NCBI GenBank assembly: GCA_963840035.1
Contig: CAWIXE010000002.1
Coordinates: 1,152,001 to 1,216,000, forward strand
Source: a candidate division FCPU426 bacterium
GTDB taxonomy: Bacteria > Oederibacteriota > PGYV01 > Palsa-1178
Direction: 5' to 3'
Length of the DNA stretch: 64,000 nucleotides
The notes beneath the pieces are model-generated. The model was not told the DNA's origin and ran no database searches. It worked only from the letters and a program-made list of their open reading frames with translations. This document shows, piece after piece, positions 1 through 64,000 of this stretch. Made by a program: the position numbers and the translations under genes. The first letter of the stretch is position 1. Every line of letters starts with the position of its first letter.

Positions 1-740
1 TTTGAATCCTCCTGTTTGATTATTGTTCCCTGTTCGTCGGTAAATGTGCCCCTCACGTGAAGGACCACACCGTAATTCTTTGCAAATTCAACGCTCCTGT
101 TATAAAGCACCTGCGCGCCGCCGCTTGAAAGCTCAAGCATTTCGTCGTATGAAAGAAAATCTATTTTCCTGGCGTCTTTGACCAGCTCGGGGTTCGTGGT
201 CATAACACCCGGCACATCCTTTAAGAACTCGCACACATCGGCTTTTATGGCTGTTGCAAGCGCCACGGCAGTCAGGTCCGAACCGCCCCTTCCGAGAGTT
301 GTTACTTCATCGCTGTCGGTTATGCCCTGGAATCCGGCCACTATGCAGATGTTACCCTGCTTTAAAGCTTCTTTTATCTTATACGCGCCTTTTATGTCAA
401 GTATCCTGGCTTTGGTGTGTTTTGTATCTGTCATAATACCGAGCTGGGCGCCTGTGAATGATTTTGCCTTGAAACCTTTTTCTATCAGGGCCATTGACAT
501 TAAGGCTATGGACTGCTGTTCTCCCGTGGCCATTAGCATGTCAAGTTCCCTGGAATCCGGCTCTTTGGCCAGCTTTTCCGCGAAATCAATGAGATTGTCC
601 GTGGTATCCCCCGGGGCGGATACGACCACAACCATCTGATTTCCTTTTTTCTTCTCCCTTATGATCCTGTCCGCCACAAAAAGCATCTTCTCCGGCGTAG
701 CCAGTGAAGCCCCGCCGTACTTCTGCACTATTAAAGCCAT
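1..740 (-). CDS. lysC: Aspartate kinase (5' part; runs off the window start)
   Basis: Manual translation from ATG at 740: MALIVQKYGGASLATPEK...VVVVSAPGDTTD...AGFQG...TTLGRGGSDLTAVALA...DVPGVMTTNP...SYDEMLELSSGGAQVL. These are aspartokinase motifs, and the gene lies in a thr operon. Confidence 0.96.
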   Translation of the reverse strand, partial: MALIVQKYGGASLATPEKMLFVADRIIREKKKGNQMVVVVSAPGDTTDNLIDFAEKLAKEPDSRELDMLMATGEQQSIALMSMALIEKGFKAKSFTGAQLGIMTDTKHTKARILDIKGAYKIKEALKQGNICIVAGFQGITDSDEVTTLGRGGSDLTAVALATAIKADVCEFLKDVPGVMTTNPELVKDARKIDFLSYDEMLELSSGGAQVLYNRSVEFAKNYGVVLHVRGTFTDEQGTIIKQEDS

Positions 741-776
741 GTTCCAATTTCCTCCTGATGAATTTATAATTTTAGT

Positions 777-1961
777 CTATTTTTTAATAAATTTCTCAAA
801 CAGCTCCCAGCCTTTGTCAAAAACCACGCCGGTTAAAGCCGCTTCTTTTTCGCTGTATTTAACATCCGCGCGGCCGGCTTCTTTCTCGGAATCATATATC
901 ATGAAAGGAACCGCGTCTTCCGTGTGCGTGCCGACCTTAACAGGCGTCGCGTGGTCGGAAGTAATCATAATCCTGTGGCTGCCCATGGCTTTCATGCCTT
1001 CGGCTATCCTGCCCACTATTTCAGAATCAAATTTCTCTATGGCTTCTATCTTACCCTTAACATCGCCGTTATGCCCCATCTCATCCGTGGCTTCCACGTG
1101 GAGATAAAGAAAATCCTTTTTCTTCATGGCCTTGAGCGCGTACTCGGCCTTGCCCTTATAATTTGTATCTATATACCCGGTAACTCCCGGTACGGATATG
1201 ACTTCCAGCCCCATGGATACCCCTATGCCGTTTACCAGGTCCACCGCTGAAATAACCGCGCCTTTTAAGCCGTACTTATCCTTCAATGAAGGCATGTCAA
1301 GTTTTTTGCCCTGCCCCCAGAGCCATATCATATTTGCCGGGTTTTTACCATCGGCCCTGCGCTGTATGTTGACTTCATGTCCGTCTAGCAGATATTGCGA
1401 ATCCTGCATTAGCCGCGTTAAAATTTCCGCTTTGGCGCCTTTAGGCATGTACTTTTCAATTTCCTGTCCTGTTATGTCATGTGGCGCCGTAGCCTTTATG
1501 CTGTCTCCGCCCTTCATGACCATTATATGCCTGTAGCTCTTACCCGGATAAAATTTGATATCATCCGTGCCGAGTTTCTTATCAAGCATTTTTATGAGTG
1601 TTTTTGCCTCTTCAGAGGTGATATGCCCCGAACTGTAATCGAGCATGCGTCCGGCCTTAACAGTGACAAGGTTGCAGCGGAACGCCACATCTTTTGGGCC
1701 GAGTTCTATCCCTAAGTTGGCCGCTTCCATGGGGGCGCGTCCCGTGTAATGCTCGTTTGGGTTATTGCCAAGCATGGTCATGTTCCCGATGTCAGAACCC
1801 AGCGGAAAACCTTTGCATAAAGGTGTGACCATACCGCATTCGCTCTTTTTTAAAAGGGCGTCCATGTTCGGCGTGTTTGCGGCTTCAAGAGGTGTTTTCC
1901 CGCCGAGCTCATCAACGGGAAGGTCTCCCATGCCGTCTGCTAAGAGTATTATGTATTTCAT
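777..1961 (-). CDS. apgM: Cofactor-independent phosphoglycerate mutase family (ApgM / proposed homoserine kinase type)
   Basis: DGMGD-P-LGGKTPLEAA-TPNMD, GSD, YTGRAPMEAA, HVEATDEMGH and SDHATP metalloenzyme motifs; located between thrC and lysC. Confidence 0.9.
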   Translation of the reverse strand: MKYIILLADGMGDLPVDELGGKTPLEAANTPNMDALLKKSECGMVTPLCKGFPLGSDIGNMTMLGNNPNEHYTGRAPMEAANLGIELGPKDVAFRCNLVTVKAGRMLDYSSGHITSEEAKTLIKMLDKKLGTDDIKFYPGKSYRHIMVMKGGDSIKATAPHDITGQEIEKYMPKGAKAEILTRLMQDSQYLLDGHEVNIQRRADGKNPANMIWLWGQGKKLDMPSLKDKYGLKGAVISAVDLVNGIGVSMGLEVISVPGVTGYIDTNYKGKAEYALKAMKKKDFLYLHVEATDEMGHNGDVKGKIEAIEKFDSEIVGRIAEGMKAMGSHRIMITSDHATPVKVGTHTEDAVPFMIYDSEKEAGRADVKYSEKEAALTGVVFDKGWELFEKFIKK

Positions 1962-1980
1962 AAGGTTCCTTTAAATTAGA

Positions 1981-2062
1981 TTTAAGTTCAGTTTCGAGTT
2001 TCGAGTTTTAAGTTTTAAGATAAATCAAACGCCCTCATCTTAAAACTTTAAACTTAAAACTT
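1981..2062. repeat. Inverted pair of AGTTTNN heptamer tandem arrays
   Basis: Left arm 1981-2021 (agtttcg agtttcg agtttta agtttta agat) faces right arm 2037-2062 (atct taaaact ttaaact taaaact t) across a 15-nt spacer. Confidence 0.8.
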
Positions 2063-2072
2063 CTCAATCTTC

Positions 2073-3245
2073 TTAGAACTCCTCAGCGTTTGCCGTGTTT
2101 CCTTCAGTATCAGCTTCTTCGCCTTCCTTGGGTTTCGGCTTGTCGTCCGGAAGCCTTAAGTCCTCGACATTTTCGGCTTCCTTTGCTTTTTTAGCCGCGG
2201 CAGCCAGCTGTTCTTCCGTCATTTCCTCTTCTGTGCTGTCGCCTTCCTCGCCTTCCACTTTGATCTTCGGGAAAGTTATGTGCGCCCTGAAATCCTTCTG
2301 CAGTTTCTTGACATTGTTAAGCTCTTTCCTGGCTATTGTGTAATTTTTCTTTATTTTAAGGGCGCTCTTAAATGATTTCTCCGCGTCTTCAAACATGTTC
2401 TTGTGCAGGTATGCCTTGCCAAGGCTGTAAAACGCTTCCGCGAATTTCGGGTCAAGCCTTGTGGCTTTTAAAAGGTGCTCTATGGCCTTGTCATAATATC
2501 CCTGGAGGATAAGCGCGTTGCCGTAGTTATACTGCGCGCCGGCAAAGTTGTCATCCTTTTTGAGGGTGTCCTCAAGCTGTGTTATGGCTTTGGCTATGTT
2601 CCCTTTTTTCTGGTAAGCCACGGCGATGTTTGATGACGCTTCGACGTATTCATGCCTTAACTCCACCGCTTTTTCAAACATTTCAATGGCCTTGTCGTAT
2701 AATTCCGTTTCAAGGTAAACAAGCCCGGCTTCATTGTAAAGCTCCTCAAAAGTCGGTTCCACTTTGATGGCGTCCCTGATTAAAAGCACCGCCTCGTCAA
2801 ATTTCTTGTCTTCCCTGTATATTTTTGCCAGGTTCAGCGACGCCCTCGCGAAAATATGCTCGTCATTTTTCAGTTCAATTGCCCGCTTATATAAATCCTG
2901 AATCTTCACTTTATTCTTCGCGAAGTCCTTCATTTCAAGGGCTATGGCGTAATTATAAAAAGCCTCGGCGTAATTGGGGTCTATGTAAACGGCTTTCTTA
3001 TACATGAATATGGCGTGGTCCACCTGCTTCATGGCTATAAAAGCAAGTCCGGCCTTGTTGTAAGGCTTCACAAAATCAGGCATGACCTTTATTGATTTTT
3101 TGAACATCTCCACGGCGCCTTTGTAGTCATTTACAAGATAAAGGTCAAACCCCTTATTGTAAAGGTCGTAGGCGTTTTCAGCCGCGTAAACATTCATGAA
3201 AACCAGGGTAAAAAACAGTGCGAGCAGCGTAATTTTTCTCATCAT
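2073..3245 (-). CDS. Tetratricopeptide repeat protein with signal peptide and acidic C-terminal tail
   Basis: Repeated TPR consensus (YNKAGLAF..A...YKKA..IDPNYAEAFYNYA; AQYNYGNAL...YDKAIEHL.KA.RLDPKFAEAFYSLG); hydrophobic N-terminus; GGGAGG RBS upstream of ATG 3245 (the ORF track starts at 3263). Confidence 0.88.
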   Translation of the reverse strand: MMRKITLLALFFTLVFMNVYAAENAYDLYNKGFDLYLVNDYKGAVEMFKKSIKVMPDFVKPYNKAGLAFIAMKQVDHAIFMYKKAVYIDPNYAEAFYNYAIALEMKDFAKNKVKIQDLYKRAIELKNDEHIFARASLNLAKIYREDKKFDEAVLLIRDAIKVEPTFEELYNEAGLVYLETELYDKAIEMFEKAVELRHEYVEASSNIAVAYQKKGNIAKAITQLEDTLKKDDNFAGAQYNYGNALILQGYYDKAIEHLLKATRLDPKFAEAFYSLGKAYLHKNMFEDAEKSFKSALKIKKNYTIARKELNNVKKLQKDFRAHITFPKIKVEGEEGDSTEEEMTEEQLAAAAKKAKEAENVEDLRLPDDKPKPKEGEEADTEGNTANAEEF

Positions 3246-3252
3246 ATCCTCC

Positions 3253-4320
3253 CTATTTTTCAATTATCTTCATTATGGATTTTAAGTCCGGTTTAACCAC
3301 TATCGGCTTGAACTCGACGCTTTTAATGGCCCTATCCGGGTCCTTAAGCCCGTGCCCTGTAAGGACGCAGACTATTTTAACCGTTTTCTTTTCCTTAAAG
3401 AACTTCTTCTTCCCGTATTTTATAAGCCCCGCCACAGACGCGGCAGAACCCGGCTCGCAAAAAATGCCTTCCTTTGAAGCCAGCAGAGTGTATGCATTGA
3501 TGATTTCTTTATCGGTTACCATGTCTATGACTCCGCCTGAATCATCCCTTGCGGCTTCAGCCTGTTTCCAGCTGGCAGGATTTCCTATCCTTATGGCCGT
3601 GGCGACTGTCTCCGGGTTTTCAACAGGGTGCCCGAGCACTATCGGAGCCGAACCCGCCGCCTGGAATCCCATCATCTTCGGGAGTTTCTTGTTCTTTCCC
3701 GCTTTTTTGTACTCTGTATAACCTTTCCAGTACGCGGTGATATTGCCGGCGTTGCCCACAGGTATAAAATGATAATCCGGCGCTTCACCAAGATAGTCCA
3801 CAACTTCAAACGCCCCTGTCTTCTGACCTTCAATGCGGTATGGGTTGAGCGAGTTTACAAGCTCTATGGGGTACTTTTCGCATATCTGTTTTACCATCTC
3901 AAGGGCCACGTCAAAATTGCCTTCAACAGCTATTACTTTTGACCCGTGTATAAGCGCCTGTGAAAGCTTTCCTAACGCTATGTATCCATTGGGAATAATT
4001 ACATAACTTATCATCCCGGCGCGCACCGAATAAGCAGCCGCCGAAGCTGAAGTATTTCCCGTAGAGGCGCAGATGGTGGCTTTCATGCCCTTTTCTTTTG
4101 CCTTTGAAATAGCCATGGTCATTCCGCGGTCCTTAAATGACCCGGTCGGGTTTAACCCCTCGTATTTGACGTATACCTCGACGTTTTCAGCAACCATTTT
4201 TTCAATCTTCGGCACCCTGATAAGCGGGGTATTGCCTTCCTGAAGCGACACGACCGGTGTCGACTTTGTAACCGGCAGGAACTTTCTGTATTTCTCTATA
4301 AGGCCTTTGTAGGGTTCCAT
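3253..4320 (-). CDS. thrC: Threonine synthase
   Basis: EGNTPL, KYEGLNPTGSFKDRG (PLP lysine), CASTGNTSASAAAY, PVGNAGNI, ETVATAIRIGNP, TGHGLKDP. Confidence 0.97.
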   Translation of the reverse strand: MEPYKGLIEKYRKFLPVTKSTPVVSLQEGNTPLIRVPKIEKMVAENVEVYVKYEGLNPTGSFKDRGMTMAISKAKEKGMKATICASTGNTSASAAAYSVRAGMISYVIIPNGYIALGKLSQALIHGSKVIAVEGNFDVALEMVKQICEKYPIELVNSLNPYRIEGQKTGAFEVVDYLGEAPDYHFIPVGNAGNITAYWKGYTEYKKAGKNKKLPKMMGFQAAGSAPIVLGHPVENPETVATAIRIGNPASWKQAEAARDDSGGVIDMVTDKEIINAYTLLASKEGIFCEPGSAASVAGLIKYGKKKFFKEKKTVKIVCVLTGHGLKDPDRAIKSVEFKPIVVKPDLKSIMKIIEK

Positions 4321-4335
4321 TTAAAACTCCTTTTT

Positions 4336-4443
4336 AGTCTCAATGATCTCAATAATCTCATGAGTCTCAATAGTCCGCCTGATCAAAACACAAGCCCCGC
4401 CTTTACTTCTGAGACTTCTGAGATCATTGAGATTATTGAGACT
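4336..4443. repeat. Inverted pair of nonamer (TCTCAAT-NN) tandem arrays
   Basis: Left arm 4336-4374 (agtctcaat gatctcaat aatctcatg agtctcaat agt). The reverse complement of the right arm 4405-4443 reads agtctcaat aatctcaat gatctcaga agtctcaga agt. Spacer about 30 nt. Confidence 0.85.
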
Positions 4444-4454
4444 GCATTTAAAAA

Positions 4455-5753
4455 CTAATCTACCACCCTGTACATAACCGTCTTCTCTTTTACAACCTTC
4501 ATGGCATCTATCTTTTTCAGGGCTTTCTTCAACCCGGCTTCTTTTGCCGCGTAGGTCATGATGACAACCGGGACTTTCGCGTGCTGCGACTGTATCTTCT
4601 GTATGACTGATTCAATGCTTATGCCGTTCTTCCCGAGTATGCCCGCGATTGTCGCGAGGACGCCGGGTTTGTCAACCACGTTAAAACGCAGATAATACTT
4701 TGAAGTGATCTCGCCCGCTTTGGTTATCACAACCGGCTTTGAAACAGCTGCCGGCTTTTTGATCCCGGTTTCCATGCCGTGCGAAATATTCCTGGCGATA
4801 TAAATAATGTCGGACAAAACAGCGGACGCAGTGGGCATTTCACCCGCGCCCCTTCCGTAAAATAAAGTTTCGCCGACCGCGTCGCCTTTTAAATATATGG
4901 CGTTAAATTCATAATTAACGGAAGCCAATAAATGCTTTTTATTTACAAGCGCGGGATGCACCCTTATGTTGACGCTGTTTCCATCTTTCTCCGCGATAGC
5001 CAGCAGCTTCATCACATAGCCAAACTCGTCGGCGTATTGTATGTCGGTATAGTTAACCGAAGTGATACCTTCGACAGGCACATCCGATTCTTTAATCCTT
5101 GTGCCGAATGCCATGGAAGACAGTATTACAATCTTGTGCATGGTGTCAAAGCCTTCTATGTCAAGTGTCGGGTCTGCTTCGGCAAAACCTTTAACCTGCG
5201 CTTCCTTAAGGGCGGTCTCAAAAGGCAGCCTGTCAAAAGTCATTTTTGTAAGTATGTAATTGCAGGTACCGTTTAAAATCGCCATGATTTTTTCTATCCT
5301 GTTTGCCGCAAGCCCCTTATCCATGCCGCGCAGTATGGGTATGCCTCCGCCCACCGACGCCTCAGCCATAATTTCGACTTTATTCTCGGACGCCGCAAAC
5401 GCTATCTCGTCCCAGTATTTTGATAAAAGCGCCTTGTTCGCCGTCACAACATGCTTGCCGGCATTTAACGCCCTGAGCACAAAATCATAAGCGGGTTTGT
5501 AACCGCCGATAAGCTCAATGACTATATCTATTTCAGGGTCATTAATAATGTCATTAATGTCTGACGTAAGCATTTCTTTAGGGACTTTTACCCCGCGGTC
5601 GGTCTTAATATCAATATCACATATCTTTTTCAATTCTACCTTTATCCCGGATTTGCCGTCAATGATGGCTCCGGAATTCTGAAAAAGTTTAACTACTCCT
5701 TTTCCAATGGTTCCAAAACCTATCAGGCCGACTTTGACTGATTTCTTTTCCAT
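4455..5753 (-). CDS. hom: Homoserine dehydrogenase with C-terminal ACT domain
   Basis: GLIGFGTIG, VVTANKA, EASVGGGIP, ILNGTCNYIL, GFAEADPTLDIEG, GRGAGEMPTASAV, DKPGVLA (ACT). Confidence 0.97.
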   Translation of the reverse strand: MEKKSVKVGLIGFGTIGKGVVKLFQNSGAIIDGKSGIKVELKKICDIDIKTDRGVKVPKEMLTSDINDIINDPEIDIVIELIGGYKPAYDFVLRALNAGKHVVTANKALLSKYWDEIAFAASENKVEIMAEASVGGGIPILRGMDKGLAANRIEKIMAILNGTCNYILTKMTFDRLPFETALKEAQVKGFAEADPTLDIEGFDTMHKIVILSSMAFGTRIKESDVPVEGITSVNYTDIQYADEFGYVMKLLAIAEKDGNSVNIRVHPALVNKKHLLASVNYEFNAIYLKGDAVGETLFYGRGAGEMPTASAVLSDIIYIARNISHGMETGIKKPAAVSKPVVITKAGEITSKYYLRFNVVDKPGVLATIAGILGKNGISIESVIQKIQSQHAKVPVVIMTYAAKEAGLKKALKKIDAMKVVKEKTVMYRVVD

Positions 5754-5888
5754 GTTAACCTCGCTTCATATTCAAAAAAGCAGTAATATAACGTATCAAA
5801 TCAGGCATAAACATACCTGACGACGCCTTATTTTACTCTCTTTAAAAGGAAACAAAACATCATTTTTCCCTTTTTTTATAAGTGTTTA

Positions 5889-5917
5889 ATTATATTATCG
5901 GGGTTTAAAAAAGTCAA
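5889..5917 (-). promoter_or_regulatory. Sigma70-type promoter of the thr operon
   Basis: On the minus strand TTGACT (5917-5912), 17 nt, TATAAT (5894-5889). Confidence 0.75.
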
Positions 5918-5924
5918 GAACCGA

Positions 5925-6006
5925 ATTTTCAATTTTCAATTTAATATTTTCAATTAAAGGCCTTAGCTGGCATTTAATTGAAAATTGAAAATATAAAATT
6001 GAAAAT
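5925..6006. repeat. ATTTTNN heptamer inverted-array element, copy 1
   Basis: 34-bp arms at 5925-5958 and 5973-6006 with a 14-nt spacer, between the divergent hom and sufC promoters. Confidence 0.9.
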
Positions 6007-6019
6007 ACACCCCCTGCCC

Positions 6020-6048
6020 TTGCCCTCCACCCCACATTATGCTATCAT
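6020..6048 (+). promoter_or_regulatory. Sigma70-type promoter of sufCB
   Basis: TTGCCC, 17 nt, TATCAT with an extended -10 TG; AGGAGG RBS at 6064-6069. Confidence 0.55.
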
Positions 6049-6073
6049 TAATAAGACCATTTTAGGAGGTTAT

Positions 6074-6814
6074 ATGCTCGAAATTACGGACCTTTGCGTT
6101 GAAATAAACGGCATTAAAGTGCTTAAATCCATTAATATTACCATCCCGGACGGTGAAACGCACATACTTTTCGGGCCTAACGGCTCAGGTAAGACTTCCC
6201 TTCTTATGACCATTATGGGTTATCCCCAGTATAAGGTAACCGGCGGGTCCATAAAGCATAACGGGGTGGAATTAACCTCCCTTCCGGTAAATGAGCGCGC
6301 CGCGTCAGGTATAGGGCTGTTCTTCCAGCGCCCCCCTTCCATAAAAGGGATAAAGCTTTCCCAGATGTCCGACATTATCAGCGGCAGAAGCGGTGTAAAA
6401 CTGGACTCTACTGTTGCCGCAAAGGCTCTGAACCTGGAATACCTGATGCCGAGGGATGTAAACCACGGATTTTCAGGGGGCGAGATAAAACGCTCCGAGC
6501 TCCTGCAGCTTTTCGCGCAGAAACCCGGCTTTATCATGCTTGACGAACCCGAATCAGGGGTTGATATAGAGAACATGAAGCTTATCGGCGGAAAGATAAG
6601 GACCCTGCTTGAACGCGGCCTTGAAAAGAAACAACGCTCAAAGAGCGCTCTTATCATAACCCACACGGGTTACATCATGGACTATGTGGACGCCGACGCC
6701 GGTTATACCCTTTTAGACGGCACCATCAAGTGCAGGCATGACGCGAGGAAACTTTTTGAGGACATACAATTACACGGATTCAGGGAGTGTGGCGCATGCA
6801 AAGACATAAAATAG
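6074..6814 (+). CDS. sufC: Fe-S assembly ABC-type ATPase SufC (SmsC type)
   Basis: GPNGSGKT Walker A, FSGGEIKRSE signature, LDEPESGVD Walker B, IITH, C-terminal CxxC. Start set at ATG 6074 after AGGAGG; the ORF track extension to 5978 reads through the repeat element. Confidence 0.9.
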   Translation: MLEITDLCVEINGIKVLKSINITIPDGETHILFGPNGSGKTSLLMTIMGYPQYKVTGGSIKHNGVELTSLPVNERAASGIGLFFQRPPSIKGIKLSQMSDIISGRSGVKLDSTVAAKALNLEYLMPRDVNHGFSGGEIKRSELLQLFAQKPGFIMLDEPESGVDIENMKLIGGKIRTLLERGLEKKQRSKSALIITHTGYIMDYVDADAGYTLLDGTIKCRHDARKLFEDIQLHGFRECGACKDIK

Positions 6815-7905
6815 AAGTTGATGAAAAAGACGAATCAAAGATAGAACGCTCCGGCATAAACCTTGACGAACAGGGCCGCAGCGGCTCTTTTGTGATGGCA
6901 AACAACCATGTCACCCATGTGACCATGCGGCAGGATGGCGTGGAAATGCTCCCCATCCACGACGCTTTGAAAAAATACCCGGAATTCTCGGATAAGATGT
7001 GGACTCTTGTCAATAAAGACAAGGACGAATACACAAAAGACGCTTACGCCGACACGCAGTCAGGGTACTTCATCCGCATAAAAGCCGGTGTAAAAGCGTT
7101 AATGCCTTTTCAGGCGTGTTTTTTTGTAAAACAGGACAAATTCAAGCAGAAAGTGCATAACCTGATAATTCTTGAGGAAGGCTCTTCCCTTCACATCATT
7201 AACGGCTGCGCAGCCGCTAATTACCTCGCGGAAGGCTCCCACATCGGAGTCACGGAAATGTTTGTCGGGAAAAACGCGCACTTAATGTACACGATGATAC
7301 ACGACTGGGCAAAAAATGTCGAGGTCAGGCCGCGTTCGGCCATCATCGTTGATGAAGGCGGTTCATATATATCAAATTATGTGGCGCTTCGCGACACAAA
7401 AATCACCCAGATGTACCCTACCGCGACACTCGCGGGCAAAGGCGCGGTCGCCAAATTTAATTCACTTGTGCTGGCGCCCGAGGGCTCTGTTTATGACCTT
7501 GGCGCAAGGGTCCTTTTAAACGCCGAGAACACCAGGGCCGAGATAATCAGCAGGTCAATATCTGACGGCGGCGACATCATAGCCCGCGGCCACCTCGAGG
7601 GCAACTCCCCTAAAGTCTTTGCGCACCTGGAATGCGACGGCCTGATGCTAAAAGACAAAGGCTTGATATCCGCGATACCGGAGCTCACTACAAAATATGC
7701 CGATGTAAATATGTCACACGAAGCTGCCATAGGAAAAATTGACGAGGAACAAATCATGTACTTAATGTCAAGGGGCATCCCAAAACCCGACGCGATATCC
7801 GCCATAGTCAGCGGTTTCATGGACGTAAAGATATTCGGCCTGCCGGAAGCGCTTGAGGAAGAGATAAATAAGAATATAAAGACGCTGGGTAAGGGAAGCC
7901 TTTAG
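6796..7905 (+). CDS. sufB: SufB/SufD family Fe-S scaffold (SmsB type)
   Basis: QACF...QKVHNLII.EEGS.LHIINGC, HLECDGLML, IPEL, SHEAAIGKIDEEQIMYLMSRG; overlaps the sufC end; GGGAG RBS before ATG 6796. Confidence 0.9.
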   Translation: MQRHKIEVDEKDESKIERSGINLDEQGRSGSFVMANNHVTHVTMRQDGVEMLPIHDALKKYPEFSDKMWTLVNKDKDEYTKDAYADTQSGYFIRIKAGVKALMPFQACFFVKQDKFKQKVHNLIILEEGSSLHIINGCAAANYLAEGSHIGVTEMFVGKNAHLMYTMIHDWAKNVEVRPRSAIIVDEGGSYISNYVALRDTKITQMYPTATLAGKGAVAKFNSLVLAPEGSVYDLGARVLLNAENTRAEIISRSISDGGDIIARGHLEGNSPKVFAHLECDGLMLKDKGLISAIPELTTKYADVNMSHEAAIGKIDEEQIMYLMSRGIPKPDAISAIVSGFMDVKIFGLPEALEEEINKNIKTLGKGSL

Positions 7906-7909
7906 AACA

Positions 7910-8015
7910 ATTTTCTATTTTGAATTTTCAATTTTCTATTAAAAATCAAAAAGGGCGGAACACATCCGCCCTTTTGTCATTTTCGCATTTAATTGAAAAT
8001 AGAAAATTTAAAATT
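7910..8015. repeat. ATTTTNN heptamer inverted-array element, copy 2 (encloses a terminator)
   Basis: Arms at 7910-7943 and 7988-8015. The right arm runs into the TAA stop of the 8014-8472 gene. Confidence 0.85.
7947..7976. terminator. Bidirectional intrinsic terminator between sufB and the convergent orphan gene
   Basis: caaaaagggcgga-acaca-tccgcccttttg: GC stem flanked by A and T tracts. Confidence 0.8.
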
Positions 8016-8472
8016 ATCTGTAAAACTTCACCACATGCGTATGCGTCAGCGCTTCCGCGCTGTCGTCTTCTTTCCTTACGCCGAGGATTATGAGCGTGTT
8101 TTTGGGGAATTTCACTCCCTGGAGCTCTTTTCTTATGAGGATGTTCATAACGTCGTCCTGCACCCTGTTGTCGCTTAAGTGGAACTCGCGCAGGTATACG
8201 ATGAAACCGTTGGGGTGCTTGCCTTCAAATGCCTCTTTTAGCCATTCGGGCGGTTTGCAGTCTTTCATTTTCATGCATCCCAGCTCGTTGTGTTCCAGGG
8301 TGCTTAAATCCTTGTCAATTAACTTTCTGCCGGTCTCATTGCTCACTTCAACAAGTATCTTATGGACCGTATCGCGCTGGTCGTGAAAGAGTATGATATC
8401 ACCCGGATCATGGGTGGTACAGGCACGCATGAAATACTTCTTCATCTCTTCATTACTTTTCATCAGATGCAT
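8014..8472 (-). CDS. Hypothetical protein resembling a degenerate MoxR/AAA_5-type ATPase core
   Basis: KPPEWL...FIVYLREFHLSDNRVQDDVMNILIRKELQGVKFPKNTLIILG mirrors the PPxW...hhhhDE.N.....VQ..h.hh.......hP....hh pattern of MoxR-like AAA proteins; no Walker A. Confidence 0.55.
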   Translation of the reverse strand: MHLMKSNEEMKKYFMRACTTHDPGDIILFHDQRDTVHKILVEVSNETGRKLIDKDLSTLEHNELGCMKMKDCKPPEWLKEAFEGKHPNGFIVYLREFHLSDNRVQDDVMNILIRKELQGVKFPKNTLIILGVRKEDDSAEALTHTHVVKFYR

Positions 8473-8484
8473 TTTTTACCCCTG

Positions 8485-8566
8485 ATTTTAAATTTTCAAT
8501 TTTAAATTTTCAATTAAAGACTTTTCCGGTAAGTTAATTGAAAATTGAAAATATAAAATTGAAAAT
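8485..8566. repeat. ATTTTNN heptamer inverted-array element, copy 3
   Basis: Arms at 8485-8518 and 8534-8566; the right arm is identical (33/33) to 5974-6006. Confidence 0.9.
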
Positions 8567-8571
8567 CCGTT

Positions 8572-9924
8572 TTATTTAGGTACAGCCGATATTTCCTTGC
8601 TGTACTTCGATTCCCTGCCCTTTTCATCAACGGAAGTTACGACAAAATAACTCCTGAGGCCGCTCTTTAAAGGGCCGACTTTCAGGTAATACTTCGGCGC
8701 CGCGATCGGCAGCTTAGTAAGCTTGTAATATTTTCCTCCCGGTTTATAGCTCATATAGACGTTATATCCGGCTATTTTAACCTTGGTATCCTTGTCTATG
8801 GACCACATTACCCATATCTTCTTTGCCTCGGGTTTAAGCTTGATCATCTTCGGCGGATTTATGGGTTTTGGCGTGGGTACCGGTGTTGGCTGCCCGATGT
8901 TAATGGTCATTCCGACCCTGTGTGAATTGCCCAGAATCCCGTACGGTATAAAAGCGTAATCAATGCCTACTTCGGTGCCGTCAAAGTTCCTGGATACCCC
9001 GAATCCGAAAGTAAACCCCGCAAACCAGCCGAGGTCGCTTATTAAATTATTCCCGTTAAGCCTGTATCCGAGCCTGGGTTTTACCATGAATTCGGAGACA
9101 TTATAAATGTATTCAAGGCCGAAATTAAGTTTAAACGGCATATTCGCAGGCTGGAGCGGAAGCACCCCGTCAATGCCGACATTTAAGGCGTCTTTAGGGT
9201 CATCAACGGAGGTAAAAAGCCTCGGCGCCTTATATGCCACGCCGAACTTAAGGTTAAGGGGCAGCGGTGAATCCGGGGCGCCCTTTACCGTATTCATCTG
9301 CATGAAACTTACATTTTGGAATACAAGGCCGACATCAAATCCCTGCATCATGGTGTTTGCCAGTATTCCGATATCCAGCGCCGGAATCCAGCCCTCTTCA
9401 AGCGCTATTTTCTGGTTGATCAGCTTTAATGTCGCGCCGACCGCGAACATCTTCGCGGCCTGCCAGCTGTACGACACGCCGAGAACGGTTCCTCCCGCGC
9501 CGAAAGTCTCGCCCTGATTTTCCTGCCATTGCGAATAATTCCAGTCCCCGCCCGTATTAAACTCTTTGGTGACATTGACATCTTCAACCCTGACTAAGAG
9601 CGCTGTAATTCCTATGGTACCCCAGATATTTATGCCGAGCTGTTCCGCGGGAAAACCTACCGCGAGATATTCATATGAAGTGCCGCCGAAATTCTGATTG
9701 TGCATGAGGGCAAACTGCGGGTTCTGCACCTTTACAAGCGCCCCCGGATTCCACCAGCCCGCGTCCACATTATCAACCACGGCAGTATACGCCTCGCCCA
9801 TGCCGCACGCCCTTGCAGAGACCCCAAGGTTAAGGTATGGTGACGCGGTTACGCCGCCATACTCCGCCGCGTATAAACCGCAGGTTAAAAATATCGCGCA
9901 AATTAACGCTATTATCCTTTTCAT
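8572..9924 (-). CDS. PorV/PorQ (UPF0164)-like outer-membrane beta-barrel fused to a PT linker and an FN3-like domain
   Basis: Signal peptide; YLNLGVSARACGMGEAYTAVVDNVDAGWWNPGAL N-terminal motif; alternating beta-strands ending DYAFIPYGILGNSHRVGM; then PTPVPTP and W...GYNVY...YFVVTSVD..G.ES..S (FN3). Confidence 0.82.
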   Translation of the reverse strand: MKRIIALICAIFLTCGLYAAEYGGVTASPYLNLGVSARACGMGEAYTAVVDNVDAGWWNPGALVKVQNPQFALMHNQNFGGTSYEYLAVGFPAEQLGINIWGTIGITALLVRVEDVNVTKEFNTGGDWNYSQWQENQGETFGAGGTVLGVSYSWQAAKMFAVGATLKLINQKIALEEGWIPALDIGILANTMMQGFDVGLVFQNVSFMQMNTVKGAPDSPLPLNLKFGVAYKAPRLFTSVDDPKDALNVGIDGVLPLQPANMPFKLNFGLEYIYNVSEFMVKPRLGYRLNGNNLISDLGWFAGFTFGFGVSRNFDGTEVGIDYAFIPYGILGNSHRVGMTINIGQPTPVPTPKPINPPKMIKLKPEAKKIWVMWSIDKDTKVKIAGYNVYMSYKPGGKYYKLTKLPIAAPKYYLKVGPLKSGLRSYFVVTSVDEKGRESKYSKEISAVPK

Positions 9925-9972
9925 TCGAGTCTCTCCTCGGTTAATATTATCGGTTATAAAAAATAAAACGGC

Positions 9973-11727
9973 CTACGGGTTTATAGTCGTAGACTCGCAT
10001 TTGTAACAGACTATTATCCTGAACACCCTGGTTTTTTTATCCGACGACTCCAGAACAAGGTAATAAAGCCCGGAAACGACTTTGGACCCGTTGTTGTTCT
10101 TTCCGTTCCACTCAAACCTGTTATTTGTCGTGGCAAGCACTTTCCCTGACTTAACAAGCGCGCCGTCCATGGCGTAAATGAATACCTTTGTATCCGGCGG
10201 GGTATTATCCACATAGAAAAATTTGCTGCCCATATTCGGGTTAAAAGGATTCGGGTAAACCCTGGCGCGGATAAGGTCCGGAGGCGCCGGCGTTGCCGTA
10301 AACGTAGGAGAAGGCGTCGCGGTTCCGCATATGCCAGTGCACGGAGTGTTCTCCGGCGTGGGCGTATTCGTCTGGGTCGGCATTGGATCTATGTAGCCGC
10401 AAACCTGGTCCGTGTTGGCCACCGGGTCATATAAAAGCGGCTCATGATAATTGGCATTTACGGTGTTGCCTTTTGATTTATTTTCGTCTGACGGGTCATA
10501 ATCAACAGGCCCGTTATTGCATGTCAACACCTTATAACAATATGTGTTTCCGCCTATAACAGCGGTATCAGTTAGGCATAATGGATATGTGCCCGCCTTG
10601 ACTATGCCGACGCTTACAAACGGATCCCCGCCTGAGGTGAGGGTCAGCGACCTATATACATGGTAAGCTGTGACCGGCACCGCAGGGTCATAAGTAGTCT
10701 GCGGCGGCCAGCTGACAAGCGCGCCCAGGGGCGTGCCGTTGTCATACGCCGTTGTGACTGTTATCGGAGAAGGCGAATCATAAACAGGCAGGCTGTCCTT
10801 TGCGCCGAGTGAAAGAAAATCATAATACATTATTATAGACCTGAAACTCGGAAGGGATTCAAATCCTTTACCCGCCAGGGTGGGCCATTTGGAGTAATCC
10901 GCCTTTGGCGCGTTTATGATGATATCCGTCACTGTCGAAACTCCAAAATACCTTCCCGTGGTGACATCATATTGATTGGCGAGATAATTTAAGGACATGG
11001 AATAAAAAGTGCTGAATGAGTTATCAAAGGCTCCCTGCGTCACAAAAGGCAGGTCGGAACCCGTGATAGTGACATTCCCGTCGTATATGGCGGCATTCTG
11101 GTAAAGAGGCTTTTCAGCTGATCCGCCGTTGGGATAAACATTAAAATACAGGTAAAATTTTATGTATCCATAACATGACATATCCCCCGCGTGTACTGTT
11201 ACAGGAGTAGGCGAAGGCCCTGCCGTAGGTATGCCTACCGGTTTTGGCACGTAACATCCGGTATTTTCAAAATTCTGCCCGAAATCCGGGTTTGTCGTCT
11301 CGGCATAATTGGTAAGGTGCACAAACTGCGGCGATGAATTGGTGTTTCCCGACCAGGAAACCCTCATGTATCCCTGCCCGTGTTTGGCAGGCGGGCAATT
11401 CGTATCAGTCGTGCCGGCGCACACGCCTCCCCCGCAATTTGTCATATAACTTAACGGAACGCCGTTATCCTTGGTGCCGCCCTGCCAGCCTTTATAATCA
11501 TATTCGGAATTGACCGGGGAATACTTCATGGTATATGGCGCATGGACAGAATCAAAATCATTTATTAAATTGGGGCTGACCGGGTAAATAGGCGGCCCAA
11601 AATAATAGTAATCCAGATCAAAAGCGTGCACATAAGGAGGGTTTGCTTTATTGGAAAAATAGCTGAAAATTGAGATCATTAGAAATACAATTAGAATCAC
11701 AAAAGAATAAATACGCCTGTTTTTCAT
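9973..11727 (-). CDS. Secreted protein with FN3-like domain, short PT linker and T9SS-CTD/FlgD-like C-terminal domain
   Basis: N-terminal hydrophobic segment; VSW...AYHVYRS...YCYKV (FN3); TPTP linker; VYPNPFNP...IYAMDGALVK...WNGKNNNG.KVVSGLYYL tail. Confidence 0.8.
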   Translation of the reverse strand: MKNRRIYSFVILIVFLMISIFSYFSNKANPPYVHAFDLDYYYFGPPIYPVSPNLINDFDSVHAPYTMKYSPVNSEYDYKGWQGGTKDNGVPLSYMTNCGGGVCAGTTDTNCPPAKHGQGYMRVSWSGNTNSSPQFVHLTNYAETTNPDFGQNFENTGCYVPKPVGIPTAGPSPTPVTVHAGDMSCYGYIKFYLYFNVYPNGGSAEKPLYQNAAIYDGNVTITGSDLPFVTQGAFDNSFSTFYSMSLNYLANQYDVTTGRYFGVSTVTDIIINAPKADYSKWPTLAGKGFESLPSFRSIIMYYDFLSLGAKDSLPVYDSPSPITVTTAYDNGTPLGALVSWPPQTTYDPAVPVTAYHVYRSLTLTSGGDPFVSVGIVKAGTYPLCLTDTAVIGGNTYCYKVLTCNNGPVDYDPSDENKSKGNTVNANYHEPLLYDPVANTDQVCGYIDPMPTQTNTPTPENTPCTGICGTATPSPTFTATPAPPDLIRARVYPNPFNPNMGSKFFYVDNTPPDTKVFIYAMDGALVKSGKVLATTNNRFEWNGKNNNGSKVVSGLYYLVLESSDKKTRVFRIIVCYKCESTTINP

Positions 11728-11758
11728 GATAAAACTCCTTTCCTATTTTTCTATAAAA

Positions 11759-11787
11759 ATTATAGTTGAAAAAATGCCCACTGTCAA
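11759..11787 (-). promoter_or_regulatory. Consensus sigma70 promoter for the CTD-protein/PorV-like pair
   Basis: On the minus strand TTGACA (11787-11782), 17 nt, TATAAT (11764-11759): a perfect consensus. Confidence 0.8.
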
Positions 11788-11998
11788 CACAAAGATTGCT
11801 TAAAAAAGATGGAAACGCCTTTTATTTCAGCCGATTCCCGGCGCGTGCGCCCTGTTCACAGCCATTGGGAATTTAGCGTTTGCCATCCGGGGCGCGCAGG
11901 TAAATTCCGGGCGTGCGGCACCGGTAATTATAAACAAAAAACTATTGTATCGCGGATGCCGGATGAAGTGGGTGAGCAGTTATATGAGAAATACGGTA

Positions 11999-13159
11999 TT
12001 ATTTGAGTAATTTATTGTCATTTATGGCGCAGCATTTTGAACAAACGGGCAAAAGTTTTTTCTTTTTCAGCAGTTTCCTGAAAGCAACATATTTTTCGCC
12101 GTTCCAGATGTCCTTAAAGGACTTATCCTTGATATTTCCCATGTCAGCGTTCAGATTGCTCAACAGGATGCATGGAAAAACCTCGCCATAGGGCGAAATA
12201 ATGGCGCGCGCCCAGGGAAATAAGCAGTAATCAACTTCATTATATGCCGGGTCGCCGTATTTTTTAACAGCCCGCACTGAAGGAAACGATATATTGATGT
12301 CAGCATCGGAGTTTTCCCTGATCAGCTGGCCCCTCACTTCAAGCATTTTATCAGGGTCAAGGTTGATCAGTTCGTCCGGCAGGTTGCCTATATCCCCCTG
12401 CCCCGGGCCTTCCATGCCAAGGATCTTTTTTGTGGCTTCGCTTAGTTTTGTGCCGTTATAAGTTATGAGCCCGACGTTCCAGTCCTTGAGCCCGGACGCC
12501 TTAATGCCCTTGAGCAGTTCAGGCAGCCCGTCCTGGTTCATCGCGGAAACCGAAGTTGATATGAGCAGCCTGGGTATTTCAAGGCCCTCTTTTTCCTTGC
12601 GCTTAAATATGCCAATGCCCTTGATTATCTTGTCATACGCGCCTTTCGCTCCCCTTATCCTGTCGTGAATATCCGCCGGGCCGTCCACGGAAATTGAAAT
12701 TGTATTGATGCGCGCGTCTATTATTTTGTCGATCACCGCCTCGTTAAGCAGAATACCGTTGGTAAAAAAATTGACCAAAAGCCCCTTTGATACCGCATAT
12801 TTTGAGATTGGAAAAAGATTTTCATATATGAGCGGCTCCCCGCCATGAAGCGTCAGCACTTTTACGCCCATGGCCGCGATATCATCTATGAGTTTTATGA
12901 TCTGATCGTAGGAAAGCTCGTCCGCCTTCCTTTTGTCTATCATATTTGCCGTATTGGATTTTTCATTTTCATTGTAATAATAGCACATGTTGCACCTTAA
13001 ATTGCAGCGGTAGGTAAGCAGCACAAGCACGTTGATGGGCGCAAGCGCTTTCCCGCGCATAAAAACATACGGAAGCCGGCTGTACATGTCTTCAGCCAGG
13101 CGTCCAAGATACTTGTTTTTTTGCAGCATTTTTATTATAAACGAGGAAAAATTTTTCAT
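11999..13159 (-). CDS. Radical SAM protein with SPASM/twitch domain (paralog 2)
   Basis: CNLRCNMC, GGEP, TNG, SVDG, C-terminal CLFPW...ISPYGEVFPC...GNI...IWNG...CSKCC. Confidence 0.92.
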   Translation of the reverse strand: MKNFSSFIIKMLQKNKYLGRLAEDMYSRLPYVFMRGKALAPINVLVLLTYRCNLRCNMCYYYNENEKSNTANMIDKRKADELSYDQIIKLIDDIAAMGVKVLTLHGGEPLIYENLFPISKYAVSKGLLVNFFTNGILLNEAVIDKIIDARINTISISVDGPADIHDRIRGAKGAYDKIIKGIGIFKRKEKEGLEIPRLLISTSVSAMNQDGLPELLKGIKASGLKDWNVGLITYNGTKLSEATKKILGMEGPGQGDIGNLPDELINLDPDKMLEVRGQLIRENSDADINISFPSVRAVKKYGDPAYNEVDYCLFPWARAIISPYGEVFPCILLSNLNADMGNIKDKSFKDIWNGEKYVAFRKLLKKKKLLPVCSKCCAINDNKLLK

Positions 13160-13165
13160 GTTTTA

Positions 13166-13194
13166 ATGATACACTCCCGGAATATGTTTGTCAA
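13166..13194 (-). promoter_or_regulatory. Sigma70 promoter, probably giving a leaderless mRNA
   Basis: TTGACA (13194-13189), 17 nt, TATCAT (13171-13166), only 6 nt upstream of ATG 13159. Confidence 0.65.
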
Positions 13195-13290
13195 TGTCAT
13201 TCCTCCCCCCCAAAAACGCGGGGCGCAAACGCTTCATTAGGGGCAGTGCGCATACCGGCATAAAAACTCCCGCGGAAAGCAAGAATTGGC

Positions 13291-14457
13291 TCACAGCGAT
13301 TTAAAACCGTTTATTGTGCAGCATTTGGAGCAGATTGGAAGCAGGCCGCTCTTTTTGATTTTCTTCCTGAACTGTACGTATTTTTTTCCGTTCCATATCC
13401 TGCTTAAGGGCTCGTCTTTAATGTTTCCCATGTCCGCGTTTACCATGGATAACGGAATGCACGGAAAGACCTCCCCGTAAGGCGATATGACAACCCTGGC
13501 CCACGGTTCAAGGCAGTAATTAACCTCATTGAAATACGGGTCCTGATAATTCTCGATGGAAGCGGCTGACGGGAATATTATCTGCAGCCCCGCCCTTGAA
13601 TTTTCCTTTTTCAGTTTGTCCCTTACCTCTATCAGCGCTTTTTTATCAAGTTTGATGATTTCATCGGGAAGCCCGCTTAAGTCCCCCTGCCCGTGCGCGC
13701 CGCTTATGCCCAGGATTTTTTTTGTTTCGGCGCTGATCTTTTCGCTGTTATACGTCACAAGCCCCACGCCCCAGTTCGCAATGCCGTTCTCCCTGATAGT
13801 CTCAAAAAGACCCATTATGCCGGACTGGTTCATGGCCGATATGTATGTCGATACCGAAAGCCTGGGGACCGGAAGGCCCTGCTTTTGCTTTTCCTTAAAT
13901 ATCTTTATTCCCTGCACTATCTTTTTGAAGGCCCCTTTCATGCCCCGTATGTCGTCGTGTGCGCTTTCAGGCCCGTCCAGGGAAATGGTTATGCTGTTAA
14001 TGCGGGCGTCTATTATCTTATCAATTACCTTTTCGTCAAGAAGCACCCCGTTAGTTATGAAATTAACAAGCATTCCTTTTGATGCCGCGTATGCCGATAT
14101 TTTAAAGACGTCCCCGTACACAAGCGGCTCACCGCCATGAAGCGTAAGCACCCTGACGCCCATGCCGGCAGCGTCGTCTATGAACGCGCATATTTGCCCG
14201 TAAGTTAATTCTTCATTTTTTCTGGCGGAAATAAGGTTCTGAGTGGCGTTTTTTTCAGTTTCATTATAGTAAAAGCACATCTTGCACCTTAAATTGCACC
14301 GGTACGTCAGGAGCAATACGGCGGATAACGGCGCCAGGGCCTTCCCGTTCATGAACACATAAGGGATACGGCTGTACATGTCTTCCATGAACCTTGCAAC
14401 AAAAGCGTTCTTTTGAAGTAATTTTATCGCTGAAATCGCCAGTTTATTCACATGCAC
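13291..14457 (-). CDS. Radical SAM protein with SPASM/twitch domain (paralog 1)
   Basis: CNLRCKMC, GGEP, SLDG, CLEPW...ISPYGEVFPC...CSKCC; colinear with 11999-13159. Confidence 0.92.
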   Translation of the reverse strand: MHVNKLAISAIKLLQKNAFVARFMEDMYSRIPYVFMNGKALAPLSAVLLLTYRCNLRCKMCFYYNETEKNATQNLISARKNEELTYGQICAFIDDAAGMGVRVLTLHGGEPLVYGDVFKISAYAASKGMLVNFITNGVLLDEKVIDKIIDARINSITISLDGPESAHDDIRGMKGAFKKIVQGIKIFKEKQKQGLPVPRLSVSTYISAMNQSGIMGLFETIRENGIANWGVGLVTYNSEKISAETKKILGISGAHGQGDLSGLPDEIIKLDKKALIEVRDKLKKENSRAGLQIIFPSAASIENYQDPYFNEVNYCLEPWARVVISPYGEVFPCIPLSMVNADMGNIKDEPLSRIWNGKKYVQFRKKIKKSGLLPICSKCCTINGFKSL

Positions 14458-14534
14458 CCCGTAAATTTTTTCGTAGTATCATAACTTTTTAAATCACGCG
14501 CAAAAAATCACGGATACTCTGCCTTACTTTAAAG

Positions 14535-14566
14535 AAAAACCGCCGGCATCTCTGCCGGCGGTTTTT
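14535..14566 (-). terminator. Intrinsic terminator after the NHL gene
   Basis: aaaaaccgccggca-tctc-tgccggcggttttt. Confidence 0.85.
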
Positions 14567-14578
14567 ATGGCTATAAGA

Positions 14579-15574
14579 TTAGTACTTTATGGGCTTTAAA
14601 ACATAAAGCCTGTCAGACGTGATGTAAATCATGTTGCTGTTCCCGCCTGAGATGCAGTTCGGATACCTGATCAGGCAGCTTTTTGCCTCATCCGAATCCC
14701 AGCTTGAGACGAACTTGCCTTTGGGGCTGAATACAAGGATCTGATGCGATTCAAACCAGTTGAAATACACGTACCCGTCCGGCATGACCGTAAAATTCTC
14801 CAGCTGTGTAAACCTCTTGATTTTTGTTATCTTCCACGCTGTTTTTAATTTCCCGGTTTTATCAAAAACCTGCATGCGGGCGCCTGACGGTTCAAGCAGG
14901 TCCATTACATATATATCGCCGCTGTTGGACAGGTGTATCTTGCCCATGTTTGAAAATTTGCCCTTATCCGTGCCCCTGCCGCCAAACTCCAAGAGCCTTG
15001 TGGTAAAATCCTTTGGCATTTTAACCACTTTACCGGCCTCATGATCGGCAATATAAAAATTATCCTCGCTGTCAATTTCAAACCATGTCGCGTTGCTGAA
15101 GCCCGATAAAACTGTCCTTTTCATCTCCTTGAAGTTGGGGTCGTACTGGATGATAAGGTTCTTGCCCGAAAGCACGTATATGTTCCCTGCCGAATCGGCG
15201 ACAGTTACAGCGGCGCCTTCTTTTACGGTGTATATTTTTTCAATTTTGCCGTTTGTCTTGTCAACCTTCCTGACTTCCCCTCTTTCCCCGTCAGTTATAT
15301 AGATATACTGCCCGTATTCCGCCATAGTGGTTATGCCGTTGTAAGGCTTGTCAAACGACGTCACAAATGTGGGTTTTTTCGACTGTACTATGGACGCCTG
15401 GCTCACGAAATAAATCTCAACTGCCGCAAAAATCGCAAACGCGATAAGGACCATCACAAGCATCTTGCCGTTCTTCGAAGGCGCCGCCTTTTCAGCGACC
15501 GTGTTTTTCGCCGCTTCGGCAACAGGCGCTTTTGCCTTCTTGTTTTTTACCGCTGCATTTTTCTTTTTAGCCAT
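14579..15574 (-). CDS. Membrane-anchored NHL-repeat/beta-propeller protein
   Basis: Basic N-terminus plus one TM helix; repeated DSAGNIYV / DSEDNFYIAD / FGGRGTDKGKF / SGDIYVMD / PDGYVY blades. Confidence 0.8.
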   Translation of the reverse strand: MAKKKNAAVKNKKAKAPVAEAAKNTVAEKAAPSKNGKMLVMVLIAFAIFAAVEIYFVSQASIVQSKKPTFVTSFDKPYNGITTMAEYGQYIYITDGERGEVRKVDKTNGKIEKIYTVKEGAAVTVADSAGNIYVLSGKNLIIQYDPNFKEMKRTVLSGFSNATWFEIDSEDNFYIADHEAGKVVKMPKDFTTRLLEFGGRGTDKGKFSNMGKIHLSNSGDIYVMDLLEPSGARMQVFDKTGKLKTAWKITKIKRFTQLENFTVMPDGYVYFNWFESHQILVFSPKGKFVSSWDSDEAKSCLIRYPNCISGGNSNMIYITSDRLYVLKPIKY

Positions 15575-15604
15575 TTCTTCCTCCTTGAGATATTTTACTG
15601 ACTT

Positions 15605-17134
15605 TTATTCCGCGGATACGACATAATCCGGTTCGAACAAATTAACAGGGACGGGCGCATACGTATTGGACCCCGGTTTCATCCACTTGACGTTAAAGCC
15701 GTTAGCGCCGGCGTATATTTCAATCTGATGACGTCCCTTGCTCAAGCTGAAACTCTGTACTTTTGTCATGGCCTGTTTTGTCCTGAAATATTTTTCGGCG
15801 TTCTCGTTGGATTCATTCGAGCTTAACTGCTCGGTATAGTACTTTTTGTCGATAATGAGCCTGGCGTAGATATTGCTCGCGGGTATTATGGAATAATTCC
15901 CGCTCTCGGGTATATTGATATAGCCTTTCAATACCTGGCAGTCAGCGCCCTGGAAGCTTCCCACGTCTATTTCCATGTTATTCACCTCAAAGGCAATAGG
16001 CCCCTGATCCCACATTTTTCCGGTGTAGTAATACGAATGAAGCCCGTAATTTTTCCAGTTATAAAGGTATTTCCCGTCCAGTTTTACCTGCTCAGACCCC
16101 TGGATGACGTTGCCTTCCATTTTTTTGGATTCCATTACGAGCTCAAGCCTGTCGTTTAATCCTGAACGGCGGGCGTCTATCTTTATATTATGAAAACCTT
16201 CGGCAAGCTTCAGCCCGTCCTGCGCGGCGGCGTTCCTGCCGTCGACAATCACTGTTACGGCGGATCCCGCCTTGTTATATATCCTGTACCTGCCATAATA
16301 CGGCACAAGCAGCGAGCCGCTCCATGACGCATTATACGGGACCTTACCGTCGTCAGCGGGCCTGTATACGGGAATGTCGTTTTTAACTTCGCCCCCGCCG
16401 AATGAGTACTTGCCGTTGAGCCCGCGTATTTTCTTAATGAATTCATTTTTCAGAATGACGGACTTTACAAACACGCCGAAACCCTCGCCCGATTTTACAT
16501 TTTTATTGAAATGCGAGTGTTCTATGACCTCAATGGGCGTATCCGGAAAGAATGTGGACACAACCGAGTTCATGTTTTGCCAGGTGTCATAGTGGAAAAA
16601 TATTGCAAAATCGCCGTCCTCGACATATCTCATCCACATTAACAGAGTGGTGAGCCTGTTTCCCGAGTTGGCCTCGCGGTCCCTGTACATCTTAAATGGC
16701 GGATGGCCCGGATAATAAGTGCCCGTATACAATACGACGCGGGTCTTTTCCCCGAGTTCTTTAGCGTACATGCCTGACGCGGTCGACAGCTCGTCCATGC
16801 CGCCTATCCAGCGCTGAAAATACTGATAATAATTGTCCTTCGCGATCGGTATGAGCGGAAGGATTATGATCAGAGGCAGGAAAACAACTTCAAACCTTTT
16901 CCCCAGCGCCCTTCTTAACGCCAGCCATATCCTATCAAAAGCCAGCGCGACAAAATACATGACAGGTATCATGGTCCCGAGCGCGCGCATGGCTGACGGG
17001 GCTTCTATGGAGAATATGGACCCGGCCGCCTGGGAAAAGAAGATCATGACCATGATAAAAAAGACATAATACTTGCTGAAATAAACAGCGTATAAAAAAC
17101 CTATGCCGTAAAAGACGGAGGTCCAGAAATCCAC
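15605..17134 (-). CDS. C-terminal segment of the frameshifted GT-C/PA14 protein
   Basis: Last TM helices, then PA14-like motifs (WSGSLLVPYYGRYRI, L.EGFHNIKI, GLHSYYY, KGYINIPESGNYSI, LSKGRHQIEI). Confidence 0.6.
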   Translation of the reverse strand: MDFWTSVFYGIGFLYAVYFSKYYVFFIMVMIFFSQAAGSIFSIEAPSAMRALGTMIPVMYFVALAFDRIWLALRRALGKRFEVVFLPLIIILPLIPIAKDNYYQYFQRWIGGMDELSTASGMYAKELGEKTRVVLYTGTYYPGHPPFKMYRDREANSGNRLTTLLMWMRYVEDGDFAIFFHYDTWQNMNSVVSTFFPDTPIEVIEHSHFNKNVKSGEGFGVFVKSVILKNEFIKKIRGLNGKYSFGGGEVKNDIPVYRPADDGKVPYNASWSGSLLVPYYGRYRIYNKAGSAVTVIVDGRNAAAQDGLKLAEGFHNIKIDARRSGLNDRLELVMESKKMEGNVIQGSEQVKLDGKYLYNWKNYGLHSYYYTGKMWDQGPIAFEVNNMEIDVGSFQGADCQVLKGYINIPESGNYSIIPASNIYARLIIDKKYYTEQLSSNESNENAEKYFRTKQAMTKVQSFSLSKGRHQIEIYAGANGFNVKWMKPGSNTYAPVPVNLFEPDYVVSAE

Positions 17135-18825
17135 GGTGGGTTCATACGGCTGCCCCCGGAATTTCGCTGCCTTGAATCCCCCTGATGGTTGAACATCTTT
17201 AAGACAAGCACAGTATTGTCCATGATCCCCTTTCCGACATTCTTGTTCGGGGCGTTTGGGTCTTTTGAAAAAACCGACACTTCGCTTATCCTGGAAAAGT
17301 ACATGCTTTTTGAAATAAAATAATTATGCACGATCATCGACGAGAATATCCAGAACCCGAGCATGAACGCGATAATGGATATCATATGGGCCTTGAAAAA
17401 GCCTTTGTTTGAGACTGATTTAAGGAACAGGTACAGGAAGCACGGGATTATGATAAGCCAGCTGGTCATGATGCCGTGCCATGTAAAGCCCACCGCAAGC
17501 CCGGCTAAGAACCATATTGATTTTTTCCGCTGCTTGAAAGCAAGCAAAATAAAATATATCGCCAGGATTTCCGCCAGCACGGTGAATTCGCCGTACTGGC
17601 CGTACCTGCTGTAATATACGTTCCATCTGAGTATCGCGAAGATCGCCGTCGTAAATATGGCCACCCGCGGGTTGAAAGCGAGCCTTATCATGAAATAAAG
17701 CGCGGGTATGGCCAGTATTCCGACGCTTACGCCCATGAATTTAAGGGCTATCCTCTGGTCGCTGAATATCTGCAGGCCCAGCTGCGCCAGGTGGTTAAAG
17801 ATCCCGAGATTTCCCACCGTCCTGTGTTCGTCCCCGACTACCAGGTTAAGAAATCCGCCCGCTTCGTCGTTTTCCATGCCGAAAGGCCTGGCGCCAAGGT
17901 CCCACACCCTGAGATAGATTGCCGCAACAAATATAAGGCCAAAACATACAAATTCAAGCCAGGCCGGAAATTTATCGTTTTCTTCCGGTTCCTTTTCCTG
18001 GTACACGGGCATAGCCATGATGAATATGACGGCGGCGGCAATAAAGTATCTGACTGCGGCGCCAAGGCTGCCTTTTACAAACTGTACCTGCCCGAGATAC
18101 GCGATAAAAAACGCGGCAAGGATGGCCACGAGCTTTATTATGTCCATCACCCTGTTTTCCGCGGGCTTTACGCTGAACTTCATCAGCGGGAACGCGAAGA
18201 ATACCAGCGCCCCCGCGCATCCGTATAAGCCGACTGCCGTCATTGACATGGCCGGATTATAGAGGAGCTTATTTGCAAAATATAGCACGATCAAAGCCGC
18301 CGCCATAAGGGCGCCTTTAACGGCATAATTGTTTAAAAAATCAAAATTTTTGAAAAGAATGTCCGTTTCGTTTACCTTCAGCGATGTCGCGAGGATTTCC
18401 GCTTCTTCCGCGGTCATGGAGCCCTGTTTGCCCGCTTTCTTATCGTCCATTATTTCCACATTTGGAAGGCCAAAATACGCAAGCACGCAGCCGATCGTTG
18501 TTAAGACCACGCCCACATACTGGGGTTCGCGGGTGGGTTTTAAAAGCCAGAACCATCCGGCCAGGACGCATGCAAGCCCTATTAAAATGAAAAGTAATTT
18601 GATGCCTTTTTCAAGCCTTAATTCAAACTTAAAGGAATTGTCTTTTTTCGTAAAATACACTATGGTCGTGAGTATGACAAGTACAAGGCATTCTATCGCC
18701 GTAACAAGCTCCTGCCTGATGAACTGTATCTGGGCGATGATTGCGAAGAGTATCACTATGACTAAAAGCGCGGCTTTGGGTATGTTTACATTGATGGAAA
18801 ATTCGGGGGATATTGTTTCAGCCAC
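17101..18825 (-). CDS. Central segment of the frameshifted GT-C/PA14 protein (PMT_2/GT39 core)
   Basis: Many TM helices; LRVWDLGARPFGMENDEA loop with the GT-C acidic DE motif; W.VYYSR. Confidence 0.6.
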   Translation of the reverse strand: MAETISPEFSINVNIPKAALLVIVILFAIIAQIQFIRQELVTAIECLVLVILTTIVYFTKKDNSFKFELRLEKGIKLLFILIGLACVLAGWFWLLKPTREPQYVGVVLTTIGCVLAYFGLPNVEIMDDKKAGKQGSMTAEEAEILATSLKVNETDILFKNFDFLNNYAVKGALMAAALIVLYFANKLLYNPAMSMTAVGLYGCAGALVFFAFPLMKFSVKPAENRVMDIIKLVAILAAFFIAYLGQVQFVKGSLGAAVRYFIAAAVIFIMAMPVYQEKEPEENDKFPAWLEFVCFGLIFVAAIYLRVWDLGARPFGMENDEAGGFLNLVVGDEHRTVGNLGIFNHLAQLGLQIFSDQRIALKFMGVSVGILAIPALYFMIRLAFNPRVAIFTTAIFAILRWNVYYSRYGQYGEFTVLAEILAIYFILLAFKQRKKSIWFLAGLAVGFTWHGIMTSWLIIIPCFLYLFLKSVSNKGFFKAHMISIIAFMLGFWIFSSMIVHNYFISKSMYFSRISEVSVFSKDPNAPNKNVGKGIMDNTVLVLKMFNHQGDSRQRNSGGSRMNPPWISGPPSFTA

Positions 18826-19157
18826 GGCGCCCGGCTGCCGCGCGCGGAAGCCTTAACGTCCCCGGTTATTGCCGCGCGTCCGCCGGTCTTTATCGCGTCC
18901 GCCGCTTTTTTACCTGATTCCGATAACTGAGTGTTGACTTTTGACGTAACCTCAAGTATTTTTTTTATAACATCAACGCACTTTTTATAGATGTCTGCTG
19001 ATTTGCCGCTGATGCCGAGGATTAGCAATACAAATGATATGGCCGTGAGGGTCATCCCTATCACAGCCTCACCGTTCAAAAGCAACTCGACCTGGCCGGC
19101 GGCAAGAAACAAAACAGCCACACCGATTAAAATATAATTAAACAATTTTTGATTCAT
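18786..19157 (-). CDS. N-terminal segment of the frameshifted GT-C/PA14 protein
   Basis: Two TM helices (..AAGQVELL..) resembling the N-terminus of 24631-27426 (..IAGQLFIL..); GAGAGG RBS and an upstream promoter. Confidence 0.55.
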   Translation of the reverse strand: MNQKLFNYILIGVAVLFLAAGQVELLLNGEAVIGMTLTAISFVLLILGISGKSADIYKKCVDVIKKILEVTSKVNTQLSESGKKAADAIKTGGRAAITGDVKASARGSRAPWLKQYPPNFPSM

Positions 19158-19212
19158 TTTTTACCCTCTCCATGGACAATGCACTATTAATGCAAGCTTT
19201 TAAAATTTAATA

Positions 19213-19241
19213 TTTATACCACATTTTATTTTGCGTGTCAA
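19213..19241 (-). promoter_or_regulatory. Sigma70-type promoter
   Basis: TTGACA (19241-19236), 17 nt, TATAAA (19218-19213) with an extended -10 TG. Confidence 0.6.
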
Positions 19242-19385
19242 CACGCATGTAAAAGCGCATTTCCGGAAAATCCATTAAAATAAAGCTGTTTTCAGGCCCG
19301 GGCTGATGGGTATGCCACAATCTGAAACACCGCGGCGGCTTTCATAAAAACCCTGCCCATGTAAGCTCCGGTATTTCCGGATGGC

Positions 19386-22300
19386 TTAAAATCCCGGGCT
19401 TAACATATCGTATGTGACCGGCCCGAACATTGTTTTTCCCTCAGGCCTGTACATAAAGCGCATAACAGCCGTATCGTTCCAATATTTATCCGTATAATGA
19501 TAATACGCGTTTATTATAAGGCGCTTTTTTCCTTTTGTCAGCGACACGGTTGTTATTGTTTCTTTTTTTCCGTCGGTAACATAAACAACCCTTCCCTCCA
19601 GCGTTACTTTGCCGTCATATCCCGTATCAAATTTGAAATCATATTTTCCATCCCGCGGAATGTCTATATAGCCGGTCCACTGTATCATGTCGCCTGATTC
19701 GTAGTCCGTGCCGAGCCTTGGATATGCCGCCCTTGGCGCGGGCCAGTACATGCGCTGTTGTATGTCCGGTTCAAGGCTTTTATACAGCACTTTTTTATAA
19801 TCCGTCGTCCTGTATTCGGCATTAAGTCCGTATATCTTGTCCGAGTTAAGCAGAAAACCGCGCGGGATGTCAATAAAGCCCTGGAGCCCGTCATATTTCC
19901 ATTTTAACGCCGCCCTTACTTCCGCTGTTTTTTTCATGACAACCTTTATCCTGTGCAGGCCCACGTAAAGCATCTGGGGTCCTCTGGCAATGGCGCCGTT
20001 TAAATATACTTCACCCGCCCCGTTTTCAACTTTGAATTCATAATTTTTATACTCCGGTATGTCGATAAGCCCGCTGAATACCGCCCTGTCAAACGTGCCG
20101 TCAAAAACGACCTCCGGCGATACAGAACGCACCGCGCCGGACGGCGCGCCGTTTTTTGACTTTACAATATCCAGCGTCGTCAGCGCGTCTATGTCCTTAT
20201 ACGGTATATTGGCAAAAGCCATGGCCACAAACGGGACCTTGGGGTCAAAGACATAAAACCACGAATACAGCATATTAAGGTCTATGACCGCGTCGGGATA
20301 TTTCCACTCATAGCAATACTTAAGCTTTGACGTTTTGTCAAACTGCCAGAAATTATGGTCCCATATGTATTTCATTTCCATGTCCGGGAAATATTCCTTA
20401 AACCGCGGCAGTGACTTGTAATAAATACCCTCGCCCACCACGCTTACATTTTTATTGTCGTTGTTGAACAACTGGTAAAGCTGCAGGCGTGATACATCCT
20501 CGGTTTTCCTGCATTTGTCAAGGTTCGCGCCTGAAATTTCCTTTACCGTCCCGCAATAGTAATTATCTATGAAGAATACAGACGGATGGAATATGGTGTC
20601 CTTATAATGCTTCATCATTTCTTTGCCCAGCATCAGGTCCGCCTGCCTGTAATATACCTGCGTATGCGGGTCATTCTTGTACATGACAAAGAAATTATTA
20701 AAATTATAAAATATGAAATGCGCCATGGCATAGGCGAAAACCAGCGGAGCTATCCATTTGAATATCCGCGGCCACAGCGAGTTAAGTTTTGCCATTACCC
20801 TTTCCATTCCAAGTGCTATGAACAGCATCAAAGGCGGTATGCCCATGACCATCCTGCTCGGGAACGGGTCTTCAGGCCCGAGCCTGGATAAGAAACCGCC
20901 CGCTAAACCGGCGCATAAGAACGCTATGGCAAAAAGGCTTGCCGGCTTCCTCCATGTGAAAGCCAGGAATCCCGCCCCGACAATGGCCCAGTATCCTGTC
21001 ATCATGTCAAAAAACGGCTTTTGCGGGAGATTATGGCAGTAACCGTTTGCCGAAAGGGTAAAAAACATCTGTATGTTCCTTATTATGTTCTCGGATAAAT
21101 TACGCATGTCCTCCATGCTGGGAGGCATGTGGTTAATGAGCGCCACCTTGCTGACCCTCTGGGCGTATGTGGCATAATGCTGGGCCGCGTAATCAAGCAT
21201 GGGCAGGTAAATGATAATGCCGGCAACGGCTAAAAGCACCAGCCCCCTCCAGCCGGACAACACCTTTTTCCTGTTTTCAGCGTCAAAGAGTACCAGCGCC
21301 GTGAACATCACAAAAAAGAACGGCAGCAGCCGGGCCGCGTTATAAAAGTAAAGGTTAAGCCCCACAAGCGCCCCGGAACCCACAAAGAACGCCATGTTGC
21401 CCTTTTTAAGCGCGTGATAAAAAAGATACAGGCTTGCAGCGGCAAGCAGAGGATTTGGCATCCACATAATGGCAATCCTGCTGTATAAAAGCGTCAAAAA
21501 GAAACATGCCGCAAGTATCGACGAAATGACGCCGACCGTCCTGTTAAACAGGTTCTTAAAAAGAAGGTAAGTGAATACAAGCATCAGCGCCGAGGACAGC
21601 ATGGAAAACAGCCTGGATGTAAAAAGATCGACTCCCCCTGTCATTTTTGCAAGGAGCGTTATAAGAAATACCTGCAGGGAAGGCGCGCTTAATTCTTCAT
21701 TTGGGAAGTACAGGCCGTATTTTGTCCCGGATGCCATGGCTTTGGCAAGATGGACGGTATTGCGCTCGTCGCCGTGAATGCCGGGCGGAATATCATAAAA
21801 CTGCCAGTTAAAAAGTATCATACCGGCTATAAAAATAAAAACCATGAACGCGGCGTCAAATAAATTAAGCCTGTCGCCCGCCCCGCCCTCCGGTTTAAAT
21901 CCTTTATCACCCGGCGCCGCGCCGAATAAAAACGCGGCTACGATGAAATATACAAAAGCCGAATGAAAATCATAATTCCTGAGGCTCATAAAAGCCATGT
22001 AAAAAAGCAACAGCGATGCTGCAATCATGGCAAGCGACATGTATTTTTGCGCGGAAGTAAGCACAAGCTCCGCGGGCTTTACGGCCGCATTCCCGTCCTT
22101 GAGAGTCTTATCCACAGGCCTGAATATCAGGACAAGCTGAATCAAGGATGCTATAAAGGCGATATCAGCGATGAGCCAGAGTCCGGCTTTTATGAGGTAA
22201 ACCCCTATGAACGCGAGCAAAAGCGCATTTGCGGACTTTAAAACCGCAAACAGCAATCCCCCCTGCAAAGGCTTATATGCGTTTTCACGAATCTCAAACT

Positions 22301-22670
22301 GAGCGGGTGTCTTATCAAAAATATAAAAAAAGTAAAACGCGGTTAAAAGCCCCGGGGTAAAAAAGAGCAGGCCTTTTGCCATCATGTGCGCCTTATAAAG
22401 GTCAAAACCCTTGCCCAGCATGACCAGCGATCCGAGCAGCAGAAAAAGTTTCCACATCACAGACGCAAGCGGCTGGACCCATTTCTGGCCCGGGTCCGGC
22501 TCATTTTCGCTTATGGCCCTGGTAAAAAAACACATGAATGCCAGTAACGAAATCTCAATGAACGCGACAAAATCCTCCAGCTTATAAGGTTCCCTGCTTC
22601 CCGCCCAAATAGCGGCTATTAAAAATACAACACCGAGGCTTATTAACGGCAACATTTTCCTGAGTTTCAT
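19386..22670 (-). CDS. GT39/ArnT-like membrane glycosyltransferase with C-terminal PA14 domains
   Basis: Polytopic N-terminal region; DIPPGIHGDE loop; YSR; YNAAR; then FSGLIDIPEYKNYEFK, GLNAEY, QWTGYIDIPRDGKYDFK, LTKGKK (PA14-like). Confidence 0.82.
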   Translation of the reverse strand: MKLRKMLPLISLGVVFLIAAIWAGSREPYKLEDFVAFIEISLLAFMCFFTRAISENEPDPGQKWVQPLASVMWKLFLLLGSLVMLGKGFDLYKAHMMAKGLLFFTPGLLTAFYFFYIFDKTPAQFEIRENAYKPLQGGLLFAVLKSANALLLAFIGVYLIKAGLWLIADIAFIASLIQLVLIFRPVDKTLKDGNAAVKPAELVLTSAQKYMSLAMIAASLLLFYMAFMSLRNYDFHSAFVYFIVAAFLFGAAPGDKGFKPEGGAGDRLNLFDAAFMVFIFIAGMILFNWQFYDIPPGIHGDERNTVHLAKAMASGTKYGLYFPNEELSAPSLQVFLITLLAKMTGGVDLFTSRLFSMLSSALMLVFTYLLFKNLFNRTVGVISSILAACFFLTLLYSRIAIMWMPNPLLAAASLYLFYHALKKGNMAFFVGSGALVGLNLYFYNAARLLPFFFVMFTALVLFDAENRKKVLSGWRGLVLLAVAGIIIYLPMLDYAAQHYATYAQRVSKVALINHMPPSMEDMRNLSENIIRNIQMFFTLSANGYCHNLPQKPFFDMMTGYWAIVGAGFLAFTWRKPASLFAIAFLCAGLAGGFLSRLGPEDPFPSRMVMGIPPLMLFIALGMERVMAKLNSLWPRIFKWIAPLVFAYAMAHFIFYNFNNFFVMYKNDPHTQVYYRQADLMLGKEMMKHYKDTIFHPSVFFIDNYYCGTVKEISGANLDKCRKTEDVSRLQLYQLFNNDNKNVSVVGEGIYYKSLPRFKEYFPDMEMKYIWDHNFWQFDKTSKLKYCYEWKYPDAVIDLNMLYSWFYVFDPKVPFVAMAFANIPYKDIDALTTLDIVKSKNGAPSGAVRSVSPEVVFDGTFDRAVFSGLIDIPEYKNYEFKVENGAGEVYLNGAIARGPQMLYVGLHRIKVVMKKTAEVRAALKWKYDGLQGFIDIPRGFLLNSDKIYGLNAEYRTTDYKKVLYKSLEPDIQQRMYWPAPRAAYPRLGTDYESGDMIQWTGYIDIPRDGKYDFKFDTGYDGKVTLEGRVVYVTDGKKETITTVSLTKGKKRLIINAYYHYTDKYWNDTAVMRFMYRPEGKTMFGPVTYDMLSPGF

Positions 22671-22723
22671 AGGAATTTCTCCTTTTTATGATTCCCGCAG
22701 CGCTTACGCGCTCCGGATGTGAT

Positions 22724-23659
22724 TTACTTGAAATTAACCCTTTTTTCCTCCACAACAAGGGGCCTTTTCATGACCCTTGTGTTTATGTTCAGTATATACT
22801 CCCCGAGAAACCCTATGAAAAAGAGCTGTATGGAACCGAGGAAAAATATGGATACTATTTCAGGCGCCGTCCCCAGAGGGAACCTGTCCCAGAAAATCAG
22901 TTTCATCGCCAGGTAATACAGGGCTATGAGTAAAGACAACCCCGCTATTATGAACCCAAAAATGGTCGCGAAACGCATGACAACTTTTGAATAGGACGTT
23001 ATTCCGAGCATGGCCATGTCGTAAAGCGTGTACCAGTTATTTTTTGTCTTACCGAACCTGCGCTTTTGCTGGGTGTATTCTATCTGTTTGTGCATGAACC
23101 CGAGTTCCGCGACGATCCCGCGCATGTAAGGCATGGGGTCGTCAAGCTTTCTTAACACATCGATGAACGACCTGTCATAGAGTCCAAAACCCGTAAAATG
23201 CTCAAGCTGCTCGGTCTCCGCGATTTTCTTAAGCAGGCTGTAATAGCACGCGCGGATAAAATACATCACGGGATTTTCATAGCTTTTGCTTTTCTTTCCG
23301 GTGACTATCTTAAAGCCTTTTTCCCATTCCCTCACAAAATCCGCTATCATTTCAGGCGGGTCCTGAAAATCAGCGCACATGACTATGGAGCAATCCCCTG
23401 AAGTCTGCAGCAGCCCGTAATACGGCGACCTGATATGCCCGAAATTCTTGGCGTTAAAGACGGCCTTTACCTCTTTATGAATGGCGCACAGCCCCTCGAT
23501 GCGCTCCCTCGTCCTGTCGGTCGAATAATTGTCTATGAATAATATTTCAAACCCGTAACCCGCGAGCTTTTCCCTGAATACCCTGTAAATCTCGTCGCAT
23601 AACGGTATTACATTATCCTCTTCATTATAAGTCGGGATCATTACCGATATTATTTTCAC
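22724..23659 (-). CDS. GT2 polyprenol-phosphate glycosyltransferase (GtrB/ArnC-like)
   Basis: ISVMIPTYNEEDN, IDNYSTD, NFGH, ADFQDPP, two C-terminal TM helices. GTG 23659 overlaps the upstream stop (GTGA); the ORF track starts at 23680. Confidence 0.9.
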   Translation of the reverse strand: MKIISVMIPTYNEEDNVIPLCDEIYRVFREKLAGYGFEILFIDNYSTDRTRERIEGLCAIHKEVKAVFNAKNFGHIRSPYYGLLQTSGDCSIVMCADFQDPPEMIADFVREWEKGFKIVTGKKSKSYENPVMYFIRACYYSLLKKIAETEQLEHFTGFGLYDRSFIDVLRKLDDPMPYMRGIVAELGFMHKQIEYTQQKRRFGKTKNNWYTLYDMAMLGITSYSKVVMRFATIFGFIIAGLSLLIALYYLAMKLIFWDRFPLGTAPEIVSIFFLGSIQLFFIGFLGEYILNINTRVMKRPLVVEEKRVNFK

Positions 23660-24576
23660 TTTACACCCCTCCTGCTCCATTCGATAGTTTCTTTTATGCC
23701 TTTCTCAAAAGAATACGCCGGCTTAAAACCCGTGTCACGCATGAGCGGTTTTATGTCAGCGCGCAGGTGCATGACCTGCTTTGGTTCATATTCTTTTTCT
23801 CCGATGCCCAGCTTCAGCCCGGGGTCCACGGCGTCACGCAGGATCCCGACGTATTCTTTCAGGGGCCTGGCTTTGCCGCTGCCAATATTGTATGTGGCCC
23901 CGTCACGGCCGGACTTGCCTGCCATTATAAGGGCGCGCGCCGCGTCCGCGCAGTATAGATAATCCCACTTTTGCCCGCATTTTGTCAACTGCGGTTTTTC
24001 GCCTTTCAATAGAGCGGATATAACATAACTAATCATAGTCGCCGGGCTGTCATGCGGCCCGTATACGCTGAATATCCTGGTCCATATGTGCCTTAAGGAC
24101 AGGCGGGAACAAATCATGGCCGAGAGCTTCCCCGCGGCGAATTTCGCCGTCCCGTATGCAGTCTCGGGCGCCGCCTTTATGTCCGAAGAGGCTGTTCCGT
24201 CAACCCTGCCGTACTCTGCCTGCGACCCGGCGCCGATAAAAACACCGCACCCGGCCGCTGAAGCTGCTTTTACCGCGCTTAAAGTATAGCCGATATTCCT
24301 CTCCTGCATTTCAGGGTCATGCCTTCCCTGCTTATCCGTAAACCCCCACGCGAGATGGTAAAAAGCGTCATGTTTTTCCTTTATCAGCTGCGGTAATTTT
24401 TCAAAATCCTCAAGGCTGCATTCGGCAACACTGACAAGGCTGCTTGCGGGAAGCGTTTTTATTTTGTCCGACCCGCCCCTTACAACCGCGGTCACGGAAA
24501 TATCGCCCCTGACGCATTCGTTTATGAGCGCGATCCCTATCATGCTTGTGGCGCCTGTGATTATGATTTTTTTCAT
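23656..24576 (-). CDS. NAD-dependent epimerase/dehydratase (nucleotide-sugar reductase-like)
   Basis: ITGATSMIG, HLAW, GSQAEYG, YGTAK (YxxxK), RIFSVYGP, YNIGSG. Confidence 0.88.
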   Translation of the reverse strand: MKKIIITGATSMIGIALINECVRGDISVTAVVRGGSDKIKTLPASSLVSVAECSLEDFEKLPQLIKEKHDAFYHLAWGFTDKQGRHDPEMQERNIGYTLSAVKAASAAGCGVFIGAGSQAEYGRVDGTASSDIKAAPETAYGTAKFAAGKLSAMICSRLSLRHIWTRIFSVYGPHDSPATMISYVISALLKGEKPQLTKCGQKWDYLYCADAARALIMAGKSGRDGATYNIGSGKARPLKEYVGILRDAVDPGLKLGIGEKEYEPKQVMHLRADIKPLMRDTGFKPAYSFEKGIKETIEWSRRGVK

Positions 24577-24630
24577 TTTTACCCTTTGTATTTTATCCCG
24601 TATTTTTCCGGACGGTTTGCATCCGCCGCT

Positions 24631-27426
24631 TTAATATTGCGTAAACCATTCATACGGCGCCATCTGCCTCACGGTTTCACCCGGCGGCACCACAAAAAGC
24701 GCGAATATCCTTTTTGTCCATATGTAGGCCTCAATAAGGGTGTATATTTCTATCCTGTACTTCTTGTTTTTGTCAAGAATGACCTTTTTATGGACATCCA
24801 GCCTGTTAGTCGTGTAGCTGTCATAAATCAGTTCCCCGTCCAGGACAATCTTCGCCTTTACTGATTCAAAACATTCAAAAGAGTATTCTCCGGACACGGG
24901 AACCTGCATATACCCGTCGCACCTGCGCGACAAAGGCGGGTCAACAGACAACCCATCATACATTCTTTCATCAGGCGTAATGAACCTGTGCGTGTAGGCG
25001 TACGGCGGGCCCCATTTTCCGATTCCCTGCCTGTCATATACGCGCACGCCAAAATTCCCTTCCATTGCTACCACGCGTCCCTCGGCTGCAAGGTTGCGGT
25101 TTTCGTACATGGCGGCGAAAGGAAGCCCGTTGGAATTGGCCGCCGGCACCACGCCCGATATTTCAAAGAAATGTATCCCGCCGTCGGCAAAAACAGGTTT
25201 TGACAAAGCGACGCCGTTGCCGTCCAGTTTCATTTTCCATCCGGGCCATGCCATGGTAAATACCGTCATTGACTTGCTGTTTTCCTTGTAACCGTTTTCC
25301 GGCATTAAAAGAGCGCCTTTTAAGACAACCTTTTTGCCGGCATATGCCGCGCTGAATGCCGGGTCCCCGAAAACCCTGACCCTTTCATTCCCGCCTTCTT
25401 TTTCCATAAACAGCATCGTCTGAAAATCAACAACGTCTTTCTTCGGTATAAACACACCGGCGCTCATTACAAACGGCACGCATTCCTCGATCTGCCTCCA
25501 CCCGGAAGGCGTCACATCCATGGTCGAGTAATAAGGGTCCTTTTCATTTTCCTTTTTTTCGCGCTCTATTTCAAGGACGCTTGAAGGAAAATATTTGGTA
25601 AAGATCCCGGAAGCGTTCGCATAAAACGGCGAGAACATCACCACATTGTCCCGGGCAGGGTCAAGCACAAGCATTTCTTCCATATACAAGCGCACGCTGA
25701 CCGGCTTTTTATACGTTAAGAATGATATATACCCGTCTGTCATCGTCAAATACTGGTTGATAATGACATTCGCGTCCGGATGGGCGTCCATCATTTTTTT
25801 CATTTTATACTGGCTGTGATTGCCCTGTATTTTTACGCCGGGGCTCTGCATGAATTTAAAGAAATAACCGTCAAACCCGTTCCAGAAAGTCACGCCTGCC
25901 GCTGCTATGCCCGCGACTAAAAATACCGAATATATTTTTTTAAACCCGCTGTTTTTAATGACCCTTTTCATCCTCTCTATGGCAAACGAGACCATGAGAA
26001 AAATAATCGGGAACGACATGAGCGCCCTCTGGGCGTTTGGCTCATTTGAGCCGCCGCCGCCAAGCATTGCCGGCAGCATGCCGCCGCAAAAAAATATGAG
26101 AAGCATGGATGGTATGGGGCGCCAGAAATTAATAAGCGCCAGGAAAAGCCCGGCTGGAAAAAGCATGCCCGGGATGGCTTCAAGCAACGGCTTCCACGGC
26201 GGGTGCGCGAATATCTCCCAGGCTGATTTGATATGAAACATGCCGGAATATATGGCCAGCTTGGACATCATCATGTTCCAGTAGCCCTTGAGCCCGCCGG
26301 CTCCCGCGGGGTTTACGCTGTTTACATAACTCCAATACTGGTCGCCGTGCGTTATGGCAAAATAAATTATCGGGCTGGCCACGGCGGCGAACCCCGCCCA
26401 AAAAATAGCCGCATTATACCACTTATGGAAAAGCTTCACCCTCATGATGAACATCCATGCGAACCACGCCAGGTAAAGCACAAAAACGCCCCTTCCCGGC
26501 ACATAGCCGTGCAGGGAAAATCCGGCAGCGGCGCCCGCGGCAAGGAAGATATACCATACGGGTCTTTTGCAGGCGGCCAGCAGCAGGCCCATGCCCAGAA
26601 CCTGAGGGATAAAAAGCAGTGTAAAAGGGCCGTATAGCCTGGAAATGGACATGTGATATACCATCGCCGAATACATCACCGCGCCTATCGCGGCGGAATA
26701 CGGCGAAGTAATGCGCCTGGCAAGGAAATAAAAAGCTATTATGGATATAACCCCGAGAACGGCGCTTGACATCCTGAAACTGCCCAGGCACCATCCGAAA
26801 ACCTTTGCAAAGAAAAGCCCAATATAAAAAACAAGCGTCGGCCAGCTTAAACCGGCGCCAATATGCATCCAGTAGTCCGGAGTCCCGTCAAGCTCATAAC
26901 TGCCGCCGACCATCAGGCCCTCGCCGCCGCTTCCGGCCTGCGGTATGTCATTGAGGTACCAGAACCTAATTATTGCCGATACAACCAGCAATATGGCCAC
27001 AAACCACGGCTCCCATTTTTCCATGGGCGCTGTTTTCTCCGGAATGCCATAATATTCGGATGGCTTCTCGCCAAACGGCCTTGCTAAAAAAAGCATGATG
27101 CCGGAAATTATAAAAAACGCAAGCCCGGCCGCAGGGGTAATTTTCACCACAATGGCGGCTATCGCCGCAATCACAAGGGCTATTACCGCCATGATAACCG
27201 ACGCCGCGCGGATTATTTTTTCATTGTTGCGGATAAAGTCAGTATTATTCGAAAACACAGCCTTAATTTTTTCAAAAGTAAACGCCCCGAAAAAAAGCCT
27301 TAAAATAGCCGCCATGAAAGAAACCGAGGTAAGAACGAGCCCGGGGTTCATTTTATTGTTCAAAATAAACAGCTGTCCCGCGATGATGCCCAGCGCGATT
27401 ATTCCAATCATCAATTTATCAAACAT
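24631..27426 (-). CDS. GT39/ArnT-like membrane glycosyltransferase with PA14-like C-terminus
   Basis: IRFWYLNDIP loop, polytopic core, YVPGR; C-terminal DGYMQVPVSGEYSFE..K...LDG (PA14-like). Confidence 0.78.
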   Translation of the reverse strand: MFDKLMIGIIALGIIAGQLFILNNKMNPGLVLTSVSFMAAILRLFFGAFTFEKIKAVFSNNTDFIRNNEKIIRAASVIMAVIALVIAAIAAIVVKITPAAGLAFFIISGIMLFLARPFGEKPSEYYGIPEKTAPMEKWEPWFVAILLVVSAIIRFWYLNDIPQAGSGGEGLMVGGSYELDGTPDYWMHIGAGLSWPTLVFYIGLFFAKVFGWCLGSFRMSSAVLGVISIIAFYFLARRITSPYSAAIGAVMYSAMVYHMSISRLYGPFTLLFIPQVLGMGLLLAACKRPVWYIFLAAGAAAGFSLHGYVPGRGVFVLYLAWFAWMFIMRVKLFHKWYNAAIFWAGFAAVASPIIYFAITHGDQYWSYVNSVNPAGAGGLKGYWNMMMSKLAIYSGMFHIKSAWEIFAHPPWKPLLEAIPGMLFPAGLFLALINFWRPIPSMLLIFFCGGMLPAMLGGGGSNEPNAQRALMSFPIIFLMVSFAIERMKRVIKNSGFKKIYSVFLVAGIAAAGVTFWNGFDGYFFKFMQSPGVKIQGNHSQYKMKKMMDAHPDANVIINQYLTMTDGYISFLTYKKPVSVRLYMEEMLVLDPARDNVVMFSPFYANASGIFTKYFPSSVLEIEREKKENEKDPYYSTMDVTPSGWRQIEECVPFVMSAGVFIPKKDVVDFQTMLFMEKEGGNERVRVFGDPAFSAAYAGKKVVLKGALLMPENGYKENSKSMTVFTMAWPGWKMKLDGNGVALSKPVFADGGIHFFEISGVVPAANSNGLPFAAMYENRNLAAEGRVVAMEGNFGVRVYDRQGIGKWGPPYAYTHRFITPDERMYDGLSVDPPLSRRCDGYMQVPVSGEYSFECFESVKAKIVLDGELIYDSYTTNRLDVHKKVILDKNKKYRIEIYTLIEAYIWTKRIFALFVVPPGETVRQMAPYEWFTQY

Positions 27427-27535
27427 TTTTCACCTCATGATTATTTCATATTTATCCGCCGGAACCGCTGCCCCGTTTGACCGCGGATTTATGGGGCCAT
27501 TGTGTTCAGGAGCCGCAATTCCGCGGCTGACCGGC

Positions 27536-28606
27536 TTAAAACTTGCCGTGCCTTTCAAGCAAATCAACCATGGCGCGAAGTGATGACGACACCTCTCCGG
27601 GTTCCAGGTCCTGCACTATCTTTAATGAATAATCCTCCGAGAACAAAACCGCCGCAAGCCCCCCGGCGCGCCTCTTTTTGTCCTTTTTCATGGCCCCGGT
27701 TATCGTGTCCGCGTCAAACCACTGTTTTTCAAGTTTCACAGATACGAAATTAAGGCAAATCTTCTCTATACGTTCCTTAAGCGCCTCTCCGAGCATCTTT
27801 CTTCCGGCTGACACGCTGTTGGCCACCATGAGCCCGAGGTTTACCGCCTGCCCGTGCGGCACGGCATAACCGCTCACCGATTCAAACGCGTGGCCGAAAG
27901 TATGGGCGAAGTTAAGCAGGTTCCTGACGCCCCTGTCAAATTCGTCCTCTTCTATGAATTTTTTCTTGAACTCAAGGGAGCGCCCCACAAAAAAGGAAAG
28001 CGCCTCCGTGTCCCTTTTAAGGATCTTTTCCAGGTTCTGCTCGAGCAGCGGAAGGCCGTCCGCGGCGGACATAATGTTGAACTTGGCCACCTCGCCCATG
28101 CCGCTTAAGTAATCGTCCTCAGTCAGGGTCCTGACAAAGTCAAGCCAGATATATATTTTTTCAGGCGCGTAGAAAGTCCCAAGTATGTTCTTGAAAGAAA
28201 GGAAATTAAGCGACGTCTTCCCGCCTATGCAGCTGTCGCACTGTGCCAGCAGTGTCGTAGGGACGTATTCCCACTTAACCCCCCTGTTGTAAATGTTTGC
28301 GGCAAATCCTGTGACATCCTGCACTATCCCGCCGCCCACCGATATCATGGTGCCGTTCCTTTTGAACGACCTTTTTGCCATATCCGCGCACATTGCGAGG
28401 GCGGATTCTATGTTTTTATTGCTTTCAACCGCGTCAAAAAGCACGACGTCAGATTCAGCCGCGCCCTTAAAAAAGCTATCGCGGTACAGGGCGAAAACCT
28501 TCCTGTCCGCGACAACATACGTCTCTTTGCCTTCCGCGATTTCCCTCAGGCTTATGGGTCCGGTTATCCGCGTTTCATACGTTCCCATGTGAGATTTTAT
28601 AATCAT
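27536..28606 (-). CDS. 3-dehydroquinate synthase-like sugar-phosphate cyclase (AroB-related)
   Basis: ESNKN, GGGIVQDVTGF, PTTLLAQCDSCIGGKT, KNILGTFY, GEVAK, LNFAHTFGHAFE, HGQAV. It sits in a sugar-biosynthesis context rather than a shikimate operon. Confidence 0.85.
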   Translation of the reverse strand: MIIKSHMGTYETRITGPISLREIAEGKETYVVADRKVFALYRDSFFKGAAESDVVLFDAVESNKNIESALAMCADMAKRSFKRNGTMISVGGGIVQDVTGFAANIYNRGVKWEYVPTTLLAQCDSCIGGKTSLNFLSFKNILGTFYAPEKIYIWLDFVRTLTEDDYLSGMGEVAKFNIMSAADGLPLLEQNLEKILKRDTEALSFFVGRSLEFKKKFIEEDEFDRGVRNLLNFAHTFGHAFESVSGYAVPHGQAVNLGLMVANSVSAGRKMLGEALKERIEKICLNFVSVKLEKQWFDADTITGAMKKDKKRRAGGLAAVLFSEDYSLKIVQDLEPGEVSSSLRAMVDLLERHGKF

Positions 28607-29268
28607 TTCGAGCAGAATCCCCCGTCAACCACGATCTTTTGGCCGGTAATATAAGTATTTTCATCCGACCCGAGGAAGTAAATAACGGAGGCAATTTCCT
28701 CCGGTTCCGCCATCCTTCCGGCGGGGATGTCCGCGCATATGCGGTCGATTTCCTGCTGTGTATTATTTTTTTTCGTCAGCTCGGTATTTGTAAAACCGGG
28801 GCATACGGTATTGACAAGTATCCCGTAACCCGCGAGCTCAATCGCGAGCGTATTTGTAACGCCGTGAAGCCCGTTCTTGGACGCGCTGTAAACAAGCCTG
28901 CCGGGCTTTGATACCACAGCCCATATGGACCCGACATTGACTATCCTTCCGTATTTATTTGACTTCATGGAAGCTGCGAATCCCCTTATGAGCTTTATGG
29001 GGCCAATCAGATTTATATTGAGGGTCCTTTGTATCTCCCCGTCCGTTATATCCTCAAGCAGTTTAATGTCATTTACGCCGGCGTTATTTATGACAGCGTC
29101 AAAATGTTTTGTCTTATGCTTCTCGATAAAACCGCTTATGGACGCGTCGCTGTTAAGGTCGAGTTCGGCCGATGACGGCGCCGTCACTTCATAACCCTTA
29201 TCCCTGTATAAAACCGCCACGGCTTTTCCTATGCCCCGGCTCCCTCCCGTAATCAGAACGCTTTTCAA
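28603..29268 (-). CDS. Short-chain dehydrogenase/reductase
   Basis: TGGSRGIG, NNAG, YSASK, PGFTNT, ITGQKIVVDGG. Confidence 0.92.
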   Translation of the reverse strand: MKSVLITGGSRGIGKAVAVLYRDKGYEVTAPSSAELDLNSDASISGFIEKHKTKHFDAVINNAGVNDIKLLEDITDGEIQRTLNINLIGPIKLIRGFAASMKSNKYGRIVNVGSIWAVVSKPGRLVYSASKNGLHGVTNTLAIELAGYGILVNTVCPGFTNTELTKKNNTQQEIDRICADIPAGRMAEPEEIASVIYFLGSDENTYITGQKIVVDGGFCSK

Positions 29269-29289
29269 AACCAGTCCCCTTTCGCGGCG

Positions 29290-30891
29290 TTATAAGTATG
29301 CCGTGGGTGTAATGAATTCCATTTTTATTACAGCGGATAATTCCTTCACTTTGGAGCGTATCAGCTCATTCCTGAGCATCACATTGTCGGCGCAGTAAAG
29401 ATATTTCATATAATCGTCGTAATAGTTCTCGGAATTCGTTTCGGTATATCCGTCAAACCCCGCTAGCATGACATTTTCAACCTTCATTTTTACCAGCATC
29501 TTAAGCATCATCAGCATGGGGTTGTCCCTGACAGCCTCTTCCTTCGAAATAAGCGAGTTAAAGTTAAATAAATAATCTATGGACTTATTCGCCTCGGAAA
29601 CATTCGATGTGCATACGACCTTTGCCGGCGGCGCCAGCTTCAGGACCTCGTCGAAGAACTGGCTGTAGCGCTTCGCGTTCCCGAAAAACAGGACATCGGG
29701 CCTGTATTTATCCGTGACAAAATTGACTGCAACCACAAGGGCTTTTTTATCCCTGATGCACGCGTCAATCCTGCCCTTATCCCTGATAATCGACCCGCCC
29801 GGCGCCAGCAGAAGGATGTTCCTGCCCTTAAGCTCCACAGCGAATTTTTCGTATGCTTCCGCGTCATCCACCTTAACATTCTGGTATTCCTCATACATCT
29901 TTTCTATCAGGTCCTTGTTGAAGGTAAGCCTGATCTTGGCGTCAATTTTCGGCAGTATCTCGTTTATCGATTTCACGGAGAGGGTCTTTTTGGCTATGAG
30001 CGTCTTTACAAAATCAGGGTGGCAGTCGTTTGAGGCGGCTATATAATGCATGAGCGAGTATCCCCAGTACTTTTTCTCGTACTCTTTCATGATATCCACG
30101 TCAATTGCTTCCAGCAGCTGGTTGGCGTCATATTTCGCGGCGCCATACCTGTTTAAATACATCGCTAAAAGTTCGCTGTTCGCGTTTCCCGCGCCTTTTC
30201 CCATGCCGTATAACGAGCCGTCAAGGATCAGGTTCCTTTCCGAGACATGTTCTATGAGCTCGACGCAGTTGGCGTAGGCAAGCTGGAAATTATTATGCGA
30301 ATGGTATCCGATATTTATGGACTTCTTGAGTTTCTTATCCATGAGTTCAAAATAGTGTACGAGCTGCTTTTTGTGCATGAGCCCGTAGGTATCCACCACC
30401 GATATGGTATATGGCTCGAGCGCATTCACGTCGTCAAGCAGCCCGGACATCTCATCATCGGAATAGCTTGTGACTGAAACCGGGTTGACCGATATCATGT
30501 ACCCTTTTGCCTTTAAAAGCGAACAGAATTGAAGGGCTTCCTTATATTCCTTTTTCTTGAATATTACCCTGATGCCGTCAATGCGGGTAGCGGACCGCGG
30601 TTCTATGGCTTCTATGCCGCATGTCCCGAAATCTATCATGGCGAATATCATCGAATTTTTCAGCCCGACATTTTCCATAAGCGGCCTGAAAGAAGTGGTA
30701 TCGGGCTGTATGGAACGGTTCGGGTCGAATTGGCGCCTCGAATCCAGGAAGCCTATCTCCACCATGTCAATCCCGGCCTTATCCAGCCTTCCGATGATGC
30801 TTTTCATGCTTCCCATGCCAAAATTCCAGTCGTTTACAAACCCGCCGTCGCGCAGCGTGCAGTCAAGAATGCTTATTTTTCTCATATCCAC
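29290..30891 (-). CDS. DRE-TIM metallolyase (4-hydroxy-2-oxovalerate aldolase-like) with C-terminal extension
   Basis: LDCTLRDGG, DTYG, YHSHNNFQLAYAN, DGSLYGMGKGAGN; C-terminal domain ending LAGFDGY. Confidence 0.82.
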   Translation of the reverse strand: MDMRKISILDCTLRDGGFVNDWNFGMGSMKSIIGRLDKAGIDMVEIGFLDSRRQFDPNRSIQPDTTSFRPLMENVGLKNSMIFAMIDFGTCGIEAIEPRSATRIDGIRVIFKKKEYKEALQFCSLLKAKGYMISVNPVSVTSYSDDEMSGLLDDVNALEPYTISVVDTYGLMHKKQLVHYFELMDKKLKKSINIGYHSHNNFQLAYANCVELIEHVSERNLILDGSLYGMGKGAGNANSELLAMYLNRYGAAKYDANQLLEAIDVDIMKEYEKKYWGYSLMHYIAASNDCHPDFVKTLIAKKTLSVKSINEILPKIDAKIRLTFNKDLIEKMYEEYQNVKVDDAEAYEKFAVELKGRNILLLAPGGSIIRDKGRIDACIRDKKALVVAVNFVTDKYRPDVLFFGNAKRYSQFFDEVLKLAPPAKVVCTSNVSEANKSIDYLFNFNSLISKEEAVRDNPMLMMLKMLVKMKVENVMLAGFDGYTETNSENYYDDYMKYLYCADNVMLRNELIRSKVKELSAVIKMEFITPTAYL

Positions 30892-30929
30892 CCCTGTTTA
30901 TGTTTGCGGTATCCTTAAAAAAATGCCCG

Positions 30930-33578
30930 TTATTTTTTCCCTGTCCTGATGCCTAATTTAGGCGCCACCACACCGAATGTTTCATTCATTTGTTCAGGTG
31001 TGACAATGTCCCCGCCAATTTTAAGCTCGTATATGCCGCCCTTAAAGCCGCCGTTTAATTCAGGCATCCTGAAGGGTTCTATAGCGGAGGATATTACCGC
31101 GTCAAGGTCAAAGAGCAGCTTATTATTTTCATAAAACGACACCTTCCCGTTGTCGTAGTTCATGACTATATAGGCCCACTTCCATGGCTCGAGATAAAAT
31201 TCCGGCGATTCCTTTAATTCCGTCCCGGAACCGCAGAATATCTTATAGTAGTTTTTCTTCTGGCTGGCCGCTATCCTGAATCCCGACAGGTCGCAGTTAT
31301 TCCCGATCATCTGGACATTCTTAAACTCGTCATCCGTTGGGATAACGACAGCCTGAACAGAAAACCTGCCCGCAGTTTTCAGGTATTTATTTGTGTTCCC
31401 TATGAAATTCGGCCCGGGTTTCCCTGTTTTATCGATCATGGTATATACAAGCCCTTTGCGCTGTTTTACATGCAGCAATGAGCCCGCGTTGTCAAAAAGA
31501 AGTTCCGGGACCTCGTTTTCAGGGTACTTTTCATACACTTCCACTAAGGTGCCGGGGAAAACTCCGTCCAGGGTGTACAGGCTGCTGAACTGCATCTGAA
31601 AATGGTTCACATATTCGCCGCCGTCAGTGCGGTCCCATATTATGGTTTTCCCGCCATTTCCGGGATCGCGCAGGTACTTTTTTACTATGTCTATGTATTT
31701 GCTTTCGTCAACACCAAACTCCCAGCTGCCGGGTATCTTAAGTGGGTTTACCGCGCCCGTATCGGCATAGATGCAGGCCTGATTGAATGAAATCACATAG
31801 ACCTGTTCCCCTTTTTTAAAATATGGCTTTAAAAACCTGTGATAGCTGTACCCCGTCCTGAACGCCGGCGTAAGTTTCGCAAAAAATCCCGAAGGCGAGG
31901 ATTTCATAAGGTGCTTGAAAAGGTTTGGGAGCGGGGCCGCGAAAAACACTATGATCAGGATGAACGAGAGCATCCTTCCCGGGATATATGTCTGGTCGCG
32001 GAGCATGGTTTCAGTTTCATAAAGTATGTTGTCGGCAAGCATAGCCGCGATGATTAAAGGCGCGTACAGCACCGGAATCAGGCAATGATCATGGCTCCTG
32101 CCGTTGTAATAAGCGAATATTGTGACGCCTAGCGCGGAGACCAGAAACATTACGGTATGCATGTAGCTGCTCATATCGCTTTTTTTCCGGAACAGACCTC
32201 CGAGCGATACGGCAAATCCAGCGGCAATCATAACAGCCGCGAGGTTCCACTGGTGGAAAAGCGGCATTTTAATGGATAAGAAGTCATTAAAGTAGAACAT
32301 TTGCTGGTACTTAAGCAGCTCCATGAAATTCGGGAATATTCCCCTCCTTAAAAAAACCAGGGCCCCGAAGATCACAAATGCCAGAACCGCAATTACGGCG
32401 AAATTCAGCGCGTGAAACGCGAATTGCCTGAGCACGCTTTTATAAAAGTCGCGGGTTTTAATGTATTTCTGGATGTCTGAGAATACAAGCGCCGCGCCCC
32501 ATGAAAAAAGCGCCATAATTCCGGTATCGGGATTCCACAGTATGCCGAATGACAGCAGGACCGTAATAACATAATACAAAGAAGTCTTCCTGTTCTTAAA
32601 GTATATGGCGCCGAGGAACAATAACAGGACAGGAACAATAACCCTCAGCGGCAAATACTGAAAATATTCAGCTCCGGCAAAATCAACCGCGAAAGCCACG
32701 TAACTGTAGAAAAATACCGACATGGCGGCAATGAACGCCAGCAGCCTGTTTTTGAGGACGCCGCGCAAAAAATAATATATCAGTATAAAGCACGCGCATA
32801 TCAATGAATGCATTACAAATTCAAGGTTCCACAGCTGCTCATTGCCCATGAGCCGGAATATCGGCTCAAGAAAATGGCCGTATAACCCGTACTGGACGGG
32901 AAAATCCACAAGGGCCGCCCGCCCGTTCATAATCTGCGTAATGGAATAAAAGAACGCGTTTAAATTACCCGGGGCGCCGACAACGGTAAATTTCTCATAG
33001 GAAGCCCCCACAATAATTATAATGGCAAGAAAATCAAGAAAATAACCGAAGTACTTCATTTTTATCCTGGAAATTACCGACTTTATCTCATCAACAAAAG
33101 CCGTAAAAAACACAAGCGAAAAAAGGCACGCTATTGGCACAAAAACAAGCGGGTGCAAATGCAGCTCGGTGCCGTATATATAGTTATATTCCGAATCCCG
33201 CATCTTCAGGCCAAATACCTTTATGGTTAATATGATCACCACGGCCGCAGTCAAACCGGCGGCAATCTGCGCGAGGAGGTTATACCTGGCGCCGCTTATC
33301 TTATCCGAAAACTTATCGGCAGCCGACCTGAATGCCAGAAAAAACGCGGGTATAAAAAAAGCGCTTAAAATATAGATCGTCTTATCCGACGCGTCGGAAT
33401 TAAAAAAAGCTGCCGACGGGTTTGACTTTAAGATGACTACAAACAGCAGGTATGACAGCGCCCATGCCAGAACCACAAGGGAAACAGCAAGAAATATGGA
33501 AACCGCGTCGAGAAAATAATATTTTTTCAGTACGTCCGCTTCTTTTTGCGCCATCACCGGCTTTTCGATTTTATTCAT
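30930..33578 (-). CDS. Large polytopic membrane protein (probable GT-C fold) with a LamG-like C-terminal domain
   Basis: About 13 TM helices, DFPVQYGLY and WNPDTG motifs; C-terminus W.YIVMNYDNGKVSFYENNKL...FKGGIYELKI (LamG-like); GGGAGG RBS before ATG 33578. Confidence 0.6.
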   Translation of the reverse strand: MNKIEKPVMAQKEADVLKKYYFLDAVSIFLAVSLVVLAWALSYLLFVVILKSNPSAAFFNSDASDKTIYILSAFFIPAFFLAFRSAADKFSDKISGARYNLLAQIAAGLTAAVVIILTIKVFGLKMRDSEYNYIYGTELHLHPLVFVPIACLFSLVFFTAFVDEIKSVISRIKMKYFGYFLDFLAIIIIVGASYEKFTVVGAPGNLNAFFYSITQIMNGRAALVDFPVQYGLYGHFLEPIFRLMGNEQLWNLEFVMHSLICACFILIYYFLRGVLKNRLLAFIAAMSVFFYSYVAFAVDFAGAEYFQYLPLRVIVPVLLLFLGAIYFKNRKTSLYYVITVLLSFGILWNPDTGIMALFSWGAALVFSDIQKYIKTRDFYKSVLRQFAFHALNFAVIAVLAFVIFGALVFLRRGIFPNFMELLKYQQMFYFNDFLSIKMPLFHQWNLAAVMIAAGFAVSLGGLFRKKSDMSSYMHTVMFLVSALGVTIFAYYNGRSHDHCLIPVLYAPLIIAAMLADNILYETETMLRDQTYIPGRMLSFILIIVFFAAPLPNLFKHLMKSSPSGFFAKLTPAFRTGYSYHRFLKPYFKKGEQVYVISFNQACIYADTGAVNPLKIPGSWEFGVDESKYIDIVKKYLRDPGNGGKTIIWDRTDGGEYVNHFQMQFSSLYTLDGVFPGTLVEVYEKYPENEVPELLFDNAGSLLHVKQRKGLVYTMIDKTGKPGPNFIGNTNKYLKTAGRFSVQAVVIPTDDEFKNVQMIGNNCDLSGFRIAASQKKNYYKIFCGSGTELKESPEFYLEPWKWAYIVMNYDNGKVSFYENNKLLFDLDAVISSAIEPFRMPELNGGFKGGIYELKIGGDIVTPEQMNETFGVVAPKLGIRTGKK

Positions 33579-33743
33579 GGTCCTCCCGAAAACAAACATC
33601 AATTTTATTTGAAACATTCATCCGCTTAAACGGCACGGCTTTTACACGCGCAATTGCCTGATATATACCTATAAAGTATGGTAATTATCTCATTTTTGCT
33701 TTTTTATATCAAGCCAATATTAAACCCGGGAGGGGCCTCTTTT

Positions 33744-35540
33744 TTACCGGAATTTGTTCTCTTCCATTTCTTTTTCCGGCAGGAACGGATACATATCGTG
33801 CAATGGCGCTGACTGCATCTTACCGTCCGGCAGGATCTTTGAGGATGACTTTGGCGCGAAATTCTGCCTTCCGTCCACAACCACCTCGCATAATACCGGC
33901 CCTTTTTCGCCCAACGCCGCCTCTATTTCCGCTTCCATGGCTGTTTCAGAGCTGATTTTTATATACTTCATGGAGTTTGCTGCGGCAATAAGCGAAAAAT
34001 CAGGGAAACCGAGCCCGCTTTCCCTGCCAATGCCGGCAAACCTTTTATTAAAAAAGTTCTCCTGTGTCTGCCTTATGGACAGGTAGCCGCCGTTATTTAT
34101 GATAAAAACCTTCACCGGAAAACGGTTGTACGACAGCGTCTGAAGTTCCTGGATGTTCATCATGATACTTCCATCCCCTTCCACGCATATCACCTGCCTG
34201 CCGTCTCCTGCCGCGCACGCGCCTATGGACGCCGGCAGGCCATAGCCCATGGAAGCGCACCCGCTGTTCGTAAAAAGCCGCTGGCCCTTTTTTATTACAG
34301 CGGTCTGAAATGAAATTACGCAGGCGGAGCCGTTTGCCGTAACCGTCACCTGCCCCTCGGGGAGCCTGCGGTATAATTTATCAAGGAAAATATAGGGATT
34401 TAGGGCATTTTCATGCCTTACCGCCTCATTTATAACCGGGTATTTTTTATTTATGGCGCCGCACCAGCTGAGCCACCTGTCGTGTCCCGGCGACGCTTTC
34501 CTGTATCCGCTGGCTATCATCTTTGAGAGGAAATCCCCGCAGTCGCACAATACCGGCATGTCAACTGGAAAAGTTTGCTTTTTAAGTTCAGCTTCGTCTA
34601 TGTCTATCATTATCTTATAGGCCCCTGGCGCTATCTGCCCTTTGGCGTAACCGATCTGCCTTAAGTTCATCCTGCAGCCGATAACGAGCAGGAGGTCCGC
34701 ATTCTGAAAAACAAAATTCCCGCCCCTTGTCCCCACCGTCCCGGGCCGCCCGGCGTAAAGCGGGTTAGAATCTTCCACAAGGTCATTGGAGTTCCACGCC
34801 GTCATGACCGGTATGTTTGAGAGCCTGACGAATTCGTTGAACTTGTTAAATGCGCCGCTTAACCTCACGCCCGCGCCGGCTATAATGGCAGGGCGCTTCG
34901 CGGCGTCCAGTTTTTTTATGATCTCATCCAGGCGCTCCCGCGTGAGCTCCGCCGGCACCTGTGAAGAATCTTCAGCACGGTCATATGCCGCAAGCGCGCC
35001 GGTTTCCACCGGAGCTGCCTGCACATCCAGCGGGATATCCACCCACACCGGGCCCGGCCTGCCGTTTTTGGCAATAAACAGCGCTTTTTCAAGGTGGTAT
35101 CCTATGGTTATAGGGTCGGTAACCATTACGGAATATTTTGTCATGGTCTTAACCGTGTCAGTGATGTTAAATTCCTGGTCGCCCAGCTGCCTTAATCCGA
35201 TTTCCGGGACAGACTTTATGGTTGCCTCAAATTTCACCTGACCAGAAATTACCAGCATGGGCACTGAATCCAGCCACGCCCCCAGAACTCCGGTTAAAGC
35301 ATTTGTCCCGCCCGGCCCCGTGGTCACGCACACAAGAGGCATAATGCCCGAAGCTTTATAATAACCTTCCGCCGCGATTGCCGCGGCCTGTTCATGATGG
35401 GTATATACGCATTTTAACCCCGGATGGTTTCCCAGCGCGTCATTTAAGTGCATGGCGCCGCCCCCGGTTACCGTAAAAACATGTTTAATACCTTTTTCGA
35501 CGCACCATTGCGCTATGTAATCAGCGGTCTTAATTTTCAT
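33744..35540 (-). CDS. Thiamine-diphosphate-dependent enzyme (acetolactate synthase-like; YerE-type candidate)
   Basis: VTGGGAMHLND, HHEQAAA, TTGPGGTN, GRPGPVWVDIPLD, SMGYGLP, GDGS..MN.QEL...NN ThDP motif. Confidence 0.9.
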   Translation of the reverse strand: MKIKTADYIAQWCVEKGIKHVFTVTGGGAMHLNDALGNHPGLKCVYTHHEQAAAIAAEGYYKASGIMPLVCVTTGPGGTNALTGVLGAWLDSVPMLVISGQVKFEATIKSVPEIGLRQLGDQEFNITDTVKTMTKYSVMVTDPITIGYHLEKALFIAKNGRPGPVWVDIPLDVQAAPVETGALAAYDRAEDSSQVPAELTRERLDEIIKKLDAAKRPAIIAGAGVRLSGAFNKFNEFVRLSNIPVMTAWNSNDLVEDSNPLYAGRPGTVGTRGGNFVFQNADLLLVIGCRMNLRQIGYAKGQIAPGAYKIMIDIDEAELKKQTFPVDMPVLCDCGDFLSKMIASGYRKASPGHDRWLSWCGAINKKYPVINEAVRHENALNPYIFLDKLYRRLPEGQVTVTANGSACVISFQTAVIKKGQRLFTNSGCASMGYGLPASIGACAAGDGRQVICVEGDGSIMMNIQELQTLSYNRFPVKVFIINNGGYLSIRQTQENFFNKRFAGIGRESGLGFPDFSLIAAANSMKYIKISSETAMEAEIEAALGEKGPVLCEVVVDGRQNFAPKSSSKILPDGKMQSAPLHDMYPFLPEKEMEENKFR

Positions 35541-35569
35541 TTAATTATCTCCTCATTAAAAATTCGGGT

Positions 35570-37264
35570 TCAGGATTTTGCCCGGGGTTTTTCCTTGCCC
35601 GTGATGCCTGACGCCATAAGCAGCAACAGGAATACGGTCATGAGCACAGGCCGGACTATGCCGTCCTGCCCGACTACAGCCCTTAAGATGTAATATCTGC
35701 CGGGAATCATTATCAATGCGAATAATAAAGCGTAAAATATATCAAGCCGGCTTTTCCCTTTATGCGCCACGAACAATAAAAGCGGTAAAACAAGGGCGAT
35801 GAGCCCGCAATCGTTTGAAATAAACGGCAGCAGTATCGCCGCGAGCAAAAAAACCGTTATTTTCTCCCAGACCGGGCGCGAAGCGGCCCTGAAGGCATAT
35901 ATCAGTACCATGGCAAAAAGGCAAACCGCGATGTATGGATAAGCGGTAAAAAGAGACATGACCGGGATTTTGGCCCCGGACAATATCAGTAATTCTTTCA
36001 AAGCGCTGTAAAGGCTGGAGCTGTAATACCCTCCCTGGTCGCCTATGACAGACCGTACATTGTAAGCAAGCGCGGGGTTCAGGTAATTATCATAAACGGC
36101 TTTATAAAGCGCCCCGCCCTTAGCGGCCAGAAGTATCAGGGCCGCGGCCGCGGGCAGATATTTTAAATATTTTCCGTATTTTTTTAATAAGGTATTTTTC
36201 CAGTTTTCAAGCGCTGCAAAAAAAGCCTCCGCGTCCTTCTTTTCATAAACAACGGCCTCAACCAGGCGCCGGAAAAAGAAAAACAGGGCAATACAGGCCG
36301 CAAAAAACAAAAGCAGCAGCAGATTAAAGCCGTCTGTCGCCGTGCCTGCCGTCGGATAAATGATCCGCTTTAAAACGGCGCCCAGCTGCCAGCCGGCGCC
36401 TATAAAAAGAGCCAGTGAAAAAACTTCCCTGTACTTCTTTTCGCTTAAAAACAGCAGTATGGGGACGATTGCATAAACAGGCTGACAGAGGGCCGCAACC
36501 GCGAAAACAGCGGAGCTTAAAATAAATTTTTTGCCCATAAAGAGCATCATGGCAAGCGTCAGCAGGATGAAGGCATACATTTCATGATTTCCCCTGTCTA
36601 TGTTAAAAAGGAACGGGTAAGTAAAGAAAGATATTATCAGGGCATGAATAAAAGCCTCATTTTTCAGACCTTCAATCCCCTTTATAAATGAATACGCAAA
36701 AACAAGAAGCCCAATAGCAAAGACAAGCCCGTATACCGCATAAGCGGCGCCGGCGTTATTACGGAAAAACTGCCATAAGACTGCGTAAATAAGATTGTCA
36801 GGGTTGTTCATCCAAGGCTGGTATTCCCCCCGGAAATTAACGGTAAAAGCCATATAATAGTTGTTAAAATCGCTGAACTTCTCAGCCGGGTTGGATAAAA
36901 AAGTGCTGTCCGGGTAAGGTTTTGGCCAGTATATAAAAGCGCAGTAAGTATATGCTGCGGCAGCGATAAACCCAATAAGCACAATCGCGCTAATCACGCG
37001 CGCTTTATCAGCGCCAGTGATTATCTTATTATGATAAGACGCGTACACATATAAAATAAAAAGACAAACCAGGTATATAAGATTGATTCTCACAACGCCC
37101 GAAAAAACAATGGAACCCGGAATCAATGAATTAATAACGAGGAGGGCTGATATCCCGGCAATTACGACCCCCCATTTTATATCAAAATCGGGTATAAACC
37201 AGCCCGGAGTTTTCTTGATTGGCGCCTGTGTTTTTATAGCTTTTTTATTTTTTGCGATAGCCAT
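35570..37264 (-). CDS. GT87/DUF2029-like membrane glycosyltransferase
   Basis: Polytopic; TFL..P.EKFSDF, TYPFLFNIDRGNHE, SSLY.ALKE; paralog of 47619-49277. Confidence 0.65.
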   Translation of the reverse strand: MAIAKNKKAIKTQAPIKKTPGWFIPDFDIKWGVVIAGISALLVINSLIPGSIVFSGVVRINLIYLVCLFILYVYASYHNKIITGADKARVISAIVLIGFIAAAAYTYCAFIYWPKPYPDSTFLSNPAEKFSDFNNYYMAFTVNFRGEYQPWMNNPDNLIYAVLWQFFRNNAGAAYAVYGLVFAIGLLVFAYSFIKGIEGLKNEAFIHALIISFFTYPFLFNIDRGNHEMYAFILLTLAMMLFMGKKFILSSAVFAVAALCQPVYAIVPILLFLSEKKYREVFSLALFIGAGWQLGAVLKRIIYPTAGTATDGFNLLLLLFFAACIALFFFFRRLVEAVVYEKKDAEAFFAALENWKNTLLKKYGKYLKYLPAAAALILLAAKGGALYKAVYDNYLNPALAYNVRSVIGDQGGYYSSSLYSALKELLILSGAKIPVMSLFTAYPYIAVCLFAMVLIYAFRAASRPVWEKITVFLLAAILLPFISNDCGLIALVLPLLLFVAHKGKSRLDIFYALLFALIMIPGRYYILRAVVGQDGIVRPVLMTVFLLLLMASGITGKEKPRAKS

Positions 37265-37465
37265 ATCACTCCCGTTAGTTTATTGCGTGTTTAATCAAAA
37301 AAAACTGCGGCAAAACGCGCCATAAATCAATACATTTTATAATAACGCCTGATTAATATCAACCGCAAACAAAACCGCATAAATCGCGGCCTTATGGGGA
37401 TATCAGGGCGCGTATAAGCGCAAAACATAAAAATCAAAAATAAAAATCACCGGGCACATTTCGCC

Positions 37466-38473
37466 CTAAATTTTATCCTTACCTGAAGACCTTATCCATT
37501 CAACAAATTTCCCCAAACCGGTTTCAATGGCCGTGGAAGGTTTAAACCCAGTGTCTTTTACAAGGTCATCTATGTCAGCAAAAGTCTTATACACATCGCC
37601 TTTCTGCATTGGGCAGAACTCAATTACCGCTTTTTTCCCAAGACAAACCTCAAGGATGCCGATAAAGTCAGTCAATTTTACAGGCTTGTTATTCCCTATG
37701 TTATAAATCTTGTATGGTATATCCTGTTTGGAAAGCGCGGCTGACTTTTCAATAACCGCAAGAACGCCGGATACTATATCATCGATATACGTGAAATCCC
37801 TGTACATATCGCCGTTATTAAAGACCCTGATAGGCTTGCCCTTTAAAATATCCATGGTGAAATTATAATAAGCCATGTCGGGCCTGCCATATGGCCCGTA
37901 AACCGTAAAAAAACGCAACCCGGTTGAAGGAAACTTGAAAAGGCTGCTGTAGGCGTGCGCCATTAACTCATCAGCTTTTTTTGTGGCGCCATACAGGCTG
38001 ACCGGAGAATCTGTCTTATCCCCGGTGGAGAATGGCACCTTAGTGTTTGCCCCATAGACCGAACTTGAGGAAGCGAAAACAAGGTGCTTAACCGCGTTAT
38101 GCCTGCAGGCTTCCAGTATGTTAAGAAATCCGTTTATGTTTGAATTAACATATAGGTCCGGATTATCAAGGCTGTGCCTGACCCCTGCCTGTGCCGCAAG
38201 ATGCACAACAATATCCGTTTTATGTTTTTTTATAACTCCGAATAATTTTGTCTTATCCTCCAGGCTTCCCTTATAAAAAGTAAAATTCGGGTATGTTTTA
38301 AGTATTTTTAACCTGCTTATTTTAAGTCCGGTGTCATAGTAATCGTTGATATTATCGAAGCCAATTACATCAGCGCCCTTTTCAAGCAGCGCCTTTGAGA
38401 CGTGCATCCCGATAAATCCCGCAGCCCCTGTAACGAGGTAACCTGAACCTGCCGACTTCAGTTTTTTTCCCAA
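37466..38473 (-). CDS. NAD-dependent epimerase, UDP-glucuronate 4-epimerase type
   Basis: VTGAAGFIG, DNINDYYD, HLAAQAGVRHS, SLYGATKKADE, RFFTVYGPYGRPDMA, QKGDV. Confidence 0.92.
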   Translation of the reverse strand: MGKKLKSAGSGYLVTGAAGFIGMHVSKALLEKGADVIGFDNINDYYDTGLKISRLKILKTYPNFTFYKGSLEDKTKLFGVIKKHKTDIVVHLAAQAGVRHSLDNPDLYVNSNINGFLNILEACRHNAVKHLVFASSSSVYGANTKVPFSTGDKTDSPVSLYGATKKADELMAHAYSSLFKFPSTGLRFFTVYGPYGRPDMAYYNFTMDILKGKPIRVFNNGDMYRDFTYIDDIVSGVLAVIEKSAALSKQDIPYKIYNIGNNKPVKLTDFIGILEVCLGKKAVIEFCPMQKGDVYKTFADIDDLVKDTGFKPSTAIETGLGKFVEWIRSSGKDKI

Positions 38474-38513
38474 TTCGCCTGCCCCCGCTGTATTTTTTTT
38501 ATTATATCATAAA

Positions 38514-39524
38514 CTATAGTACTTTTCCCCTCCGGCCGGATCCCCTTTGCGTCTGATTCTTAATTATTACCGTATCCAAAAACCATCCCGACAAAGCGCC
38601 TGTGAGCTGTAGCGCAAACACTACAAGCGATAAGGCCAGGGCTTTTTCGCCCGGTATTCCAAAAAAGCCAAGCAGGCCGACTATGCCGCCTTCCCTTAAG
38701 CCAAGCCCCCCGACGGTTATCGGCAGCAGGAGAAGCAACGACACCGACCCATATATCCAGCACCAGTCAAAAATGGCAATATCAAATCCGGCGGCCGCCG
38801 ATATAAAAACATAGATCAGCACGCACAACAGATGAAAAACAAGACCAATTGCCATGCTTGCAAATATGCGTGACAGGTTTTTTGAGTATTCTTTATATGA
38901 AGACATTATAAGATTAATGCTGGAAAAAAAACCGGGCATTACCTTTCCTTTACCCCGGGCCGCGTCAACAAACCTTACGGCCGAACCGTATACAGCCGGA
39001 ATCCTGAGCAAAAATAAAATCAAGGTCATGACAAAAAACAGCGCAATAAATGAGGCCGTTATTAATACAGGCACTTTTGCCTTAGATACCGCTATACCGG
39101 CCAGCGCAAGGGCTATCAGCGGTATGATTGCGGTAAGTTTATCTACAACTACGGACGCGGCTATTAGTTCCGCATCCTTTTTGCCTTTTCCCAGCTTGTA
39201 TGCTTTTACAACATCACCTGCCAGCTGACCCGGAAGCGCCAGTGAATAATACAGCCCTATCAGGCTGTATTTTAAAAGGCTGGCATAAGGATATCGGGGT
39301 ATGAGAATCTTCCATTTTAATACCATTATCAATATGGCGGCAGTATAGATAACCGTGGATAACACAAAATAATTAATGTTAATTGCCCTTAAAAACTCGG
39401 TCAGCGCGCCAAAATTCATCCTTGAAAACACTAAAAACAAAAACACTGCAGTGACGGCTATTTTTGCCGCGGTAACGGCATATTGCCTTAATTTATTTTT
39501 ATCTGCCATTTTCAGCCTGCTCAT
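38514..39524 (-). CDS. Lysylphosphatidylglycerol synthase TM-domain (flippase-like) protein
   Basis: About 8 TM helices; KW..L, LPGQLAGDVVK, DK, LPITVGGLGLREG. Confidence 0.85.
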   Translation of the reverse strand: MSRLKMADKNKLRQYAVTAAKIAVTAVFLFLVFSRMNFGALTEFLRAININYFVLSTVIYTAAILIMVLKWKILIPRYPYASLLKYSLIGLYYSLALPGQLAGDVVKAYKLGKGKKDAELIAASVVVDKLTAIIPLIALALAGIAVSKAKVPVLITASFIALFFVMTLILFLLRIPAVYGSAVRFVDAARGKGKVMPGFFSSINLIMSSYKEYSKNLSRIFASMAIGLVFHLLCVLIYVFISAAAGFDIAIFDWCWIYGSVSLLLLLPITVGGLGLREGGIVGLLGFFGIPGEKALALSLVVFALQLTGALSGWFLDTVIIKNQTQRGSGRRGKVL

Positions 39525-40404
39525 TTGATTTCCTGATGGTTAATATTATAGGATCAAAAACCCCTGTCAAAACACATATTTTAGCGGCCAGGCCGTTTAT
39601 TTTGAGCGTTTTTAATAAATTCACCGCCTTTTTCACGATAGACAACCCGCCCCAGGCTTCAAAATCAAGGTTAAGCATGCGCTCGTAGAACGTCCCTTCC
39701 CCAAAAGAAAGAACCTCGAACTTATATTTTCGCGATAATTGTTTAAGGTTTTTTTTAGTCCAGCCCATATTTAATTCAGTCCTTATGGTTTTTGCGAATG
39801 AATTATCCCTTCCGCAAACATGCTTTATGTACCACGGGAAGAAAGCCTTGAAAAAAACAGGCGGATGGAATACGGCATAGTGCCCGTCAAAAAAGGAATG
39901 GTAATTCGGGTAAACAAACTGAAGCAGCCCGCCGGGTTTTAAGACCCGCATTGATTCCGCAAGGACCAATGCCGGGTCAGTTGTATGTTCAAGGGCATTT
40001 GTAGAATATACTATATCAAAGGAATTATCATCAAACGGTATTTTCTCGCCAACAGCGTTCACTATTCTTCCCGGGTCTATGCCGTTTACTTCAAATAATT
40101 TTTTTGATATTTTAAGGGATGCCTTAAAACCTTCAGAATCCGGTTCTATGCCATAGCCATCTGCTTGATAGTCTTTAATCCATCCGGCCAGATTCACGCC
40201 CAGCCCCGACCCCACTTCAAGCAGCTTCATGCCCTTTAGGCTCTGGAATTTGGATAATATCCCGTATTGCCTGGCAGATTTAACAGGATTAATGCTGTCT
40301 TTTGCTGCCTGCTCAACCGATATGCCTTTCATCTGCAGCATGGGCATAAGTTCAAGCCACTGCGCATGCACCATTTTTTGTATTTCATCATTAATCAGGA
40401 TCAT
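39499..40404 (-). CDS. Class I SAM-dependent methyltransferase
   Basis: LLEVGSGLG, EKIPFDDNSFDIV, LEH, RVLKPGG. Confidence 0.9.
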   Translation of the reverse strand: MILINDEIQKMVHAQWLELMPMLQMKGISVEQAAKDSINPVKSARQYGILSKFQSLKGMKLLEVGSGLGVNLAGWIKDYQADGYGIEPDSEGFKASLKISKKLFEVNGIDPGRIVNAVGEKIPFDDNSFDIVYSTNALEHTTDPALVLAESMRVLKPGGLLQFVYPNYHSFFDGHYAVFHPPVFFKAFFPWYIKHVCGRDNSFAKTIRTELNMGWTKKNLKQLSRKYKFEVLSFGEGTFYERMLNLDFEAWGGLSIVKKAVNLLKTLKINGLAAKICVLTGVFDPIILTIRKSNEQAENGR

Positions 40405-41171
40405 GCATGCCTCTTTTTTATATCCCTGATAAAAAGCCCTATAAATTCGTCGCCAAAATGCCTCTTTGTCGAGAAATACCTGAAAGTAATGTATATGATA
40501 AAAGATATCATTTTTTTAAACGCGCTGTATTTTCCAAGAGAAAAACCGTCATTGCCCATATTAACAACGTTGCATAAGTCCCTGTAAATCGGCGAATAAA
40601 ACGGGAACCCGGCATAATACAATGTTACCGGGACAAACCCAAACTTTTTCATTTGCTCTTCAACCTGCCCTTTGGCAAAATTCCTGGCATGACCCACATT
40701 TTTTTCAAACGGCCTCATTCTTCCTGTCGGGAAAGAAATCATAACATATTTTTTTGACGACTTACAAATTTTTCCTAACAAAGTCTCCCATTTCCCCACA
40801 TGCTCAAGCACTTCAAAACAGGTTATCAGATCATATTTTTTTATCATTAATGAAATATTTCTATTATCCAGCGCAAATTCCAAATTAGACAGTTTATAAT
40901 TCATTTTTCCGCACTTAATTCCTGTGTTGCTGAAATCAACGCCTTTTATCTGTGCCTGTGGAAAAGCTTTTGCAAGGTTATACGCAATTGTGCCCTCCCC
41001 GCATCCCACATCAAGAATATGTTTTATGCCGCTATCATATATGATCATTTTTAAAATGTTAAAAACAAGGCTTCTGTGCCAATGTGAAGCAGGACCGTAT
41101 ATCTTCTGATCCACAAAACGCGCCCAGTTCGTATCATAAAATTCCTTATTTTTTTTTGTTGCTTTATCCAT
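40401..41171 (-). CDS. Class I SAM-dependent methyltransferase
   Basis: ILDVGCGEG, GVDFS, YDLITCFEVLEHV. Confidence 0.88.
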   Translation of the reverse strand: MDKATKKNKEFYDTNWARFVDQKIYGPASHWHRSLVFNILKMIIYDSGIKHILDVGCGEGTIAYNLAKAFPQAQIKGVDFSNTGIKCGKMNYKLSNLEFALDNRNISLMIKKYDLITCFEVLEHVGKWETLLGKICKSSKKYVMISFPTGRMRPFEKNVGHARNFAKGQVEEQMKKFGFVPVTLYYAGFPFYSPIYRDLCNVVNMGNDGFSLGKYSAFKKMISFIIYITFRYFSTKRHFGDEFIGLFIRDIKKRHA

Positions 41172-42303
41172 TTACCCCGCCTCTAAAAATACCGGCATAT
41201 TGTGAAGCCGTGTACTTCCAAGAAAAATTTTTAACGGCAATATCACGTGAAACTCTTCCCATTTCAGCAGCTTTCTTCCTGTCGAATAGAAATGCAGTCA
41301 ATTTTTCCAGCATTTCCTCGGGTTTATCAAGGTCAAACAACAGCCCGTTTTTACCATTTTTTACAAGTTCGTTATTTCCCTCTATATTACTTGCTATAAT
41401 CGGCAGGCCACACGACATCGCCTCCAGTACGGCGTTGGGCATGCCTTCATATACAGAAGGATTTATAAAGCAATCAGCCTTTTGATATTCATTACGTAAT
41501 TCATCTTTTGTTTTCCAGTCAAGTACAAATACAGAATTACTAAGCCCATTCTGAATTATAAATGCTTCAATTTTGGCTTTTAATGGTCCTCCACCTATCA
41601 AAGTTAACATGAAAGACGGTGTTCCCTTCAAATTGACTTTCTTAATGCTATTTAGCAGGAATAATAGATTCTTTTGCTTATGAAACCTACCTACAAACAA
41701 AAAATTGAAAATTTTATCAGGTTTTCTTTCCGAAGGGCAGTAAAAATCCGTATCTACCCCATTTGGAATAACCCTTACTTCAAAAGGATCAGCTATTTCA
41801 GATTTAAGCTTAAGGCCATCAGAATTTGCAACAATAGCCGCCGCATTTTTTAAGACATTACGCCTGATTGGAGATAAAAGGAAATATATCAAGCCGAGCT
41901 CCTTTTCAGTGCCAGGTACATCGCCACCGCGCAGGGATATTATGTAATTTATACGCATCTTGTTTTTTATATATAGCGCAATAGGTCCGCACGGAATTGA
42001 AAAAAAAGAAATAACTCCGTTTATTTTTTCCTTTTGTACTATCTGTATGGAACTAAGAAAAGCCGACAGCACAAATGCTGCCATTTCGAAAATATTGCTC
42101 CTATCGAGTCTTGCGCGCATCGATGGAATCCTGTATATATTTACACCCTTTTCACTTGAAAAGCCTTTTAATTTTTTAAAAGCAGATGTTATAACAGTAA
42201 CATTATGTCCGAGTTTTACAAGCGACTCAGCGATATAATATGTAGCATTTGACGCCCCACCGCCCGTGGGCGGATATTCATAATTAATTAAAAGTATATT
42301 CAT
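41164..42303 (-). CDS. Glycosyltransferase family 4
   Basis: NYEYPPTGGGA, IPNGVD, FVGRF..QKN, EGMPNAVLEAMSCGLP. Confidence 0.93.
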   Translation of the reverse strand: MNILLINYEYPPTGGGASNATYYIAESLVKLGHNVTVITSAFKKLKGFSSEKGVNIYRIPSMRARLDRSNIFEMAAFVLSAFLSSIQIVQKEKINGVISFFSIPCGPIALYIKNKMRINYIISLRGGDVPGTEKELGLIYFLLSPIRRNVLKNAAAIVANSDGLKLKSEIADPFEVRVIPNGVDTDFYCPSERKPDKIFNFLFVGRFHKQKNLLFLLNSIKKVNLKGTPSFMLTLIGGGPLKAKIEAFIIQNGLSNSVFVLDWKTKDELRNEYQKADCFINPSVYEGMPNAVLEAMSCGLPIIASNIEGNNELVKNGKNGLLFDLDKPEEMLEKLTAFLFDRKKAAEMGRVSRDIAVKNFSWKYTASQYAGIFRGGVNG

Positions 42304-42323
42304 CTCGCCTCATATTCTAAGAT

Positions 42324-43355
42324 CTATTTTTTATTTTTCTTTTCTTCATTGATATACCAGCTAAAACTGTCTCCTCGCAAATAAGCAAAAAAACTGCGTA
42401 AAGGATACGTGAAATGCCTCCTGAAGATGTCGCTCCAGAGTATTTTTACAACAAACTTATACTTCATCAAGTTGTTTTCGAACCTAAGATACAAATTTTG
42501 TTTAGCTCTTAAAAATTTTCTTTTTATATCATTAACCTTCACAGGTCCTGTAAAATTAATATCCCCATAAACTACTTTCGTCATTCTATTGAAATAATTT
42601 ATATATTTTATTTCGCCTTGATTAAACCCTATTATTTCCGATGCTACAATATCATTGACTAAAGGGCTGTTTGCAAAACCTATAAGATTCATTTCAACCA
42701 TATTTCCACTGAGTGGCCCCTGACCTTCCATACACTTTATGGCATCAAGAACAACTACTGTTCTTTCAGCATATACAGAATTAATATCCGCTACAGCCTT
42801 ATCAATATTTTTATGATAAATAACCCTGTACGGATCAGGAATGAGTCCAAACATATTCTTCATGGCACAAGTCATTAAAGCAAATTTATGTGTTTTTAAT
42901 TTTGGCATATTGATAATCAAATCAGCAGCCAGCGACTTTTCTGAAAGATTTATCTCTTTAATCAGTAATCCATTATCAATTTTTACTGGCACTTGTTTGT
43001 CATGGCTGCAGTTAACTATTTCAAATCCGTACTTATCTTGTAGTTGCTTAACACCCATCAATTCCAGAGTACGCTCCAATTTTCTGCCTTTCATTCTGGA
43101 ACCGGTTTCACTTTCACCGATTAAAATCCGAATATTGAACTCAGATAAGTATTTAACCACTGCCTCAATCATCCTGATGTCGGTATTACTTCCCTTCTCG
43201 ATGTACTCTTCTACATCCGAGACCAAATTAGGTTTAATAAATACAGACCTTGCGGTTTTGATCCTATCAGCAATTCCCGACCGCATTATGCCCTGATTAA
43301 TTATTTGATCAATGTTCGTGCCATCAAATGCATATAAAGCAAATTTAGCTTCCAT
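42324..43355 (-). CDS. DUF362 family protein
   Basis: IKPNLV, INMPKLKTH, TCAMKNMFG, DAIKCMEGQGP. GAGGAG RBS before ATG 43355; the ORF track starts at 43421. Confidence 0.82.
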   Translation of the reverse strand: MEAKFALYAFDGTNIDQIINQGIMRSGIADRIKTARSVFIKPNLVSDVEEYIEKGSNTDIRMIEAVVKYLSEFNIRILIGESETGSRMKGRKLERTLELMGVKQLQDKYGFEIVNCSHDKQVPVKIDNGLLIKEINLSEKSLAADLIINMPKLKTHKFALMTCAMKNMFGLIPDPYRVIYHKNIDKAVADINSVYAERTVVVLDAIKCMEGQGPLSGNMVEMNLIGFANSPLVNDIVASEIIGFNQGEIKYINYFNRMTKVVYGDINFTGPVKVNDIKRKFLRAKQNLYLRFENNLMKYKFVVKILWSDIFRRHFTYPLRSFFAYLRGDSFSWYINEEKKNKK

Positions 43356-43410
43356 AGCGCTCCTCATATAAATATTGTATTTAAAACTTCTTGGTATATT
43401 ATCATTTATC

Positions 43411-44745
43411 TTATATCTCACTTACCACATAAAGGTATTTTCCATTTTTATTTGGTAAAATATCATTTACGACCTCAATGCCCACCTCGCACTTATCATC
43501 CATTACTTTTTTAACAATAAGCTCGACTTTTTCCCTTATTTTTTCCGGGTTAATATTTTCACCGAGTACCAGCTTAATCAGTATATAATCATAACTTTTT
43601 TGTATAACCTGGAATTTTTTTATACCTCCTGTATTAAAAACAACACCGATAAAATGAATGAATAAAAGTGGTGAAATAGTCTCTCCGTTACGTTTCTTTA
43701 TTGATTCCACATACCGACCTACCACATTTTTAAACATAATCGTAGGCCTTCCACACGGGCATTGTTCGTATGTAAGTGATCCGTAATCGCCTATTTCATA
43801 TCTTATTAACGGCATTGAATAGTTAGTAAGTGTAGTAACAACTATCCTTCCCGTTTTGCCTGCTTCTAGAGGCTGACAGTTTTCATCGATTATTTCGACT
43901 TTATTTCTCCATTCGCTTATATGAAGACCTTGTTGCTGAGCACAACTACACGCCACACCGCCTAGTTCCCTTGATCCATACCGATTGTATACCTTTGTCC
44001 TGAATACTTTTGATATTAATTCATGCATTTCCGGGAAAAGTGTACCCGCACCCGTTACGATTCCTGCAGGAGAATGAACTACAATTTTATTTTTTTCAAT
44101 AAACTTTGAGAGTTCATAGATAGAATCAGCATACGCTTCTATCCATCTCGGTTTGAATCTATTAATCTGCAAAATATATTTGTTCATCTTATCATGGTCC
44201 ATCATGAAGGCGTTGAGGTCTATCCTGTTGTAGAAATAATTTCTTATTGATATATCATAACGTTGATTAGGAAGCAAGTCTCTCTCCGACCCCCATAGCC
44301 GGAGTTCCTTTTGCCCGGGAATTTGGCCCCCAAAAGTTTTGAAATACATCATATTAGCAACATCGCATTCATAATAACCCTGATCCTGTATAAATTCAAT
44401 TGGGATACCAGTTGTACCTCCGGTGTGATTTTTGAAACTTCCATATTTGTCATGTTGATCCGAGTACAAATCCATACCTGCTCTCCCTATTATTTCCTTC
44501 GTAAGTAGCGGTACTTTACTAAAATTCATCATATTAACAACACCTTTGTTAACAAGCCCCGCCTCTATAAAACACCTCTTATAAAACGGAACATGTTCAT
44601 ACGCATATAATATTGTCTCACGCAGCTTATTTTCGCATATATCTTTCAACTGCGCCGGTTTCAAGTCATCAAAAGCAATCATGCTTTTCAATTGACTGTT
44701 TATTTTGTGCATTCCTATTTTAAAAAATAAATTACGCCAATTCAA
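43411..44745 (-). CDS. Phenylacetate-CoA ligase family adenylating enzyme (CapK-like)
   Basis: YAYEHVPFY, TGGTTG.P, YGSRE, TTLTNYSMPLIRYEIGD, CPCGR, GR, NGK. Confidence 0.87.
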   Translation of the reverse strand: MNWRNLFFKIGMHKINSQLKSMIAFDDLKPAQLKDICENKLRETILYAYEHVPFYKRCFIEAGLVNKGVVNMMNFSKVPLLTKEIIGRAGMDLYSDQHDKYGSFKNHTGGTTGIPIEFIQDQGYYECDVANMMYFKTFGGQIPGQKELRLWGSERDLLPNQRYDISIRNYFYNRIDLNAFMMDHDKMNKYILQINRFKPRWIEAYADSIYELSKFIEKNKIVVHSPAGIVTGAGTLFPEMHELISKVFRTKVYNRYGSRELGGVACSCAQQQGLHISEWRNKVEIIDENCQPLEAGKTGRIVVTTLTNYSMPLIRYEIGDYGSLTYEQCPCGRPTIMFKNVVGRYVESIKKRNGETISPLLFIHFIGVVFNTGGIKKFQVIQKSYDYILIKLVLGENINPEKIREKVELIVKKVMDDKCEVGIEVVNDILPNKNGKYLYVVSEI

Positions 44746-44813
44746 TCATCCGCTCCTTTTTACAGTTAATTTTAAGTACCGGCACATACCACAAAATATC
44801 TCCGTAACACACC

Positions 44814-46670
44814 CTATATTCTCATTTCATAAAATGCATTTAATTGCGCACAATTATATAAAAACAGCCTATTGTCCGCCTTTCCGTGTTTATGAGCCGC
44901 AGAATAACTTCCTATATTCCTAATATATTTCAAATTAATGTCCTCAATATTAAGAAAATCGTCTTCACAAAACCACTTTCCTACAGGTATACCAAAGCCT
45001 TTCTTTTTACGGCTAGTAATCTCCGGTGGCAGTATTCCCATCGCTGCCGATTTCAGGATGTATTTTGTCGTATTTCCCCTAAACTTGAACTGCCATGGTA
45101 TTTTGCGTACAAAATCAACCAATTCATTATCCAAAAACGGTGCACGCACTTCCAGCGAATTCATCATACTTGCCCTGTCTATTTTAACAAGTATATCATC
45201 TTGAAGATATAATTTTGTATAAAAGGCCAGTGTTTTATCGACAATATTCAATTGTTTTGTATTATCCCAGCACTCTATTGCTTCAGAATATATATCTTCA
45301 GCGTCCGTTGGTTCATTAAATATGTCATCCATTTCATGCGGACTTAACGCTCCGCCCCAAACAGGCAGCCATATTTTTTCCTGATATAATAGACCTCTCA
45401 AAGCCCTCTTAATTTTGAAATCTAGACTCATATTTACATGCGATGTCGGCATTTTTGATGCAAGCATTAGTATTACCTGGTGAATTGGCTTTGGCACTAT
45501 TTTTGAATACAATTCTGCAAGCGCCAGTGCTTTAAACGGGTCATACCCGGCAAATAGTTCATCTGCTCCATCACCGCCAATGGCAACAGTAACATGCTTT
45601 CTCGTTTCTCTGCAAAGCATGTAAGTAGGAAGCAACGAACTGTCACCCATCGGTTCGTCAAGATTGCTCATAACCTCTCCCATAAGCATTTTGGCCTTAT
45701 CAAGTGAAAAAACTTCTGTATGATGTTCAGTTTCAAAAAAACTTGATACTTTGTTGAAATACTTTGATTCATCAAAACTTTCTTCATTAAACCCGATAGA
45801 AAAAGTCTTCAAGCCGCCAATCGGAAAATATCTGCTTGCAAACGCTGTAATCAAAGATGAGTCTATACCACCGCTTAAAAATACGCCGAGTGGTACATCT
45901 GCAATAAGCCTTCTTTTTACAGCCGCATTAAGCAGGCTCATTAACTCTTCGCCCCAGACCTTTTCAGGATTTTTCGGTGTTTTTTCAAACGGTTCAATTA
46001 CAAAATCCCAGTATTTTTTGATTTTAATGGCATTGTCACGAAGGTTGAACAACATGTTATACCCGCCGGGAAGCTTATATATTTGTTCATATAATGAATT
46101 CGGCGAAGGAATATATCCATAAGCAAAATATTTTTTTAGGCTTCTTTTTGAAATGGACGCTTGTATTTCCGGATGCTGTATAAGCGAGGACAATTCCGAA
46201 GAAAACGCGAATACCCCCTTCTGAAAAGAATAAAACAACGGTTTCTTTCCAAACCTGTCCCTGCTTAGGAATATCTGTTTTTTTCTCTTGTCATAAACAG
46301 CAAAAGCCCACATGCCGTTTAATTTAGGGACTATACCCTCTCCCCATTCATAATAACCGTGCAGCAGTGTCTCTGTATCAGAGTGGTCAGTTTTGAATAC
46401 ATGCCCAAGGGAGGTAAGTTCTTTTCTGATGTCCGCGTGGTTGTAGATTTCGCCGTTAAAAACTAATCCAAGCATATTATCTGAAGTCCACATGGGCTGC
46501 CTCCCGCCCATAATGTCTATTATTGAAAGTCGTCTGTGTCCCAAATAAAGATTTTCTTTTTTATCAGAATAATATCCTTCCTCATCAGGCCCACGGTGTA
46601 CTAGTTTATCGGTCATCCTTTTTATATCTTCATCACTTCCGTGTCCGACAAAACCGCAAATACCGCACAT
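44814..46670 (-). CDS. asnB: Asparagine synthase (glutamine-hydrolysing) family amidotransferase
   Basis: MCGICG, HRGPD, RRLSIID, NGEIYN, SDTE, RDRFGKKPL, LSGGIDSS, GDGADELFAGY, EVRAPFLD, KKGF. Confidence 0.93.
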   Translation of the reverse strand: MCGICGFVGHGSDEDIKRMTDKLVHRGPDEEGYYSDKKENLYLGHRRLSIIDIMGGRQPMWTSDNMLGLVFNGEIYNHADIRKELTSLGHVFKTDHSDTETLLHGYYEWGEGIVPKLNGMWAFAVYDKRKKQIFLSRDRFGKKPLFYSFQKGVFAFSSELSSLIQHPEIQASISKRSLKKYFAYGYIPSPNSLYEQIYKLPGGYNMLFNLRDNAIKIKKYWDFVIEPFEKTPKNPEKVWGEELMSLLNAAVKRRLIADVPLGVFLSGGIDSSLITAFASRYFPIGGLKTFSIGFNEESFDESKYFNKVSSFFETEHHTEVFSLDKAKMLMGEVMSNLDEPMGDSSLLPTYMLCRETRKHVTVAIGGDGADELFAGYDPFKALALAELYSKIVPKPIHQVILMLASKMPTSHVNMSLDFKIKRALRGLLYQEKIWLPVWGGALSPHEMDDIFNEPTDAEDIYSEAIECWDNTKQLNIVDKTLAFYTKLYLQDDILVKIDRASMMNSLEVRAPFLDNELVDFVRKIPWQFKFRGNTTKYILKSAAMGILPPEITSRKKKGFGIPVGKWFCEDDFLNIEDINLKYIRNIGSYSAAHKHGKADNRLFLYNCAQLNAFYEMRI

Positions 46671-46683
46671 TGTTATCTTCCCA

Positions 46684-47622
46684 TCATATGTTTTTCTTCT
46701 CTTTTATAACATAAACCTGCTTATCCTGGGCTTCATGGTAGGTCCTGTTTTGTATTTCAGCTAAGAGGCCAAAAAAAAGCGAAACAAATCCGATTAAACC
46801 GAAAAGTACCACAAGCATTGGAAGCGGCGTCTGTATGAATGATTTGCCTCCCCAGTATTTGAAATATATCATAAAGCCAATCGACAGTATCGACGCGAAA
46901 AAATTATAGAACGCGAATTGCCCAAAAAAATGCATGGGTTTCTGGGAATATTTCCTGAGAAAAACGAGCACCAGCAGATCAAGCAGGACCTTAAATACCC
47001 TTTTAAGCCCGTATTTGGACTTGCCGTATTTACGCGGATAATGAGCGACAGGAATTTCCGCTATTTTAGCGCCATGCCAGCTTGCATATACCGGTATGAA
47101 CCTGTGCATTTCACCGTATAATTTAATATTTTTAATTATAGTTTTTTTATACGCTTTAAGCGAACATCCGTAGTCGTGCAGCGCTACGCCGGTAATCCAT
47201 GAAATGAGGATATTCGCAATCCTGCTGGGAAAGTTCCTTAAAAGCACATTGTCTTTTCTGTCTTTCCTCCATCCCGATACCACATCATACCCTTCATTCA
47301 TTTTATCGAGCATTTTTTTAATATCTGCCGGGTCATTTTGCAGGTCGCCGTCAAGCGGGATTATTATTTCCCCCCGGGATTGGTTAAACCCGGCCATGAT
47401 AGCGGCAGTTTGTCCATAATTTGTATCAAAACTGATAAATTTTACCTTTTTATCCTTGCCGGCAAGCGCGCGTAAAACATCCGGGGTTCCGTCATTACTG
47501 CCGTCATTAATGAAAATCAGCTCATATTTGTATCCTATCTTTTTCATTTCAGAAACGACTTTATCATAAAGCGGATTAATGTTGTCCTTTTCATTATAAA
47601 CCGGGACGATTATGGATATCAT
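46684..47622 (-). CDS. GT2 polyprenol-phosphate glycosyltransferase (ArnC-like)
   Basis: PVYNE, INDGSND, NYGQTAA, DGDLQNDP, DYGCSLKAY, GEMHRFIP, two C-terminal TM helices. Confidence 0.92.
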   Translation of the reverse strand: MISIIVPVYNEKDNINPLYDKVVSEMKKIGYKYELIFINDGSNDGTPDVLRALAGKDKKVKFISFDTNYGQTAAIMAGFNQSRGEIIIPLDGDLQNDPADIKKMLDKMNEGYDVVSGWRKDRKDNVLLRNFPSRIANILISWITGVALHDYGCSLKAYKKTIIKNIKLYGEMHRFIPVYASWHGAKIAEIPVAHYPRKYGKSKYGLKRVFKVLLDLLVLVFLRKYSQKPMHFFGQFAFYNFFASILSIGFMIYFKYWGGKSFIQTPLPMLVVLFGLIGFVSLFFGLLAEIQNRTYHEAQDKQVYVIKEKKNI

Positions 47623-49277
47623 ATCGCGCTCCTTTGGGCCTTTTTGTTCAGGCCTTCATAAATTAACAATAGTAAAAAGACAAGTATTATAAGCGGATGT
47701 GTTATCGTGCTTTCAGCGGAATCAGCCCTCAAAACAAAATAACGGTTCGGGACAAGAAGAAGCCCGAAAAGCAGGGCATATGGCAGGTCAAACCTGCCGC
47801 GTTCCTTTGAAATTATAAACATACACATGGGTATGAGTATATGTATAAGCCTGTAATCCGCCGTTATAAAAGGAAACAGAAATATCGACAGTACAAGCAC
47901 AGCAGCATTTTTCCATAATAATGCGCCTGACTTAAACACATAGAACAAGACTAAAAGTATAAGCGGAGCAACCACCAACGGATAAACATTAAAAATCTGG
48001 GTTGTTGTAAATTTCAGTTTTAGCATTATAGCGACTTCCTTTAAAGCCCCGTATAAACTGCTGCAGTTAAATGAGCCCTTATCATCTATGGCATATTCAT
48101 GGTTATATCCCTGGTTCGGGCTTAATAAGCTATTATATACTCCGGTAATGAACTTGCGGGCCGTCCCGTTTAAATCTCCGGTATATATTTGGATACCCGT
48201 CAAAAAAATGCCGAGCAGTGATAAAGCAGCCAAAACGCCAATCATTTTTGACCTCATAATACCTTTTTTCAGTTTTTTCACATTTATCCCTGCTGATCCC
48301 CTATAAAAAACCAGGACTGACAGCAGAACCGACAGCAGGATAAACGCAGGGACACTGGCGACGGTATGGCCCGCGAGATTTGCATGCGCATAAAGGATCT
48401 TATCAAAAAACGTCATAATCTGTTGCCCCAATAATACCGCAACAAAAAAGATCAGGACTTCCCTGTACATCTTCTTCTGAATAAACAGCAAAAGGAAGAT
48501 CGCAAAATAAACTTTTTGCATTAACACTATCATGGCGATTAAAATAACGCTTCCGGCAAATTTGCCCTTCTCAAAGCACAGCATTGATAACGATAATATA
48601 ATAAAAACCAACATTTCGGGATTACCCCTGTCAAGATTGAATAGCATAGGATACGTCAGCAGGGTTAAAATAACGACATGGTAAAACAAGCCGTTTTGTA
48701 ATTCCTTATTTTGTCCCAAATACAAACGGATAAAATACATCACGTAAAACACGAACGCGAGCGCGTATAACACATATGCCCCAAACCAGTTCTCCCTGAA
48801 AAAAAATGAAAACACGCTGAGGATGTAATTATTTGGCGACGAAGCAAAAGAACTATAAGGGCCTGATTTTTTTAGTGTTAATTGATTATAGCTGTTAAGA
48901 AAATCATTGAATTTATCCTCAGCGCCGTATAAAAAAGTGTTATATGGAAAATGGCCTATCATATATACATTAACAAAATACAGATACAATACTGCCGACG
49001 CGAAACCGGCTATGACCACCGATGATATTATGCTTAATTTATCGGCGGGATCAACCGTACGGGACCGGTATTTGGCCGCAAGCATGGCGCAAAAAAGTAT
49101 ATATAGATAGAGGATATTGAATTTGACAAGGTCTACTATCGCCGCGTTCCTGCCAAAAAACAGGTCAGCAGCTAACAGCAGCAGTAATGCGGCAACAAAA
49201 ATCATGCGGATGGCGCGCGGAAATAACTCTTTTTGCAAAACTCCAGCGTCAGGCTGAGGCACAGATGCCTTTCTCAC
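47619..49277 (-). CDS. GT87/DUF2029-like membrane glycosyltransferase
   Basis: TFL...EDKFNDF, TYPMLFNLDRGNPE, SSLYGALKE, DYRL; paralog of 35570-37264. Confidence 0.65.
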   Translation of the reverse strand: MRKASVPQPDAGVLQKELFPRAIRMIFVAALLLLLAADLFFGRNAAIVDLVKFNILYLYILFCAMLAAKYRSRTVDPADKLSIISSVVIAGFASAVLYLYFVNVYMIGHFPYNTFLYGAEDKFNDFLNSYNQLTLKKSGPYSSFASSPNNYILSVFSFFFRENWFGAYVLYALAFVFYVMYFIRLYLGQNKELQNGLFYHVVILTLLTYPMLFNLDRGNPEMLVFIILSLSMLCFEKGKFAGSVILIAMIVLMQKVYFAIFLLLFIQKKMYREVLIFFVAVLLGQQIMTFFDKILYAHANLAGHTVASVPAFILLSVLLSVLVFYRGSAGINVKKLKKGIMRSKMIGVLAALSLLGIFLTGIQIYTGDLNGTARKFITGVYNSLLSPNQGYNHEYAIDDKGSFNCSSLYGALKEVAIMLKLKFTTTQIFNVYPLVVAPLILLVLFYVFKSGALLWKNAAVLVLSIFLFPFITADYRLIHILIPMCMFIISKERGRFDLPYALLFGLLLVPNRYFVLRADSAESTITHPLIILVFLLLLIYEGLNKKAQRSAI

Positions 49278-49700
49278 CTAAACACGCTCCTTGGCCTTAT
49301 GTGTTTTAAAACTGAACGTTTTATGGCCGAAATAACTCAGCAAAGTCGTAACAGCCAGCCCTAAAATTCCGCCCAAATATGAGTTCATCTTAAGCAGGGT
49401 TATGCAGATAAAAAGTATGAGCAAATTAAGCAGATAACCGGCCAGGTATACCGCCAGGAACCTGAATAATTCCTTCATGGACTTATCCGGGGTCCTGAAA
49501 GTGAAATACTTGTTCCACAAATAACTGTGCGCTATCGCTATGACGCTTGAAACCAGCTGGGCGAGCGCGTAATGCATCCCCATGTATATGCATAGCGCGT
49601 ATAGCCCGTAACCCACCGCGGTATTTAATACCCCTACAAAAAGGAACCGCACTTTCATGTCGGCAAAGGCAGGCTTTAAGGCCTCCTTTATTTTTTGCAT
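49278..49700 (-). CDS. GtrA family flippase
   Basis: RFLFVGVLNT, SYLWNKYFTF, four TM helices, SYFGHKTFSF. Confidence 0.9.
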   Translation of the reverse strand: MQKIKEALKPAFADMKVRFLFVGVLNTAVGYGLYALCIYMGMHYALAQLVSSVIAIAHSYLWNKYFTFRTPDKSMKELFRFLAVYLAGYLLNLLILFICITLLKMNSYLGGILGLAVTTLLSYFGHKTFSFKTHKAKERV

Positions 49701-51031
49701 ATTGCCGTTATCTCGGAGGCGATTGTATCGAGCATGTCTTCATCCATCCCGGGATAAACCCCGACCCAGAACGTGTCATTCATTATCCTGTCAGTATTTA
49801 CAAGTTTCCCTACGACGCGGTAACCCCTGCCGCTTTCGCGCATTTCGTCAAAACAGGGGTGTTTTATGATATTCCCGGCAAAAAGCATACGGGTCTGTAT
49901 TGATTTTGCCTCGAGGTGCCTGACTATATCATCCCTTTTTACGGCTGATTTTTCCCTTACTGTCATTAAAAAGCCAAACCAGCTCGGCTTAGATTCGGGC
50001 GCCGGCTCCGGCAGTATTATCATCTCTTTTACCGCGGCAAGTTTTTTCCTGAGGTATTCCCAGTTTGCCCTTCTCTTTTCCACAAACCCGGGCAGCTTAT
50101 CCAGCTGGGCGCAGCCGATGGCCGCCTGCATCTCAGTGGCTTTAAGGTTATACCCGAAATGCGAGTAAACGTATTTGTGGTCATAGCCGCGCGGAAGCTC
50201 ACCGAACTGTCCGTCAAACCTGCGGCCGCATGTATTATCCTTCCCCGACGGGCAGAAGCATTCCCTGCCCCAGTCCCTCATGGATAAAGCGATCCTGAAA
50301 AGCTTCGGGTCAGAGGTGTAAACCGCTCCGCCTTCACCCATGGTCATGTGGTGCGGCGGATAAAAACTCGACGTGCCTATGTCCCCCATGGACCCGGTAT
50401 ATTTCCACGCGCCGTCCATGCGGTATTGCGAGCCCAGGGCGTCGCAGTTATCTTCTATCATCCACAGGCTGTTCTTATCGCAGAACTCCCGCACCGCTTT
50501 GAGGTCGAACGGGTTGCCGAGGGTATGCGCTATCATGACAGCTTTTGTTTTGCGGCTCATGGCCTTTTTTAAGCTGCTTATGTCAATATTATACTGCGGT
50601 ATGGTAACATCCACAAAAACCGGCACAGCGCCATACTGTATGATGGGCGCCACAGTGGTCGGAAATCCCGCCGCGACAGTTATGACTTCGTCGCCCCTTT
50701 TTATGGCCCGTTCCTTTAATAGCGGGGACGTGAGCGTCATGAATGCCAGGAGGTTGGCAGAAGAGCCTGAATTTACCAGCAGCGCGTGCTTTACGCCGAG
50801 GAAATCCGCGAATGACCTTTCAAACTTTTCAGCGTACCGCCCTGCCGTGAGCCAGAAATCCAGCGAAGCGTCCACAAGGTTCGTCATTTCCTTTTCATCA
50901 TAGACCCTGGCCGCGTAATTGATCCTGCCGCCCTTTTTATACGGGGGCTTCTTGTGGAAGGCCCTGTAATACCCTGCCGTACTTTTAAGTATCCCCTGCC
51001 TGACCCTGTTTTCCTTTTTGTCCGCGGCCAT
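49688..51031 (-). CDS. rfbH: CDP-4-keto-6-deoxy-D-glucose 3-dehydratase (E1, RfbH/DdhC)
   Basis: WLTAGR, NSGSSANLLA, AHTLGNPF, EDNCDALG, SFYPPHHMTMGEGG (His at the PLP-Lys position), RDWGRECFC...NTC, GYDHKY. Confidence 0.95.
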   Translation of the reverse strand: MAADKKENRVRQGILKSTAGYYRAFHKKPPYKKGGRINYAARVYDEKEMTNLVDASLDFWLTAGRYAEKFERSFADFLGVKHALLVNSGSSANLLAFMTLTSPLLKERAIKRGDEVITVAAGFPTTVAPIIQYGAVPVFVDVTIPQYNIDISSLKKAMSRKTKAVMIAHTLGNPFDLKAVREFCDKNSLWMIEDNCDALGSQYRMDGAWKYTGSMGDIGTSSFYPPHHMTMGEGGAVYTSDPKLFRIALSMRDWGRECFCPSGKDNTCGRRFDGQFGELPRGYDHKYVYSHFGYNLKATEMQAAIGCAQLDKLPGFVEKRRANWEYLRKKLAAVKEMIILPEPAPESKPSWFGFLMTVREKSAVKRDDIVRHLEAKSIQTRMLFAGNIIKHPCFDEMRESGRGYRVVGKLVNTDRIMNDTFWVGVYPGMDEDMLDTIASEITAICKK

Positions 51032-52086
51032 TATTTACCCTTCCCGAAATATGAATTTATCTGGCTGTCCATGCAGGCGAGCATATCGCCCTTATCCGCG
51101 TATACTTTGGACCACTCCACTGTCATTTCCACAGCTTTTTCAAGGCTTATTGCCGGCTTCCATCCGAGCATCTTTTTGGCCTTGGCGCAGTTAAGCTTCA
51201 GGAATTTTGCCTCGTGCGGCCCGCCGTCGCTTTTATTATGGCTTTTCATGCCGCAGCCCCATTTCTCGCAGAATATGTCCACAAGGGCGCCGTTGTTTAC
51301 AACCTCATCCTCATCCGGCCCGAAGTTATAGCTGCCGGCCAATTTTTTATCGTATTGTCTTTTCGCAAGCAGAAGGTATCCTGACAGGCAGTCAAGCACA
51401 TGCTGGTAAGGCCTTGTGGAGCGCGGGTTTCTGATTATTACAGGCCTGCCTTTCATGGCCGCCCTCACGCAGTCGGGCAATATCCTGTCCGCGGAAAAAT
51501 CTCCGCCGCCTATTACATTTCCGGAGCGCGCCGTTGATATCGCAGGAGCGCCTTTCCCCCCGAAAAAGCTGTTCCTGTAGCCTGTCGTGAGTATGTCAGA
51601 GCATGATTTTGAATTTGAATACGGGTCATATCCGCATAATATCTCGTGTTCCATGTAACCCCTGTCATGCTCCCTGTTCTGGTAGACCTTGTCCGTAGTA
51701 ACGTTTACCACTGACTTTATGGAGGCGGTGTGCCTGCATGCCTCCAGCAGATTTACCGTTCCCATGACATTGGTATGGTATGTGTATACGGGATTTTCGT
51801 ATGATTCCCTGACAAGCGGCTGGGCCGCCATATGAAAGACTATTTCCGGCTTAAAATCCATGACCTCGGCTGATAACGTTTTTAAGTTCCTTATGTCAGC
51901 CGTGGCCGAAACAACTTTTTTTCCGATACCCGCGAGCTCATACAGGCTCGGTTTTGTCGGCGGCTTAAGGGCGTAACCCCTGACCTTTGCACCGGCTAAA
52001 ACAAGCGCGCGGGCCAGCCATGCCCCCTTAAACCCGGTATGGCCGGTTATGAATACCTTTTTATTCCTGTAAAATGAAAGGTTCAT
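51031..52086 (-). CDS. rfbG: CDP-glucose 4,6-dehydratase
   Basis: ITGHTGFKGAWL, AAQPLVRESY, TTDKVY, DPYSNSK, RSGNVIGGGD, RPYQHVL. Start set at ATG 52086; the ORF track gives 52104. Confidence 0.95.
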   Translation of the reverse strand: MNLSFYRNKKVFITGHTGFKGAWLARALVLAGAKVRGYALKPPTKPSLYELAGIGKKVVSATADIRNLKTLSAEVMDFKPEIVFHMAAQPLVRESYENPVYTYHTNVMGTVNLLEACRHTASIKSVVNVTTDKVYQNREHDRGYMEHEILCGYDPYSNSKSCSDILTTGYRNSFFGGKGAPAISTARSGNVIGGGDFSADRILPDCVRAAMKGRPVIIRNPRSTRPYQHVLDCLSGYLLLAKRQYDKKLAGSYNFGPDEDEVVNNGALVDIFCEKWGCGMKSHNKSDGGPHEAKFLKLNCAKAKKMLGWKPAISLEKAVEMTVEWSKVYADKGDMLACMDSQINSYFGKGK

Positions 52087-52088
52087 CT

Positions 52089-52856
52089 TTACCATACCAT
52101 CCATGGCGCTTTATTGCCCTCGACCAGGCCTTCAAGATATGACCTGTCGCGCATGGTGTCCATGCACTGCCAGAATCCCCTGTGTTTAAACGCGCTCAGT
52201 TCATTATCCACGCCGAGTTTTTCGAGGACGTGCTTCTCAAGTATGGTGCTGTCATCTTTTATATAATCAAATATCTCCGGTTCAAGCATCATGAATCCCC
52301 CGTTTATCCAGCCGCCGTCTTCCTTGCGTTTTTCGGAGAACACGGTCTTTTTTCCCTTTATCTCCACGGTCCCGAACCTGCCTCCGGGCTGAACAGCCGT
52401 CACACTCGCTATTTTTTTGGATTTTTTGTGAAAAACAGAAAGTTTTTCCAGGTTCACGTCGGATACCCCGTCGCCGTAAGTCAGCATGAAAGTCTCATCC
52501 CCCACATATTCCCTTATGCGCCCCACCCTGCCGCCTGTCATGGTCTTTAAGCCGGTGTCAACAAGGGTTACCTTCCACGGCTCGGCTATGTTATTGTGTA
52601 TCACCATGCGGTTGTTGTCGGAAAAATCAAAGGTAACGTCGGAGCGGTGTAAAAAATAATTGCTGAAATATTCCTTTATCATGTACCCCTTATAGCCGCA
52701 GCAGATCACAAAATCATTATGGCCGAAATGCGAATAGTATTTCATGATATGCCACAGTATGGGCATGGTGCCTATCTCAATCATGGGCTTTGGCTTTATT
52801 CCGCTTTCTTCGCTTATGCGCGTTCCTGCCCCGCCCGCGAGTATTACAGTTTTCAT
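52089..52856 (-). CDS. rfbF: Glucose-1-phosphate cytidylyltransferase
   Basis: ILAGGAGTRISEES..KPKPMIEIG, VDTG..TMTGGR, LTYGDG, WINGGF, FWQCMDTMRD. Confidence 0.96.
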   Translation of the reverse strand: MKTVILAGGAGTRISEESGIKPKPMIEIGTMPILWHIMKYYSHFGHNDFVICCGYKGYMIKEYFSNYFLHRSDVTFDFSDNNRMVIHNNIAEPWKVTLVDTGLKTMTGGRVGRIREYVGDETFMLTYGDGVSDVNLEKLSVFHKKSKKIASVTAVQPGGRFGTVEIKGKKTVFSEKRKEDGGWINGGFMMLEPEIFDYIKDDSTILEKHVLEKLGVDNELSAFKHRGFWQCMDTMRDRSYLEGLVEGNKAPWMVW

Positions 52857-53058
52857 ATAGCCCTCCTGATATCATTATTATCACACCATATTTATTAATA
52901 ATAACATAATACCGCTTTGTTTTAAAGCGTTTTTTGGGGAAGTAACTTTCCGGGCAGGCATCAATGCCATTGTTTAAAAAGGCCGGGGCCGTGAAAAAAC
53001 AGTTTATTTTAAAGGCGTTTTATATTATAATCAATTATCAAAAATTGAGGAGAAACAT

Positions 53059-53757
53059 ATGAAGCCCAAAAAACTTTCAATAATTATGCCGGTATATAAC
53101 GAGAAAAAGACCATAGAACAGATGGTAAAAACCGTTGAAGACACCCCGCTTAAGGGCTACTTAAAAGAGTTAATAATAGTGGATGACGGTTCGACTGACG
53201 GCACCAGGGACATAATTAAAAAAATGAAAACCCGCTATAAGAACATAAAATTCATACTCAAGGAAAAGAATGAGGGCAAGGGCTCTGCTGTGCGCGAAGG
53301 GATAAAACACGTGACCGGAGACTACGCGGTCATACAGGACGCCGACTTAGAATACGACCCGGCTGATTACACCCGCCTTCTCGGCCCTCTTGAAAAAGGC
53401 TTCGCCGACGTGGTATACGGCTCGCGTTTTATCGGAGGCTCTCACAGGTCCTTCCTGTTCTGGAACTATGTGGCCAACAAGATATTGAATATCGTGACAA
53501 ACATACTGTATAACACCCTTTTAACCGACATGGAGACATGCTACAAAATGTTCAAAGCCGGAATCTTAAAATCACTGGTCCTGCATTCAAATGGTTTTGA
53601 GATAGAGCCGGAAATCACCGCTAAAATCTTAAAAAAGAAATATAAAATTTATGAAACCCCGATAAACTTTTATGGCAGGGGTTACGAAGAAGGCAAAAAG
53701 ATAAAAGCCAGCGACGGTTTTATCGCTTTATGGACTTTAATAAAAAACAGGTTTTAA
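53059..53757 (+). CDS. GT2 glycosyltransferase (Dol-P-Man synthase-like, soluble)
   Basis: IMPVYNE, VDDGSTDG, NEGKG, QDADLEYDP, YGSRF, TDMETCYK, FEIEPEIT, GKKI; GAGGAG RBS. Confidence 0.93.
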   Translation: MKPKKLSIIMPVYNEKKTIEQMVKTVEDTPLKGYLKELIIVDDGSTDGTRDIIKKMKTRYKNIKFILKEKNEGKGSAVREGIKHVTGDYAVIQDADLEYDPADYTRLLGPLEKGFADVVYGSRFIGGSHRSFLFWNYVANKILNIVTNILYNTLLTDMETCYKMFKAGILKSLVLHSNGFEIEPEITAKILKKKYKIYETPINFYGRGYEEGKKIKASDGFIALWTLIKNRF

Positions 53758-53794
53758 CCTCTTACTGACAAAACCGGCCGTACGATATGCGGCC

Positions 53795-53834
53795 GCAACA
53801 AAAAAAGCCGCTTTTAAGCGGCTTTTTTTGTTGC
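53795..53834. terminator. Bidirectional intrinsic terminator between convergent genes
   Basis: gcaacaaaaaaagccgctt-tt-aagcggctttttttgttgc. Confidence 0.88.
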
Positions 53835-53854
53835 ATAAATTTTACTCTTTTATA

Positions 53855-56233
53855 TCATGGTGTAACATTCGTATTGTTGTCAAACTGGGGCATTATCGCG
53901 AACTTTTGCGTTTTGCGCTCAAGCCTTCCTTCTGAATTCTTCGACTCGATTACCGCTATGTAGTAACCCGCGCCTATCGTATCCCCGTTGCTGGCCTTGA
54001 CATCCCAGGCCACCATGCCGTCTTCAAGTTTTGCCTTGAATTTCTTGACCTGCTCGCCGTTGATATTATATATGTAAACTGTAACCCATCCTGTGCCCAC
54101 ATATGTCCAGCCGATGATGATATGGTCCACCTTTGAGACTTCAGGGCCTTTATACGGGTTTGGCATGACCTTTATCTCGCCAAGCGTAGAAACCGCGGTT
54201 TCATTCAGGACTATGATAGTCCTGGAATCAACGCTGGTCCTGCCGGATGAATCCTTAAGTATAAACTGCAGCTCATAAGTTCCGTTGCCCACCCTTATGC
54301 CCTGGCTGTTCTTGCCGTCCCAATAAAGGTAATCAGGCCCTTTGCCGTATTGTATGGCAATCGGCGAAGCAACCTTGTCAAAACCAAGGACAGGGTTATC
54401 GTTATAAAGTTTTACGCTCAGTTTGTCCACTACGGGATTATCGATCCTGATAATCCTTACTGTCTCTCCCGCACTGTTGAAAATGGACATCTCAAGGTAA
54501 TGGTCCATCGTAATGACGTTAATGTCCTTTATTAATACAGTTGTATGGTCATATGTGTCCGTCTGTTCTATCTGTATGTAATACTTGCCCGGCGAGACTG
54601 TCTGCAGCGCCGAATTATCCGCCTGCCAGAACCATGATGTAGACCCGTTGCCAAGCGTGGAAGGGGTTCCGAGCCCCGGGAATTTCAGCTCAAGCGCCTG
54701 GCCCGGCCCGACTATATTTTTCGAATCCGTACCGACATACAGGCTTACGTCCTGCATGAGCTTATTGCATACATCCTGTGCTATCACCTTAACAAGCTCC
54801 CCTGCCTCGTTATATACGCCTATCTTTATGGTGTAAGGGAACGGGGGCCTGGTGGGCGTTATCGTCGGCGTGCTGGTTACGGTGTTAGTCACGGTAAATG
54901 TGGGCGTGGCAGTCCTTGTCGGGGTATCGGTGGGCGTCGCAGTCATCGTATCGGTGCTTGTGTAAGTCGGGGTTGCCGTCGAGGTATCCGTGGCCGTGTA
55001 GGTAAAAGTCACCGTCTGGGTGGCTGTATATGTCGGTGTAGCCGTATAGGTAAATGACTGGGTCGGGGTAGCAGTATATGTGTTGGTGTCGGTATATGTG
55101 GGCGTGGCCGTCCTTGTAGCCGTATATGTCGGAGTGTAGGTCGGGGTATAAATGGGCGTATCCGTAAATGTCGGTGTGGCTGTATATGTGGAAGTGTATG
55201 TCGGCGTCGCGGTGGATGTGTTTGTCGCGGTAAATGTGGGGGTATGCGTCGGCGTATTTGTCGGGGTGTACTGCGGCGTATTAGTAGATGTAAGCGTGTA
55301 TGTCGAAGTTTGCGTGTAAGTCGAGGTATAAGTGCTTGTGGAAGTATAGGTGTTTGTATATGTATAGGTGGACGTCATGGTATATGTCGAAGTGGACGTC
55401 CTTGTGCTCGTCGACGTGGGCGTATAGGTCACGCTCGGGGTATTTGTCGATGTGGGTGTAAATGACGGGGTGCTCATCAAAATCGGCACAAAAGCGCAGC
55501 TGGTGGAGCCTTTGGAATCATAAACGCAGTTCAGCTTCCCCACGGTCGTAGGCGACGCTGTCGCTGTAGGTATGGAACATGGCAATTTGCCCCTTTGTGA
55601 ATCAATTGTCCCGAGAGCATCAGTCCATTCCATCTCAAGTACTCCGCCCCTGAATAGCGCCACGTTGGCATAATTTGACATGACGGCCGGAGCCCTTGTA
55701 TAATCGTCGCAGGCCGGGTCCATGGGATTGAGCCATCCAGTGACAGCTAAATTCATGGTAACCGACGTCCATCCGCCGGGAGGTATGGCTGCCGCAGGCG
55801 TATAATCCTGTGTAAACTGCCATGTTGCCCCTTCGATGGCGCACGAGAACGCGCTTGCTGAAGCAGCGCCTATGCTGCCGCCATTTCCCTGATATCCCGC
55901 GGTCGAAGGATAAGCTGCCGAATAAATACCGCCTATCTGCGGTGAATTATTAAAAGGCGCGGCTGAAGAGTTTGTCCAGACCGCTATGGTAAAAGGGCCG
56001 GCAACGGGTGCCGCCGTATTATTTATGATGACGCAGCTTATATTCTGGCTCTGGTTGGTACAGCCGCTCTGGGTCTGCACGCACATAAGGTTAAGCCCGG
56101 CCGCTGCAAACAATGAAGACGACATGGCGCAGAAAACAGAGACAATCAGCGCAGCCTTCAGCTGAGTACGTGAGATAAAGCCTCTTTTACTGTTTGCCAA
56201 TTCCTGACTTTTCATGTTTTTCTCCCGGGACAA
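53855..56233 (-). CDS. Secreted protein: CBM3-like N-domain, long (Thr-X)n/PT stalk, triple Ig/FlgD/CTD-like tail
   Basis: Signal-like segment ending SSLFA; DDYT...NYANVALFRGGVL; about 200 aa of alternating Thr; PFPYTIKIGVYNEAGELVK, WDGKN, MPNPY motifs. The exact start is uncertain. Confidence 0.8.
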   Translation of the reverse strand: MSREKNMKSQELANSKRGFISRTQLKAALIVSVFCAMSSSLFAAAGLNLMCVQTQSGCTNQSQNISCVIINNTAAPVAGPFTIAVWTNSSAAPFNNSPQIGGIYSAAYPSTAGYQGNGGSIGAASASAFSCAIEGATWQFTQDYTPAAAIPPGGWTSVTMNLAVTGWLNPMDPACDDYTRAPAVMSNYANVALFRGGVLEMEWTDALGTIDSQRGKLPCSIPTATASPTTVGKLNCVYDSKGSTSCAFVPILMSTPSFTPTSTNTPSVTYTPTSTSTRTSTSTYTMTSTYTYTNTYTSTSTYTSTYTQTSTYTLTSTNTPQYTPTNTPTHTPTFTATNTSTATPTYTSTYTATPTFTDTPIYTPTYTPTYTATRTATPTYTDTNTYTATPTQSFTYTATPTYTATQTVTFTYTATDTSTATPTYTSTDTMTATPTDTPTRTATPTFTVTNTVTSTPTITPTRPPFPYTIKIGVYNEAGELVKVIAQDVCNKLMQDVSLYVGTDSKNIVGPGQALELKFPGLGTPSTLGNGSTSWFWQADNSALQTVSPGKYYIQIEQTDTYDHTTVLIKDINVITMDHYLEMSIFNSAGETVRIIRIDNPVVDKLSVKLYNDNPVLGFDKVASPIAIQYGKGPDYLYWDGKNSQGIRVGNGTYELQFILKDSSGRTSVDSRTIIVLNETAVSTLGEIKVMPNPYKGPEVSKVDHIIIGWTYVGTGWVTVYIYNINGEQVKKFKAKLEDGMVAWDVKASNGDTIGAGYYIAVIESKNSEGRLERKTQKFAIMPQFDNNTNVTP
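54845..55475 (-). repeat. Low-complexity (Thr-X)n coding repeat
   Basis: TPTYT/TATPT/TSTYT variants with 6-nt periodicity. Confidence 0.85.
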
Positions 56234-56269
56234 TCCCGTTTTTCTTTTGATATAACGGCAGACTTTTTT

Positions 56270-58621
56270 TTACGGTACCGCAGTCACCTTGCCGACCCAT
56301 GTGACGCTCTGGTTGCAAGTTCCTTTGGGGATATCCCCGAGGCTCCACGATACCGTACCTGTGCCGGGGCATCCCGTACAGCCGCCTGTGCAGCTTGTAC
56401 ACTGTACCCCTGCCGGAACAGGATCTGTTATCACATAATTATGAAGCACTCCTACGCTGTCGTTACAGTATGTTATGATCCATGTAATATTGTCGCCATT
56501 TAAAACAGGTGTTAAAGGTAACGCGGTTTTCGTTAAACCGGTTATTTCAGCGCAGATCGGGCTTGCGATTACCCTGTTCGACTTCTGCGCGATTATGCCC
56601 GTGCCGCCAATCCAGCTTTCATTGGTTATGGGGTTGCATGATTTGACCTTGCCCCACCAGGTAAGCGAACCGCCTTCATCCTGCAGATTGCCGAGGTTAA
56701 AAGTAACAACTCCGCCCGCGAACGACCCTGATTTCGGCGCGGCAGGCGTGTTCATTCCCGTATAAACGACTGATCCGTCGTTGTTATTAGGAAGCGTGTC
56801 CCATACAGTGGTTGTGGCCGCGGTAAAAGGGTTGTACACCACAAAATTATTATATGAATCCTTTGCATATTTCGTGGCATCGTCCCCGCCCTGCTCGGCT
56901 ATACCCGGCCTCCAGTTGGAGCCGTTATTGCAGTTAAGCGCTGTCCTTCTTGCCGCGTCCGTATCGTTCCATTCTATCTGGTATCCGCTCGGTTCCGGGT
57001 CGCCCTTTGGCCACGCCTTTGCCATGAAATGGTACTGGTTCGCCGGGTCAATCCAGATCTTCACGCGCCACCATTTGTTCGCGGTAATTGTCGGGTCCGG
57101 CTGGCCCGGTATGGCCACCGCTGGAGGCCAATAACATCCCGGCCCCGCGGTACAAGCCTGGAATTCTATATGGCCGGCGGTATACCCGCCGATGTTTTTA
57201 TCCACGGATATTGCCAGGCCGTACGCATTGCCGCTGGCAAGCCCGTCGTTCCTGATAAATATCATCGCGTCGGAACCTTCGTAACCGTTCGGGTCTATCA
57301 ACACATCCGTTTCTATGATGCCGCTGCACATTTTGGAAGTTGCTGGAAGGCCGTTAAACAATAACGCGGGATACTGTTTTGTGGCGCTTACCGAACCTGT
57401 TATGACCCTGTCCCCGGTGTTGCAGTTGTCCGCGACTTCCCACTGCCCTTCAGTCCCGTTTTGAGGAACAAAACTCCATCCGGGTACGGCGGGGCCACCT
57501 ATGCCGTATTTGCCGTATATGCCGTTTGGTATGTCGTCAAAAGGCTGGTATCCGACAAGCTCCATTCCGTTTACATTATATGTGAGTATGTAAGTGATGT
57601 TATCATCGTATGACGGGTTTGATTCGCTCTGGTCCTTTATAATGGATACAGCGGCCTGGCCGACCGTGTTTGTGGCATCAGCGGGCACGCTTCCAACCAA
57701 TGGCATGGTGCCTGTCGCGCTGTTTTTGTATTTTGTGTTGAATACCGGCGCTGTAGCCTGCCTGTATAGCATCCAGACAGTACCGCTGGCAGTACCCGCC
57801 ATACCTGTCCTGTCATACATGGTCCAGGAAAAATTCCCGGTGGACGCGCCGACGGCAGGCCCCGTAGCCGGCACGCCGGCTATGGATGTAGGGCCGAAAG
57901 AAACGAGCTGCAGCGCGCCGCCGTTAGGAGGCACAATATCGGTTATGGAAAACGGCCCGTTCCAGTATTCATAATCTATTGAAAATAAAACGAGGTCCCC
58001 GATTATCTGTACAGCGCCCACGGTCCTTTTGCTTATTGAAAAGCCCCTGGGTATTGTGCCTATGTTCCATGATAACGCCGGCGGGTCCAGTGCGCATACG
58101 GACGAACCGATCCATTCAGGGGCGTTAAGGTTTTGGTCTTTCATTCCGACATACAGGTAGAGTTTTGTGACGTTGCATCCTGGATAATAAGATGCCGGGG
58201 GGACATGCACGGTATATGTGACTGTGCGTATGGTGCTCTGGACATTATTATTGCAATCTGTGCAGTTGCCTGTGCCCGGCCCGTTCGGGTTCGCATTTGC
58301 AAGCCAACCTATCTCTCCGCCGGTCGTCGCCTGCGGCTGGGAAGTGGCCACATCTATCCCCGCCCTGCTCACCACAAAAACCTGGCCGTTTCCCGAGAGT
58401 TCAGCGCTGGTCTTAGTCGGCTGTGAACTGATGGCTATGTCTATCATGGCTGCGTTATAGTTTTGGGAGCAGTATCTTACGGTGATATCCACCGCATCCC
58501 CGAAAGTCGGGGTTGAGGGGTTCATGGTGACGCTTATGACCTTAGGACCTGCAGCAAGAAAAGCTGCAAACAGCATGAACGCCATCATAAAAACTGTATT
58601 TTTAAGGAAATTTCCGCTCAT
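56270..58621 (-). CDS. Secreted Cys-rich multidomain protein with DUF11-like Ig domains and a beta-sandwich/lectin-like core
   Basis: Signal peptide; ISKRT...GDLVLFSIDY, IIKDQS...DNITYILTY, LTKTA...GDNITWIITYCN..ITDPVPAGV...VSWSLGDIP; paralog of the N-terminal half of 58974-62864. Confidence 0.78.
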   Translation of the reverse strand: MSGNFLKNTVFMMAFMLFAAFLAAGPKVISVTMNPSTPTFGDAVDITVRYCSQNYNAAMIDIAISSQPTKTSAELSGNGQVFVVSRAGIDVATSQPQATTGGEIGWLANANPNGPGTGNCTDCNNNVQSTIRTVTYTVHVPPASYYPGCNVTKLYLYVGMKDQNLNAPEWIGSSVCALDPPALSWNIGTIPRGFSISKRTVGAVQIIGDLVLFSIDYEYWNGPFSITDIVPPNGGALQLVSFGPTSIAGVPATGPAVGASTGNFSWTMYDRTGMAGTASGTVWMLYRQATAPVFNTKYKNSATGTMPLVGSVPADATNTVGQAAVSIIKDQSESNPSYDDNITYILTYNVNGMELVGYQPFDDIPNGIYGKYGIGGPAVPGWSFVPQNGTEGQWEVADNCNTGDRVITGSVSATKQYPALLFNGLPATSKMCSGIIETDVLIDPNGYEGSDAMIFIRNDGLASGNAYGLAISVDKNIGGYTAGHIEFQACTAGPGCYWPPAVAIPGQPDPTITANKWWRVKIWIDPANQYHFMAKAWPKGDPEPSGYQIEWNDTDAARRTALNCNNGSNWRPGIAEQGGDDATKYAKDSYNNFVVYNPFTAATTTVWDTLPNNNDGSVVYTGMNTPAAPKSGSFAGGVVTFNLGNLQDEGGSLTWWGKVKSCNPITNESWIGGTGIIAQKSNRVIASPICAEITGLTKTALPLTPVLNGDNITWIITYCNDSVGVLHNYVITDPVPAGVQCTSCTGGCTGCPGTGTVSWSLGDIPKGTCNQSVTWVGKVTAVP

Positions 58622-58724
58622 ATATTTCCTCCAAATTTTACTTCATAAATTAGACATCGAAAACTATATATAGTTTCGGTAATTTTAAGGAAAACTTTAC
58701 ACATTTCTTATAAAACAACACCTT

Positions 58725-58753
58725 ATTTTATACAATTATAGGAATTATGTCAA
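58725..58753 (-). promoter_or_regulatory. Sigma70-type promoter
   Basis: TTGACA (58753-58748), 17 nt, TAAAAT (58730-58725). Confidence 0.65.
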
Positions 58754-58770
58754 ATATTATTAAGGGAGGT

Positions 58771-58969
58771 ATTTTCAATTTTAAATTTTCTATTTTCAAT
58801 TAAAATCCAGTACAGAAAACGCCATATTTTATTGATATTTTCTGTTTTACAGCACAAGATTTCACCCCTGTAGCGGCCGCATTTAATGCGGCCTCTGCAA
58901 AAACAACAAAACGCCAGTTTCCCGGCGTCTTGTTGTTTAATTGAAAATTGAAAATATAAAATTGAAAAT
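58771..58969. repeat. ATTTTNN heptamer inverted-array element, copy 4 (long spacer)
   Basis: Arms at 58771-58804 and 58936-58969 (right arm identical to copies 1 and 3). The 131-nt spacer contains two hairpins. Confidence 0.88.
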
Positions 58970-58973
58970 CGCC

Positions 58974-61900
58974 CTAATACACATTCCCCAAATTCCCGTT
59001 TTGCATCATGACGGCTATCTTTGCCGTTTTCCTCTCGAGCAGACCCTCTGAATTCCTGGAATTAATTACAGCCACATAGTATCCAGCCGCTATTGGTTCT
59101 TCCCCGTTGCTTGCCATGAGATTCCATGCCACACCGCCGTCCTCAAGCCTGGCTTTAAATTTCTTTACCTGCTCGCCTTGCAGGTTATAAATATATACAG
59201 TAACCCATCCTGTCCCGGTAAATGACCAGCCTATGTCTATGTGGTCTACCTTTGAAACCACAGGGCCCCTGTAAGGGTTTGGCATTATTTTCACATCGCC
59301 AAGCGAAGAGTCTATTCTTTCATTTAATATATTCACTGTCCTTGAACCCTGTATCATCCTTCCCGAGTGGTTGGTAAGGACGAATTGTATCTCATAAACG
59401 CCGTTGCCCACCCTGACCCCGAGGTCATTTTTCCCGTCCCAGTCTATAAAACTTCCGGGCGCGTATTCAATTGATACCGGATTGTCATTTTTACCAAAAC
59501 TTATATCTTCCTCAATCTTTAGCGTAAGTTCATCAGCAGCCGGATTATTCACCCTGATAGTCCTGACCGCCTCGCCTGCCGTGTTAAACACCTTCATCTC
59601 GACATATCTGTCAAGATGCAGCACGGTTATGTCTTTTATAAGGACCGTCACATGGTCATAAGTGTCTTTTTGCGATATCTGTATGTAATATTTTCCCTGC
59701 GACACCGGCTGGTTTGCTGTATTATCCGCCGCCCAGGTGAAAACGGTAAAACCGTCCTGTATGGTATCAGGCGTGCAAAGCCCCGGGAAATTTATCGAGA
59801 GCACTCCGCCGGGCCCGATTATGCTGTCAGCGGCCCCGCCGGTTGACATCCAGACGTTCTTCATGGCCGCGGTGCATGGCTCTTCGGCTATGAATTTAAC
59901 CAATTCCCCCGCCTCGTTATAGACGCCGATCTTTATCATGTACGGAAATGGCGGCTCAGTCGGCGTGATAGTCGGCGTATTAGTCACTGTCCTTGTGGCA
60001 GTCAGCGTGGGCGTATGCGTCCTTGTATCTGTCGGCGTCGCTGTTTCAGTCACGGTCTGGGTCGATGTCTTTGACATAGTCTGCGTGAATGTGAAAGACT
60101 CGGTAGGCGACGCGGTAAGCGTCGGCGTGGCGGTAAAAGTCGGCGTCATGGTTTTTGTATTTGTATCAGTCGGGGTCGACGTGCGCGTAAACTCGGGCGT
60201 ATGGGTAAATGTCGGCGTGTGGGTGGACGTGGACGTATATGTCGGCGTATCCGTGTTTGTGGGCGTGGGTGTGGCTGTATCGGTATATGTGGAAGTGGCG
60301 GTCCTGGTAGGCGTGGCAGTGCTTGTCGGTGAATATGTAGGGGTCACTGTGGGCGTGAATTCCGGCGAATTAGTATACGTAGGCGTCACCGACGGTGTGG
60401 CTGTCCTCGTGGCTGTCGCGGTATATGTGTCCGTGGCAGTCGGCGTGGCCGTCCTTGTGGCCGTGTCGGTGCTTGTCGGCGTATGCGTAGACGTTGCCGT
60501 AAATGTGAATATCACCGACTGCGTAAATGTCGGGGTCGCTGTCATGGTCGCGGTCTTAGTCGGCGTCGATGTCTTCGTGTCCGTGGCTGTATAAGTGTCT
60601 GAAGGCGTGGAAGTCAGCGTGTATGTCGAAGTTGCCGTCCTGGACGGCGTAGCCGTAAGAGTGTTTGTGTACGTGGAAGAAGGCGTATATGTCGGCGTAT
60701 TTGTCCTCGTTGAAGTGTATGTGGACGTCGGCGTATTTGTCTTCGTTGCCGTGGATGTGGGGGTATTGGTAGGCGTGCTGCAGAGCACTTTGAGCGATAC
60801 GATGTTTGAGTACACAGGCTGGCCTGAAGCGCCGTCTATGTACGCGCTGTTGGTTATGGCGGCCGGGTCCTGTGTGCAATCCACCCTGCCCCACCATGTA
60901 AGCGAACCCGTCTGGTTTGTAAGCGAACCCATATCCCATTTCACAGTCTGATTAGGCGCCGTGCCTGCCACAGTTGCCGCGCCTCCGGGGCCCGTTCCTG
61001 AACCAAGATACGTGATTCCCAGCGGCACAGTGTCCAGTACCACGGTATTCTCGCTTGAAGACCTTTCCTTATATATAGTAAAGTTATCGTATGAGTCCTT
61101 TACATCCTTTGAATTTCCTGTCTGCTCATTTACTCCCGGACGCCAGTCTTTATATGTCCCTGTCCCGTCGCAAATCCACGCGGCGTCTGAATTTAACAGG
61201 GGGTCTGTATAATCTATGTCCCAATTTGTCGGCTCAGAATCGCCCCTGGGCCATATCCTCGCCCTTATCCTCTGCCCTCCGCCGGAATTAGTAACCCAAA
61301 TCCTTACCCTGTACCATTTATTTGCCGACGGGTAGCCAATTGACGGCGCCGGACCGCCCGGAGTCACGCCGATGTAGGTACACGTCGTCCCGGCGCACTT
61401 CTGATACATTAAAAAACCGGGGGTTGGGGCTTCATCAATGGATACCACAATGCCTATTCCCTGCGCTGCTCCGCCGCTTTGCCCGTTATTCCTGATGACG
61501 ATCTGCCCGTCAGCCCCCGGGAACGTGCCCGGGTCGATCTTTATGTCAGAAACTATGATGCCTGTGCAGAACTGGTCGCTGTCAGCCGGAAGGTGCGGGG
61601 CCGCGCTGCCGTCATTTAAAAGCATTCCAGGATACATATCCGAAGCTCCGGTAAATACCCTGTCGCCGGTGCTAAAACCCGTGCACGGGTCTCCGACAGT
61701 CCAGGTTGTCGCGGCAGTGCCGCCCACCGGCATCCATCCGGCCGGCGCCCCTGACGGGCCGATATAATTACCCGCGGCTATGTCGTCAAACCCGCTGAAA
61801 CTTTTTAATATGTAACCATTAATGTCGTATGAAAGCGTATAAGTTATGGTGTCGCCGCTGTTTAAAACCGGGGCGCTTTCTGATTTTGTCAGGCTGACAG

Positions 61901-62864
61901 CCGTGGCGCCCGTTGTGACCGTGGCCGGAGGCGTGTCATAATTTGGCTGGCCGTTCATGGAGCCGTGGGCTATATTTGAATATGAACCCGATGGAACTCC
62001 TGTAACCGCGCACAGCATCCACACCGTGCCTTTTACAGAGCCATTGATGCCTGTCCTGTCCGGGAAAGTCCACGTGATAGTCCCCGCTGAATTCACAGCG
62101 CTTCCCGCAGGCGGCCCGGGGATTGTCTGCGGCCCCCATGAAATAAGTGTGAAGCCTGCCGGTACCGAGTCAACTATCTTAAAATTGCTGCCGTTTGCAT
62201 ATTCGTAATCCACCGAAAAGAGCACTTTGTCCCCTGCTGCCTGAAGCACTCCCTCATACCTTTTTGCTATCTTAAAATATGTCGGGAAGGTCGGGACATC
62301 CCAGCTTATTGCTTTTGCCTGGCATGCCGCAAGCGGCTGCGAACCCACAGGATCCCAGCTCTGCGCGCCTGAGAGGTAAGAATTTTTGGCGGCTGCGTGG
62401 ACATACAGTTTTGTCAGGTTACAGTTTGGGAAATTATCGGCATTGGGTATTTTTATGGTGTAATGAAGCCTGACCGTCCTTGACGGGTCTCCCGCGTTGC
62501 AGCCATTCGTGCATGGGGTGGGAGTAAGCGCCGGCAGCGACGAGAGCTGTACGAGGTTAGGGTCCTTGTATCCTATCTCGTCCTCGGATGATAAAAATGT
62601 AATCTTTTCCTTATTTACCCCATACTTGGTCACCATGAAAACCTGCCCGCCGCTGCCCGGGGTTGTCCTTACAGGAGATTGGCTTATGGCAAGGGCTATC
62701 TGAGCCTCATTATAATTATTCGTGCACATGTCAACATAGACATCGACAATCTGTCCGAACACAGGCTGGGCCGGGACCATTGTAATCCCTATTATCTCAG
62801 GTTCGGCAAATACAAATGCCGCCATAAGAAGGGACATAATTAAAAGCACAAGTTTTCTCAGCAT
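58974..62864 (-). CDS. Large secreted protein: DUF11-like/lectin-like N-region, (Thr-X)n stalk, triple Ig/FlgD/CTD-like tail
   Basis: Signal peptide; LTKSESAPVLNSGDTITYTLSY; about 280-aa Thr-alternating stalk; PFPYMIKIGVYNEAGELVK, WDGKNDLG, MPNPY. Confidence 0.85.
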   Translation of the reverse strand: MLRKLVLLIMSLLMAAFVFAEPEIIGITMVPAQPVFGQIVDVYVDMCTNNYNEAQIALAISQSPVRTTPGSGGQVFMVTKYGVNKEKITFLSSEDEIGYKDPNLVQLSSLPALTPTPCTNGCNAGDPSRTVRLHYTIKIPNADNFPNCNLTKLYVHAAAKNSYLSGAQSWDPVGSQPLAACQAKAISWDVPTFPTYFKIAKRYEGVLQAAGDKVLFSVDYEYANGSNFKIVDSVPAGFTLISWGPQTIPGPPAGSAVNSAGTITWTFPDRTGINGSVKGTVWMLCAVTGVPSGSYSNIAHGSMNGQPNYDTPPATVTTGATAVSLTKSESAPVLNSGDTITYTLSYDINGYILKSFSGFDDIAAGNYIGPSGAPAGWMPVGGTAATTWTVGDPCTGFSTGDRVFTGASDMYPGMLLNDGSAAPHLPADSDQFCTGIIVSDIKIDPGTFPGADGQIVIRNNGQSGGAAQGIGIVVSIDEAPTPGFLMYQKCAGTTCTYIGVTPGGPAPSIGYPSANKWYRVRIWVTNSGGGQRIRARIWPRGDSEPTNWDIDYTDPLLNSDAAWICDGTGTYKDWRPGVNEQTGNSKDVKDSYDNFTIYKERSSSENTVVLDTVPLGITYLGSGTGPGGAATVAGTAPNQTVKWDMGSLTNQTGSLTWWGRVDCTQDPAAITNSAYIDGASGQPVYSNIVSLKVLCSTPTNTPTSTATKTNTPTSTYTSTRTNTPTYTPSSTYTNTLTATPSRTATSTYTLTSTPSDTYTATDTKTSTPTKTATMTATPTFTQSVIFTFTATSTHTPTSTDTATRTATPTATDTYTATATRTATPSVTPTYTNSPEFTPTVTPTYSPTSTATPTRTATSTYTDTATPTPTNTDTPTYTSTSTHTPTFTHTPEFTRTSTPTDTNTKTMTPTFTATPTLTASPTESFTFTQTMSKTSTQTVTETATPTDTRTHTPTLTATRTVTNTPTITPTEPPFPYMIKIGVYNEAGELVKFIAEEPCTAAMKNVWMSTGGAADSIIGPGGVLSINFPGLCTPDTIQDGFTVFTWAADNTANQPVSQGKYYIQISQKDTYDHVTVLIKDITVLHLDRYVEMKVFNTAGEAVRTIRVNNPAADELTLKIEEDISFGKNDNPVSIEYAPGSFIDWDGKNDLGVRVGNGVYEIQFVLTNHSGRMIQGSRTVNILNERIDSSLGDVKIMPNPYRGPVVSKVDHIDIGWSFTGTGWVTVYIYNLQGEQVKKFKARLEDGGVAWNLMASNGEEPIAAGYYVAVINSRNSEGLLERKTAKIAVMMQNGNLGNVY
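59950..60780 (-). repeat. Low-complexity (Thr-X)n coding repeat
   Basis: TPTxT/TATPT/TSTHT variants with 6-nt periodicity. Confidence 0.85.
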
Positions 62865-62934
62865 GTTCTCCCTTTCGTTGTTAACCGTTTAAATATATGG
62901 ACAAAAAAAATGAGGTTTAGTTCCTCACCAAAAT

Positions 62935-62963
62935 AGTATATTTTACAATTATAAACGTGTCAA
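62935..62963 (-). promoter_or_regulatory. Sigma70-type promoter
   Basis: TTGACA (62963-62958), 17 nt, TATACT (62940-62935). Confidence 0.7.
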
Positions 62964-63026
62964 TTGGTATAAACCGAATGGTTTCTCAATGCGGAACAAA
63001 AAATTGAAAGGGTTCAATGAAGGCGA

Positions 63027-63150
63027 ATTTTCGATTTTCAATTTTAAATTTTCAATTAAAGTCAAAATGCCGTACTTATAAACCAAAAACGCCCGCATCC
63101 GGGCGTTTTTGGTTTATATAATTGAAAATCGAAAATTCAAAATTGGAAAT
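63027..63150. repeat. ATTTTNN heptamer inverted-array element, copy 5 (encloses a terminator)
   Basis: Arms at 63027-63060 and 63117-63150. The right arm abuts the TAA stop at 63150-63152. Confidence 0.85.
63077..63118 (-). terminator. Intrinsic terminator
   Basis: tataaaccaaaaacgcccg-catc-cgggcgtttttggtttata. Confidence 0.85.
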
Positions 63151-64000
63151 TATTTCTTACTCACTATCGCCATCTTCAGGGTCTTCATTTCTATGACGCC
63201 CTTTTCATTTTTGGATTCAAATAACACGACATATTTGCCGTCTGCCGCCTTTTCACCGCTTACGGTCTTTAAGTCCCAGCGGACAAATGTCTCTGAGAGC
63301 CTGCACTTGAACTCCTTGACTTTTTCGCCTGCCATGTTATATATCGCTATTTTTATTTCACCGGGGGATGCCGTTATCCAGCTGAAAGTTATCACCTTGT
63401 TAACGGATTTGCCCTTGAAATACGGGTTTGGCGATATCATGATGCTGTTGAGGAATTTGTCCTTTACATGCAGCACGGTAACGGCTTTTGACTCCACCTT
63501 AGTCCTGCCCTGGTTATTCACAAGGTTAACCTGTATCTCGTATACGCCGTTATCCACCGCGATCCCCTGCTCGTTATTCCCGTCCCACTTGACATAATCT
63601 GTGAGGTTGTTTCCATATGTAATGGTTACATCGGTGTACACCTTGTCAAAACCATAGTAAGTCGGAACTTTTAGCGAGATATTTGACGGCGAGAGCGTCT
63701 TATACTCTTTCATCAGCTTTACCAGTTCGCCCGCGCTGTTATAAATGTCTATCTCAACATATTCCCTGACGTCAATGGTGGTTATGGTCTTTATCAGCAC
63801 GTTAGTATGCGCATATTTGTCCACCTGCTCGAACTTGATGTAATACAGTCCGTTCCCCGTGGGCTGGTTGGCGTCGGTTATGGAATCCCATGTGAAAGTG
63901 GTGCCGCCGACGCCCTGTCCTATGTTCTCAGGCGTCAGTACGCCGGGCAGGTATATGCTCAGAGGATTATCGCTTGATATCATATTTACGTTATTTACGC
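63150..64000 (-). CDS. 3' end of another secreted protein with the triple Ig/FlgD/CTD-like tail (starts beyond the window)
   Basis: YYIKFEQVDKYAHTNVLIKTI, IYNSAGELVK, WDGNNEQG..V.NGVYE, ISPNPY...IYNMAGEKVK; homologous to the tails of 53855-56233 and 58974-62864. Confidence 0.85.
   Translation of the reverse strand, partial: VNNVNMISSDNPLSIYLPGVLTPENIGQGVGGTTFTWDSITDANQPTGNGLYYIKFEQVDKYAHTNVLIKTITTIDVREYVEIDIYNSAGELVKLMKEYKTLSPSNISLKVPTYYGFDKVYTDVTITYGNNLTDYVKWDGNNEQGIAVDNGVYEIQVNLVNNQGRTKVESKAVTVLHVKDKFLNSIMISPNPYFKGKSVNKVITFSWITASPGEIKIAIYNMAGEKVKEFKCRLSETFVRWDLKTVSGEKAADGKYVVLFESKNEKGVIEMKTLKMAIVSKK

Follow-up and report, generated by a model that had tools for sequence, protein, structure and literature searches.

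Inverted five-core heptamer arms at gene boundaries of a candidate division FCPU426 genome as likely gene-less copies of a four-helix-bundle cassette

The stretch of a candidate division FCPU426 genome that we analysed (64 kb, hereafter the window) carries five inverted pairs of heptamer arms between its genes. On balance, we favour the view that these arm pairs are likely gene-less copies of a four-helix-bundle cassette, each arm being the predicted landing site of one protein pentamer. The arms have a common build, are paired within families, sit at gene boundaries and have been gained in a lineage-specific manner; like arms with like polarity are found at four-helix-bundle genes, and arrays and such genes co-occur in genomes. 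Two puzzles would be joined in this way, namely the excess of heptamers in bacterial intergenic DNA, which has been described as unexplained (PMC4692102), and the role of the S23p/IVS four-helix-bundle proteins, whose function is not known (PMC4990558). In the literature searched, mostly open-access journals, we found no paper linking heptamer repeats to this protein family.

A first-pass annotation of the window had listed five inverted heptamer elements, and all of them were found where it placed them (Table 1). The 33-nt right arm that it gave as identical at 5974, 8534 and 58937 was verified and occurs 8 times in the genome. Spacers counted between 34-nt arms are 14, 44, 131 and 56 nt in elements 1, 2, 4 and 5 as reported, and 14 nt in element 3, for which the 15 nt claimed had been counted from a 33-nt arm. 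Each arm was described as four 7-bp units with an ATTAAA cap. The units stand, with the right arm of element 2 as the exception; of the cap only ATT is fixed, its three A's being conserved at 71-88%, and therefore the arm is taken here as 31 nt with five ATT cores. Protein genes are present on both sides of all five elements, and two divergent predicted promoters (hom and sufC) flank element 1. The spacer of element 5 contains a GC hairpin, and the GTAG-headed hairpin in that of element 4 we take to be REP-like. No Rfam matches were found within the window, and element 1 has no match to phage records. The five-core pair at the element 3 junction is absent in 7 of the 7 relatives shown, and a sixth pair, of another family, is absent at its own junction in genomes G003 and G005.

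Table 1. Positions of the heptamer elements and their parts, counted from the first letter of the window
Feature	Coordinates	Strand	Remarks
Element 1 left arm	5925..5955	+	Five ATT cores; -35 box of predicted hom promoter (5917, minus strand) lies 7 nt from outer end
Element 1 spacer	5956..5975		20 nt measured between 31-nt arms
Element 1 right arm	5976..6006	-	Outer end 13 nt before -35 box (6020) of predicted sufC promoter
Element 2 left arm	7910..7940	+	sufB stop codon (7905) 4 nt upstream
Element 2 spacer, bidirectional terminator-like hairpin	7949..7975
Element 2 right arm	7991..8021	-	Degenerate outer unit; overlaps stop codon of convergent gene 8014-8472
Element 3 left arm	8485..8515	+	Ends 12 nt before start of gene 8014-8472 (minus strand)
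Element 3 right arm	8536..8566	-	Begins 5 nt after stop of gene 8572-9924 (minus strand)
Element 4 left arm	58771..58801	+	Gene 56270-58621 has -35-like boxes upstream, 7-17 nt from the outer end
Element 4 spacer	58802..58938		GTAG-headed hairpin and terminator-like hairpin, both spotted by eye
Element 4 right arm	58939..58969	-	4 nt after stop of gene 58974-62864 (minus strand)
Element 5 left arm	63027..63057	+
Element 5 right arm	63120..63150	-	First base is last base of upstream gene's stop codon
Sixth inverted heptamer pair, other family	1984..2067	-	GTT-type cores; overlooked in the first-pass annotation

The arm is built of five near-invariant 3-nt cores separated by variable 4-nt linkers. 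On counting ATT runs with 7-nt spacing and any linker throughout the genome, we obtained 393 runs of five cores, 125 of four and 11 of six, none being longer, and no five-core run appeared in 3 shuffles. An inner core that was left out of the search is intact in at least 99% of cases (201/202, 186/187 and 171/171), and a sixth core on either side of the arm was seen in 2 of 169. In terms of units, 165 arms have four plus ATT, 35 have three and 2 have five. The five-core peak is weaker for GTG cores (34 vs 28 with four) and GTT cores (16 vs 10 with four), and by exact match there is none for GAG, GAC, AGC and AAG; each of the 17 heptamer families of the genome can be read as roughly four units and part of a further one. 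We did not find this five-core rule in print. It leads to an exact prediction, one subunit per core, on proteins whose homologues have already been crystallised.

Five copies had been listed in the window, and the family proves to be genome-wide: 258 arms (at least 22 of 26 fixed positions) were found as against 0 in each of 5 local shuffles, making it the largest of the 17 families, which together have 1030 arms. Arms are present in 609 of 2920 gene gaps (21%), with boundaries taken from a simple gene caller (2923 genes) that sets some starts wrongly. Same-family pairs number 284 and mixed pairs 23. Writing of single arms at gene ends was considered but not kept as the principal route, given that 284 of the 307 pairs are family-matched; solo and mixed arms nonetheless exist, and 76 of 210 strong arms are without a partner at the scan threshold. 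The arms adjoin stop codons, ribosome-binding sites or -35 boxes, such that 245 of 287 stop-facing arm ends, and 210 of 245 tandem pairs, lie at most 12 nt from the stop. Most spacers are unrelated to each other. Related ones are found at unrelated loci in both orientations, and there 49 of 363 spacer sites differ as compared to 0 of 192 core sites, which speaks for copying of the pair as a unit. The brackets formed by same-family arms contain four-helix-bundle genes, host genes or one IS30-like insert (labelled by eye), and on examining them we found no cognate transposase with the same ends. Terminal inverted repeats, many copies and no coding capacity are features that these pairs have in common with MITEs. 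Target-site duplications, which the first-pass annotation had proposed to record, were not found, flank matches of 2-5 nt being at chance level in the 284 pairs. It may be noted that later loss of flanks could have erased such duplications.

Three four-helix-bundle genes (S23p/IVS-type, Avd-like) in this genome lie between arms of the same build. Those at C1:786298 and C2:519718 stand between arms of families 10 and 14 with the polarity seen in the empty pairs, and the cassette at C1:780744 matches a small ATT-TGAA/TAAA family; for the ATT-core families of this genome, the gene at C1:780720 (locus L006) encodes the nearest candidate protein. Of 96 four-helix-bundle loci, 37 have inverted arms on both sides and 59 are missing such two arms. 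Loci L340, L342 and L352 have ATT-core arms with the polarity of the window, and L006 too counts as an ATT-core cassette. The arms at the loci with inverted arms on both sides are 29-35 nt long in 45 of 74 cases and longer than 36 nt in 9, some relatives having much longer ones, and the window arms share their length and build with the arms that flank TIGR02436 genes. Opposite polarity was our first reading for the C1:780744 cassette, the pairs of G002 and G006 and the GTDB pairs; it was dropped in favour of ATT-core arms with other linkers, which is possible because AATT is palindromic, and which is a reinterpretation and not a separate test.

A four-helix-bundle cargo had been guessed by the first-pass annotation. 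The guess holds for sister families and fails for the window's exact TTCA-linker family, no pair of which has a gene inside it in this genome; GxxExxY-type genes, also proposed, were not found in the genome. Neither a four-helix-bundle gene nor a remnant was found in the window elements or in 37 spacers of at least 60 nt, so the window elements can only be empty forms. For most of the 17 families this genome has no cassette, and no enzyme was found within a cassette. Protein and heptamer distances are correlated (Mantel rho 0.40 for 35 loci, as against 0.23 in a reverse-orientation control), the test and the tree leaving out two long composite loci, L042 and L115. A Mantel signal of this kind could also arise from co-inheritance alone. 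The homologue structures 2RLD and 2GSC have five chains, and Xcc0516 is a homopentamer (PMC4990558). In the Avd pentamer all five protomers grip RNA (10.1101/2023.10.23.563531). Avd of diversity-generating retroelements (PF22296) resembles the predicted protein in being a positively charged S23-like pentamer with a five-protomer nucleic-acid contact (10.1101/2023.10.23.563531), and one gene of this genome matches bAvd below the cut-off (E 8.6e-5). It differs in its setting, as no match to the reverse transcriptase PF00078 was found in this genome, which is 98% complete.

The family pattern has 172 matches in this genome and none in 23 of 30 relatives. Comparison of orthologous junctions for presence/absence, as had been proposed, showed that arrays are mostly missing in relatives: of 57 comparisons, 7 gave a period-7 array at the corresponding junction. 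In 7 relatives without a four-helix gene we found 1 array in 382 kb, as compared to 34 arrays in 396 kb for 10 relatives with at least 5 such genes, it being understood that kin are not independent in genome comparisons. In the DNA sampled from G012 and G023, relatives with 5-7 four-helix genes, there is no array; in G014 a single such gene goes with 7 arrays. Among 80 GTDB loci with this arm, a four-helix gene lies within 700 nt in 1, and five cores were counted in 62 arms with a search pattern that required at least five; a mirror run is present upstream in 25 and downstream in 0. In a scan of metagenomes, 18 loci were obtained whose proteins are 61-79% identical, and these are too distant for spacer alignment.

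As to how such pairs would spread, one pentamer would read one arm with a subunit for each core. A single-strand reading seems most plausible, as a rigid duplex does not allow five sites spaced at 7 bp to be turned towards one ring; for the same 7-bp period, the earlier notion of 'phased' binding on one helix face would be unsuited. Recognition would take place at DNA ends, since the arms are preserved even where the two are not expected in one transcript. The pentamer-bound ends would let a putative host enzyme copy the pair into new gaps, dispensable flanks would then be eroded as far as the nearest stop codon, ribosome-binding site or promoter, and meanwhile the spacer would drift and gather terminators and other inserts. 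Should every protein lineage recognise a heptamer of its own, these proteins would amount to a natural collection of ring-shaped binders of nucleic acid that differ in specificity.

An unlikely alternative, which survives better than the others, is that the arms act as RNA-level intervening sequences. They would pair in mRNA, and the hairpin would be cut by RNase III or bound by the pentamer, splitting or stabilising operon messages between a stop and the next ribosome-binding site, as in the 23S rRNA case. Co-directional genes surround 245 of the 284 pairs, of which 237 have no detected internal terminator, and in transcript orientation G.U exceeds A.C (357 vs 295, naive p 0.017). Four elements gave folding z values of -4.5 to -8.0, but good folding is expected of any inverted repeat. 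In Coxiella the intervening sequence carries an S23p gene together with heptamer repeats and is cleaved by RNase III (PMC4990558). However, complementarity between partner arms does not exceed that of random members of the family (6.78 vs 6.61 mismatches, 284 pairs), and the variation, as had been noticed in the window, is mainly at the two free positions of each unit and is non-compensatory (4.62 mismatches between partners vs 4.63 with shuffled partners, 66 pairs). Moreover, arms are equally good (p 0.68) in the 31 pairs that have divergent genes on either side or a terminator inside, to which elements 1 and 2 of the window belong, and many arms are solo. The earlier preference for a protein-binding array or the ends of a non-autonomous element over a selected RNA stem is supported by this lack of partner covariation and by arms equally intact where co-transcription is not predicted. 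With the ORF-bearing 23S rRNA intervening sequences (S23p, PF05635/TIGR02436; Coxiella) the full cassette shares the protein family, terminal inverted repeats and heptamers upstream of the ORF (PMC4990558), whereas the elements described here occupy mRNA gene junctions and promoter gaps, none of the five being within rRNA genes, almost every copy is without a gene, and there is no selection for pairing between partner arms.

That the arms, whatever their origin, are now selected by the host as binding places for a protein with a chromosome-organising or insulating role is improbable. The cores are at least 99% intact while linkers and spacers drift, an arm is present in a fifth of the gaps, and a -35 box lies at most 30 nt away from 42 of 97 far ends as against 3.8 in shuffles, all of which would suit such a role. 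But the 17 coexisting families differ in sequence, from genus to genus a given junction changes in occupancy and in family, and relatives without four-helix genes have almost no arrays. The parS heptads of pSM19035 are contiguous 7-bp units bound by oligomeric omega2, like the units predicted here to be read by an oligomeric protein; they are, however, a few plasmid sites with a ParAB motor, whereas here there are hundreds of inverted pairs on the chromosome.

We regard it as very improbable that these are simple-sequence repeats without a function, generated by slippage and dispersed by recombination, which is the usual filing of such repeats. The arms are indeed tandem heptamers, and slippage is shown by long near-perfect arrays in some relatives (L042, L128, G002). 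Against this, the length is fixed at five ATT cores, three identical adjacent units were seen once where 18.8 cases are expected, no arm of 198 is made of four consensus units, intergenic arrays number 720 for period 7 and 1 for period 8 in the genome, and the pairs are inverted and family-matched.

REPIN-like movement by a Y1 (RAYT/IS200-type) tyrosine transposase, which the doublets with variable spacer and after-stop placement and the 8 Y1 matches in the genome might suggest, is hardly credible, as the interval reaching 600 nt upstream and 900 nt downstream of the match contains an arm in 0 of the 8, 6 of the 7 relatives without four-helix genes and arrays have Y1 matches, and G004 has arrays and no Y1 match. 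REPIN-RAYT systems and bacterial MITEs consist of many non-autonomous intergenic inverted doublets and a few cognate genes flanked by the same repeats, to which our many gene-less doublets and few arm-flanked four-helix genes correspond. Here, in contrast, the cognate gene has no known catalytic activity, the arms are heptamer arrays instead of palindromes, there is no target duplication, and Y1 genes are unlinked.

Returning to the cassette reading, a wider form of it is possible, which we would not yet put ahead of its denial: a widespread and hitherto undescribed class of selfish elements in which a non-catalytic S23p/Avd-like pentamer reads 31-nt arms of five cores and drives the spread of gene-less pairs, with its own heptamer for each protein lineage, at least 17 families in a fifth of the gaps here, and an explanation of the bacterial heptamer excess including that of Xanthomonas. 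The TAACTGA repeats of Beggiatoaceae (MacGregor 2015, PMC4679880) are likewise sets of heptamers that abound between genes, close to gene boundaries, and are patchy in their phylogeny, but they form direct sets of 2-6 units and almost never inverted pairs (PMC4679880); the term 'helix bundle' is absent from the main text of that paper. The claim that nothing alike had been described is not supported, since the GGGAATC repeats of Xanthomonas, reported with the GGGGA(C/T)T repeats of Nostoc (Rehm et al. 2015, PMC4692102), have a four-unit, inverted-pair, after-stop layout. These are mostly imperfect four-unit arms, about 186 per genome with 70-75 inverted pairs, intergenic and near after stops or before starts (PMC4692102), and the window family is similarly imperfect, mostly four-unit, inverted and near stops or starts. 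They differ in being filed as G-quadruplex-forming simple repeats, no partner protein being named in the available portions of the paper (PMC4692102), whereas the window unit is not G-rich and 17 families coexist in this genome. The unit ATTTTCA has no G tracts and the window arms are about 90% A+T; judged by sequence, they cannot form a quadruplex. An A+T-rich family with the Xanthomonas layout argues against quadruplex formation as the general function. Repeat 15 of Rehm et al. adjoins XCC0516 (PMC4692102), and we found a four-unit GGGAATC repeat 6 nt after XCC0517 that overlaps the start of XCC0516.

All five inverted heptamer elements claimed by the first-pass annotation were found in the window with minor corrections only, and Rfam gave no match anywhere in it. 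The window corresponds to C2:1152001-1216000 of the source genome. Calling an arm of the window's family by the annotated motif (at least 22 of 26 fixed positions), we found 258 arms in the genome (3.46 Mb, 98% complete) as against none in five local shuffles, with 77 left-right pairs having spacers of 9-147 nt. A de novo scan gave 747 period-7 arrays. Among periods 6-9, period 7 stands alone with 720 intergenic arrays, as compared to 71, 1 and 11 for periods 6, 8 and 9. Using profiles of 17 families, 1030 arms were obtained (2 matches in the shuffled genome), of which 46 lie within called genes. Arms occupy 609 of the 2920 gene gaps. Of the close inverted pairs, 284 join two arms of one family and 23 are mixed. 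It may be noted that a pair similar to the period-9 pair of the window occurs in relative G004 at a different junction; these pairs are possibly a sister system with other spacing.

Features of the window (counted from its start) and of contigs C1-C3 of the source genome
Feature	Position	Remarks
Element 1	window 5925-6006	between two divergent -35 boxes
Element 2	window 7910-8021	encloses bidirectional terminator
Element 3	window 8485-8566	
Element 4	window 58771-58969	
Element 5	window 63027-63150	
Period-9 inverted pair	window 4336-4443	between hom and PALP-family gene
Period-6 arrays (examples)	C1:106173, C1:199932	
Spacers with other inserts	C2:827240, C1:275032, C1:672952, window 58802-58938	
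TATTATAAT-box spacers	C1:775830, C1:780259, C1:116871, C3:38659	with short GC hairpins
Junctions with element and tail	C2:444329-447880, C2:538048, C2:721106	ribosome-binding-site-like tail
Four-helix-bundle locus L002	C2:219362	flanked by inverted tandem repeats of ~35-49 nt, only short heptamer runs inside
Four-helix-bundle loci L003, L004, L005	C2:73399, C3:492520, C2:1127095	arrays or complete pairs of arms on the upstream side, nothing downstream; proteins begin M-x-F-x-FE
sufC-sufB	window 6074-7905	between hom and gene 8014-8472
Large proteins	window 53855-56233, 9973-11727	long Thr/Pro/Ser-rich repeat linkers
Large protein	window 58974-62864	same linkers; also weak FlgD Ig-like match

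The family alignments read as four heptamers and a partial fifth, though what they tell of shorter arms is limited by the detection threshold and by the alignment width of 35 nt. When ATT runs at 7-nt spacing were counted with any linker, 393 had five cores, 125 four, 11 six and none more, and shuffles had none with five. When the search placed no constraint on one inner unit, the ATT of that unit was still preserved in 99% of cases or more, positions 6-7 varying widely in units 2 and 3. For the ATT families these unbiased tests agree with the four-plus-partial reading. A sixth core on either side was seen in only 2 of 169 arms. Perfect arrays are avoided: none of 198 arms consists of four consensus units, and units 2 and 3 were identical 4 times (31 expected). 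The five-core peak is weaker for the GTG and GTT families and, by exact match, was not found for GAG, GAC, AGC or AAG. The window's arm type is present in many phyla of GTDB, with exactly five cores in 62 of the 80 loci fetched.

On matching arm ends to gene boundaries, 71 of 80 stop-facing ends in the window's family fall at -8 to +7 nt of the stop codon. For all families, stop-facing ends are at most 12 nt away in 245 of 287 cases and start-facing ends at most 30 nt away in 156 of 281; among 97 ends far from a start, a sigma-70-like -35 box lies no more than 30 nt away in 42 (3.8 in shuffles). Even where the gap leaves 60 nt or more to spare, the pair stays against the stop in 51 of 76 cases (7.3 expected), and 15 of 21 convergent gaps have a stop codon touched at both ends. 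Therefore, the pairs take up the whole of the dispensable gap, the flanks presumably having been trimmed. At the listed junctions carrying an element and tail, the counterparts in relatives G018 and G022 nearly abut or overlap, and insertion may therefore uncouple translation there.

The window's pattern has 172 matches in the source genome and none in 23 of 30 relatives; two same-family genomes have 25 and 40, their arms using other linkers. Comparison of orthologous junctions (182 comparisons, 151 junctions), as the first-pass annotation had advised, found the arms mostly absent, with a period-7 array at relatives' junctions in 7 of the 57 comparisons in which the source genome has an arm, several of another family. 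In the relatives shown, the five-core pair was absent from the element 3 junction in 7 of 7 and from the element 2 junction in 3 of 3. The advised search for target-site duplications found none at the pairs. The majority of spacers are unrelated, and within some there are nested palindromes, terminators or an insert resembling IS30. Spacers thus serve as havens for other inserts; those in the table, tentatively labelled by eye, are a transposase gene of IS30-like type broken across two frames, long repeats that are palindromic and a hairpin headed by GTAG. Some elements at unrelated loci have spacers in common, in both orientations; in 8 such pairs (7 elements) spacer sites differ by 13.5%, cores in 0 of 192 and positions 6-7 by 34%. 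Also, TATTATAAT-box spacers are common to different arm families and to elements of relatives G002 and G006 (L072, L075, L086, L091), which suggests common descent while linkers changed genome-wide.

The elements fold well, 237 pairs could be co-transcribed, and G.U exceeds A.C (357 vs 295; naive p 0.017, the pairs not being independent), as would suit an RNA-level intervening sequence. However, the two arms of a pair match each other no better than arms drawn at random from their family. The 31 pairs that have divergent genes on either side, or a detected terminator within, as elements 1 and 2 of the window do, have equally good arms. We find this explanation rather unlikely, and the earlier view that the arms fit other readings better than a selected RNA stem is supported.

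Instead, comparison of sequences makes it most likely, at slightly better than an even chance, that the system is a gene-less form of a cassette in which inverted arms flank a four-helix-bundle gene (TIGR02436/PF05635) and would be read by its pentameric product. Eight such genes match in the source genome: two lie between arms of families 10 and 14 with the polarity of empty pairs, one (C1:780744) between arms with ATT cores, to which a small family of empty pairs corresponds, three have arrays on the upstream side alone, another shows longer repeats and the last none. Across 96 loci of the phylum, inverted arms are on both sides in 37, upstream only in 15 and downstream only in 5. The L340, L342 and L352 cassettes have ATT cores and the polarity of the window's elements, a right arm of the window's type comes after a broken gene in relative G017, and the length of cassette arms is 29-35 nt in 45 of 74. 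Sampling 18-60 kb per relative, we found 1 array in 382 kb of seven relatives lacking the gene; in ten relatives having at least five such genes, 396 kb contained 34. G012, G023 and G014 are exceptions. Protein and heptamer distances are correlated (rho 0.40 over 35 loci, two dropped; control 0.23), which co-inheritance alone could explain. In the source genome, no pair belonging to exactly the window's family was found to enclose a gene, and only 1 of the 80 GTDB loci has a four-helix gene near the arm. The cargo guessed earlier thus stands for four-helix genes in pairs of sister families, while GxxExxY genes were not found in the genome. Upstream-only architecture, as in L003-L005, recurs at L050, L054, L056, L105, L121 and L122, as a second form that is perhaps autoregulatory.

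Among solved structures, proteins of the source genome match 2RLD (E 5e-20) and 2GSC/XCC0516 (E 7e-16), both of which have five chains. PMC4990558 describes Xcc0516 as a toroid of five identical subunits. The related Avd pentamer of diversity-generating retroelements is reported to touch an RNA stem-loop through every one of its five protomers, flipped bases being taken up between subunits (10.1101/2023.10.23.563531). The agreement between five cores and five subunits is one of number, not a measurement. No reverse transcriptase was found in the source genome.

The repeat system is real, genome-wide and of a descriptively known kind. The GGGAATC repeats of Xanthomonas, interpreted as quadruplex formers by Rehm et al. 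2015, are described as mostly four units with 70-75 inverted pairs and after-stop placement (PMC4692102), all likenesses to our arms, except that ours are A+T-rich and unusually abundant. Repeat 15 of that set follows XCC0517 at a distance of 6 nt and runs into the start of the pentamer gene itself, XCC0516 (PMC4692102). The TAACTGA sets of MacGregor 2015 (PMC4679880) are direct, unlike our inverted pairs. Our literature search found no paper tying such heptamer repeats to the four-helix-bundle family. Membership of IVS, MITE, REPIN or DGR was rejected on the features tested. As rivals to the pentamer-read cassette, a domesticated host array is quite improbable and inert slippage repeats are more doubtful still; RAYT mobilisation is the least credible, as Y1 transposases do not track the arrays across genomes.

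In the hom/suf neighbourhood (loci L028, L031, L032), sufB adjoins the counterpart of gene 8014-8472 in G001, G018 and G020 too, and in G002, G003 and G005 that counterpart lies directly beside hom.

What the first reader, a model, noticed from the sequence alone, without database searches (positions are those of the whole stretch)
14579..64000. Candidate coupled system: lipid-linked rare-sugar glycosylation locus beside secreted mucin-like (Thr-X)n proteins
Seen in sequence: the locus has nucleotide-sugar synthesis genes, three GT2 polyprenol-P-sugar synthase-like genes, GtrA and an LPG-synthase-TM flippase, and five or six GT-C-type membrane transferases. It has no recognisable Wzx/Wzy/Wzz, Wzm/Wzt or WaaL in the window. 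Directly adjacent are genes for proteins with 200-280-aa alternating-Thr stalks. Established: GT2 + GtrA + GT-C triads move single sugars across the membrane, and GT39/PMT enzymes O-glycosylate Ser/Thr-rich proteins. Inference: this is an extracytoplasmic, monosaccharide-by-monosaccharide glycosylation system acting on the Thr stalks or on an envelope polymer.
Basis: partly seen in the sequence, partly recalled or inferred. Interest (0 to 1): 0.7.

Follow-up and report, generated by a model that had tools for sequence, protein, structure and literature searches.

The report
Goldbacteria periplasmic sugar-coating gene cluster
This uncultured Goldbacteria-type bacterium carries a conserved set of membrane sugar-transferring enzymes beside swappable rare-sugar genes, which likely add sugars one at a time outside the cytoplasm, most likely onto the long threonine-rich stalks found in about 120 of its proteins, although the neighbouring stalk genes are themselves weak evidence for that target.

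Summary
The window has CDP-3,6-dideoxy/branched-sugar genes, three GT2s, GtrA, an LPG-TM protein, six GT-C-type genes (one frameshifted into three ORFs), no Wzx/Wzy/WaaL, and two (Thr-X)n stalk genes.

The adjacency is weak evidence. 120 of 2953 ORFs have stalks, PMT_2 genes lie no closer to them than other genes do, and this junction was seen only in the genome's own family.

Conserved across the order (Goldbacteria) is a different core: GT-C enzymes with tandem PA14 domains, an NHL propeller, a CTD-tailed protein and a PorV barrel. The sugar cassettes vary. The enzymes have the GT-C fold and the catalytic DE; the fold cannot separate PMT, ArnT and STT3.

Close relatives occur in Chloroflexota, which lack LPS, often with TIGR03662/TIGR03663 and often fused to NHL. 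In the phylum the family occurs in 81 of 81 stalk-bearing genomes and 0 of 18 stalk-free ones; TIGR03662 in 80 and 0; a control GT-C does not track. This is only 1-2 evolutionary events.

Best reading: stepwise, lipid-donor periplasmic glycosylation, probably of the stalks (0.45); a glycolipid or LPS acceptor remains open. The scan noted this system before on other DNA.

The parts
8572..9924 (-).
   Evidence: NF033709 112 bits, cut-off 90. Orthologue in 20 of 24 genomes of the order; within about 6.5 kb of a GT-C/PA14 gene in 12 of those 20.
9973..11727 (-). CTD584: secreted protein, beta-sandwich + FnIII + Pro/Thr linker + T9SS type-A-like tail; conserved neighbour of the PorV
   Evidence: TIGR04183 29.3 bits, cut-off 23; 12-sequence alignment. 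Model pLDDT 63.6; a 94-column match to PorZ at rmsd 2.4, read as the tail.
11999..14457 (-). Two tandem radical SAM/SPASM proteins; variable members of the locus, role not determined
   Evidence: Pfam; homologues inside the locus in G003, G004, G007, G008
14579..15574 (-). Membrane-anchored NHL-type beta-propeller, likely partner of the GT-C/PA14 enzymes
   Evidence: SGL and ScyF_NHL weak hits; next to GT-C copies in relatives. PMT_2+PA14+NHL fused in 8 of 26 outside homologues.
15605..19157 (-). GTCa: one GT-C + PA14-like gene, 1130-1190 aa in most relatives; here in three ORFs (18786-19157, 17101-18825, 15605-17134) through two frameshifts
   Evidence: Found in 17 of 24 genomes of the order; tblastn pieces in different frames; N-D-E invariant in 13 of 13 orthologues; one break lies in a G run.
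19386..22670 (-). GTCb: intact 1094-aa GT-C glycosyltransferase with periplasmic alpha/beta domain and two PA14 domains
   Evidence: PMT_2 + PA14; D301 invariant in 27 rows; AF2 pLDDT 86.8; Z 22-23 to STT3/AglB/Pmt4, 21.8 to ArnT
22724..24576 (-). GT2a (predicted polyprenyl-P-sugar synthase, 2 C-terminal TM) and NAD epimerase/reductase of the dideoxy-sugar cassette
   Evidence: GT2a 64-74% identical in the rfbFGH loci of G002, G012, G013, G019
24631..27426 (-). GTCc: 931-aa GT-C paralogue; first catalytic acid not conserved (GE or variants in place of DE)
   Evidence: PMT_2; motif view of 8 orthologues; orthologues also in families f15 and f21
27536..35540 (-). Branched-sugar genes: AroB-like cyclase 27536-28606, SDR 28603-29268, aldolase 29290-30891, ThDP enzyme 33744-35540; the interleaved 895-aa polytopic orphan 30930-33617
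   Evidence: TIGR04425 411.8 bits, cut-off 400; same four enzymes at 56-70% identity in G002; logic of YerE/ErwE clusters (PMC9306805, part 1 of 3 read); orphan has an orthologue in G008
35570..37264 (-). GT87-like GT-C (a)
   Evidence: Paralogue of 47619-49277, E 2e-77; no Pfam hit at 1e-4
37466..47622 (-). Low-GC cassette: epimerase, LPG_synthase_TM, two methyltransferases, GT4, DUF362, PaaK-like ligase, AsnB amidotransferase, GT2b
   Evidence: GC 0.378 for 39499-47622 against 0.479 for 14579-37264
47619..49277 (-). GT87-like GT-C (b), travelling with the rfbFGH cassette
   Evidence: Atlas 0.97 to a GT87 cluster; 35% homologue in the same cassette of G002
49278..52856 (-). GtrA flippase, RfbH, RfbG, RfbF (CDP-4-keto-3,6-dideoxyglucose pathway)
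   Evidence: PF04138; NF011936, TIGR02622, TIGR02623 above cut-offs
53059..53757 (+). GT2c, soluble DPM-synthase-like GT2; at this locus only in family f1
   Evidence: orthologue in 20 of 24 genomes, away from the locus in G010, G012, G013, G018, G019
53855..56233 (-). Secreted 792-aa protein with a (Thr-X)n stalk (window 54806-55504) and T9SS-like tail
56270..58621 (-). Secreted 783-aa protein related to the N-terminal part of the 1296-aa protein; no stalk, no tail match
58974..62864 (-). Secreted 1296-aa protein with a (Thr-X)n stalk (window 59919-60815) and T9SS-like tail
63150..64000 (-). C-terminal FlgD/T9SS-tail part of a 909-aa stalk protein; its stalk lies just beyond the window

Best explanation
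The window is the variable-sugar locus of a widespread, uncharacterised periplasmic glycosylation system that likely builds or extends O-glycans on the (Thr-X)n stalks of this bacterium's secreted proteins.

Shown: (a) a conserved core of GT-C-fold enzymes with tandem PA14 domains, an anchored NHL propeller, a CTD-tailed protein and a PorV barrel; (b) exchangeable sugar cassettes, here CDP-4-keto-3,6-dideoxyglucose genes plus ThDP carboligase, aldolase, reductase and AroB-like cyclase; (c) 120 stalk proteins in the genome, 69 with a T9SS-like tail.

From established family knowledge: GT2 enzymes load single nucleotide sugars onto undecaprenyl phosphate, GtrA-type proteins help flip them, and GT-C enzymes transfer them on the periplasmic face using the DE acid.

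Inferred: the slowly evolving GTCa (with NHL, and the TIGR03662/TIGR03663 proteins encoded elsewhere in this genome) handles the invariant inner steps. The fast-evolving GTCb-type and GT87-like paralogues add the variable branched or dideoxy sugars, with the PA14 domains holding the growing glycan. The acceptors would be Thr-X stalks met in the periplasm before export through the SprA/PorV route. The system would serve all stalk proteins, not only the neighbouring genes.
For: GT-C fold, Z 20-23 to STT3, AglB, Pmt4, Pmt1-2 and ArnT; the lowest rmsd among the top rows is to Pmt4 (3.6 A over 370 residues). DE/NDE conserved; the acid is essential in M. tuberculosis PMT (PMC12331936, passages).

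Core kept through rearrangements in 12 genomes of 6 families while sugar genes change.

Not tied to LPS: the 3 of 20 looked-up outside clusters with a taxon name below domain level are all Chloroflexota, and GTCa nests with them (54-row clade, support 97).

Same system: TIGR03662 or TIGR03663 homologues lie in 19 of 41 large metagenome loci of the family, in one locus with GTCa in G028 and G053, and above cut-off elsewhere in this genome. Haloarcula Agl23 is linked to Dol-P-hexose donors for N- and O-glycans (PMC11182771, passages).

Co-occurrence in 99 phylum genomes: stalk pattern 81; family profile in the same 81 and 0 of 18 others; curated TIGR03662 in 80 of 81 and 0 of 18. Stalk-free genomes keep LpxC (4 of 5), PorV (5 of 5) and other PMT_2 (5 of 5). 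The control TMEM260-like family does not track (18 of 18 stalk-free; absent from 12 stalk-bearing).
Against: No direct evidence that the stalks are glycosylated.

The co-occurrence needs only 2 changes on an RpoC tree (bootstrap range 1-3), so any clade-specific gene could show it, and the A2 profile was built from in-clade proteins.

In 42 outside genomes the match is poor: 3 have strong family hits, 2 of them with no stalk pattern, and G127 has 37 pattern matches but only a 2e-9 hit. Of 41 large metagenome loci, 7 have a Thr-rich ORF and only 3 a long T-X run.

PMT_2 genes are no closer to stalk genes than background. 0 of 27 members match PF02366 PMT or PMT_4TMC, and the fold ties with ArnT (Z 21.8).

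Branched dideoxy sugars are known from LPS and lipooligosaccharides (PMC9306805, PMC4403928). The genome makes lipid A and has 9 TMEM260-like and 12 Wzy_C matches that could serve proteins instead. GTCa is frameshifted in this assembly, and GTCc lacks the first acid.
Confidence: 0.45

Rival explanations
1. Same lipid-donor, sugar-by-sugar mechanism, but the product is a lipid-anchored envelope glycan: a glycolipid, or decoration of LPS core or O-chain, as with GtrABC seroconversion or mycobacterial lipooligosaccharides. The stalks are unrelated neighbours.
For: GT2 + GtrA + GT87-like genes travel with the rfbFGH cassette. The locus varies like a serotype locus. YerE/ErwE-type branched sugars end up in LPS (PMC9306805, part 1). 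DPM-like GT2s are proposed to feed extracellular transferases in M. kansasii LOS (PMC4403928, passages). LpxC, Wzx and WaaL-like genes are in the genome. GT-C enzymes with carbohydrate-binding domains that build lipid-linked glycans (AftD, Emb) appear in the fold list.
Against: LPS cannot be the shared acceptor of a family that is well represented in Chloroflexota. LpxC-positive, stalk-free relatives lack the family and TIGR03662. A non-LPS glycolipid is not excluded by these points.
Confidence: 0.3
2. The locus makes a surface anchor glycan for T9SS-like cargo, analogous to A-LPS, and the conserved CTD584/PorV pair binds or delivers it as PorZ/PorQ do in Porphyromonas.
For: A PorV orthologue stays near the GT-C genes in 12 of 20 genomes, with CTD584 beside it in all but G011, including rearranged orders. 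95 tail-bearing proteins and a SprA-like gene (188.2 bits, cut-off 200) are present. PorZ role from the abstract of PMC8545088 (search listing).
Against: No Peptidase_C25/PorU match in G000, G003 or G012. CTD584 resembles PorZ over only 94 columns and otherwise matches FnIII folds. There are 39 PorV-family matches per genome, so proximity is easy. The family also exists in Chloroflexota, which lack an LPS outer membrane.
Confidence: 0.1
3. The stalks are glycosylated, but by other enzymes: the TMEM260-like/DUF2723 GT-Cs or Wzy_C-type O-oligosaccharyltransferases encoded elsewhere. This locus plays no part.
For: 9 TMEM260-like genes in G000; human TMEM260 is a protein O-mannosyltransferase (PMC10214176, passages). 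In G010 three genes of this type alternate with stalk genes next to the locus. 7 of 9 lie within 10 kb of a stalk gene versus 44% background (small numbers).
Against: The TMEM260-like family is in 18 of 18 stalk-free genomes and was not found in 12 stalk-bearing ones. Only 1 of 9 lies within 2 kb of a stalk gene.
Confidence: 0.1
4. The GT-C proteins are ArnT-like lipid A modifiers that add amino or deoxy sugars to lipid A phosphates.
For: Fold Z 21.8 to ArnT, tied with the best. JGI names many relatives '4-amino-4-deoxy-L-arabinose transferase-like'. GT2b's best NCBIfam hit is ArnC.
Against: 0 of 27 members hit an ArnT model at E 0.01. The ArnC hit is 205.5 bits against a cut-off of 529, and no Arn model passes in the window. 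Tandem PA14 domains, NHL fusions and Chloroflexota homologues do not fit a lipid A acceptor.
Confidence: 0.05

Closest known systems
TIGR03662 (Chlor_Arch_YYY) / TIGR03663 (Agl23) gene set; Haloarcula hispanica Agl22/Agl23
   Same: Polyprenol-P-monosaccharide donors used outside the cytoplasm. The window's GT-C family sits in one locus with these genes in G028, G053 and 19 of 41 metagenome loci; both genes pass their cut-offs elsewhere in this genome.
   Different: The window's own GT-Cs are not TIGR03663 members (weak hits in 7 of 27). They carry tandem PA14 domains and variable rare-sugar cassettes, in a diderm with T9SS-like cargo. The bacterial product is unknown.
Protein O-mannosyltransferases (GT39: M. 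tuberculosis Rv1002c, yeast Pmt1/2/4)
   Same: GT-C fold (Pmt4 Z 22.3, rmsd 3.6 over 370), DE motif in the first external loop, and abundant Thr/Pro-rich potential acceptors.
   Different: No PF02366 or PMT_4TMC match in 27 members. A periplasmic alpha/beta domain plus two PA14 domains replace the MIR/EL4 architecture. Several paralogues; donors are probably not only mannose.
ArnT (GT83) lipid A aminoarabinose transferase
   Same: GT-C fold with a C-terminal periplasmic domain (Z 21.8, rmsd 6.7 over 449); PMT_2 clan; predicted Und-P-sugar donor.
   Different: No ArnT model hit, no Arn pathway gene above cut-off in the window, PA14/NHL modules, and members in Chloroflexota.
GtrABC three-component glycosylation (recalled) and mycobacterial lipooligosaccharide loci (M. 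kansasii MKAN27435, M. marinum LosA/WcaA)
   Same: DPM-like GT2 + GtrA + GT-C; G1P-cytidylyltransferase pathway; no Wzx/Wzy in the locus.
   Different: Six GT-Cs in three unrelated groups, lectin-like domains, and a conserved link to a PorV barrel and a CTD protein.
Acyl-branched sugar clusters (YerE/YerF yersiniose; ErwE/F/I erwiniose; caryophyllose)
   Same: CDP-4-keto-3,6-dideoxyglucose genes + ThDP enzyme + aldolase + reductase (PMC9306805).
   Different: An extra AroB-like cyclase (TIGR04425) suggests a cyclised branch (inference). The sugar would be routed through a GT2/GtrA lipid carrier.
Bacteroidota type IX secretion attachment complex (PorV, PorQ/PorZ, PorU, A-LPS)
   Same: Type-A-like tails on 95 proteins, 39 PorV-family matches, a SprA-like gene.
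   Different: No PorU match in this genome; SprA just under cut-off; CTD584 is not a PorZ by fold beyond a 94-column match.

Membership tests
GT-C superfamily | Polytopic GT-C fold | tested here: met
   AF2 model of 19386-22670, pLDDT 86.8; Z 19-23 to STT3, AglB, PglB, Pmt, ArnT, ALG9/12, DPY19
GT-C superfamily | Catalytic acid (DE) in the first external loop | tested here: met
   GTCb D301 invariant in 27 rows; GTCa N-D-E in 13 of 13; GTCc lacks the Asp in most of 8 orthologues
PMT / GT39 protein O-mannosyltransferase | PF02366 PMT and PMT_4TMC domains | tested here: not met
   0 of 27 members at E 0.01; 8 of 26 outside homologues do match PF02366 weakly
PMT / GT39 protein O-mannosyltransferase | Closest structural neighbour is a PMT | tested here: inconclusive
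   Pmt4 Z 22.3, rmsd 3.6/370; STT3 23.3, 7.5/430; ArnT 21.8, 6.7/449; ranks within about 1 Z
PMT / GT39 protein O-mannosyltransferase | Transfers sugar from polyprenol-P to Ser/Thr of proteins | not testable with these tools
   Needs an assay or glycoproteomics
ArnT / GT83 | Match to ArnT family models | tested here: not met
   0 of 27 members hit an ArnT model in Pfam or NCBIfam at E 0.01; that such models are in both libraries is recalled
ArnT / GT83 | Arn donor pathway (ArnA/B/C) encoded alongside | tested here: not met
   ArnC model 205.5 vs 529 bits, ArnB 125.3 vs 631, ArnA 49.1 vs 777
GT87 (DUF2029) | PF09594 match for 35570-37264 and 47619-49277 | tested here: inconclusive
   No Pfam hit at 1e-4; Atlas 0.97 to a GT87 cluster, 23 of 30 hits with that family (run for 47619-49277 only)
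Three-component (GtrABC-type) glycosylation | GT2 synthase + GtrA flippase + GT-C in one locus | tested here: met
   rfbFGH-gtrA-TPP with GT2a followed by a GT-C also in G002 and G012
Wzx/Wzy or ABC-type O-antigen locus | Wzx, Wzy, Wzz or Wzm/Wzt, WaaL in the locus | tested here: not met
   None among 44 window ORFs; Wzx and Wzy_C matches lie elsewhere
CDP-3,6-dideoxyhexose / acyl-branched sugar pathway | RfbF, RfbG, RfbH plus ThDP enzyme, aldolase, reductase | tested here: met
   RfbF/G/H above cut-offs; TPP, HMGL-like and SDR families present
CDP-3,6-dideoxyhexose / acyl-branched sugar pathway | Identity of the sugar made | not testable with these tools
   Needs enzymology or glycan analysis
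TIGR03662/TIGR03663 (YYY/Agl23) system | Both models above cut-off in the genome and linked to the GT-C/PA14 family | tested here: met
   G000 C2:1431932-1436335, 274.4 and 508.6 bits; same locus as GTCa in G028 and G053; unlinked in this genome
Type IX secretion system | Type A tail on cargo and PorV-family barrels | tested here: met
   TIGR04183 above cut-off for 9973-11727 and 63150-63983; 39 PorV matches
Type IX secretion system | SprA translocon | tested here: inconclusive
   2165-aa gene, 188.2 bits against cut-off 200
Type IX secretion system | PorU sortase (Peptidase_C25) | tested here: not met
   No match in G000, 98% complete
Type IX secretion system | PorK/L/M/N motor | not tested
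   Not searched here; an earlier scan note reports none (e1-7660645)

The most novel reading that the evidence does not exclude
A Gram-negative bacterium runs a eukaryote-style, stepwise mucin-type O-glycosylation pathway. PA14-bearing GT-C enzymes of a family shared with Chloroflexota build glycans sugar by sugar on thousands of alternating threonines in about 120 T9SS-like cargo proteins and lipoproteins. Swappable cassettes cap them with branched or cyclised dideoxy sugars, so the cell's serotype is a glycoprotein brush rather than an O-antigen, handed to a dedicated PorV/CTD pair for export.
Probability: 0.3. Interest if true: 0.8.

Novelty: new variant of a known kind. Interest (0 to 1): 0.5.

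Why it matters
The family is very large (5,265 clusters at E 1e-30) and is routinely labelled 'GT39' or 'ArnT-like', yet nine literature searches found no paper on its function, on Goldbacteria stalks, or on T9SS-like export in this lineage. Subscription papers are not covered by those searches.

This locus supplies a concrete, testable set: named donor pathways, transferases with lectin-like domains, and an abundant candidate acceptor that appears and disappears with the system inside one phylum. If the acceptor is the stalk, it would be a stepwise protein O-glycosylation system in a diderm and would suggest a function for TIGR03662/TIGR03663 across Chloroflexota and archaea. If it is a glycolipid, the locus is still a Wzx/Wzy-independent serotype locus with a probably new branched sugar.

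Tried and rejected
Rejected as evidence:
- Adjacency to the stalk genes.
- General PMT_2 expansion as a marker of stalks: stalk-free G026 has 47 matches.
- TMEM260-like enzymes as the tracking family.

No result:
- Complex prediction of GTCa (G002 orthologue, residues 372-1015) with the NHL propeller gave no answer, score 0.00; not counted either way.
- No sequencing run was listed, so the frameshifts could not be checked against reads. Indirect check: 1 of 42 conserved G000 loci tested is split (GTCa itself), and a pyrB-like gene is also split, which points to assembly indels without proving them.
- No Rfam match in the window.
- The search for related loci with GTCb alone found nothing.
- The AroB-like protein had no plasmid match at 1e-40.
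- Pattern search on 27 metagenome contigs was not possible because the records are not held, so stalk content of Chloroflexota genomes was not tested.

Weak or partial:
- The CTD584 model is low confidence (pLDDT 63.6) and its N-terminal domain has no clear match; Atlas leads were 0.86-0.91.
- The first GT-C tree (172 rows) timed out. It was rebuilt by FastTree on 99 rows, keeping only a fixed list of 26 outside proteins, and has no characterised PMT or ArnT sequence in it.
- In the RpoC tree the G129 outgroup row is unreliable (branch length 10, probably a wrong ORF), G062 gave no match, and 27 of 99 phylum genomes were used.
- The A2 phylum search scored at most 8 candidates per genome, so copy numbers could not be correlated with stalk counts.
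- No supplementary files were read; CAZy tables in PMC7031533 or PMC9765126 might mention these enzymes.

Full report
WHAT IS THERE. The window is G000:C2:1152001-1216000 of a 3.46-Mb, three-contig genome, 98% complete. A 65%-identical orthologue of the window's PorV gene (L049) lies in a record titled Candidatus Goldbacteria bacterium, and an earlier scan note gives the same lineage. The order holds 24 genomes in 10 families and the phylum sample 99.

RfbF, RfbG, RfbH and the AroB-like TIGR04425 pass their NCBIfam cut-offs. A ThDP enzyme, aldolase, SDR, two epimerases, three GT2s, GtrA and LPG_synthase_TM are present. No Wzx, Wzy, Wzz, Wzm/Wzt or WaaL family appears among 44 ORFs. Part of the locus (39499-47622) is a low-GC cassette, 0.378 against 0.479, with a soluble GT4, an amidotransferase and methyltransferases, so some steps are probably cytoplasmic.

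There are six GT-C-type genes. GTCb (19386-22670) and GTCc (24631-27426) are intact. GTCa is one gene of about 1130-1190 aa in relatives (17 of 24 genomes) but is split here into three ORFs by two frameshifts. One break is in a G run; 1 of 42 conserved loci tested was split, and a pyrB-like gene is split too. An assembly error is likely but unverified, since no run was listed. Two GT87-like paralogues and an 895-aa orphan complete the set.

THE STALKS. Two genes carry strictly alternating stalks of 233 and 299 aa (T-T 0, T-x-T 93 and 112) followed by a T9SS-like tail. They are ordinary for this genome. 120 of 2953 ORFs have such a stretch, covering 10.7% of bases; 95 proteins end in the tail, 69 of them with stalks. 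Across all stalks, T-T occurs 288 times and T-x-T 11,540 times.

IS THE ADJACENCY MEANINGFUL? Mostly not. A locus has a 5.5% chance of a stalk gene within 200 bp of either end and 45% within 5 kb. The three PMT_2 genes are 26-35 kb from the nearest stalk gene. Genome-wide, 4 of 24 PMT_2 genes lie within 2 kb of one, against 13.9% of all genes.

The junction stalk trio / GT2c / locus is kept in G002, G003 and G005, all family f1. In G010, G012 and G018 the upstream flank is a different shared housekeeping block, and in G013 and G019 other genes again; GT2c lies elsewhere. Other Thr-rich genes do occur nearby: five between the locus and PorV in G010, one 5 kb upstream in G012, one upstream and others downstream in G018, and one 7 kb from two paralogues on another G013 contig. 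None was seen in the G019 stretches. This is about what their abundance predicts.

WHAT IS CONSERVED. The stable core is at the other end: GTCa, GTCc, GTCb-type genes, the NHL propeller (14579-15574), CTD584 (9973-11727) and PorV (8572-9924). The PorV orthologue occurs in 20 of 24 genomes. In 12 of them, from 6 families, it lies within about 6.5 kb of a GT-C/PA14 gene, in several gene orders; in G010 it is 38 kb away, and 7 were not inspected. There are 39 PorV-family matches per genome, so orthology, not proximity alone, carries this point. The sugar genes between the core members differ from genome to genome, like serotype cassettes. G002 shares this genome's rfbFGH-gtrA-TPP-aldolase-SDR-AroB-GT87-GT2a set at 35-77% identity.

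WHAT KIND OF ENZYME. The GTCb model (27-row alignment, pLDDT 86.8, pTM 0.84) has a GT-C core, a periplasmic alpha/beta domain and two PA14 domains, whose best sequence match is the tandem PA14 of RsgI3. Z-scores tie: STT3 23.3 (rmsd 7.5, 430 aligned), AglB 22.9, Pmt4 22.3 (3.6, 370), ArnT 21.8 (6.7, 449). All 27 members match PMT_2 and 22 match PA14; none matches PMT, PMT_4TMC or an ArnT model, 7 weakly match TIGR03663 and 5 archaeal STT3. The catalytic acid is conserved in GTCa and GTCb but mostly missing in GTCc. So these are GT-C enzymes but members of neither PMT nor ArnT.

RELATIVES ELSEWHERE. The family has 5,265 clusters at E 1e-30. Of 20 outside clusters looked up, three have a taxon name below domain level, all Chloroflexota/Anaerolineae, as does P0005. 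Chloroflexota are described as lacking an LPS outer membrane (PMC10608941, passages). Eight of 26 scanned homologues fuse PMT_2, PA14 and NHL, which ties the window's separate propeller to the enzymes. In a FastTree of 99 cores, GTCa and its f15/f21 orthologues fall in one clade with the Chloroflexota proteins (support 97).

Of 41 metagenome loci of 12 kb or more, 19 hold two or more such GT-Cs and 19 hold a TIGR03662- or TIGR03663-like gene, but only 7 hold a Thr-rich ORF. In G028 and G053, GTCa shares a locus with TIGR03662, TIGR03663 and NHL genes. In this genome that cassette lies about 220 kb beyond the window, both models above cut-off. Haloarcula Agl23 (TIGR03663) is described as a flippase for Dol-P-hexoses used for extracellular N- and O-glycans (PMC11182771, passages).

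CO-OCCURRENCE. A DNA pattern for alternating Thr codons matches 81 of 99 phylum genomes and none in five families (18 genomes); the reversed-pattern controls are far lower. The family profile at 1e-25 matches the same 81 and none of the 18. The curated TIGR03662 model, free of that profile's circularity, matches 80 of the 81 (the miss is 63% complete) and 0 of 18; among the 14 controls it rings in Haloferax and Methanosarcina. Stalk-free genomes keep LpxC (4 of 5), PorV (5 of 5) and 4-47 other PMT_2 matches. The TMEM260-like family does not track: 18 of 18 stalk-free genomes have it and 12 stalk-bearing ones lack it.

Against this: an RpoC tree of 27 phylum genomes needs only 2 changes for the trait (bootstrap 1-3). 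In 42 outside genomes the three strong family hits fall in one genome with 11 pattern matches and two with none, while a genome with 37 matches has only a weak hit.

MECHANISM. Shown: anatomy, fold, motif, conserved core, variable cassettes and co-occurrence. From known families: GT2 loading of polyprenol phosphate, flipping, and periplasmic transfer by GT-C (GtrABC recalled; the same model is proposed for M. kansasii LOS in PMC4403928, passages). The CDP-dideoxy genes with ThDP enzyme, aldolase and reductase fit a long-branched sugar (PMC9306805, part 1 of 3 read), and the AroB-like enzyme may cyclise it (inference). I put this lipid-donor, stepwise mechanism at about 0.85.

The acceptor is inferred. 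A target shared with LPS-free lineages and tracking the stalks points to Thr-linked glycans (0.45 overall). A glycolipid or LPS decoration (0.3), an A-LPS-like anchor (0.1; no PorU match), other enzymes serving the stalks (0.1) and ArnT-like lipid A modification (0.05) remain.

NOVELTY. The chemistry is of a known kind; the family and its product are uncharacterised. Term searches in the Goldbacteria paper PMC7031533 found no threonine, linker or T9SS in its main text. A T9SS glycosylation review (PMC11611037, passages) covers Bacteroidota only. PMC12331936 and PMC10214176 were read as passages; PMC8545088 was seen only as a search listing. Nine searches found no paper on this family. Earlier unchecked scan notes describe the same system in other genomes; they are leads, not support. 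Verdict: new variant of a known kind, interest 0.5.

Noticed in passing
G000:C2:371719-381356 (L218): A WaaL/O-ligase-like gene (418 aa) and a heptosyltransferase-like GT9 lie just upstream of the SprA-like gene. A Wzy_C match precedes SprA by a few kb in all 5 genomes searched, a possible link between a ligase and the export pore.
   Followed up: partly
G010:C9:72740-102431 (L096, L097): Three TMEM260/DUF2723-like GT-C genes alternate with five Thr-rich genes between the glycosylation locus and CTD584/PorV.
   Followed up: partly
G000:C2:1429868-1436335 (L217): TIGR03662 + TIGR03663 + two NHL propellers + a Wzx-like flippase + GT2s: the second half of the system, unlinked from the window here but linked to GTCa in G028 and G053.
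   Followed up: yes
G000:C3:141433-145914: A 1493-aa, about 24-TM protein matching both PMT_2 and TIGR03662; proteins of this size recur across the stalk-bearing genomes.
   Followed up: no
window 27536-28606: The AroB-like sugar-phosphate cyclase inside a branched-sugar cassette suggests a carbocyclic or cyclised branch; no paper linking the two was found.
   Followed up: partly
window 30930-33617: 895-aa, about 12-TM orphan with no Pfam or NCBIfam match; its C-terminal region looks LamG-like by eye (recalled pattern). An orthologue lies in the G008 locus.
   Followed up: partly
window 11999-14457: Tandem radical SAM/SPASM paralogues inside the glycan locus, with homologues in G003, G004, G007 and G008; possibly sugar-modifying.
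   Followed up: no
G000:C3:409750-426015: A 5421-aa protein with a continuous Thr-rich stretch of about 4,480 aa.
   Followed up: no
G000:C2:517383-518337: A pyrB-like gene split in two frames, suggesting residual indel errors in this assembly.
   Followed up: partly
G029:C89 and G027:C1:1112191-1147254: Tandem arrays of five and of seven GT-C paralogues of this family in other families of the phylum.
   Followed up: no
G127 and G106 (genomes of L079 and L058): These outside genomes carry (Thr-Gly)n repeats in place of mixed Thr-X stalks; G106 also has a strong family hit.
   Followed up: no
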